NCBI GenBank assembly: GCA_000004985.1
Contig: GG738945.1
DNA from: Naegleria gruberi
Lineage: Eukaryota
Reading direction: 5' to 3' (one strand)
Length of the DNA: 36,111 nucleotides
The notes beneath the pieces are model-generated. The model was not told where the DNA came from. It did not search any database and saw only the letters and a program-made list of their open reading frames with translations. Below, one piece after another: positions 1 through 36,111 of the stretch (positions within the stretch are counted from its first letter, which is position 1; each line of letters starts with the position of its first letter). Both the position numbers and the translations under genes were made by a program.

Positions 1-252
1 TATACGACTATTATTCGAAAAAGGAATGGAAAACAGGCCAGCCACAATTGTATGCTCCATGGCATGGTGAGATGATAGCTTTTCCTAATTATCTAATTAC
101 ACGAAAAGATTGCAGAATTACTAGGTCTACATGATTGGGAAAATAGTGAGAATGATGGTTAACAAGAAGAAAAATCATCTATTAGCAAATTATTAATTTA
201 ACCTTAATAAATGCTAACAGCAATAAGTTAATATTTTATGACTACAACATAA

Positions 253-341
253 GGGCGGTTAGCTCAGCGGTAGAGCACCGGATTGCAAAGACATTTGCAG
301 CAGACATCCGATGGTCACGTGTTCGATCCACGTACCACCCT
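253..341 (+). tRNA. Intron-containing tRNA gene, most likely tRNA-Cys (anticodon GCA at 285..287); putative 17-nt intron at 289..305
   Basis: Hand-folded cloverleaf. Acceptor stem GGGCGGT (253..259) pairs with ACCACCC (334..340) with one C·A mismatch at 4:69. D-arm is GCTC-AGCGGTA-GAGC (262..276). Anticodon stem CCGGA (278..282) pairs with TCCGA (307..311) with a C·A mismatch at 27:43. Anticodon loop is TTGCAA with U33 and purine 37. The sequence AGACATTTGCAGCAGAC sits at the canonical 37/38 intron position and contains TTGCA, which can pair with the anticodon. Variable loop is TGGTC. T-arm is ACGTG-TTCGATC-CACGT (317..333). Discriminator is T341, the base expected for tRNA-Cys. A box TAGCTCAGCGG lies at 260..270 and B box GTGTTCGATCC at 320..330. 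Confidence 0.65.
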
Positions 342-344
342 TCC

Positions 345-365
345 TTTTATCAAACAAATCTTTTT
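345..365 (+). terminator. Pol III termination T-tracts downstream of the tRNA: TTTT at 345..348 and TTTTT at 361..365
   Basis: Runs of four or more T on the tRNA-coding strand begin 4 nt after the tRNA 3' end. This is the established Pol III termination signal. Confidence 0.6.
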
Positions 366-367
366 AT

Positions 368-973
368 CTAAGCAGGAGGTTGAGTATTACATGAATCCAA
401 AGCGAAATCTTCATCAACAAAGTGTCCACAAGCGTATTTCATCAAAACACTTCTCACTTTTCTAGAATTAATATCATACGACTTGAAACTCAACTTGTCC
501 TGATACTGTTCCATTAAATTCTTGAACATTCCTTTTTGTTTCATTGAAGTGAAACAATTACAAAGTGAATAACAAAATCCACCATTTGAATGAACGTAGA
601 CAACACTATCTGGTGTTTCCTCCTGACCATCACGAATAGAACACGACCACTTCTTCTCTTCCTCACTAACAATTGTATCACAAGCTGAGAATGGACTGTA
701 AAACATTTTCTTTTCACAATCCATAAGAATTGGATACTTATTGGTGGCATAAATGTATTGGAATAGCGCTTGATCTTCAATTCTTTCCTTTGGTTCACCT
801 CTTTTCACATTCAATCCAATGGAAAGTGCCTTTCGAATATCACGTTTTCTTCCAACGTAAAGTCCACTATTTAAATAAATTCTATCATTTGCTGATGCAC
901 AATTTCTCTTAACTCTATAGCCATTAATGTCATAGTAGTATTTTTCTACCATATTCTCCTCCTCAGGTGTTTT
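368..973 (-). CDS. Exon 3 (terminal) of the LH3/PLOD-like GT-domain glycosyltransferase; stop TAG at 370..368
   Basis: Continuous ORF to the stop. Motifs RIYLNSGLYVG (LH3 has RFLNSGGFIG), DQALFQYIY (LH3 has DDQLFYTRLY) and VVYVHSNGG (LH3 has IVVHGNGP) match conserved blocks of the lysyl-hydroxylase N-terminal GT domain, recalled from memory. Exon sizes of 418, 269 and 603 nt sum to 1290 nt, or 430 codons, with consistent phases. Confidence 0.7.
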   Translation of the reverse strand, partial: KTPEEENMVEKYYYDINGYRVKRNCASANDRIYLNSGLYVGRKRDIRKALSIGLNVKRGEPKERIEDQALFQYIYATNKYPILMDCEKKMFYSPFSACDTIVSEEEKKWSCSIRDGQEETPDSVVYVHSNGGFCYSLCNCFTSMKQKGMFKNLMEQYQDKLSFKSYDINSRKVRSVLMKYACGHFVDEDFALDSCNTQPPA

Positions 974-1024
974 CTAATAGAGTATGAATCGAGAAAATTA
1001 GTAAATTCTATTAGAAACACTTAC
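974..1024 (-). other. Intron 2 of the GT-like gene (51 nt, GTAAGT...TATTAG)
   Basis: Perfect GTAAGT donor. AG acceptor at 975..974. The 51-nt length is typical of nematode introns. It contains in-frame TAA (1000..998) and TAG stops. Removing it joins exon 2 (phase 0) to 973 in frame (...NMFT|KTPEEENMVEKYYYD...). Confidence 0.65.
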
Positions 1025-1293
1025 TGTAAACATATTTTGAATGAAATCATTTGGTGGCCACTTATTCTTTTCAGCAATAAACACAATAGGCCAATCTCTC
1101 TCACTATCTTTCAAATCAATATTAGCAATTTCCTTGATATAGTAAGTTTCGTATACTTTCTTGACATTTTCAATATTATTGATGAATAAAACATCTGTTG
1201 CATCACTGAAAACAATAATATCATGATCATCAATGTAGTTAGACTCTCTACCCGATAAAAATTGAAAAGTCCTCTCAATCTTCTTCCAATGAG
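1025..1293 (-). CDS. Exon 2 of the LH3/PLOD-like GT-domain glycosyltransferase; carries the DxxD motif in IIVFSDATDVLF
   Basis: Continuous ORF (HWKKIERTFQFLSGRESNYIDDHDIIVFSDATDVLFINN...FIAEKNKWPPNDFIQNMFT). It is in the same frame as exons 1 and 3. It ends at a codon boundary immediately before GTAAGT at 1024..1019. It resembles the LH3 stretch MIIMFVDSYDVIL...LLFSAE...CWPEW. Confidence 0.7.
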
Positions 1294-1347
1294 CTTTACA
1301 TTTCACATGTCAATTTTCACTAATTAAATGCCAACCATCAAACTTAC
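1294..1347 (-). other. Putative intron 1 of the GT-like gene (54 nt, GTAAGT...AAAG); it would remove the in-frame TGA at 1312..1310
   Basis: A single in-frame TGA separates two ORFs that share one reading frame. A consensus GTAAGT donor begins at 1347. The first AG after the stop is at 1295..1294. Splicing 1348|1293 keeps the frame (AKY-T-HWKK). The acceptor is weak because it lacks a polypyrimidine tract or TTTCAG. Confidence 0.4.
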
Positions 1348-1765
1348 TATATTTTGCTTCAGGAGCACCGTCAGCACCAATAACTGTTGGTGGAACATAA
1401 TTAGGTGATTTTTCATTATAATTAAACAAATAATAGGTTGATAAGAATATTTTACAAAGACCTCTCACTCGGTTGAGTTTTAAATTTTCAGAATTTGTGA
1501 AATCGACATCTAGATAAGTGACAGGGAATACTCTAGCTTCTCCTCTAACTCCTCGCTTGGATGTAAAATAAAAAATCATCACCAAACTTGTGAGGATGAA
1601 TAATAGCAAGAGAATTGTAGGTAAATTACATCTTGACTTGCCATTGACATTTGACTTGATTGGGTGTTTCTCTGAATTAACGTAAGGTGAGTTGGAAAAT
1701 GAAGCTGTTGATGTGCTGCTGGAAATGTGAGACTCCAAATCCTGTGAAATGTTTGGTCTTTGCAT
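1348..1765 (-). CDS. Exon 1 of a LH3/PLOD-like GT-domain glycosyltransferase; N-terminal cytoplasmic tail plus signal-anchor TM, roughly nt 1562..1621
   Basis: ATG at 1765..1763 sits in an aaaaaaaATG context. Residues about 49..68 (PTILLLLFILTSLVMIFYF) form a hydrophobic signal-anchor, which predicts type II topology. The ORF continues in frame to 1313. The proposed exon end lies before a GTAAGT donor at 1347..1342, phase 1. The upstream boundary is as observed. The 3' boundary depends on the proposed intron 1. Confidence 0.6.
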
Positions 1766-2202
1766 TTTTTTTGAAAGGTCACAGCTAGTTGGTTTGCTTG
1801 TGGTTTTTACCCATCAGTTGAGGAAAAAATTTATTTCGCACTCACTTTCCAGCTTACTTCCAACCCACAAAAACAAAACAAGAATTTTGGAGCTCCAAAG
1901 CCATAAAACAATCCTAAAGAGGTGGTTTTAGTATGTTAGTACTACTATGTTTTGGATTTTGCTGTTGTTGATTTTCAAGTTTAGAACCGAGCTGTGGGCA
2001 GTTTTAAATGGGATATTTGCAAGAAATTGGAATTTCTACATTTAAAATTTCCAATACTTGCAGTTCTATAGAGATAGGAAAACAACTTGTCAAAAATGTT
2101 GTTCGAGGGTGTTTGTTCATAAGTGCTAGATAGATATCGTGCAGATGGTGCATTGNGGAATCCAATAACTATGACAGAAGTCCCATATGCTCATTAGCAG
2201 AT

Positions 2203-5200
2203 NNNNNNNNNNNNNNNNNNNNNNNNNNNNNNNNNNNNNNNNNNNNNNNNNNNNNNNNNNNNNNNNNNNNNNNNNNNNNNNNNNNNNNNNNNNNNNNNNN
2301 NNNNNNNNNNNNNNNNNNNNNNNNNNNNNNNNNNNNNNNNNNNNNNNNNNNNNNNNNNNNNNNNNNNNNNNNNNNNNNNNNNNNNNNNNNNNNNNNNNNN
2401 NNNNNNNNNNNNNNNNNNNNNNNNNNNNNNNNNNNNNNNNNNNNNNNNNNNNNNNNNNNNNNNNNNNNNNNNNNNNNNNNNNNNNNNNNNNNNNNNNNNN
2501 NNNNNNNNNNNNNNNNNNNNNNNNNNNNNNNNNNNNNNNNNNNNNNNNNNNNNNNNNNNNNNNNNNNNNNNNNNNNNNNNNNNNNNNNNNNNNNNNNNNN
2601 NNNNNNNNNNNNNNNNNNNNNNNNNNNNNNNNNNNNNNNNNNNNNNNNNNNNNNNNNNNNNNNNNNNNNNNNNNNNNNNNNNNNNNNNNNNNNNNNNNNN
2701 NNNNNNNNNNNNNNNNNNNNNNNNNNNNNNNNNNNNNNNNNNNNNNNNNNNNNNNNNNNNNNNNNNNNNNNNNNNNNNNNNNNNNNNNNNNNNNNNNNNN
2801 NNNNNNNNNNNNNNNNNNNNNNNNNNNNNNNNNNNNNNNNNNNNNNNNNNNNNNNNNNNNNNNNNNNNNNNNNNNNNNNNNNNNNNNNNNNNNNNNNNNN
2901 NNNNNNNNNNNNNNNNNNNNNNNNNNNNNNNNNNNNNNNNNNNNNNNNNNNNNNNNNNNNNNNNNNNNNNNNNNNNNNNNNNNNNNNNNNNNNNNNNNNN
3001 NNNNNNNNNNNNNNNNNNNNNNNNNNNNNNNNNNNNNNNNNNNNNNNNNNNNNNNNNNNNNNNNNNNNNNNNNNNNNNNNNNNNNNNNNNNNNNNNNNNN
3101 NNNNNNNNNNNNNNNNNNNNNNNNNNNNNNNNNNNNNNNNNNNNNNNNNNNNNNNNNNNNNNNNNNNNNNNNNNNNNNNNNNNNNNNNNNNNNNNNNNNN
3201 NNNNNNNNNNNNNNNNNNNNNNNNNNNNNNNNNNNNNNNNNNNNNNNNNNNNNNNNNNNNNNNNNNNNNNNNNNNNNNNNNNNNNNNNNNNNNNNNNNNN
3301 NNNNNNNNNNNNNNNNNNNNNNNNNNNNNNNNNNNNNNNNNNNNNNNNNNNNNNNNNNNNNNNNNNNNNNNNNNNNNNNNNNNNNNNNNNNNNNNNNNNN
3401 NNNNNNNNNNNNNNNNNNNNNNNNNNNNNNNNNNNNNNNNNNNNNNNNNNNNNNNNNNNNNNNNNNNNNNNNNNNNNNNNNNNNNNNNNNNNNNNNNNNN
3501 NNNNNNNNNNNNNNNNNNNNNNNNNNNNNNNNNNNNNNNNNNNNNNNNNNNNNNNNNNNNNNNNNNNNNNNNNNNNNNNNNNNNNNNNNNNNNNNNNNNN
3601 NNNNNNNNNNNNNNNNNNNNNNNNNNNNNNNNNNNNNNNNNNNNNNNNNNNNNNNNNNNNNNNNNNNNNNNNNNNNNNNNNNNNNNNNNNNNNNNNNNNN
3701 NNNNNNNNNNNNNNNNNNNNNNNNNNNNNNNNNNNNNNNNNNNNNNNNNNNNNNNNNNNNNNNNNNNNNNNNNNNNNNNNNNNNNNNNNNNNNNNNNNNN
3801 NNNNNNNNNNNNNNNNNNNNNNNNNNNNNNNNNNNNNNNNNNNNNNNNNNNNNNNNNNNNNNNNNNNNNNNNNNNNNNNNNNNNNNNNNNNNNNNNNNNN
3901 NNNNNNNNNNNNNNNNNNNNNNNNNNNNNNNNNNNNNNNNNNNNNNNNNNNNNNNNNNNNNNNNNNNNNNNNNNNNNNNNNNNNNNNNNNNNNNNNNNNN
4001 NNNNNNNNNNNNNNNNNNNNNNNNNNNNNNNNNNNNNNNNNNNNNNNNNNNNNNNNNNNNNNNNNNNNNNNNNNNNNNNNNNNNNNNNNNNNNNNNNNNN
4101 NNNNNNNNNNNNNNNNNNNNNNNNNNNNNNNNNNNNNNNNNNNNNNNNNNNNNNNNNNNNNNNNNNNNNNNNNNNNNNNNNNNNNNNNNNNNNNNNNNNN
4201 NNNNNNNNNNNNNNNNNNNNNNNNNNNNNNNNNNNNNNNNNNNNNNNNNNNNNNNNNNNNNNNNNNNNNNNNNNNNNNNNNNNNNNNNNNNNNNNNNNNN
4301 NNNNNNNNNNNNNNNNNNNNNNNNNNNNNNNNNNNNNNNNNNNNNNNNNNNNNNNNNNNNNNNNNNNNNNNNNNNNNNNNNNNNNNNNNNNNNNNNNNNN
4401 NNNNNNNNNNNNNNNNNNNNNNNNNNNNNNNNNNNNNNNNNNNNNNNNNNNNNNNNNNNNNNNNNNNNNNNNNNNNNNNNNNNNNNNNNNNNNNNNNNNN
4501 NNNNNNNNNNNNNNNNNNNNNNNNNNNNNNNNNNNNNNNNNNNNNNNNNNNNNNNNNNNNNNNNNNNNNNNNNNNNNNNNNNNNNNNNNNNNNNNNNNNN
4601 NNNNNNNNNNNNNNNNNNNNNNNNNNNNNNNNNNNNNNNNNNNNNNNNNNNNNNNNNNNNNNNNNNNNNNNNNNNNNNNNNNNNNNNNNNNNNNNNNNNN
4701 NNNNNNNNNNNNNNNNNNNNNNNNNNNNNNNNNNNNNNNNNNNNNNNNNNNNNNNNNNNNNNNNNNNNNNNNNNNNNNNNNNNNNNNNNNNNNNNNNNNN
4801 NNNNNNNNNNNNNNNNNNNNNNNNNNNNNNNNNNNNNNNNNNNNNNNNNNNNNNNNNNNNNNNNNNNNNNNNNNNNNNNNNNNNNNNNNNNNNNNNNNNN
4901 NNNNNNNNNNNNNNNNNNNNNNNNNNNNNNNNNNNNNNNNNNNNNNNNNNNNNNNNNNNNNNNNNNNNNNNNNNNNNNNNNNNNNNNNNNNNNNNNNNNN
5001 NNNNNNNNNNNNNNNNNNNNNNNNNNNNNNNNNNNNNNNNNNNNNNNNNNNNNNNNNNNNNNNNNNNNNNNNNNNNNNNNNNNNNNNNNNNNNNNNNNNN
5101 NNNNNNNNNNNNNNNNNNNNNNNNNNNNNNNNNNNNNNNNNNNNNNNNNNNNNNNNNNNNNNNNNNNNNNNNNNNNNNNNNNNNNNNNNNNNNNNNNNNN

Positions 5201-8200
5201 NNNNNNNNNNNNNNNNNNNNNNNNNNNNNNNNNNNNNNNNNNNNNNNNNNNNNNNNNNNNNNNNNNNNNNNNNNNNNNNNNNNNNNNNNNNNNNNNNNNN
5301 NNNNNNNNNNNNNNNNNNNNNNNNNNNNNNNNNNNNNNNNNNNNNNNNNNNNNNNNNNNNNNNNNNNNNNNNNNNNNNNNNNNNNNNNNNNNNNNNNNNN
5401 NNNNNNNNNNNNNNNNNNNNNNNNNNNNNNNNNNNNNNNNNNNNNNNNNNNNNNNNNNNNNNNNNNNNNNNNNNNNNNNNNNNNNNNNNNNNNNNNNNNN
5501 NNNNNNNNNNNNNNNNNNNNNNNNNNNNNNNNNNNNNNNNNNNNNNNNNNNNNNNNNNNNNNNNNNNNNNNNNNNNNNNNNNNNNNNNNNNNNNNNNNNN
5601 NNNNNNNNNNNNNNNNNNNNNNNNNNNNNNNNNNNNNNNNNNNNNNNNNNNNNNNNNNNNNNNNNNNNNNNNNNNNNNNNNNNNNNNNNNNNNNNNNNNN
5701 NNNNNNNNNNNNNNNNNNNNNNNNNNNNNNNNNNNNNNNNNNNNNNNNNNNNNNNNNNNNNNNNNNNNNNNNNNNNNNNNNNNNNNNNNNNNNNNNNNNN
5801 NNNNNNNNNNNNNNNNNNNNNNNNNNNNNNNNNNNNNNNNNNNNNNNNNNNNNNNNNNNNNNNNNNNNNNNNNNNNNNNNNNNNNNNNNNNNNNNNNNNN
5901 NNNNNNNNNNNNNNNNNNNNNNNNNNNNNNNNNNNNNNNNNNNNNNNNNNNNNNNNNNNNNNNNNNNNNNNNNNNNNNNNNNNNNNNNNNNNNNNNNNNN
6001 NNNNNNNNNNNNNNNNNNNNNNNNNNNNNNNNNNNNNNNNNNNNNNNNNNNNNNNNNNNNNNNNNNNNNNNNNNNNNNNNNNNNNNNNNNNNNNNNNNNN
6101 NNNNNNNNNNNNNNNNNNNNNNNNNNNNNNNNNNNNNNNNNNNNNNNNNNNNNNNNNNNNNNNNNNNNNNNNNNNNNNNNNNNNNNNNNNNNNNNNNNNN
6201 NNNNNNNNNNNNNNNNNNNNNNNNNNNNNNNNNNNNNNNNNNNNNNNNNNNNNNNNNNNNNNNNNNNNNNNNNNNNNNNNNNNNNNNNNNNNNNNNNNNN
6301 NNNNNNNNNNNNNNNNNNNNNNNNNNNNNNNNNNNNNNNNNNNNNNNNNNNNNNNNNNNNNNNNNNNNNNNNNNNNNNNNNNNNNNNNNNNNNNNNNNNN
6401 NNNNNNNNNNNNNNNNNNNNNNNNNNNNNNNNNNNNNNNNNNNNNNNNNNNNNNNNNNNNNNNNNNNNNNNNNNNNNNNNNNNNNNNNNNNNNNNNNNNN
6501 NNNNNNNNNNNNNNNNNNNNNNNNNNNNNNNNNNNNNNNNNNNNNNNNNNNNNNNNNNNNNNNNNNNNNNNNNNNNNNNNNNNNNNNNNNNNNNNNNNNN
6601 NNNNNNNNNNNNNNNNNNNNNNNNNNNNNNNNNNNNNNNNNNNNNNNNNNNNNNNNNNNNNNNNNNNNNNNNNNNNNNNNNNNNNNNNNNNNNNNNNNNN
6701 NNNNNNNNNNNNNNNNNNNNNNNNNNNNNNNNNNNNNNNNNNNNNNNNNNNNNNNNNNNNNNNNNNNNNNNNNNNNNNNNNNNNNNNNNNNNNNNNNNNN
6801 NNNNNNNNNNNNNNNNNNNNNNNNNNNNNNNNNNNNNNNNNNNNNNNNNNNNNNNNNNNNNNNNNNNNNNNNNNNNNNNNNNNNNNNNNNNNNNNNNNNN
6901 NNNNNNNNNNNNNNNNNNNNNNNNNNNNNNNNNNNNNNNNNNNNNNNNNNNNNNNNNNNNNNNNNNNNNNNNNNNNNNNNNNNNNNNNNNNNNNNNNNNN
7001 NNNNNNNNNNNNNNNNNNNNNNNNNNNNNNNNNNNNNNNNNNNNNNNNNNNNNNNNNNNNNNNNNNNNNNNNNNNNNNNNNNNNNNNNNNNNNNNNNNNN
7101 NNNNNNNNNNNNNNNNNNNNNNNNNNNNNNNNNNNNNNNNNNNNNNNNNNNNNNNNNNNNNNNNNNNNNNNNNNNNNNNNNNNNNNNNNNNNNNNNNNNN
7201 NNNNNNNNNNNNNNNNNNNNNNNNNNNNNNNNNNNNNNNNNNNNNNNNNNNNNNNNNNNNNNNNNNNNNNNNNNNNNNNNNNNNNNNNNNNNNNNNNNNN
7301 NNNNNNNNNNNNNNNNNNNNNNNNNNNNNNNNNNNNNNNNNNNNNNNNNNNNNNNNNNNNNNNNNNNNNNNNNNNNNNNNNNNNNNNNNNNNNNNNNNNN
7401 NNNNNNNNNNNNNNNNNNNNNNNNNNNNNNNNNNNNNNNNNNNNNNNNNNNNNNNNNNNNNNNNNNNNNNNNNNNNNNNNNNNNNNNNNNNNNNNNNNNN
7501 NNNNNNNNNNNNNNNNNNNNNNNNNNNNNNNNNNNNNNNNNNNNNNNNNNNNNNNNNNNNNNNNNNNNNNNNNNNNNNNNNNNNNNNNNNNNNNNNNNNN
7601 NNNNNNNNNNNNNNNNNNNNNNNNNNNNNNNNNNNNNNNNNNNNNNNNNNNNNNNNNNNNNNNNNNNNNNNNNNNNNNNNNNNNNNNNNNNNNNNNNNNN
7701 NNNNNNNNNNNNNNNNNNNNNNNNNNNNNNNNNNNNNNNNNNNNNNNNNNNNNNNNNNNNNNNNNNNNNNNNNNNNNNNNNNNNNNNNNNNNNNNNNNNN
7801 NNNNNNNNNNNNNNNNNNNNNNNNNNNNNNNNNNNNNNNNNNNNNNNNNNNNNNNNNNNNNNNNNNNNNNNNNNNNNNNNNNNNNNNNNNNNNNNNNNNN
7901 NNNNNNNNNNNNNNNNNNNNNNNNNNNNNNNNNNNNNNNNNNNNNNNNNNNNNNNNNNNNNNNNNNNNNNNNNNNNNNNNNNNNNNNNNNNNNNNNNNNN
8001 NNNNNNNNNNNNNNNNNNNNNNNNNNNNNNNNNNNNNNNNNNNNNNNNNNNNNNNNNNNNNNNNNNNNNNNNNNNNNNNNNNNNNNNNNNNNNNNNNNNN
8101 NNNNNNNNNNNNNNNNNNNNNNNNNNNNNNNNNNNNNNNNNNNNNNNNNNNNNNNNNNNNNNNNNNNNNNNNNNNNNNNNNNNNNNNNNNNNNNNNNNNN

Positions 8201-11200
8201 NNNNNNNNNNNNNNNNNNNNNNNNNNNNNNNNNNNNNNNNNNNNNNNNNNNNNNNNNNNNNNNNNNNNNNNNNNNNNNNNNNNNNNNNNNNNNNNNNNNN
8301 NNNNNNNNNNNNNNNNNNNNNNNNNNNNNNNNNNNNNNNNNNNNNNNNNNNNNNNNNNNNNNNNNNNNNNNNNNNNNNNNNNNNNNNNNNNNNNNNNNNN
8401 NNNNNNNNNNNNNNNNNNNNNNNNNNNNNNNNNNNNNNNNNNNNNNNNNNNNNNNNNNNNNNNNNNNNNNNNNNNNNNNNNNNNNNNNNNNNNNNNNNNN
8501 NNNNNNNNNNNNNNNNNNNNNNNNNNNNNNNNNNNNNNNNNNNNNNNNNNNNNNNNNNNNNNNNNNNNNNNNNNNNNNNNNNNNNNNNNNNNNNNNNNNN
8601 NNNNNNNNNNNNNNNNNNNNNNNNNNNNNNNNNNNNNNNNNNNNNNNNNNNNNNNNNNNNNNNNNNNNNNNNNNNNNNNNNNNNNNNNNNNNNNNNNNNN
8701 NNNNNNNNNNNNNNNNNNNNNNNNNNNNNNNNNNNNNNNNNNNNNNNNNNNNNNNNNNNNNNNNNNNNNNNNNNNNNNNNNNNNNNNNNNNNNNNNNNNN
8801 NNNNNNNNNNNNNNNNNNNNNNNNNNNNNNNNNNNNNNNNNNNNNNNNNNNNNNNNNNNNNNNNNNNNNNNNNNNNNNNNNNNNNNNNNNNNNNNNNNNN
8901 NNNNNNNNNNNNNNNNNNNNNNNNNNNNNNNNNNNNNNNNNNNNNNNNNNNNNNNNNNNNNNNNNNNNNNNNNNNNNNNNNNNNNNNNNNNNNNNNNNNN
9001 NNNNNNNNNNNNNNNNNNNNNNNNNNNNNNNNNNNNNNNNNNNNNNNNNNNNNNNNNNNNNNNNNNNNNNNNNNNNNNNNNNNNNNNNNNNNNNNNNNNN
9101 NNNNNNNNNNNNNNNNNNNNNNNNNNNNNNNNNNNNNNNNNNNNNNNNNNNNNNNNNNNNNNNNNNNNNNNNNNNNNNNNNNNNNNNNNNNNNNNNNNNN
9201 NNNNNNNNNNNNNNNNNNNNNNNNNNNNNNNNNNNNNNNNNNNNNNNNNNNNNNNNNNNNNNNNNNNNNNNNNNNNNNNNNNNNNNNNNNNNNNNNNNNN
9301 NNNNNNNNNNNNNNNNNNNNNNNNNNNNNNNNNNNNNNNNNNNNNNNNNNNNNNNNNNNNNNNNNNNNNNNNNNNNNNNNNNNNNNNNNNNNNNNNNNNN
9401 NNNNNNNNNNNNNNNNNNNNNNNNNNNNNNNNNNNNNNNNNNNNNNNNNNNNNNNNNNNNNNNNNNNNNNNNNNNNNNNNNNNNNNNNNNNNNNNNNNNN
9501 NNNNNNNNNNNNNNNNNNNNNNNNNNNNNNNNNNNNNNNNNNNNNNNNNNNNNNNNNNNNNNNNNNNNNNNNNNNNNNNNNNNNNNNNNNNNNNNNNNNN
9601 NNNNNNNNNNNNNNNNNNNNNNNNNNNNNNNNNNNNNNNNNNNNNNNNNNNNNNNNNNNNNNNNNNNNNNNNNNNNNNNNNNNNNNNNNNNNNNNNNNNN
9701 NNNNNNNNNNNNNNNNNNNNNNNNNNNNNNNNNNNNNNNNNNNNNNNNNNNNNNNNNNNNNNNNNNNNNNNNNNNNNNNNNNNNNNNNNNNNNNNNNNNN
9801 NNNNNNNNNNNNNNNNNNNNNNNNNNNNNNNNNNNNNNNNNNNNNNNNNNNNNNNNNNNNNNNNNNNNNNNNNNNNNNNNNNNNNNNNNNNNNNNNNNNN
9901 NNNNNNNNNNNNNNNNNNNNNNNNNNNNNNNNNNNNNNNNNNNNNNNNNNNNNNNNNNNNNNNNNNNNNNNNNNNNNNNNNNNNNNNNNNNNNNNNNNNN
10001 NNNNNNNNNNNNNNNNNNNNNNNNNNNNNNNNNNNNNNNNNNNNNNNNNNNNNNNNNNNNNNNNNNNNNNNNNNNNNNNNNNNNNNNNNNNNNNNNNNNN
10101 NNNNNNNNNNNNNNNNNNNNNNNNNNNNNNNNNNNNNNNNNNNNNNNNNNNNNNNNNNNNNNNNNNNNNNNNNNNNNNNNNNNNNNNNNNNNNNNNNNNN
10201 NNNNNNNNNNNNNNNNNNNNNNNNNNNNNNNNNNNNNNNNNNNNNNNNNNNNNNNNNNNNNNNNNNNNNNNNNNNNNNNNNNNNNNNNNNNNNNNNNNNN
10301 NNNNNNNNNNNNNNNNNNNNNNNNNNNNNNNNNNNNNNNNNNNNNNNNNNNNNNNNNNNNNNNNNNNNNNNNNNNNNNNNNNNNNNNNNNNNNNNNNNNN
10401 NNNNNNNNNNNNNNNNNNNNNNNNNNNNNNNNNNNNNNNNNNNNNNNNNNNNNNNNNNNNNNNNNNNNNNNNNNNNNNNNNNNNNNNNNNNNNNNNNNNN
10501 NNNNNNNNNNNNNNNNNNNNNNNNNNNNNNNNNNNNNNNNNNNNNNNNNNNNNNNNNNNNNNNNNNNNNNNNNNNNNNNNNNNNNNNNNNNNNNNNNNNN
10601 NNNNNNNNNNNNNNNNNNNNNNNNNNNNNNNNNNNNNNNNNNNNNNNNNNNNNNNNNNNNNNNNNNNNNNNNNNNNNNNNNNNNNNNNNNNNNNNNNNNN
10701 NNNNNNNNNNNNNNNNNNNNNNNNNNNNNNNNNNNNNNNNNNNNNNNNNNNNNNNNNNNNNNNNNNNNNNNNNNNNNNNNNNNNNNNNNNNNNNNNNNNN
10801 NNNNNNNNNNNNNNNNNNNNNNNNNNNNNNNNNNNNNNNNNNNNNNNNNNNNNNNNNNNNNNNNNNNNNNNNNNNNNNNNNNNNNNNNNNNNNNNNNNNN
10901 NNNNNNNNNNNNNNNNNNNNNNNNNNNNNNNNNNNNNNNNNNNNNNNNNNNNNNNNNNNNNNNNNNNNNNNNNNNNNNNNNNNNNNNNNNNNNNNNNNNN
11001 NNNNNNNNNNNNNNNNNNNNNNNNNNNNNNNNNNNNNNNNNNNNNNNNNNNNNNNNNNNNNNNNNNNNNNNNNNNNNNNNNNNNNNNNNNNNNNNNNNNN
11101 NNNNNNNNNNNNNNNNNNNNNNNNNNNNNNNNNNNNNNNNNNNNNNNNNNNNNNNNNNNNNNNNNNNNNNNNNNNNNNNNNNNNNNNNNNNNNNNNNNNN

Positions 11201-14200
11201 NNNNNNNNNNNNNNNNNNNNNNNNNNNNNNNNNNNNNNNNNNNNNNNNNNNNNNNNNNNNNNNNNNNNNNNNNNNNNNNNNNNNNNNNNNNNNNNNNNNN
11301 NNNNNNNNNNNNNNNNNNNNNNNNNNNNNNNNNNNNNNNNNNNNNNNNNNNNNNNNNNNNNNNNNNNNNNNNNNNNNNNNNNNNNNNNNNNNNNNNNNNN
11401 NNNNNNNNNNNNNNNNNNNNNNNNNNNNNNNNNNNNNNNNNNNNNNNNNNNNNNNNNNNNNNNNNNNNNNNNNNNNNNNNNNNNNNNNNNNNNNNNNNNN
11501 NNNNNNNNNNNNNNNNNNNNNNNNNNNNNNNNNNNNNNNNNNNNNNNNNNNNNNNNNNNNNNNNNNNNNNNNNNNNNNNNNNNNNNNNNNNNNNNNNNNN
11601 NNNNNNNNNNNNNNNNNNNNNNNNNNNNNNNNNNNNNNNNNNNNNNNNNNNNNNNNNNNNNNNNNNNNNNNNNNNNNNNNNNNNNNNNNNNNNNNNNNNN
11701 NNNNNNNNNNNNNNNNNNNNNNNNNNNNNNNNNNNNNNNNNNNNNNNNNNNNNNNNNNNNNNNNNNNNNNNNNNNNNNNNNNNNNNNNNNNNNNNNNNNN
11801 NNNNNNNNNNNNNNNNNNNNNNNNNNNNNNNNNNNNNNNNNNNNNNNNNNNNNNNNNNNNNNNNNNNNNNNNNNNNNNNNNNNNNNNNNNNNNNNNNNNN
11901 NNNNNNNNNNNNNNNNNNNNNNNNNNNNNNNNNNNNNNNNNNNNNNNNNNNNNNNNNNNNNNNNNNNNNNNNNNNNNNNNNNNNNNNNNNNNNNNNNNNN
12001 NNNNNNNNNNNNNNNNNNNNNNNNNNNNNNNNNNNNNNNNNNNNNNNNNNNNNNNNNNNNNNNNNNNNNNNNNNNNNNNNNNNNNNNNNNNNNNNNNNNN
12101 NNNNNNNNNNNNNNNNNNNNNNNNNNNNNNNNNNNNNNNNNNNNNNNNNNNNNNNNNNNNNNNNNNNNNNNNNNNNNNNNNNNNNNNNNNNNNNNNNNNN
12201 NNNNNNNNNNNNNNNNNNNNNNNNNNNNNNNNNNNNNNNNNNNNNNNNNNNNNNNNNNNNNNNNNNNNNNNNNNNNNNNNNNNNNNNNNNNNNNNNNNNN
12301 NNNNNNNNNNNNNNNNNNNNNNNNNNNNNNNNNNNNNNNNNNNNNNNNNNNNNNNNNNNNNNNNNNNNNNNNNNNNNNNNNNNNNNNNNNNNNNNNNNNN
12401 NNNNNNNNNNNNNNNNNNNNNNNNNNNNNNNNNNNNNNNNNNNNNNNNNNNNNNNNNNNNNNNNNNNNNNNNNNNNNNNNNNNNNNNNNNNNNNNNNNNN
12501 NNNNNNNNNNNNNNNNNNNNNNNNNNNNNNNNNNNNNNNNNNNNNNNNNNNNNNNNNNNNNNNNNNNNNNNNNNNNNNNNNNNNNNNNNNNNNNNNNNNN
12601 NNNNNNNNNNNNNNNNNNNNNNNNNNNNNNNNNNNNNNNNNNNNNNNNNNNNNNNNNNNNNNNNNNNNNNNNNNNNNNNNNNNNNNNNNNNNNNNNNNNN
12701 NNNNNNNNNNNNNNNNNNNNNNNNNNNNNNNNNNNNNNNNNNNNNNNNNNNNNNNNNNNNNNNNNNNNNNNNNNNNNNNNNNNNNNNNNNNNNNNNNNNN
12801 NNNNNNNNNNNNNNNNNNNNNNNNNNNNNNNNNNNNNNNNNNNNNNNNNNNNNNNNNNNNNNNNNNNNNNNNNNNNNNNNNNNNNNNNNNNNNNNNNNNN
12901 NNNNNNNNNNNNNNNNNNNNNNNNNNNNNNNNNNNNNNNNNNNNNNNNNNNNNNNNNNNNNNNNNNNNNNNNNNNNNNNNNNNNNNNNNNNNNNNNNNNN
13001 NNNNNNNNNNNNNNNNNNNNNNNNNNNNNNNNNNNNNNNNNNNNNNNNNNNNNNNNNNNNNNNNNNNNNNNNNNNNNNNNNNNNNNNNNNNNNNNNNNNN
13101 NNNNNNNNNNNNNNNNNNNNNNNNNNNNNNNNNNNNNNNNNNNNNNNNNNNNNNNNNNNNNNNNNNNNNNNNNNNNNNNNNNNNNNNNNNNNNNNNNNNN
13201 NNNNNNNNNNNNNNNNNNNNNNNNNNNNNNNNNNNNNNNNNNNNNNNNNNNNNNNNNNNNNNNNNNNNNNNNNNNNNNNNNNNNNNNNNNNNNNNNNNNN
13301 NNNNNNNNNNNNNNNNNNNNNNNNNNNNNNNNNNNNNNNNNNNNNNNNNNNNNNNNNNNNNNNNNNNNNNNNNNNNNNNNNNNNNNNNNNNNNNNNNNNN
13401 NNNNNNNNNNNNNNNNNNNNNNNNNNNNNNNNNNNNNNNNNNNNNNNNNNNNNNNNNNNNNNNNNNNNNNNNNNNNNNNNNNNNNNNNNNNNNNNNNNNN
13501 NNNNNNNNNNNNNNNNNNNNNNNNNNNNNNNNNNNNNNNNNNNNNNNNNNNNNNNNNNNNNNNNNNNNNNNNNNNNNNNNNNNNNNNNNNNNNNNNNNNN
13601 NNNNNNNNNNNNNNNNNNNNNNNNNNNNNNNNNNNNNNNNNNNNNNNNNNNNNNNNNNNNNNNNNNNNNNNNNNNNNNNNNNNNNNNNNNNNNNNNNNNN
13701 NNNNNNNNNNNNNNNNNNNNNNNNNNNNNNNNNNNNNNNNNNNNNNNNNNNNNNNNNNNNNNNNNNNNNNNNNNNNNNNNNNNNNNNNNNNNNNNNNNNN
13801 NNNNNNNNNNNNNNNNNNNNNNNNNNNNNNNNNNNNNNNNNNNNNNNNNNNNNNNNNNNNNNNNNNNNNNNNNNNNNNNNNNNNNNNNNNNNNNNNNNNN
13901 NNNNNNNNNNNNNNNNNNNNNNNNNNNNNNNNNNNNNNNNNNNNNNNNNNNNNNNNNNNNNNNNNNNNNNNNNNNNNNNNNNNNNNNNNNNNNNNNNNNN
14001 NNNNNNNNNNNNNNNNNNNNNNNNNNNNNNNNNNNNNNNNNNNNNNNNNNNNNNNNNNNNNNNNNNNNNNNNNNNNNNNNNNNNNNNNNNNNNNNNNNNN
14101 NNNNNNNNNNNNNNNNNNNNNNNNNNNNNNNNNNNNNNNNNNNNNNNNNNNNNNNNNNNNNNNNNNNNNNNNNNNNNNNNNNNNNNNNNNNNNNNNNNNN

Positions 14201-17200
14201 NNNNNNNNNNNNNNNNNNNNNNNNNNNNNNNNNNNNNNNNNNNNNNNNNNNNNNNNNNNNNNNNNNNNNNNNNNNNNNNNNNNNNNNNNNNNNNNNNNNN
14301 NNNNNNNNNNNNNNNNNNNNNNNNNNNNNNNNNNNNNNNNNNNNNNNNNNNNNNNNNNNNNNNNNNNNNNNNNNNNNNNNNNNNNNNNNNNNNNNNNNNN
14401 NNNNNNNNNNNNNNNNNNNNNNNNNNNNNNNNNNNNNNNNNNNNNNNNNNNNNNNNNNNNNNNNNNNNNNNNNNNNNNNNNNNNNNNNNNNNNNNNNNNN
14501 NNNNNNNNNNNNNNNNNNNNNNNNNNNNNNNNNNNNNNNNNNNNNNNNNNNNNNNNNNNNNNNNNNNNNNNNNNNNNNNNNNNNNNNNNNNNNNNNNNNN
14601 NNNNNNNNNNNNNNNNNNNNNNNNNNNNNNNNNNNNNNNNNNNNNNNNNNNNNNNNNNNNNNNNNNNNNNNNNNNNNNNNNNNNNNNNNNNNNNNNNNNN
14701 NNNNNNNNNNNNNNNNNNNNNNNNNNNNNNNNNNNNNNNNNNNNNNNNNNNNNNNNNNNNNNNNNNNNNNNNNNNNNNNNNNNNNNNNNNNNNNNNNNNN
14801 NNNNNNNNNNNNNNNNNNNNNNNNNNNNNNNNNNNNNNNNNNNNNNNNNNNNNNNNNNNNNNNNNNNNNNNNNNNNNNNNNNNNNNNNNNNNNNNNNNNN
14901 NNNNNNNNNNNNNNNNNNNNNNNNNNNNNNNNNNNNNNNNNNNNNNNNNNNNNNNNNNNNNNNNNNNNNNNNNNNNNNNNNNNNNNNNNNNNNNNNNNNN
15001 NNNNNNNNNNNNNNNNNNNNNNNNNNNNNNNNNNNNNNNNNNNNNNNNNNNNNNNNNNNNNNNNNNNNNNNNNNNNNNNNNNNNNNNNNNNNNNNNNNNN
15101 NNNNNNNNNNNNNNNNNNNNNNNNNNNNNNNNNNNNNNNNNNNNNNNNNNNNNNNNNNNNNNNNNNNNNNNNNNNNNNNNNNNNNNNNNNNNNNNNNNNN
15201 NNNNNNNNNNNNNNNNNNNNNNNNNNNNNNNNNNNNNNNNNNNNNNNNNNNNNNNNNNNNNNNNNNNNNNNNNNNNNNNNNNNNNNNNNNNNNNNNNNNN
15301 NNNNNNNNNNNNNNNNNNNNNNNNNNNNNNNNNNNNNNNNNNNNNNNNNNNNNNNNNNNNNNNNNNNNNNNNNNNNNNNNNNNNNNNNNNNNNNNNNNNN
15401 NNNNNNNNNNNNNNNNNNNNNNNNNNNNNNNNNNNNNNNNNNNNNNNNNNNNNNNNNNNNNNNNNNNNNNNNNNNNNNNNNNNNNNNNNNNNNNNNNNNN
15501 NNNNNNNNNNNNNNNNNNNNNNNNNNNNNNNNNNNNNNNNNNNNNNNNNNNNNNNNNNNNNNNNNNNNNNNNNNNNNNNNNNNNNNNNNNNNNNNNNNNN
15601 NNNNNNNNNNNNNNNNNNNNNNNNNNNNNNNNNNNNNNNNNNNNNNNNNNNNNNNNNNNNNNNNNNNNNNNNNNNNNNNNNNNNNNNNNNNNNNNNNNNN
15701 NNNNNNNNNNNNNNNNNNNNNNNNNNNNNNNNNNNNNNNNNNNNNNNNNNNNNNNNNNNNNNNNNNNNNNNNNNNNNNNNNNNNNNNNNNNNNNNNNNNN
15801 NNNNNNNNNNNNNNNNNNNNNNNNNNNNNNNNNNNNNNNNNNNNNNNNNNNNNNNNNNNNNNNNNNNNNNNNNNNNNNNNNNNNNNNNNNNNNNNNNNNN
15901 NNNNNNNNNNNNNNNNNNNNNNNNNNNNNNNNNNNNNNNNNNNNNNNNNNNNNNNNNNNNNNNNNNNNNNNNNNNNNNNNNNNNNNNNNNNNNNNNNNNN
16001 NNNNNNNNNNNNNNNNNNNNNNNNNNNNNNNNNNNNNNNNNNNNNNNNNNNNNNNNNNNNNNNNNNNNNNNNNNNNNNNNNNNNNNNNNNNNNNNNNNNN
16101 NNNNNNNNNNNNNNNNNNNNNNNNNNNNNNNNNNNNNNNNNNNNNNNNNNNNNNNNNNNNNNNNNNNNNNNNNNNNNNNNNNNNNNNNNNNNNNNNNNNN
16201 NNNNNNNNNNNNNNNNNNNNNNNNNNNNNNNNNNNNNNNNNNNNNNNNNNNNNNNNNNNNNNNNNNNNNNNNNNNNNNNNNNNNNNNNNNNNNNNNNNNN
16301 NNNNNNNNNNNNNNNNNNNNNNNNNNNNNNNNNNNNNNNNNNNNNNNNNNNNNNNNNNNNNNNNNNNNNNNNNNNNNNNNNNNNNNNNNNNNNNNNNNNN
16401 NNNNNNNNNNNNNNNNNNNNNNNNNNNNNNNNNNNNNNNNNNNNNNNNNNNNNNNNNNNNNNNNNNNNNNNNNNNNNNNNNNNNNNNNNNNNNNNNNNNN
16501 NNNNNNNNNNNNNNNNNNNNNNNNNNNNNNNNNNNNNNNNNNNNNNNNNNNNNNNNNNNNNNNNNNNNNNNNNNNNNNNNNNNNNNNNNNNNNNNNNNNN
16601 NNNNNNNNNNNNNNNNNNNNNNNNNNNNNNNNNNNNNNNNNNNNNNNNNNNNNNNNNNNNNNNNNNNNNNNNNNNNNNNNNNNNNNNNNNNNNNNNNNNN
16701 NNNNNNNNNNNNNNNNNNNNNNNNNNNNNNNNNNNNNNNNNNNNNNNNNNNNNNNNNNNNNNNNNNNNNNNNNNNNNNNNNNNNNNNNNNNNNNNNNNNN
16801 NNNNNNNNNNNNNNNNNNNNNNNNNNNNNNNNNNNNNNNNNNNNNNNNNNNNNNNNNNNNNNNNNNNNNNNNNNNNNNNNNNNNNNNNNNNNNNNNNNNN
16901 NNNNNNNNNNNNNNNNNNNNNNNNNNNNNNNNNNNNNNNNNNNNNNNNNNNNNNNNNNNNNNNNNNNNNNNNNNNNNNNNNNNNNNNNNNNNNNNNNNNN
17001 NNNNNNNNNNNNNNNNNNNNNNNNNNNNNNNNNNNNNNNNNNNNNNNNNNNNNNNNNNNNNNNNNNNNNNNNNNNNNNNNNNNNNNNNNNNNNNNNNNNN
17101 NNNNNNNNNNNNNNNNNNNNNNNNNNNNNNNNNNNNNNNNNNNNNNNNNNNNNNNNNNNNNNNNNNNNNNNNNNNNNNNNNNNNNNNNNNNNNNNNNNNN

Positions 17201-20200
17201 NNNNNNNNNNNNNNNNNNNNNNNNNNNNNNNNNNNNNNNNNNNNNNNNNNNNNNNNNNNNNNNNNNNNNNNNNNNNNNNNNNNNNNNNNNNNNNNNNNNN
17301 NNNNNNNNNNNNNNNNNNNNNNNNNNNNNNNNNNNNNNNNNNNNNNNNNNNNNNNNNNNNNNNNNNNNNNNNNNNNNNNNNNNNNNNNNNNNNNNNNNNN
17401 NNNNNNNNNNNNNNNNNNNNNNNNNNNNNNNNNNNNNNNNNNNNNNNNNNNNNNNNNNNNNNNNNNNNNNNNNNNNNNNNNNNNNNNNNNNNNNNNNNNN
17501 NNNNNNNNNNNNNNNNNNNNNNNNNNNNNNNNNNNNNNNNNNNNNNNNNNNNNNNNNNNNNNNNNNNNNNNNNNNNNNNNNNNNNNNNNNNNNNNNNNNN
17601 NNNNNNNNNNNNNNNNNNNNNNNNNNNNNNNNNNNNNNNNNNNNNNNNNNNNNNNNNNNNNNNNNNNNNNNNNNNNNNNNNNNNNNNNNNNNNNNNNNNN
17701 NNNNNNNNNNNNNNNNNNNNNNNNNNNNNNNNNNNNNNNNNNNNNNNNNNNNNNNNNNNNNNNNNNNNNNNNNNNNNNNNNNNNNNNNNNNNNNNNNNNN
17801 NNNNNNNNNNNNNNNNNNNNNNNNNNNNNNNNNNNNNNNNNNNNNNNNNNNNNNNNNNNNNNNNNNNNNNNNNNNNNNNNNNNNNNNNNNNNNNNNNNNN
17901 NNNNNNNNNNNNNNNNNNNNNNNNNNNNNNNNNNNNNNNNNNNNNNNNNNNNNNNNNNNNNNNNNNNNNNNNNNNNNNNNNNNNNNNNNNNNNNNNNNNN
18001 NNNNNNNNNNNNNNNNNNNNNNNNNNNNNNNNNNNNNNNNNNNNNNNNNNNNNNNNNNNNNNNNNNNNNNNNNNNNNNNNNNNNNNNNNNNNNNNNNNNN
18101 NNNNNNNNNNNNNNNNNNNNNNNNNNNNNNNNNNNNNNNNNNNNNNNNNNNNNNNNNNNNNNNNNNNNNNNNNNNNNNNNNNNNNNNNNNNNNNNNNNNN
18201 NNNNNNNNNNNNNNNNNNNNNNNNNNNNNNNNNNNNNNNNNNNNNNNNNNNNNNNNNNNNNNNNNNNNNNNNNNNNNNNNNNNNNNNNNNNNNNNNNNNN
18301 NNNNNNNNNNNNNNNNNNNNNNNNNNNNNNNNNNNNNNNNNNNNNNNNNNNNNNNNNNNNNNNNNNNNNNNNNNNNNNNNNNNNNNNNNNNNNNNNNNNN
18401 NNNNNNNNNNNNNNNNNNNNNNNNNNNNNNNNNNNNNNNNNNNNNNNNNNNNNNNNNNNNNNNNNNNNNNNNNNNNNNNNNNNNNNNNNNNNNNNNNNNN
18501 NNNNNNNNNNNNNNNNNNNNNNNNNNNNNNNNNNNNNNNNNNNNNNNNNNNNNNNNNNNNNNNNNNNNNNNNNNNNNNNNNNNNNNNNNNNNNNNNNNNN
18601 NNNNNNNNNNNNNNNNNNNNNNNNNNNNNNNNNNNNNNNNNNNNNNNNNNNNNNNNNNNNNNNNNNNNNNNNNNNNNNNNNNNNNNNNNNNNNNNNNNNN
18701 NNNNNNNNNNNNNNNNNNNNNNNNNNNNNNNNNNNNNNNNNNNNNNNNNNNNNNNNNNNNNNNNNNNNNNNNNNNNNNNNNNNNNNNNNNNNNNNNNNNN
18801 NNNNNNNNNNNNNNNNNNNNNNNNNNNNNNNNNNNNNNNNNNNNNNNNNNNNNNNNNNNNNNNNNNNNNNNNNNNNNNNNNNNNNNNNNNNNNNNNNNNN
18901 NNNNNNNNNNNNNNNNNNNNNNNNNNNNNNNNNNNNNNNNNNNNNNNNNNNNNNNNNNNNNNNNNNNNNNNNNNNNNNNNNNNNNNNNNNNNNNNNNNNN
19001 NNNNNNNNNNNNNNNNNNNNNNNNNNNNNNNNNNNNNNNNNNNNNNNNNNNNNNNNNNNNNNNNNNNNNNNNNNNNNNNNNNNNNNNNNNNNNNNNNNNN
19101 NNNNNNNNNNNNNNNNNNNNNNNNNNNNNNNNNNNNNNNNNNNNNNNNNNNNNNNNNNNNNNNNNNNNNNNNNNNNNNNNNNNNNNNNNNNNNNNNNNNN
19201 NNNNNNNNNNNNNNNNNNNNNNNNNNNNNNNNNNNNNNNNNNNNNNNNNNNNNNNNNNNNNNNNNNNNNNNNNNNNNNNNNNNNNNNNNNNNNNNNNNNN
19301 NNNNNNNNNNNNNNNNNNNNNNNNNNNNNNNNNNNNNNNNNNNNNNNNNNNNNNNNNNNNNNNNNNNNNNNNNNNNNNNNNNNNNNNNNNNNNNNNNNNN
19401 NNNNNNNNNNNNNNNNNNNNNNNNNNNNNNNNNNNNNNNNNNNNNNNNNNNNNNNNNNNNNNNNNNNNNNNNNNNNNNNNNNNNNNNNNNNNNNNNNNNN
19501 NNNNNNNNNNNNNNNNNNNNNNNNNNNNNNNNNNNNNNNNNNNNNNNNNNNNNNNNNNNNNNNNNNNNNNNNNNNNNNNNNNNNNNNNNNNNNNNNNNNN
19601 NNNNNNNNNNNNNNNNNNNNNNNNNNNNNNNNNNNNNNNNNNNNNNNNNNNNNNNNNNNNNNNNNNNNNNNNNNNNNNNNNNNNNNNNNNNNNNNNNNNN
19701 NNNNNNNNNNNNNNNNNNNNNNNNNNNNNNNNNNNNNNNNNNNNNNNNNNNNNNNNNNNNNNNNNNNNNNNNNNNNNNNNNNNNNNNNNNNNNNNNNNNN
19801 NNNNNNNNNNNNNNNNNNNNNNNNNNNNNNNNNNNNNNNNNNNNNNNNNNNNNNNNNNNNNNNNNNNNNNNNNNNNNNNNNNNNNNNNNNNNNNNNNNNN
19901 NNNNNNNNNNNNNNNNNNNNNNNNNNNNNNNNNNNNNNNNNNNNNNNNNNNNNNNNNNNNNNNNNNNNNNNNNNNNNNNNNNNNNNNNNNNNNNNNNNNN
20001 NNNNNNNNNNNNNNNNNNNNNNNNNNNNNNNNNNNNNNNNNNNNNNNNNNNNNNNNNNNNNNNNNNNNNNNNNNNNNNNNNNNNNNNNNNNNNNNNNNNN
20101 NNNNNNNNNNNNNNNNNNNNNNNNNNNNNNNNNNNNNNNNNNNNNNNNNNNNNNNNNNNNNNNNNNNNNNNNNNNNNNNNNNNNNNNNNNNNNNNNNNNN

Positions 20201-23200
20201 NNNNNNNNNNNNNNNNNNNNNNNNNNNNNNNNNNNNNNNNNNNNNNNNNNNNNNNNNNNNNNNNNNNNNNNNNNNNNNNNNNNNNNNNNNNNNNNNNNNN
20301 NNNNNNNNNNNNNNNNNNNNNNNNNNNNNNNNNNNNNNNNNNNNNNNNNNNNNNNNNNNNNNNNNNNNNNNNNNNNNNNNNNNNNNNNNNNNNNNNNNNN
20401 NNNNNNNNNNNNNNNNNNNNNNNNNNNNNNNNNNNNNNNNNNNNNNNNNNNNNNNNNNNNNNNNNNNNNNNNNNNNNNNNNNNNNNNNNNNNNNNNNNNN
20501 NNNNNNNNNNNNNNNNNNNNNNNNNNNNNNNNNNNNNNNNNNNNNNNNNNNNNNNNNNNNNNNNNNNNNNNNNNNNNNNNNNNNNNNNNNNNNNNNNNNN
20601 NNNNNNNNNNNNNNNNNNNNNNNNNNNNNNNNNNNNNNNNNNNNNNNNNNNNNNNNNNNNNNNNNNNNNNNNNNNNNNNNNNNNNNNNNNNNNNNNNNNN
20701 NNNNNNNNNNNNNNNNNNNNNNNNNNNNNNNNNNNNNNNNNNNNNNNNNNNNNNNNNNNNNNNNNNNNNNNNNNNNNNNNNNNNNNNNNNNNNNNNNNNN
20801 NNNNNNNNNNNNNNNNNNNNNNNNNNNNNNNNNNNNNNNNNNNNNNNNNNNNNNNNNNNNNNNNNNNNNNNNNNNNNNNNNNNNNNNNNNNNNNNNNNNN
20901 NNNNNNNNNNNNNNNNNNNNNNNNNNNNNNNNNNNNNNNNNNNNNNNNNNNNNNNNNNNNNNNNNNNNNNNNNNNNNNNNNNNNNNNNNNNNNNNNNNNN
21001 NNNNNNNNNNNNNNNNNNNNNNNNNNNNNNNNNNNNNNNNNNNNNNNNNNNNNNNNNNNNNNNNNNNNNNNNNNNNNNNNNNNNNNNNNNNNNNNNNNNN
21101 NNNNNNNNNNNNNNNNNNNNNNNNNNNNNNNNNNNNNNNNNNNNNNNNNNNNNNNNNNNNNNNNNNNNNNNNNNNNNNNNNNNNNNNNNNNNNNNNNNNN
21201 NNNNNNNNNNNNNNNNNNNNNNNNNNNNNNNNNNNNNNNNNNNNNNNNNNNNNNNNNNNNNNNNNNNNNNNNNNNNNNNNNNNNNNNNNNNNNNNNNNNN
21301 NNNNNNNNNNNNNNNNNNNNNNNNNNNNNNNNNNNNNNNNNNNNNNNNNNNNNNNNNNNNNNNNNNNNNNNNNNNNNNNNNNNNNNNNNNNNNNNNNNNN
21401 NNNNNNNNNNNNNNNNNNNNNNNNNNNNNNNNNNNNNNNNNNNNNNNNNNNNNNNNNNNNNNNNNNNNNNNNNNNNNNNNNNNNNNNNNNNNNNNNNNNN
21501 NNNNNNNNNNNNNNNNNNNNNNNNNNNNNNNNNNNNNNNNNNNNNNNNNNNNNNNNNNNNNNNNNNNNNNNNNNNNNNNNNNNNNNNNNNNNNNNNNNNN
21601 NNNNNNNNNNNNNNNNNNNNNNNNNNNNNNNNNNNNNNNNNNNNNNNNNNNNNNNNNNNNNNNNNNNNNNNNNNNNNNNNNNNNNNNNNNNNNNNNNNNN
21701 NNNNNNNNNNNNNNNNNNNNNNNNNNNNNNNNNNNNNNNNNNNNNNNNNNNNNNNNNNNNNNNNNNNNNNNNNNNNNNNNNNNNNNNNNNNNNNNNNNNN
21801 NNNNNNNNNNNNNNNNNNNNNNNNNNNNNNNNNNNNNNNNNNNNNNNNNNNNNNNNNNNNNNNNNNNNNNNNNNNNNNNNNNNNNNNNNNNNNNNNNNNN
21901 NNNNNNNNNNNNNNNNNNNNNNNNNNNNNNNNNNNNNNNNNNNNNNNNNNNNNNNNNNNNNNNNNNNNNNNNNNNNNNNNNNNNNNNNNNNNNNNNNNNN
22001 NNNNNNNNNNNNNNNNNNNNNNNNNNNNNNNNNNNNNNNNNNNNNNNNNNNNNNNNNNNNNNNNNNNNNNNNNNNNNNNNNNNNNNNNNNNNNNNNNNNN
22101 NNNNNNNNNNNNNNNNNNNNNNNNNNNNNNNNNNNNNNNNNNNNNNNNNNNNNNNNNNNNNNNNNNNNNNNNNNNNNNNNNNNNNNNNNNNNNNNNNNNN
22201 NNNNNNNNNNNNNNNNNNNNNNNNNNNNNNNNNNNNNNNNNNNNNNNNNNNNNNNNNNNNNNNNNNNNNNNNNNNNNNNNNNNNNNNNNNNNNNNNNNNN
22301 NNNNNNNNNNNNNNNNNNNNNNNNNNNNNNNNNNNNNNNNNNNNNNNNNNNNNNNNNNNNNNNNNNNNNNNNNNNNNNNNNNNNNNNNNNNNNNNNNNNN
22401 NNNNNNNNNNNNNNNNNNNNNNNNNNNNNNNNNNNNNNNNNNNNNNNNNNNNNNNNNNNNNNNNNNNNNNNNNNNNNNNNNNNNNNNNNNNNNNNNNNNN
22501 NNNNNNNNNNNNNNNNNNNNNNNNNNNNNNNNNNNNNNNNNNNNNNNNNNNNNNNNNNNNNNNNNNNNNNNNNNNNNNNNNNNNNNNNNNNNNNNNNNNN
22601 NNNNNNNNNNNNNNNNNNNNNNNNNNNNNNNNNNNNNNNNNNNNNNNNNNNNNNNNNNNNNNNNNNNNNNNNNNNNNNNNNNNNNNNNNNNNNNNNNNNN
22701 NNNNNNNNNNNNNNNNNNNNNNNNNNNNNNNNNNNNNNNNNNNNNNNNNNNNNNNNNNNNNNNNNNNNNNNNNNNNNNNNNNNNNNNNNNNNNNNNNNNN
22801 NNNNNNNNNNNNNNNNNNNNNNNNNNNNNNNNNNNNNNNNNNNNNNNNNNNNNNNNNNNNNNNNNNNNNNNNNNNNNNNNNNNNNNNNNNNNNNNNNNNN
22901 NNNNNNNNNNNNNNNNNNNNNNNNNNNNNNNNNNNNNNNNNNNNNNNNNNNNNNNNNNNNNNNNNNNNNNNNNNNNNNNNNNNNNNNNNNNNNNNNNNNN
23001 NNNNNNNNNNNNNNNNNNNNNNNNNNNNNNNNNNNNNNNNNNNNNNNNNNNNNNNNNNNNNNNNNNNNNNNNNNNNNNNNNNNNNNNNNNNNNNNNNNNN
23101 NNNNNNNNNNNNNNNNNNNNNNNNNNNNNNNNNNNNNNNNNNNNNNNNNNNNNNNNNNNNNNNNNNNNNNNNNNNNNNNNNNNNNNNNNNNNNNNNNNNN

Positions 23201-26200
23201 NNNNNNNNNNNNNNNNNNNNNNNNNNNNNNNNNNNNNNNNNNNNNNNNNNNNNNNNNNNNNNNNNNNNNNNNNNNNNNNNNNNNNNNNNNNNNNNNNNNN
23301 NNNNNNNNNNNNNNNNNNNNNNNNNNNNNNNNNNNNNNNNNNNNNNNNNNNNNNNNNNNNNNNNNNNNNNNNNNNNNNNNNNNNNNNNNNNNNNNNNNNN
23401 NNNNNNNNNNNNNNNNNNNNNNNNNNNNNNNNNNNNNNNNNNNNNNNNNNNNNNNNNNNNNNNNNNNNNNNNNNNNNNNNNNNNNNNNNNNNNNNNNNNN
23501 NNNNNNNNNNNNNNNNNNNNNNNNNNNNNNNNNNNNNNNNNNNNNNNNNNNNNNNNNNNNNNNNNNNNNNNNNNNNNNNNNNNNNNNNNNNNNNNNNNNN
23601 NNNNNNNNNNNNNNNNNNNNNNNNNNNNNNNNNNNNNNNNNNNNNNNNNNNNNNNNNNNNNNNNNNNNNNNNNNNNNNNNNNNNNNNNNNNNNNNNNNNN
23701 NNNNNNNNNNNNNNNNNNNNNNNNNNNNNNNNNNNNNNNNNNNNNNNNNNNNNNNNNNNNNNNNNNNNNNNNNNNNNNNNNNNNNNNNNNNNNNNNNNNN
23801 NNNNNNNNNNNNNNNNNNNNNNNNNNNNNNNNNNNNNNNNNNNNNNNNNNNNNNNNNNNNNNNNNNNNNNNNNNNNNNNNNNNNNNNNNNNNNNNNNNNN
23901 NNNNNNNNNNNNNNNNNNNNNNNNNNNNNNNNNNNNNNNNNNNNNNNNNNNNNNNNNNNNNNNNNNNNNNNNNNNNNNNNNNNNNNNNNNNNNNNNNNNN
24001 NNNNNNNNNNNNNNNNNNNNNNNNNNNNNNNNNNNNNNNNNNNNNNNNNNNNNNNNNNNNNNNNNNNNNNNNNNNNNNNNNNNNNNNNNNNNNNNNNNNN
24101 NNNNNNNNNNNNNNNNNNNNNNNNNNNNNNNNNNNNNNNNNNNNNNNNNNNNNNNNNNNNNNNNNNNNNNNNNNNNNNNNNNNNNNNNNNNNNNNNNNNN
24201 NNNNNNNNNNNNNNNNNNNNNNNNNNNNNNNNNNNNNNNNNNNNNNNNNNNNNNNNNNNNNNNNNNNNNNNNNNNNNNNNNNNNNNNNNNNNNNNNNNNN
24301 NNNNNNNNNNNNNNNNNNNNNNNNNNNNNNNNNNNNNNNNNNNNNNNNNNNNNNNNNNNNNNNNNNNNNNNNNNNNNNNNNNNNNNNNNNNNNNNNNNNN
24401 NNNNNNNNNNNNNNNNNNNNNNNNNNNNNNNNNNNNNNNNNNNNNNNNNNNNNNNNNNNNNNNNNNNNNNNNNNNNNNNNNNNNNNNNNNNNNNNNNNNN
24501 NNNNNNNNNNNNNNNNNNNNNNNNNNNNNNNNNNNNNNNNNNNNNNNNNNNNNNNNNNNNNNNNNNNNNNNNNNNNNNNNNNNNNNNNNNNNNNNNNNNN
24601 NNNNNNNNNNNNNNNNNNNNNNNNNNNNNNNNNNNNNNNNNNNNNNNNNNNNNNNNNNNNNNNNNNNNNNNNNNNNNNNNNNNNNNNNNNNNNNNNNNNN
24701 NNNNNNNNNNNNNNNNNNNNNNNNNNNNNNNNNNNNNNNNNNNNNNNNNNNNNNNNNNNNNNNNNNNNNNNNNNNNNNNNNNNNNNNNNNNNNNNNNNNN
24801 NNNNNNNNNNNNNNNNNNNNNNNNNNNNNNNNNNNNNNNNNNNNNNNNNNNNNNNNNNNNNNNNNNNNNNNNNNNNNNNNNNNNNNNNNNNNNNNNNNNN
24901 NNNNNNNNNNNNNNNNNNNNNNNNNNNNNNNNNNNNNNNNNNNNNNNNNNNNNNNNNNNNNNNNNNNNNNNNNNNNNNNNNNNNNNNNNNNNNNNNNNNN
25001 NNNNNNNNNNNNNNNNNNNNNNNNNNNNNNNNNNNNNNNNNNNNNNNNNNNNNNNNNNNNNNNNNNNNNNNNNNNNNNNNNNNNNNNNNNNNNNNNNNNN
25101 NNNNNNNNNNNNNNNNNNNNNNNNNNNNNNNNNNNNNNNNNNNNNNNNNNNNNNNNNNNNNNNNNNNNNNNNNNNNNNNNNNNNNNNNNNNNNNNNNNNN
25201 NNNNNNNNNNNNNNNNNNNNNNNNNNNNNNNNNNNNNNNNNNNNNNNNNNNNNNNNNNNNNNNNNNNNNNNNNNNNNNNNNNNNNNNNNNNNNNNNNNNN
25301 NNNNNNNNNNNNNNNNNNNNNNNNNNNNNNNNNNNNNNNNNNNNNNNNNNNNNNNNNNNNNNNNNNNNNNNNNNNNNNNNNNNNNNNNNNNNNNNNNNNN
25401 NNNNNNNNNNNNNNNNNNNNNNNNNNNNNNNNNNNNNNNNNNNNNNNNNNNNNNNNNNNNNNNNNNNNNNNNNNNNNNNNNNNNNNNNNNNNNNNNNNNN
25501 NNNNNNNNNNNNNNNNNNNNNNNNNNNNNNNNNNNNNNNNNNNNNNNNNNNNNNNNNNNNNNNNNNNNNNNNNNNNNNNNNNNNNNNNNNNNNNNNNNNN
25601 NNNNNNNNNNNNNNNNNNNNNNNNNNNNNNNNNNNNNNNNNNNNNNNNNNNNNNNNNNNNNNNNNNNNNNNNNNNNNNNNNNNNNNNNNNNNNNNNNNNN
25701 NNNNNNNNNNNNNNNNNNNNNNNNNNNNNNNNNNNNNNNNNNNNNNNNNNNNNNNNNNNNNNNNNNNNNNNNNNNNNNNNNNNNNNNNNNNNNNNNNNNN
25801 NNNNNNNNNNNNNNNNNNNNNNNNNNNNNNNNNNNNNNNNNNNNNNNNNNNNNNNNNNNNNNNNNNNNNNNNNNNNNNNNNNNNNNNNNNNNNNNNNNNN
25901 NNNNNNNNNNNNNNNNNNNNNNNNNNNNNNNNNNNNNNNNNNNNNNNNNNNNNNNNNNNNNNNNNNNNNNNNNNNNNNNNNNNNNNNNNNNNNNNNNNNN
26001 NNNNNNNNNNNNNNNNNNNNNNNNNNNNNNNNNNNNNNNNNNNNNNNNNNNNNNNNNNNNNNNNNNNNNNNNNNNNNNNNNNNNNNNNNNNNNNNNNNNN
26101 NNNNNNNNNNNNNNNNNNNNNNNNNNNNNNNNNNNNNNNNNNNNNNNNNNNNNNNNNNNNNNNNNNNNNNNNNNNNNNNNNNNNNNNNNNNNNNNNNNNN

Positions 26201-29200
26201 NNNNNNNNNNNNNNNNNNNNNNNNNNNNNNNNNNNNNNNNNNNNNNNNNNNNNNNNNNNNNNNNNNNNNNNNNNNNNNNNNNNNNNNNNNNNNNNNNNNN
26301 NNNNNNNNNNNNNNNNNNNNNNNNNNNNNNNNNNNNNNNNNNNNNNNNNNNNNNNNNNNNNNNNNNNNNNNNNNNNNNNNNNNNNNNNNNNNNNNNNNNN
26401 NNNNNNNNNNNNNNNNNNNNNNNNNNNNNNNNNNNNNNNNNNNNNNNNNNNNNNNNNNNNNNNNNNNNNNNNNNNNNNNNNNNNNNNNNNNNNNNNNNNN
26501 NNNNNNNNNNNNNNNNNNNNNNNNNNNNNNNNNNNNNNNNNNNNNNNNNNNNNNNNNNNNNNNNNNNNNNNNNNNNNNNNNNNNNNNNNNNNNNNNNNNN
26601 NNNNNNNNNNNNNNNNNNNNNNNNNNNNNNNNNNNNNNNNNNNNNNNNNNNNNNNNNNNNNNNNNNNNNNNNNNNNNNNNNNNNNNNNNNNNNNNNNNNN
26701 NNNNNNNNNNNNNNNNNNNNNNNNNNNNNNNNNNNNNNNNNNNNNNNNNNNNNNNNNNNNNNNNNNNNNNNNNNNNNNNNNNNNNNNNNNNNNNNNNNNN
26801 NNNNNNNNNNNNNNNNNNNNNNNNNNNNNNNNNNNNNNNNNNNNNNNNNNNNNNNNNNNNNNNNNNNNNNNNNNNNNNNNNNNNNNNNNNNNNNNNNNNN
26901 NNNNNNNNNNNNNNNNNNNNNNNNNNNNNNNNNNNNNNNNNNNNNNNNNNNNNNNNNNNNNNNNNNNNNNNNNNNNNNNNNNNNNNNNNNNNNNNNNNNN
27001 NNNNNNNNNNNNNNNNNNNNNNNNNNNNNNNNNNNNNNNNNNNNNNNNNNNNNNNNNNNNNNNNNNNNNNNNNNNNNNNNNNNNNNNNNNNNNNNNNNNN
27101 NNNNNNNNNNNNNNNNNNNNNNNNNNNNNNNNNNNNNNNNNNNNNNNNNNNNNNNNNNNNNNNNNNNNNNNNNNNNNNNNNNNNNNNNNNNNNNNNNNNN
27201 NNNNNNNNNNNNNNNNNNNNNNNNNNNNNNNNNNNNNNNNNNNNNNNNNNNNNNNNNNNNNNNNNNNNNNNNNNNNNNNNNNNNNNNNNNNNNNNNNNNN
27301 NNNNNNNNNNNNNNNNNNNNNNNNNNNNNNNNNNNNNNNNNNNNNNNNNNNNNNNNNNNNNNNNNNNNNNNNNNNNNNNNNNNNNNNNNNNNNNNNNNNN
27401 NNNNNNNNNNNNNNNNNNNNNNNNNNNNNNNNNNNNNNNNNNNNNNNNNNNNNNNNNNNNNNNNNNNNNNNNNNNNNNNNNNNNNNNNNNNNNNNNNNNN
27501 NNNNNNNNNNNNNNNNNNNNNNNNNNNNNNNNNNNNNNNNNNNNNNNNNNNNNNNNNNNNNNNNNNNNNNNNNNNNNNNNNNNNNNNNNNNNNNNNNNNN
27601 NNNNNNNNNNNNNNNNNNNNNNNNNNNNNNNNNNNNNNNNNNNNNNNNNNNNNNNNNNNNNNNNNNNNNNNNNNNNNNNNNNNNNNNNNNNNNNNNNNNN
27701 NNNNNNNNNNNNNNNNNNNNNNNNNNNNNNNNNNNNNNNNNNNNNNNNNNNNNNNNNNNNNNNNNNNNNNNNNNNNNNNNNNNNNNNNNNNNNNNNNNNN
27801 NNNNNNNNNNNNNNNNNNNNNNNNNNNNNNNNNNNNNNNNNNNNNNNNNNNNNNNNNNNNNNNNNNNNNNNNNNNNNNNNNNNNNNNNNNNNNNNNNNNN
27901 NNNNNNNNNNNNNNNNNNNNNNNNNNNNNNNNNNNNNNNNNNNNNNNNNNNNNNNNNNNNNNNNNNNNNNNNNNNNNNNNNNNNNNNNNNNNNNNNNNNN
28001 NNNNNNNNNNNNNNNNNNNNNNNNNNNNNNNNNNNNNNNNNNNNNNNNNNNNNNNNNNNNNNNNNNNNNNNNNNNNNNNNNNNNNNNNNNNNNNNNNNNN
28101 NNNNNNNNNNNNNNNNNNNNNNNNNNNNNNNNNNNNNNNNNNNNNNNNNNNNNNNNNNNNNNNNNNNNNNNNNNNNNNNNNNNNNNNNNNNNNNNNNNNN
28201 NNNNNNNNNNNNNNNNNNNNNNNNNNNNNNNNNNNNNNNNNNNNNNNNNNNNNNNNNNNNNNNNNNNNNNNNNNNNNNNNNNNNNNNNNNNNNNNNNNNN
28301 NNNNNNNNNNNNNNNNNNNNNNNNNNNNNNNNNNNNNNNNNNNNNNNNNNNNNNNNNNNNNNNNNNNNNNNNNNNNNNNNNNNNNNNNNNNNNNNNNNNN
28401 NNNNNNNNNNNNNNNNNNNNNNNNNNNNNNNNNNNNNNNNNNNNNNNNNNNNNNNNNNNNNNNNNNNNNNNNNNNNNNNNNNNNNNNNNNNNNNNNNNNN
28501 NNNNNNNNNNNNNNNNNNNNNNNNNNNNNNNNNNNNNNNNNNNNNNNNNNNNNNNNNNNNNNNNNNNNNNNNNNNNNNNNNNNNNNNNNNNNNNNNNNNN
28601 NNNNNNNNNNNNNNNNNNNNNNNNNNNNNNNNNNNNNNNNNNNNNNNNNNNNNNNNNNNNNNNNNNNNNNNNNNNNNNNNNNNNNNNNNNNNNNNNNNNN
28701 NNNNNNNNNNNNNNNNNNNNNNNNNNNNNNNNNNNNNNNNNNNNNNNNNNNNNNNNNNNNNNNNNNNNNNNNNNNNNNNNNNNNNNNNNNNNNNNNNNNN
28801 NNNNNNNNNNNNNNNNNNNNNNNNNNNNNNNNNNNNNNNNNNNNNNNNNNNNNNNNNNNNNNNNNNNNNNNNNNNNNNNNNNNNNNNNNNNNNNNNNNNN
28901 NNNNNNNNNNNNNNNNNNNNNNNNNNNNNNNNNNNNNNNNNNNNNNNNNNNNNNNNNNNNNNNNNNNNNNNNNNNNNNNNNNNNNNNNNNNNNNNNNNNN
29001 NNNNNNNNNNNNNNNNNNNNNNNNNNNNNNNNNNNNNNNNNNNNNNNNNNNNNNNNNNNNNNNNNNNNNNNNNNNNNNNNNNNNNNNNNNNNNNNNNNNN
29101 NNNNNNNNNNNNNNNNNNNNNNNNNNNNNNNNNNNNNNNNNNNNNNNNNNNNNNNNNNNNNNNNNNNNNNNNNNNNNNNNNNNNNNNNNNNNNNNNNNNN

Positions 29201-32200
29201 NNNNNNNNNNNNNNNNNNNNNNNNNNNNNNNNNNNNNNNNNNNNNNNNNNNNNNNNNNNNNNNNNNNNNNNNNNNNNNNNNNNNNNNNNNNNNNNNNNNN
29301 NNNNNNNNNNNNNNNNNNNNNNNNNNNNNNNNNNNNNNNNNNNNNNNNNNNNNNNNNNNNNNNNNNNNNNNNNNNNNNNNNNNNNNNNNNNNNNNNNNNN
29401 NNNNNNNNNNNNNNNNNNNNNNNNNNNNNNNNNNNNNNNNNNNNNNNNNNNNNNNNNNNNNNNNNNNNNNNNNNNNNNNNNNNNNNNNNNNNNNNNNNNN
29501 NNNNNNNNNNNNNNNNNNNNNNNNNNNNNNNNNNNNNNNNNNNNNNNNNNNNNNNNNNNNNNNNNNNNNNNNNNNNNNNNNNNNNNNNNNNNNNNNNNNN
29601 NNNNNNNNNNNNNNNNNNNNNNNNNNNNNNNNNNNNNNNNNNNNNNNNNNNNNNNNNNNNNNNNNNNNNNNNNNNNNNNNNNNNNNNNNNNNNNNNNNNN
29701 NNNNNNNNNNNNNNNNNNNNNNNNNNNNNNNNNNNNNNNNNNNNNNNNNNNNNNNNNNNNNNNNNNNNNNNNNNNNNNNNNNNNNNNNNNNNNNNNNNNN
29801 NNNNNNNNNNNNNNNNNNNNNNNNNNNNNNNNNNNNNNNNNNNNNNNNNNNNNNNNNNNNNNNNNNNNNNNNNNNNNNNNNNNNNNNNNNNNNNNNNNNN
29901 NNNNNNNNNNNNNNNNNNNNNNNNNNNNNNNNNNNNNNNNNNNNNNNNNNNNNNNNNNNNNNNNNNNNNNNNNNNNNNNNNNNNNNNNNNNNNNNNNNNN
30001 NNNNNNNNNNNNNNNNNNNNNNNNNNNNNNNNNNNNNNNNNNNNNNNNNNNNNNNNNNNNNNNNNNNNNNNNNNNNNNNNNNNNNNNNNNNNNNNNNNNN
30101 NNNNNNNNNNNNNNNNNNNNNNNNNNNNNNNNNNNNNNNNNNNNNNNNNNNNNNNNNNNNNNNNNNNNNNNNNNNNNNNNNNNNNNNNNNNNNNNNNNNN
30201 NNNNNNNNNNNNNNNNNNNNNNNNNNNNNNNNNNNNNNNNNNNNNNNNNNNNNNNNNNNNNNNNNNNNNNNNNNNNNNNNNNNNNNNNNNNNNNNNNNNN
30301 NNNNNNNNNNNNNNNNNNNNNNNNNNNNNNNNNNNNNNNNNNNNNNNNNNNNNNNNNNNNNNNNNNNNNNNNNNNNNNNNNNNNNNNNNNNNNNNNNNNN
30401 NNNNNNNNNNNNNNNNNNNNNNNNNNNNNNNNNNNNNNNNNNNNNNNNNNNNNNNNNNNNNNNNNNNNNNNNNNNNNNNNNNNNNNNNNNNNNNNNNNNN
30501 NNNNNNNNNNNNNNNNNNNNNNNNNNNNNNNNNNNNNNNNNNNNNNNNNNNNNNNNNNNNNNNNNNNNNNNNNNNNNNNNNNNNNNNNNNNNNNNNNNNN
30601 NNNNNNNNNNNNNNNNNNNNNNNNNNNNNNNNNNNNNNNNNNNNNNNNNNNNNNNNNNNNNNNNNNNNNNNNNNNNNNNNNNNNNNNNNNNNNNNNNNNN
30701 NNNNNNNNNNNNNNNNNNNNNNNNNNNNNNNNNNNNNNNNNNNNNNNNNNNNNNNNNNNNNNNNNNNNNNNNNNNNNNNNNNNNNNNNNNNNNNNNNNNN
30801 NNNNNNNNNNNNNNNNNNNNNNNNNNNNNNNNNNNNNNNNNNNNNNNNNNNNNNNNNNNNNNNNNNNNNNNNNNNNNNNNNNNNNNNNNNNNNNNNNNNN
30901 NNNNNNNNNNNNNNNNNNNNNNNNNNNNNNNNNNNNNNNNNNNNNNNNNNNNNNNNNNNNNNNNNNNNNNNNNNNNNNNNNNNNNNNNNNNNNNNNNNNN
31001 NNNNNNNNNNNNNNNNNNNNNNNNNNNNNNNNNNNNNNNNNNNNNNNNNNNNNNNNNNNNNNNNNNNNNNNNNNNNNNNNNNNNNNNNNNNNNNNNNNNN
31101 NNNNNNNNNNNNNNNNNNNNNNNNNNNNNNNNNNNNNNNNNNNNNNNNNNNNNNNNNNNNNNNNNNNNNNNNNNNNNNNNNNNNNNNNNNNNNNNNNNNN
31201 NNNNNNNNNNNNNNNNNNNNNNNNNNNNNNNNNNNNNNNNNNNNNNNNNNNNNNNNNNNNNNNNNNNNNNNNNNNNNNNNNNNNNNNNNNNNNNNNNNNN
31301 NNNNNNNNNNNNNNNNNNNNNNNNNNNNNNNNNNNNNNNNNNNNNNNNNNNNNNNNNNNNNNNNNNNNNNNNNNNNNNNNNNNNNNNNNNNNNNNNNNNN
31401 NNNNNNNNNNNNNNNNNNNNNNNNNNNNNNNNNNNNNNNNNNNNNNNNNNNNNNNNNNNNNNNNNNNNNNNNNNNNNNNNNNNNNNNNNNNNNNNNNNNN
31501 NNNNNNNNNNNNNNNNNNNNNNNNNNNNNNNNNNNNNNNNNNNNNNNNNNNNNNNNNNNNNNNNNNNNNNNNNNNNNNNNNNNNNNNNNNNNNNNNNNNN
31601 NNNNNNNNNNNNNNNNNNNNNNNNNNNNNNNNNNNNNNNNNNNNNNNNNNNNNNNNNNNNNNNNNNNNNNNNNNNNNNNNNNNNNNNNNNNNNNNNNNNN
31701 NNNNNNNNNNNNNNNNNNNNNNNNNNNNNNNNNNNNNNNNNNNNNNNNNNNNNNNNNNNNNNNNNNNNNNNNNNNNNNNNNNNNNNNNNNNNNNNNNNNN
31801 NNNNNNNNNNNNNNNNNNNNNNNNNNNNNNNNNNNNNNNNNNNNNNNNNNNNNNNNNNNNNNNNNNNNNNNNNNNNNNNNNNNNNNNNNNNNNNNNNNNN
31901 NNNNNNNNNNNNNNNNNNNNNNNNNNNNNNNNNNNNNNNNNNNNNNNNNNNNNNNNNNNNNNNNNNNNNNNNNNNNNNNNNNNNNNNNNNNNNNNNNNNN
32001 NNNNNNNNNNNNNNNNNNNNNNNNNNNNNNNNNNNNNNNNNNNNNNNNNNNNNNNNNNNNNNNNNNNNNNNNNNNNNNNNNNNNNNNNNNNNNNNNNNNN
32101 NNNNNNNNNNNNNNNNNNNNNNNNNNNNNNNNNNNNNNNNNNNNNNNNNNNNNNNNNNNNNNNNNNNNNNNNNNNNNNNNNNNNNNNNNNNNNNNNNNNN

Positions 32201-35200
32201 NNNNNNNNNNNNNNNNNNNNNNNNNNNNNNNNNNNNNNNNNNNNNNNNNNNNNNNNNNNNNNNNNNNNNNNNNNNNNNNNNNNNNNNNNNNNNNNNNNNN
32301 NNNNNNNNNNNNNNNNNNNNNNNNNNNNNNNNNNNNNNNNNNNNNNNNNNNNNNNNNNNNNNNNNNNNNNNNNNNNNNNNNNNNNNNNNNNNNNNNNNNN
32401 NNNNNNNNNNNNNNNNNNNNNNNNNNNNNNNNNNNNNNNNNNNNNNNNNNNNNNNNNNNNNNNNNNNNNNNNNNNNNNNNNNNNNNNNNNNNNNNNNNNN
32501 NNNNNNNNNNNNNNNNNNNNNNNNNNNNNNNNNNNNNNNNNNNNNNNNNNNNNNNNNNNNNNNNNNNNNNNNNNNNNNNNNNNNNNNNNNNNNNNNNNNN
32601 NNNNNNNNNNNNNNNNNNNNNNNNNNNNNNNNNNNNNNNNNNNNNNNNNNNNNNNNNNNNNNNNNNNNNNNNNNNNNNNNNNNNNNNNNNNNNNNNNNNN
32701 NNNNNNNNNNNNNNNNNNNNNNNNNNNNNNNNNNNNNNNNNNNNNNNNNNNNNNNNNNNNNNNNNNNNNNNNNNNNNNNNNNNNNNNNNNNNNNNNNNNN
32801 NNNNNNNNNNNNNNNNNNNNNNNNNNNNNNNNNNNNNNNNNNNNNNNNNNNNNNNNNNNNNNNNNNNNNNNNNNNNNNNNNNNNNNNNNNNNNNNNNNNN
32901 NNNNNNNNNNNNNNNNNNNNNNNNNNNNNNNNNNNNNNNNNNNNNNNNNNNNNNNNNNNNNNNNNNNNNNNNNNNNNNNNNNNNNNNNNNNNNNNNNNNN
33001 NNNNNNNNNNNNNNNNNNNNNNNNNNNNNNNNNNNNNNNNNNNNNNNNNNNNNNNNNNNNNNNNNNNNNNNNNNNNNNNNNNNNNNNNNNNNNNNNNNNN
33101 NNNNNNNNNNNNNNNNNNNNNNNNNNNNNNNNNNNNNNNNNNNNNNNNNNNNNNNNNNNNNNNNNNNNNNNNNNNNNNNNNNNNNNNNNNNNNNNNNNNN
33201 NNNNNNNNNNNNNNNNNNNNNNNNNNNNNNNNNNNNNNNNNNNNNNNNNNNNNNNNNNNNNNNNNNNNNNNNNNNNNNNNNNNNNNNNNNNNNNNNNNNN
33301 NNNNNNNNNNNNNNNNNNNNNNNNNNNNNNNNNNNNNNNNNNNNNNNNNNNNNNNNNNNNNNNNNNNNNNNNNNNNNNNNNNNNNNNNNNNNNNNNNNNN
33401 NNNNNNNNNNNNNNNNNNNNNNNNNNNNNNNNNNNNNNNNNNNNNNNNNNNNNNNNNNNNNNNNNNNNNNNNNNNNNNNNNNNNNNNNNNNNNNNNNNNN
33501 NNNNNNNNNNNNNNNNNNNNNNNNNNNNNNNNNNNNNNNNNNNNNNNNNNNNNNNNNNNNNNNNNNNNNNNNNNNNNNNNNNNNNNNNNNNNNNNNNNNN
33601 NNNNNNNNNNNNNNNNNNNNNNNNNNNNNNNNNNNNNNNNNNNNNNNNNNNNNNNNNNNNNNNNNNNNNNNNNNNNNNNNNNNNNNNNNNNNNNNNNNNN
33701 NNNNNNNNNNNNNNNNNNNNNNNNNNNNNNNNNNNNNNNNNNNNNNNNNNNNNNNNNNNNNNNNNNNNNNNNNNNNNNNNNNNNNNNNNNNNNNNNNNNN
33801 NNNNNNNNNNNNNNNNNNNNNNNNNNNNNNNNNNNNNNNNNNNNNNNNNNNNNNNNNNNNNNNNNNNNNNNNNNNNNNNNNNNNNNNNNNNNNNNNNNNN
33901 NNNNNNNNNNNNNNNNNNNNNNNNNNNNNNNNNNNNNNNNNNNNNNNNNNNNNNNNNNNNNNNNNNNNNNNNNNNNNNNNNNNNNNNNNNNNNNNNNNNN
34001 NNNNNNNNNNNNNNNNNNNNNNNNNNNNNNNNNNNNNNNNNNNNNNNNNNNNNNNNNNNNNNNNNNNNNNNNNNNNNNNNNNNNNNNNNNNNNNNNNNNN
34101 NNNNNNNNNNNNNNNNNNNNNNNNNNNNNNNNNNNNNNNNNNNNNNNNNNNNNNNNNNNNNNNNNNNNNNNNNNNNNNNNNNNNNNNNNNNNNNNNNNNN
34201 NNNNNNNNNNNNNNNNNNNNNNNNNNNNNNNNNNNNNNNNNNNNNNNNNNNNNNNNNNNNNNNNNNNNNNNNNNNNNNNNNNNNNNNNNNNNNNNNNNNN
34301 NNNNNNNNNNNNNNNNNNNNNNNNNNNNNNNNNNNNNNNNNNNNNNNNNNNNNNNNNNNNNNNNNNNNNNNNNNNNNNNNNNNNNNNNNNNNNNNNNNNN
34401 NNNNNNNNNNNNNNNNNNNNNNNNNNNNNNNNNNNNNNNNNNNNNNNNNNNNNNNNNNNNNNNNNNNNNNNNNNNNNNNNNNNNNNNNNNNNNNNNNNNN
34501 NNNNNNNNNNNNNNNNNNNNNNNNNNNNNNNNNNNNNNNNNNNNNNNNNNNNNNNNNNNNNNNNNNNNNNNNNNNNNNNNNNNNNNNNNNNNNNNNNNNN
34601 NNNNNNNNNNNNNNNNNNNNNNNNNNNNNNNNNNNNNNNNNNNNNNNNNNNNNNNNNNNNNNNNNNNNNNNNNNNNNNNNNNNNNNNNNNNNNNNNNNNN
34701 NNNNNNNNNNNNNNNNNNNNNNNNNNNNNNNNNNNNNNNNNNNNNNNNNNNNNNNNNNNNNNNNNNNNNNNNNNNNNNNNNNNNNNNNNNNNNNNNNNNN
34801 NNNNNNNNNNNNNNNNNNNNNNNNNNNNNNNNNNNNNNNNNNNNNNNNNNNNNNNNNNNNNNNNNNNNNNNNNNNNNNNNNNNNNNNNNNNNNNNNNNNN
34901 NNNNNNNNNNNNNNNNNNNNNNNNNNNNNNNNNNNNNNNNNNNNNNNNNNNNNNNNNNNNNNNNNNNNNNNNNNNNNNNNNNNNNNNNNNNNNNNNNNNN
35001 NNNNNNNNNNNNNNNNNNNNNNNNNNNNNNNNNNNNNNNNNNNNNNNNNNNNNNNNNNNNNNNNNNNNNNNNNNNNNNNNNNNNNNNNNNNNNNNNNNNN
35101 NNNNNNNNNNNNNNNNNNNNNNNNNNNNNNNNNNNNNNNNNNNNNNNNNNNNNNNNNNNNNNNNNNNNNNNNNNNNNNNNNNNNNNNNNNNNNNNNNNNN

Positions 35201-35707
35201 NNNNNNNNNNNNNNNNNNNNNNNNNNNNNNNNNNNNNNNNNNNNNNNNNNNNNNNNNNNNNNNNNNNNNNNNNNNNNNNNNNNNNNNNNNNNNNNNNNNN
35301 NNNNNNNNNNNNNNNNNNNNNNNNNNNNNNNNNNNNNNNNNNNNNNNNNNNNNNNNNNNNNNNNNNNNNNNNNNNNNNNNNNNNNNNNNNNNNNNNNNNN
35401 NNNNNNNNNNNNNNNNNNNNNNNNNNNNNNNNNNNNNNNNNNNNNNNNNNNNNNNNNNNNNNNNNNNNNNNNNNNNNNNNNNNNNNNNNNNNNNNNNNNN
35501 NNNNNNNNNNNNNNNNNNNNNNNNNNNNNNNNNNNNNNNNNNNNNNNNNNNNNNNNNNNNNNNNNNNNNNNNNNNNNNNNNNNNNNNNNNNNNNNNNNNN
35601 NNNNNNNNNNNNNNNNNNNNNNNNNNNNNNNNNNNNNNNNNNNNNNNNNNNNNNNNNNNNNNNNNNNNNNNNNNNNNNNNNNNNNNNNNNNNNNNNNNNN
35701 NNNNNNN
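2203..35707. other. Block of 33,505 consecutive N: assembly gap or hard-masked sequence. There is an additional single N at 2156.
   Basis: Seen directly in the sequence. About 93% of the window carries no information. Confidence 1.
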
Positions 35708-35953
35708 AATTCCAATCATAAAAACCACTCCAACAACCAACATTCCCCACAGAACAATATCCATCAATTGATGATTATCAGTATATGTATAAAAACAAGC
35801 TTGTTGCGAGGTGGAAATATTATAAGATACAACCAGACAACTCATTCCGAAAATTAAATAGAAAATAATCCACCAATAACCATCATAATTTGAATCTCGC
35901 TGTTGATGATGATTTTGATGGTGGAAGGATGAGAAACGATTCGAGTTGAGCAT
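35708..35953 (-). CDS. 5' portion of a gene encoding a predicted multi-pass membrane protein; His/Gln-rich N-terminus, then two hydrophobic segments. It is truncated by the N block and its family is not identified.
   Basis: ORF MLNSNRFSSFHHQNHHQQRDSNYDGYWWIIFYLIFGMSCLVVSYNISTSQQACFYTYTDNHQLMDIVLWGMLVVGVVFMIGI is open into the gap. ATG at 35953..35951 sits in an aaagaaaaATG context. The ORF track starts this ORF at a TTG at 35992..35990, which is less likely to be the real start. Hydrophobic segments are WWIIFYLIFGMSCLVVSY and LMDIVLWGMLVVGVVFMIGI. Confidence 0.5.
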
Positions 35954-36111
35954 TTTTCTTTGAGAGTTTTTTTCAATTAAATTTGGCGCCAAAAATTTTT
36001 GTCATCTTGATTTTGGTGGGAGAATTATCAACCTACTAAGGTGTGATTCAAAACAAGCATCAGAACGGATATATTTACCTTGACAATGTTCTCCTCTTTT
36101 TGTGATATCAG

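Follow-up and report, generated by a model that had tools for sequence, protein, structure and literature searches.

The window, a 36,111-nt stretch of Naegleria gruberi DNA, consists of determined bases at 1..2202 and 35708..36111, and 2203..35707 is a run of N. A candidate glycosyltransferase (GT) gene falls inside the first determined segment, at 368..1765. It lies on the minus strand, reading from 1765 to 368, and its three exons encode a 430-amino acid (aa) protein (Table 1). To obtain the gene model, all GT..AG introns that start at either of the two GTAAGT donors were listed, which gave a single clean 430-aa reading.

Table 1. Features of the candidate glycosyltransferase gene, with window coordinates and the aligned positions of lysyl hydroxylase LH3 and mimivirus R699.
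Feature	Position	Strand	Details
Exon 1	1348..1765	-	aa 1-139 and first base of codon 140
Content of exon 1			Ser/Thr-rich predicted cytoplasmic tail, signal-anchor, stem, first beta-alpha-beta unit of the GT-A domain
Beta-alpha-beta unit of exon 1			VFPVTYLD ... LCKIFLSTYY ... PPTVIGAD
Predicted transmembrane segment / signal-anchor	1562..1624	-	aa 48-68, LPTILLLLFILTSLVMIFYFT
Intron 1	1294..1347	-	54 nt, GTAAGT...AG, phase 1; donor GTAAGT at 1347
Exon 2	1025..1293	-	aa 140-229; with the motifs HWKK, DxxD and E..WPP
H141-W142-K143-K144	1280..1291	-	K144 aligns with LH3 K89 / R699 K62
DxxD motif, D170-A-T-D173	1193..1204	-	aligns with LH3 D112-S-Y-D115
E214-K-N-K-W218-P219	1055..1072	-	aligns with LH3 E141-S-F-C-W145-P146
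Intron 2	974..1024	-	51 nt, GTAAGT...TACTAAT...AG, phase 0
Exon 3	368..973	-	aa 230-430 and TAG stop at 370..368
Content of exon 3			C-terminal half of the GT-A domain, then a Cys-rich C-terminal extension of ~65 aa
L263-N264-S265-G266	863..874	-	N264/S265 align with LH3 N165/S166
E295-D296-Q297	770..778	-	aligns with LH3 D190-D191-Q192, end of the poly-Asp helix
H357-S-N359	584..592	-	aligns with LH3 H253-G-N255 and R699 H216/N218

Downstream of an in-frame stop, the first start codon is the ATG at 1765; exon 1 is colinear with the N. fowleri orthologue P0001, the N. gruberi paralogue P0063 and P0019. For intron 1, the acceptor chosen was the only one that leaves the frame open, and the resulting junction, EAKY/THWKK, agrees with the orthologue and the paralogue. 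The N. fowleri counterpart of this intron has an identical phase and lies 3 aligned residues off, while intron 2 shares both its codon boundary and its phase with the N. fowleri intron at QNMFA/KTEKEE. Both splice junctions are colinear with P0001 (...PYTHWKK... and ...QNMFAKTEKEE...) and with P0063, which bears out the three exons and approximately 430 aa proposed by an earlier, sequence-only reading of this DNA.

An extra intron within exon 1 (GTGAGA at 1468 ... CAACAG) was considered and rejected because the stretch that it would remove, VRGLCKIFLSTYYLFNYNEKSPNYVPPT, is conserved in the orthologues. A different N-terminus, taken from the partial protein P0003, was also dropped; the first 178 aa of P0003 are absent from the window. 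The N-terminus containing the transmembrane (TM) segment is backed by P0062, P0063, P0001 and P0019. A 195-aa open reading frame nearly identical to exon 3 is annotated at another place, as NAEGRDRAFT_65411 (P0007). A tRNA gene lies 23 nt past the TAG stop; it was identified as tRNA-Cys by Rfam and by ARAGORN with introns allowed, and the default ARAGORN run reported no tRNA in the window.

The public model of the GT gene, NAEGRDRAFT_76241 (384 aa; XP_002668835.1 / D2W4B1), takes 1156..1347 (192 nt) as an intron and therefore loses aa 140-185, including the DxxD motif. Because of this loss, we regard the model of the sequence-only reading as the better one. It could be argued that the deposited annotation is right, that the mature protein is made without HWKK and DxxD and that no metal binding is possible, and the acceptor AG that the public model needs is present at 1156. 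However, this is very unlikely. The 138 nt that are removed continue the reading frame without a stop, their translation is kept in P0063, in P0001, in Willaertia P0005 and in the exon fragment P0013, and they hold the most conserved motif of the family; in addition, intron 2 of the same gene measures only 51 nt, as against 192 nt. The intron of NAEGRDRAFT_76241 is very probably mis-placed.

As predicted by the sequence-only reading, the protein has a single N-terminal TM segment. A Kyte-Doolittle plot (19-residue window) gave a mean of 2.46 for aa 48-68 and no other peak above 1.1, so that there is one strongly hydrophobic segment, N-terminal to the catalytic domain. A hydrophobic N-terminal segment also occurs in P0001, P0002, P0009, P0010 and P0063, and the AlphaFold model of P0001 places a helix at 21-45 in a block with pLDDT 87-95. 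In P0001 it is the N-terminal flank of the segment that carries the positive charges. In the window protein the flanking charges are nearly equal (+4 versus +3), and its orientation therefore rests on the orthologues and on the conserved cysteines. Ten Cys of the putative lumenal part occur in every full-length member of the family, the one exception being in the fragment P0012, and several distant stand-alone relatives start with a hydrophobic segment resembling a signal peptide. Together with the charge bias of P0001, these features point to a lumenal catalytic domain. The product would therefore be a type II (N-in, C-out) single-pass protein with a short Ser/Thr-rich cytoplasmic tail, an anchor at aa 48-68 and a lumenal GT-A domain, followed by a small C-terminal extension, the 10 conserved Cys being spread across the whole lumenal part. 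LH3, by comparison, is a soluble protein with a signal peptide, and the predicted anchor and the extra Cys-rich extension both set the Naegleria protein apart from it.

To what family does the catalytic domain belong? The sequence-only reading had proposed a stand-alone GT domain of the LH3/PLOD type and expected profile searches to find it. The expected family was indeed hit: the 430-aa protein matched Pfam GT_PLOD (PF25342) with an E value of 9.2e-6, although its single-sequence score of 25.5 bits falls below the 27-bit gathering cut-off. All three Naegleria sequences matched GT_PLOD at E <= 10, and N. fowleri P0001 gave no match to it at E <= 0.01. A phmmer search of the PDB with the single protein returned only a weak and irrelevant match (2w3y, E 0.11), and a three-sequence profile did not recover LH3 from the PDB; a family-only profile of 13 sequences was needed, and with this profile R699 and LH3 ranked first.

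More sensitive comparisons gave strong matches. A profile built only from Naegleria sequences found 53 matches among 1.84e9 representative sequences, and 36 of the 40 that were scanned contained GT_PLOD (best E 3.8e-77). Profile-profile alignment (hhalign) with LH3, R699 and stand-alone GT_PLOD proteins gave 99.8% probability and an E value of 9.1e-29 over 191 columns. In the reverse direction, an HMM made from LH3, R699 and 13 GT_PLOD proteins, with every Naegleria sequence excluded, scored the window protein at 108 bits. The similarity to the LH3 GT domain is far above chance.

For the fold we relied on a model of P0001, which is 47% identical to the window protein (pLDDT 83, pTM 0.79). The 15 best Foldseek matches of this model were all LH3 or R699 (TM 0.71 to 6wfv), and its best named viral matches were annotated as "PLOD1-3-like GT domain-containing protein". 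The model thus predicts for the orthologue a GT-A fold nearest to the LH3 GT domain. One explanation for these results would be that the likeness to LH3 is that of any GT-A domain and that the true family is another group of retaining enzymes, for example GT8, GT34, GT6 or GT24. These families appear among the fold matches, at lower ranks, and one distant sequence match also touches Glyco_transf_8 (E 0.01). We consider this explanation highly improbable; sequence profile, profile-profile and fold comparison agree in supporting the catalytic domain as a divergent, distant member of the LH3/PLOD GT family.

No other Pfam domain was found in the 430-aa protein. The three-domain architecture of the LH/PLOD proteins (GT, AC and 2OG/Fe(II) lysyl hydroxylase) does not occur here, as the reading frame ends 73 aa past H357 with the TAG at 368-370 and the orthologues stop at the same place. 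The absence of a 2-oxoglutarate hydroxylase domain had been noted in the sequence-only reading.

Alignment with LH3 showed that the catalytic motifs are largely retained. IIVFSDATDVLF, KNKWPP, YLNSGLYVG, EDQALFQYIY and YVHSNGG, all singled out from the sequence at the start, are present, and each is in register with its named LH3 counterpart. Of the eight full-length members of the family, seven keep the DxxD motif, as does P0013, a fragment of exon 2; H141 is kept in all eight and W142 in seven (Gly in P0009), and H357 is invariant in the family. The LH3 pocket residues E141, W145, N165, D190/D191, Q192, N255 and K89 correspond to E214, W218, N264, E295/D296, Q297, N359 and K144; the only change among them is the conservative replacement of D190 by Glu. 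Within the orthologue group the catalytic residues are invariant.

The roles of the aligned residues in LH3 and R699 are well documented. In LH3, D112, D115 and H253 are the Mn2+ ligands (PMC6082870), and K89, S166 and D191 hold the donor glucose, with N165/S166 adjoining the sugar (PMC10342707); in R699 the donor sugar is contacted by K62 (PMC12279948). E141 is the essential carboxylate of LH3 and W145 the gating Trp; W145A retains 8-9% activity, and E141A and W145A are nearly inactive (PMC10342707). Mutants of D190 and of D191 are inactive (PMC6082870, PMC10342707), and LH3 N255, like R699 N218, is an Asn adjoining the UDP-sugar bond (PMC6082870, PMC12279948). The account of LH3 in the sequence-only reading, with a metal site of two Asp and a His and a Trp near the WPE motif that is needed for transfer, is therefore correct.

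Two elements of the LH3 site are not conserved. In LH3 and R699, Tyr114 and Y85 stack on the uridine, and the glycoloop of LH3 closes over UDP through Trp75 (PMC10342707, PMC12279948); the Trp75 glycoloop and Tyr114 have been named as hallmarks of the LH/PLOD GT domains (PMC10342707). This uridine sandwich (Trp75/Tyr114 in LH3, W48/Y85 in R699) is not conserved in the Naegleria protein, which may therefore bind the nucleotide in a different way. Tyr114 of LH3 corresponds to Thr at position 172, and to Leu or Met in paralogues. The glycoloop (G72-G87 in LH3) is shorter here by ~5 residues, and hhalign places Trp75 on the non-conserved residues ~aa 134-136. H141 and W142 sit where the LH3 glycoloop ends, and the conserved Y139-x-H141-W142, at the C-terminal end of the loop, might replace Trp75.

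It could be speculated that the loss of the uridine-stacking residues marks a catalytically dead protein, a pseudoenzyme serving as a scaffold or a lectin-like partner, in which the fold was kept and the activity lost. The paralogues P0008 and P0009 are degenerate at W218, N359, W142 or D170, and the family therefore tolerates the loss of catalytic residues. This is nevertheless unlikely for the window protein, as D170, D173, H357, E214, W218, N264, D296, Q297 and K144, which comprise all the metal ligands and all the LH3 positions compared here whose mutation impairs activity, are kept in it and in its orthologue group. Moreover, the Tyr114 position is itself variable (T, F, A, M or Y) in the distant GT_PLOD set, the same set in which 36 of 40 sequences match the Pfam family.

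The most likely function is that of a lumenal, Mn2+-dependent, retaining UDP-hexose transferase. By analogy with LH3 and R699, D170, D173 and H357 would hold the Mn2+ ion, which would bind the diphosphate of the UDP-sugar. K144, S265 and D296, the counterparts of K89, S166 and D191, which hold glucose in LH3, would do so for the donor hexose, E214 would supply the essential carboxylate and W218 would gate the pocket for sugar and acceptor. The donor would most likely be UDP-Glc or another UDP-hexose; the acceptor need not be galactosyl-hydroxylysine.

A more specific proposal, in line with a suggestion of the sequence-only reading, is that the protein is a collagen-type galactosyl-hydroxylysine glucosyltransferase (GGT) acting on hydroxylysine-bearing, collagen-like proteins of Naegleria. 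In sequence and fold it is nearest to the only two characterised GGTs, LH3 and R699, the glucose-holding residues K89, S166 and D191 of LH3 are kept, and R699 shows that GGT activity is possible without a hydroxylase domain. On the other hand, the Trp75 glycoloop and Tyr114 are not conserved, Asn replaces F143 of the LH3 acceptor pocket, and the protein lacks an accessory domain. R699 also glucosylates free glucose (PMC12279948) and makes kojibiose, and membership of the family therefore does not fix the acceptor. In addition, our literature search found nothing on hydroxylysine, lysyl hydroxylase or collagen-like proteins in Naegleria, and nothing useful on the Naegleria glycome or the locus tags searched. 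A role of the Naegleria protein in collagen or hydroxylysine modification has no support, and we regard GGT activity as unlikely.

Sequence identity of the Naegleria protein to the GT domain of human LH3/PLOD3 (PDB 6FXK-6FXY, 6WFV; PF25342) is only ~15-18%. Compared to LH3, the Naegleria protein has Y-x-H-W-K-K in place of the Trp75 glycoloop, which is shortened, Thr in place of Tyr114, Glu in place of D190 and Asn in place of F143, as well as two insertions of ~14 and ~26 aa; it lacks both the accessory domain and the 2OG/Fe(II) hydroxylase domain. R699 of Acanthamoeba polyphaga mimivirus (PDB 9DYT, 9DZS, 9E92), a collagen galactosylhydroxylysyl glucosyltransferase, is likewise without a hydroxylase domain, but an accessory Rossmann domain and the W48/Y85 sandwich are features of the viral enzyme. 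R699 has no membrane anchor and works as a homodimer (PMC12279948).

Giant viruses and environmental sequences also encode stand-alone "PLOD1-3-like GT domain-containing" proteins of ~300-450 aa with a single GT_PLOD domain. Examples are P0020, P0022, P0023 and P0030-P0032, all of which begin with a hydrophobic stretch that could be a signal peptide or an anchor, Borely moumouvirus A0A6G6AAM5 and Yasminevirus A0A5K0U857. They carry the same motif set as the Naegleria family, with which several also share a C-terminal extension containing a conserved Cys. They clear the Pfam model with ease, whereas the Naegleria family has diverged much further and matches them with an E value of 1e-14 at best. 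These proteins are uncharacterised and therefore give no functional information. Together with R699, they show that a stand-alone architecture without the hydroxylase is not unprecedented.

We found the family only in Heterolobosea (N. gruberi, N. fowleri, N. lovaniensis and Willaertia magna), where it comprises at least two paralogue groups. In the public records the Naegleria proteins are called "predicted" or "hypothetical", with no domain assigned. In N. fowleri the neighbors of the gene encode a DUF3591 protein, a fumarase and an LRR protein, and give no hint of function. Taken as a whole, we consider it probable that the locus is a real, expressed-type N. gruberi gene encoding a 430-aa type II membrane protein of the LH3/PLOD GT family.

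Animal lysyl hydroxylases and mimivirus R699 are the only sources of biochemically characterised LH3-type GT domains. Our finding alters no general picture. The public gene model is corrected: the intron of NAEGRDRAFT_76241 deletes the metal-binding motif and therefore hides the domain. Placement in the family suggests a function that can be tested, that of a Mn2+-dependent UDP-hexose transferase of the secretory pathway, which would extend to the pathogen N. fowleri within a small Naegleria gene family. That the family can lose the Tyr114/Trp75 uridine sandwich also helps to show what LH3-type enzymes truly need. A bolder and improbable view is that Heterolobosea possess a lineage-specific, expanded set of membrane-anchored LH3-like GTs with a rebuilt nucleotide lid (no Trp75/Tyr114, Y-x-H-W-K-K invariant), and that these may use a different donor, or may add sugar to non-collagen secretory proteins, either at a hydroxylated amino acid or on an unusual glycan. 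If true, it would be the first case of an LH3-type pathway of protein glycosylation in a free-living protist, beyond animals and giant viruses.

Enumeration of every GT..AG option from the two GTAAGT donors left one clean reading, a three-exon gene with a 430-aa product (see table of coordinates), which bears out the gene model proposed at 368-1765 by the sequence-only reading. The ATG at 1765 is the earliest start past an in-frame stop. Both splice junctions are colinear with three homologues: the N. fowleri orthologue P0001 (FDP41_001017, 454 aa, 47% identical, E 9e-105), the N. gruberi paralogue P0063 (NAEGRDRAFT_73724, 481 aa, 70% identical) and the Willaertia magna protein P0005. Intron 2 shares its codon boundary and phase with the N. 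fowleri intron between QNMFA and KTEKEE, and the first N. fowleri intron has the phase of intron 1 with an offset of 3 aligned residues. An extra intron within exon 1 was rejected because the stretch is conserved as protein.

Coordinates of the gene and neighboring features in the window
Feature	Position	Strand	Remarks
Exon 1	1765..1348	-	GT..AG enumeration
Intron 1	1347..1294	-	54 nt; GTAAGT donor at 1347
Exon 2	1293..1025	-	GT..AG enumeration
Intron 2	1024..974	-	51 nt; GTAAGT donor at 1024
Exon 3	973..368	-	GT..AG enumeration; terminal TAG at 368-370
Public-model intron	1156-1347	-	192 nt vs 54 nt; removes 46 residues THWKK...FSDATDV...NVKKV
tRNA-Cys(GCA) gene	252-344	+	17-nt intron after position 37; Rfam 50.4 bits; ARAGORN with introns allowed
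ORF entering N gap	35708-35992	-	reads MAPNLIEKNSQRKMLNSNRFSSFHHQNHHQQRDSNYDGYWWIIFYLIFGMSCLVVSYNIS...

The public annotation (NAEGRDRAFT_76241, XP_002668835.1, UniProt D2W4B1; P0062, 384 aa) equals our product save that its intron 1 is extended to 1156. The 46 residues missing from it are conserved in every homologue and include HWKK and the DxxD metal-binding motif; judged by this conservation, the 430-aa model is the better one. Two sister entries are incomplete as well. On a 782-kb N. gruberi scaffold, only the exon 3 ORF of an almost identical copy is annotated (P0007, NAEGRDRAFT_65411, 195 aa; ...QPPPA vs ...QPPA), and in the partial protein P0003 the end of exon 1 follows an unrelated N-terminus that the window lacks.

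The window is an entire 36,111-nt N. gruberi scaffold. Real bases occupy only 1..2202, where the glycosyltransferase gene lies, and 35708..36111; the remainder is a single N run (2203..35707, 33,505 bases, 93% of the window), and the scaffold is therefore a 2.2-kb piece plus a 0.4-kb piece. The main assembly probably covers the same region, making this small scaffold redundant or allelic. A 1.2-kb metagenome contig is 99.3% identical to window 244..1477. The tRNA gene, which was not detected by the default ARAGORN run, lies 23 nt past the glycosyltransferase stop codon. With two or more hydrophobic stretches, the ORF entering the gap probably encodes the N-terminal part of a multi-pass membrane protein. 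By eye, positions 1-190 (+) resemble the 3' end of a neighboring gene leaving the left edge (...YDYYSKKEWKTGQPQLYAPWHG..., with a possible GTGAGA intron).

The sequence-only reading had likened the product to the N-terminal glycosyltransferase domain of LH3 (PLOD3), and profile searches, hhalign and the predicted fold of the orthologue all uphold this. In Pfam, GT_PLOD (PF25342) was the sole match to the single sequence (E 9.2e-6), although its 25.5 bits fall just under the gathering score of 27. A Naegleria-only profile, built from Naegleria sequences and the window exon translations, retrieved 53 proteins at E <= 1e-3 from 1.84 billion representative proteins. With a 13-sequence family-only profile, the top PDB matches were mimivirus R699, a collagen galactosylhydroxylysyl glucosyltransferase (E 1e-3), and the LH3 domain (E 0.024), both in register at all motifs. 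Aligned by hhalign to LH3, R699 and 13 stand-alone GT_PLOD proteins, the family scored 99.8% probability (E 9.1e-29, 191 columns), and an HMM of this whole comparison set, with Naegleria excluded, gave the window protein 108 bits over aa 140-396. These 13 proteins had themselves been retrieved by the Naegleria profile; their parent set matches the curated Pfam family independently, with GT_PLOD found in 36 of 40 scanned matches outside the heterolobosean family (best E 3.8e-77).

Fold evidence comes from P0001, whose structure was predicted from a 42-row alignment (mean pLDDT 83, pTM 0.79). Foldseek placed only LH3 or R699 at ranks 1-15 in the PDB (E 2.5e-10), above a xyloglucan xylosyltransferase and ABO/GT6 enzymes, and the TM score was 0.71 normalised to the isolated LH3 domain 6wfv. 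Among viral models, the best named matches were giant-virus "PLOD1-3-like GT domain-containing protein" entries. The window protein is thus a divergent member of the LH3/PLOD glycosyltransferase family.

Active-site equivalences were taken from the hhalign map, with LH3 numbering verified by counting along HMMER alignments and residue roles from PMC6082870, PMC10342707 and PMC12279948. The Mn2+ ligands (D, D, H) and the needed Trp that the sequence-only reading gave for LH3 agree with the first two of these papers. All tabled residues are invariant within the orthologue group. Some catalytic-site residues are lost in the group-B paralogues P0008 (N. fowleri FDP41_012674) and P0009 (N. gruberi NAEGRDRAFT_51914), the changes across the pair being W218 to F or H, N359 to I or A, W142 to G and D170 to F; barring sequence or gene-model errors, these proteins may be inactive or altered in specificity.

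Active-site residues of the window protein and their counterparts
Window protein	LH3	R699	Role in LH3/R699
D170, D173	D112, D115	D83, D86	Mn2+ ligands
H357	H253	H216	Mn2+ ligand
K144	K89	K62	donor sugar
S265	S166		donor sugar
D296	D191	D163	donor sugar
E214	E141	E114	essential carboxylate
W218	W145	W118	gating Trp
N264	N165		adjoins donor sugar
Q297	Q192		proximate to UDP-sugar; Q192A activity reduced
N359	N255	N218	adjoins UDP-sugar bond
E295	D190	D162	poly-Asp helix; conservative change

In contrast, the uridine-stacking Tyr114 of LH3 is Thr172 and F143 is Asn216. The glycoloop that carries Trp75 in LH3 is about 5 residues shorter, with a conserved Y-x-H-W-K-K at its end, and there are two insertions, one before the E..WP strand and one between WP and LNSG. 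Where LH3 has the accessory domain, there is a Cys-rich tail of roughly 65 aa. The hydroxylase domain is missing, as had been proposed: the ORF stops at 368-370, the tRNA gene follows, and the orthologues share this endpoint.

Since the metal ligands and the LH3 donor-glucose residues are conserved, Mn2+-dependent hexose transfer from a UDP-sugar is the best-supported mechanism, with UDP-Glc as the default guess for the donor. Collagen or hydroxylysine had been suggested among the possible acceptors. We consider this improbable, because R699 accepts free glucose in addition to Gal-Hyl for glucosylation (PMC12279948), so that family membership does not predict the acceptor, because the acceptor-side residues and lid differ from those of LH3, and because we found no publication linking Naegleria to hydroxylysine or collagen-like proteins.

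Of the proposed type II signal-anchor, the single transmembrane segment was confirmed: aa 48-68 (LPTILLLLFILTSLVMIFYFT) reach a 19-residue Kyte-Doolittle mean of 2.46, compared with at most 1.1 elsewhere. A similar N-terminal segment occurs in P0001, P0063 and three further relatives (P0002, P0009, P0010), and in the P0001 model it is a confident helix. The orientation is inferred. In the window protein the charges on either side of the segment nearly balance, and in P0001 the N-terminal side is clearly positive; 10 Cys in the C-terminal part are conserved throughout the family, and several distant stand-alone relatives have a hydrophobic, signal-peptide-like start. These features are consistent with a lumenal catalytic domain, and the protein is a single-pass membrane enzyme, most likely of type II orientation.

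Close relatives were found in N. gruberi, N. fowleri, N. lovaniensis and Willaertia magna only, in at least two paralogue groups (DATDV/IEDQ vs DG[LM]DV/NDDQ), and the searchable literature yielded no mention of these loci. A few distant matches also bear GT25 or a C-terminal 2OG-oxygenase-like region; Glyco_transf_25 was present in 4 of the 40 scanned, in a scan that does not name individual proteins. Read from sequence, P0044 (940 aa) looks like GT25, then GT_PLOD, then the oxygenase-like region, seemingly all three collagen-lysine modification activities on one chain, and P0053 (925 aa) looks like GT25 with two GT_PLOD copies. Stand-alone GT_PLOD proteins of similar size occur in giant viruses and environmental assemblies, several of the environmental ones with a hydrophobic N-terminus and C-terminal Cys, and R699 is itself an LH3-type enzyme lacking the hydroxylase, so the architecture has precedents. 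Rather than a new kind of system, the outcome is a divergent addition to a known family, a gene-model correction and a testable biochemical prediction.

What the first reader, a model, noticed from the sequence alone, without database searches (positions are those of the whole stretch)
2203..35707. 93% of the window is N, so any candidate system is not visible in the data provided
Positions 2203..35707 are uninformative N. Whatever occupies that 33.5 kb, whether genes, mobile elements or repeat arrays, cannot be inferred. The flanks show only a housekeeping-type tRNA, a glycosyltransferase-like gene and the N-terminus of a membrane protein gene that is cut by the block. The exact length of 33,505 is not a conventional gap placeholder such as 100 nt. 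It therefore looks like either a size-estimated scaffold gap or deliberate masking. Claims about a novel system in this window would be unsupported.
Basis: seen in the sequence. Interest (0 to 1): 0.5.

Follow-up and report, generated by a model that had tools for sequence, protein, structure and literature searches.

The report
Assembly gap in a Naegleria scaffold
The 33.5-kb block of N is almost certainly an ordinary size-estimated assembly gap in a scaffold of the amoeba Naegleria gruberi, so the window holds no hidden system that can be assessed, only three ordinary eukaryotic genes at its edges.

Summary
Positions 2203..35707 are one unbroken run of 33,505 N, which with a lone N at 2156 makes 92.8% of the window. 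Only 2,605 real bases remain.

The flanks are eukaryotic, not prokaryotic, and come from Naegleria gruberi or a strain less than 1% divergent. They hold three genes:
- a nuclear tRNA-Cys(GCA) with a 17-nt intron at the canonical 37/38 position;
- a three-exon gene for a type-II membrane protein with a divergent PLOD-type glycosyltransferase domain;
- the first 82 codons of an orphan membrane protein that runs into the N block.

An independent metagenome contig matches window 244..1477 at 99.3%, so the left flank is real sequence.

The published N. gruberi reference is a Sanger-only assembly. The layout is a 2.2-kb contig, a gap, and a 404-nt contig the length of one read, spanning 36.1 kb, about one fosmid insert. 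With the stray N 46 nt from the gap edge, this fits a mate-pair-sized scaffold gap better than later masking. Masking cannot be excluded without the source record.

Every available route to sequence inside the gap failed. This is an artefact of low interest.

The parts
2203..35707 (.). Unbroken run of 33,505 N. Most likely a size-estimated scaffold gap. It carries no sequence information.
2156..2156 (.). Isolated N, 46 nt before the left gap edge. It looks like a low-quality consensus position near a contig end.
   Evidence: That it marks low read quality is inference.
253..341 (+). Nuclear-type tRNA-Cys(GCA): 72 nt mature plus a 17-nt intron, with discriminator U73. A TTTT run follows at about 347..350.
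   Evidence: Rfam RF00005 scores 50.4 bits against a gathering score of 29. ARAGORN -i calls tRNA-Cys(gca). ARAGORN in bacterial mode finds nothing.
289..305 (+). 17-nt tRNA intron (AGACATTTGCAGCAGAC) at the canonical 37/38 position.
   Evidence: ARAGORN -i. In the 99.3%-identical contig L002, 3 of the 6 substitutions fall in these 17 nt and none fall in the 72 exon nt.
368..1765 (-). Three-exon gene for a 430-aa type-II membrane protein with a divergent PLOD-type GT-A glycosyltransferase domain. Exons are 1765..1348, 1293..1025 and 973..371; the stop codon is 370..368. The signal-anchor is aa 48-66.
   Evidence: splicing keeps the frame. (the N. fowleri ortholog, 47% identical, reads across both junctions as YTHWKK and QNMF.KT). 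(GT_PLOD relationship). (hydropathy).
1294..1347 (-). Spliceosomal intron 1, 54 nt, GTAAGT...AAAG. It contains the in-frame TGA at 1310..1312.
   Evidence: The junction is supported by orthologs. The sequence is identical in the independent contig L002, so the TGA is not a sequencing error.
974..1024 (-). Spliceosomal intron 2, 51 nt, GTAAGT...TACTAAT...TAG. It contains an in-frame TAA.
   Evidence: The junction is supported by orthologs. The sequence is identical in L002.
35708..35953 (-). First 82 codons of an orphan membrane-protein gene that runs into the N block. The ATG is at 35953, and hydrophobic segments lie at aa ~25-47 and 64-82.
   Evidence: No homologue exists in the 5.8-billion-protein database. 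Only sub-threshold Pfam hits were found.

Best explanation
The N block is a size-estimated scaffold gap in a whole-genome shotgun assembly of Naegleria gruberi, or of a strain less than 1% divergent. The assembler joined two short contigs because paired clone-end reads linked them. It wrote the estimated distance between them as 33,505 N. The 404-nt right contig is about one Sanger read long. The total span of 36.1 kb is about one fosmid insert. So the link was most likely made by fosmid end pairs.

The block has no biology of its own. At the species' average gene density, the real chromosome would hold about a dozen ordinary genes there. These would include the rest of the membrane-protein gene cut at 35708. 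They would probably also include the orphan gene that forms the N-terminal part of GenBank model EFC35569.1.

Shown: the N run, the eukaryotic and Naegleria identity of the flanks, and the gene structures. Inferred: that the window is a whole small scaffold, that the link is a fosmid pair, and that the 7.3-kb scaffold overlaps the gap.
For: - N run, lone N at 2156 and flank sizes of 2,202 and 404 nt.
- Flanks have the same composition on both sides (34.3% and 33.2% GC). This matches the 33-35% reported for N. gruberi (PMC8040595, PMC9928731).
- Species: exon 1 of the glycosyltransferase gene is identical over 67 aa to N. gruberi EFC35569.1/XP_002668313.1. That model's splice acceptor fits the window DNA at 1551. 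The best other homologues are from N. fowleri and N. lovaniensis.
- Eukaryotic features: a tRNA intron at 37/38 and two GTAAGT introns whose removal restores a reading frame colinear with the orthologs.
- The only N. gruberi reference listed in two reviews is GCA_000004985, which is Sanger-sequenced.
- EFC35569.1 sits on a separate 7,327-nt scaffold and breaks off exactly at the exon-1 donor. This locus is therefore fragmented into small pieces in the public assembly, which is the setting where mate-pair-only links occur.
- The independent contig L002 is 99.3% identical to window 244..1477, which shows the flank is genuine sequence.
- The window sequence is absent from genome contigs, the one collection whose description mentions masked stretches.
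Against: - I could not see the source record or its AGP file, so the gap type is not verified.
- That the window equals a whole scaffold is a guess from its odd length.
- The complete glycosyltransferase gene in the window has no full-length protein in the database. That is unexpected if this scaffold belongs to the annotated JGI assembly, so the window may come from another, unannotated assembly.
- The library types and assembler of the 2010 genome project are from my memory; the paper is not held.
- The tool descriptions show that masking with N is practised somewhere in this pipeline.
Confidence: 0.8

Rival explanations
1. The source record holds real bases at 2203..35707, and they were replaced by N deliberately (masking) before the window was handed out.
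For: - The description of the genome-contig collection says a few stretches are masked and read as runs of N, so the practice exists in this pipeline.
- The length is exact and not a round number.
- The block cuts a gene in mid-sequence.
Against: - The window is not in genome contigs, metagenome contigs or viral contigs.
- A lone N 46 nt outside the block shows the record carries native ambiguous calls near that edge, as at a real contig end.
- The right flank is only 404 nt and the left 2,202 nt. This asymmetry is natural for a small scaffold but odd for a designed mask with flanks.
- The locus is demonstrably fragmented in the public assembly: the partial model EFC35569.1 sits on a 7.3-kb scaffold.
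- Nothing about N. gruberi, a non-pathogenic amoeba, suggests a reason to mask.
Confidence: 0.13
2. The N run is a mis-join or an over-estimated gap. The two flanks are not really about 33 kb apart: a chimeric clone or a repeat-induced false mate link joined them, or they are allelic fragments placed by mistake.
For: - The link would rest on very few clones if the right contig is a single read (inference).
- A second small scaffold duplicates part of the left flank, which suggests unresolved redundancy or heterozygosity at this locus.
- The metagenome contig differs by 0.7%, so variant haplotypes or strains exist.
Against: - The two flanks share no repeat.
- Their composition is the same.
- There is no positive evidence of chimerism.
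- This is a sub-case of the scaffold-gap reading and changes nothing about the information content.
Confidence: 0.05
3. The flanks are prokaryotic, with TGA read as a sense codon (code 4 or 25), and the gap lies in a bacterial genome that could hide a defence or mobile system.
For: - There is an in-frame TGA at 1310..1312 between two ORFs in the same frame.
- The DNA is AT-rich.
Against: - The TGA lies inside a 54-nt GTAAGT...AG intron. Removing it gives the junction YTHWKK, which is conserved in the N. fowleri and N. lovaniensis proteins.
- A second intron carries an in-frame TAA.
- The tRNA has a 17-nt intron at 37/38, which bacteria do not have.
- The nearest proteins are all from Naegleria.
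- Sigma-70-like sites are fewer than in shuffles and there are no terminator-like sites.
- The sequence is absent from the 185,579-species prokaryote collection.
Confidence: 0.01

Closest known systems
Size-estimated scaffold gaps in Sanger-era whole-genome shotgun assemblies (runs of N whose length is the mate-pair distance estimate)
   Same: An unbroken N run of non-round length. Short contigs on both sides. An ambiguous base near the contig end. A total span of about one fosmid insert. The published reference for the source species is a Sanger assembly.
   Different: The gap annotation (AGP line and linkage evidence) could not be inspected. It is not proven that the window is that assembly rather than another assembly of the same strain.
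Deliberately masked stretches (runs of N) such as those mentioned for the genome-contig collection
   Same: A long run of N replacing sequence.
   Different: The window is not from that collection. A native N lies outside the block. The flanks are asymmetric. The organism is a eukaryote.
PLOD glycosyltransferase domain, Pfam PF25342 (the GT-A domain of procollagen-lysine dioxygenase / LH3-type enzymes)
   Same: The flank gene's family aligns to PLOD-GT-bearing proteins over 205 columns (hhalign 99.9%, E 5e-33). The F-x-D-A-x-D-V (DxD), YLNSG..GR, DDQ and H-x-N-G motifs are in register. All 36 remote relatives pass the Pfam threshold.
   Different: The Naegleria proteins themselves score below the Pfam cut-off (25.5, 14.2 and 22.6 bits against 27). 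They have an N-terminal signal-anchor and a cysteine-rich C-terminal part. They have no lysyl-hydroxylase domain. Their activity and substrate are unknown.
Eukaryotic nuclear intron-containing tRNA genes (canonical 37/38 intron removed by the tRNA splicing endonuclease)
   Same: A 17-nt intron exactly at 37/38. The cloverleaf is intact after its removal. The intron varies between strains while the exons do not.
   Different: There are two mismatched pairs, 4:69 in the acceptor stem and 27:43 in the anticodon stem. Splicing was not tested.

Membership tests
Size-estimated scaffold gap | Uninterrupted run consisting only of N | tested here: met
   a single run at 2203..35707 with no other letter.
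Size-estimated scaffold gap | Length is an estimate, not a fixed placeholder (10, 50, 100, 1000...) | tested here: met
   The length is 33,505.
Size-estimated scaffold gap | Both flanks belong to the same genome | tested here: inconclusive
   The left flank is N. gruberi. The right flank has the same GC content (33.2% against 34.3%), but its only gene has no homologue anywhere, so its species cannot be shown independently.
Size-estimated scaffold gap | Source assembly is scaffold-level and built with paired clone ends | tested here: inconclusive
   Reviews list the N. gruberi NEG-M reference GCA_000004985 as Sanger-sequenced. The fosmid libraries and assembler are from my own recollection of Fritz-Laylin et al. 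2010, which is not held.
Size-estimated scaffold gap | Gap line in the AGP or record with type 'scaffold' and paired-end linkage evidence | not testable with these tools
   No tool gives access to the source record. All DNA scans were negative.
PLOD GT domain (Pfam PF25342) | Scores at or above Pfam's gathering cut-off (27 bits) | tested here: not met
   The window protein scores 25.5 bits. The orthologs score 14.2 and 22.6 bits.
PLOD GT domain (Pfam PF25342) | Significant profile-level homology to bona fide members | tested here: met
   A profile search of 1.84 billion proteins gave 54 hits. All 36 remote hits scanned carry GT_PLOD, best E 3.8e-77. hhalign gives 99.9% probability and E 5e-33.
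PLOD GT domain (Pfam PF25342) | GT-A DxD metal/nucleotide-sugar motif conserved | tested here: met
   FSDATDV (aa 168-174) is invariant in the three Naegleria proteins. It aligns with the nearly invariant D..D of the relatives.
PLOD GT domain (Pfam PF25342) | GT-A fold | tested here: inconclusive
   The AlphaFold model of the ortholog, built from a 4-sequence alignment, had mean pLDDT 38.7 and was unusable. A PDB sequence-profile search found nothing.
PLOD GT domain (Pfam PF25342) | Glycosyltransferase activity | not testable with these tools
   This needs biochemistry.
Eukaryotic nuclear intron-containing tRNA | tRNA covariance-model score above the gathering score | tested here: met
   RF00005 scores 50.4 bits against 29.
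Eukaryotic nuclear intron-containing tRNA | Short intron one base 3' of the anticodon (37/38) | tested here: met
   ARAGORN -i gives a 17-nt intron inserted at 37-38.
Eukaryotic nuclear intron-containing tRNA | Intron evolves freely while exons are constrained | tested here: met
   Window against L002: 3 substitutions in the 17 intron nt and 0 in the 72 exon nt. This rests on a single comparison.

The most novel reading that the evidence does not exclude
The 33.5 kb is a real stretch of the N. gruberi genome that resisted Sanger assembly, or was masked, because it holds something unusual. Examples would be a large repeat-rich or foreign element, such as an integrated giant-virus-like or mobile element. 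On this reading, the two orphan genes at its borders belong to that element: the right-flank membrane protein and the N-terminal part of EFC35569.1, both without any homologue.
Probability: 0.05. Interest if true: 0.35.

Novelty: not a real feature. Interest (0 to 1): 0.03.

Why it matters
The practical value is negative: this window should be dropped from any search for new systems, because 93% of it carries no information and the rest is ordinary eukaryotic DNA. Three small by-products may help curators of the N. gruberi genome:
- A complete, apparently unannotated glycosyltransferase-like gene.
- Evidence that GenBank model EFC35569.1 is a chimera of two genes.
- A hint that a 7.3-kb scaffold could close the first ~6 kb of this gap.

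Tried and rejected
**Prokaryotic reading.** ARAGORN in bacterial mode found no tRNA, and table-11 ORFs showed an in-frame TGA. I considered a TGA-sense code and rejected it because the TGA lies in an intron supported by orthologs. The promoter and terminator scan was uninformative.

**Recovering the gap through exact protein look-ups.** P0003, window ORFs 368..952 and 1310..1765, and the small ORFs at 1749..1931 and 2008..2133 are not on record.

**Recovering the gap through DNA scans.** A 51-mer from 2100..2150 and a 52-mer from the right flank are absent from genome contigs, metagenome contigs and viral contigs.

**Recovering the gap through homologues of the bordering genes.** The right-flank fragment has no homologue. 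The N-terminal part of EFC35569.1 hits only itself.

**Predicting the gap content by synteny.** The N. fowleri ortholog locus, ±10 kb, contains neither the tRNA, the right-flank gene nor the EFC35569.1 N-terminal part. The literature also reports low synteny.

**Independent contig.** L002 confirms the left flank but ends at window 1477, 725 nt short of the gap.

**Structure test of the glycosyltransferase.** The model had pLDDT 38.7, so no fold search was run. The PDB sequence-profile search was empty.

**Literature.** The 2010 genome paper is not held. No paper mentions '784 scaffolds' or PRJEB11402.

Full report
**Observation.** The window is 36,111 nt. It contains one run of N at 2203..35707 (33,505 nt) and a single N at 2156. 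In total 33,506 N make up 92.8% of the window (edges shown). Only 2,202 nt on the left and 404 nt on the right are real sequence.

**What the flanks are.** The DNA is AT-rich, with 34.3% GC on the left and 33.2% on the right. Read as bacterial DNA it looks odd. ARAGORN in its default mode finds no tRNA. Two same-frame ORFs on the minus strand are separated by a TGA. Both oddities disappear once the DNA is read as eukaryotic.

- *tRNA.* Rfam's tRNA model matches 253..341 at 50.4 bits, with a 19-nt insertion in the anticodon loop.
- *Glycosyltransferase-like gene.* The minus-strand gene 1765..368 has two short introns that both begin with GTAAGT. Intron 1 is 1347..1294 (54 nt) and holds the TGA. 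Intron 2 is 1024..974 (51 nt), has a TACTAAT branch-like motif and holds a TAA. Removing them gives an uninterrupted 430-codon frame.
- *Right-flank gene.* A minus-strand ORF starts at ATG 35953 and runs into the N block after 82 codons. It has two hydrophobic segments.

**Whose DNA it is.** The spliced 430-aa protein finds only three proteins among 5.8 billion: N. fowleri FDP41_001017 (47% identity, E 9e-105), an N. lovaniensis protein, and an N. gruberi 'predicted protein, partial'.
- The first two read straight across both predicted exon junctions, as YTHWKK and QNMF-KT. This supports the introns.
- The N. gruberi entry is EFC35569.1/XP_002668313.1. It is identical to the window over the 67 residues from VRGEARV to EAKY. 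Its exon begins at window 1551 directly after an AG, and it ends exactly at the intron-1 donor.
- Its other 180 residues are not encoded anywhere in the window and have no homologue other than the entry itself. The GenBank model is therefore a fusion of an upstream orphan gene with exon 1 of the glycosyltransferase gene. It lies on a different scaffold of 7,327 nt.

An exhaustive profile search also turned up P0007, the window's exon-3 ORF with one extra proline codon. Its contig L002 is 1,237 nt and comes from ENA assembly ERZ929261 of run ERR1078381. It is 99.3% identical to window 244..1477. This gives three results:
- The left flank is real sequence.
- The intron TGA is not a sequencing error.
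- The tRNA intron evolves freely, with 3 substitutions in its 17 nt, while the tRNA exons have 0 in 72 nt.

**The glycosyltransferase claim.** On its own the window protein scores 25.5 bits on Pfam GT_PLOD, just under the 27-bit cut-off. The two orthologs are also below it. However, the family profile finds 54 proteins among 1.84 billion. All 36 remote ones scanned carry GT_PLOD above threshold. A profile-profile comparison gives 99.9% probability and E 5e-33 over 205 columns, with the DxD motif (FSDATDV) and other conserved motifs in register. With the N-terminal signal-anchor at aa 48-66, this looks like a Golgi-type type-II glycosyltransferase of a divergent, Naegleria-expanded branch. A structure test failed for lack of alignment depth (pLDDT 38.7).

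**What the N block is.** Two reviews list the N. gruberi NEG-M reference GCA_000004985 as Sanger-sequenced, 40.9 Mb, 33-35% GC and 15,727 genes. From my own recollection of the 2010 genome paper, which is not held, it was assembled from plasmid and fosmid paired ends, with gaps written at their estimated size.

The geometry here fits a single-fosmid link: a 2.2-kb contig, a gap, a 404-nt contig the length of one trimmed Sanger read, and a total span of 36,111 nt, which is a typical fosmid insert. The lone N at 2156, 46 nt from the edge, is what a low-quality consensus position near a contig end looks like. A downstream mask would not produce it. The locus is demonstrably fragmented in the public assembly, since EFC35569.1 breaks off at an exon boundary on a 7.3-kb scaffold. 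I therefore rate a native, size-estimated scaffold gap at about 0.8. Deliberate masking is at about 0.13, because the tool descriptions show the practice exists, although this window is not in that collection. A mis-joined or mis-sized gap is at about 0.05.

**What is probably in the gap (inference only).** At one gene per 2.6 kb, about 13 genes would fit. These would include the rest of the right-flank membrane-protein gene. If the 7.3-kb scaffold is colinear, they would also include the orphan gene encoding MVAKKPQ..., and about 6.4 kb of already-public sequence would extend from the left edge. Nothing supports any special system.

**Attempts to see inside.**
- Exact DNA scans of three collections from both edges all failed.
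- Homologue searches for both bordering genes all failed.
- Synteny with N. fowleri failed, in line with the low synteny reported in the literature.

**Unexplained.** The complete three-exon gene in the window has no full-length entry in the protein database. Either this tiny scaffold was never annotated, or the window comes from another, unannotated assembly of the same strain.

**Verdict.** The feature is an assembly artefact, not a biological element. The flanks are ordinary Naegleria genes. Interest is very low.

Noticed in passing
window 2156: A single isolated N lies 46 nt before the left gap edge. It suggests a low-quality consensus position at a contig end.
   Followed up: partly
window 289..305; L002 1187..1189 region: The tRNA-Cys intron differs at 3 of 17 positions between the window and the 99.3%-identical metagenome contig L002. 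The 72 exon nucleotides are identical. This is a small natural example of intron-specific drift.
   Followed up: yes
window 368..1765 (-) and GenBank EFC35569.1 / XP_002668313.1: The window holds a complete three-exon gene that has no full-length protein in the database. The only N. gruberi entry is a partial model that fuses an unrelated upstream orphan gene to exon 1 through an acceptor at window 1551. It is probably a mis-annotation.
   Followed up: yes
window 371..397; L002 1100..1105: A 3-nt indel (one extra CCT, giving QPPPA instead of QPPA) lies at the C-terminus of the glycosyltransferase-like protein in the metagenome variant.
   Followed up: yes
alignment A1; proteins P0004-P0018: The glycosyltransferase-like family appears expanded in Naegleria-like organisms, with about 16 representatives at E<=1e-10. 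It has a C-terminal part with eight invariant cysteines that the PLOD-GT relatives lack.
   Followed up: partly
window 1914..1941 (-): A perfect TACTAAC branch-point-like motif is followed 20 nt later by CTTTAG, upstream of the glycosyltransferase start codon. It may be the 3' end of an intron of the upstream gene, which would lie in the gap.
   Followed up: no
window 3..131 (+): A 43-codon open frame runs off the left end of the window (YDYYSKKEWKTGQPQLYAPWHGEMIAFPNYLITRKDCRITRST*). It may be the 3' end of a neighbouring gene. It has no Pfam match.
   Followed up: partly
window 35708..35953 (-): The truncated membrane-protein gene has no detectable relative among 5.8 billion proteins, not even in other Naegleria species.
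   Followed up: yes
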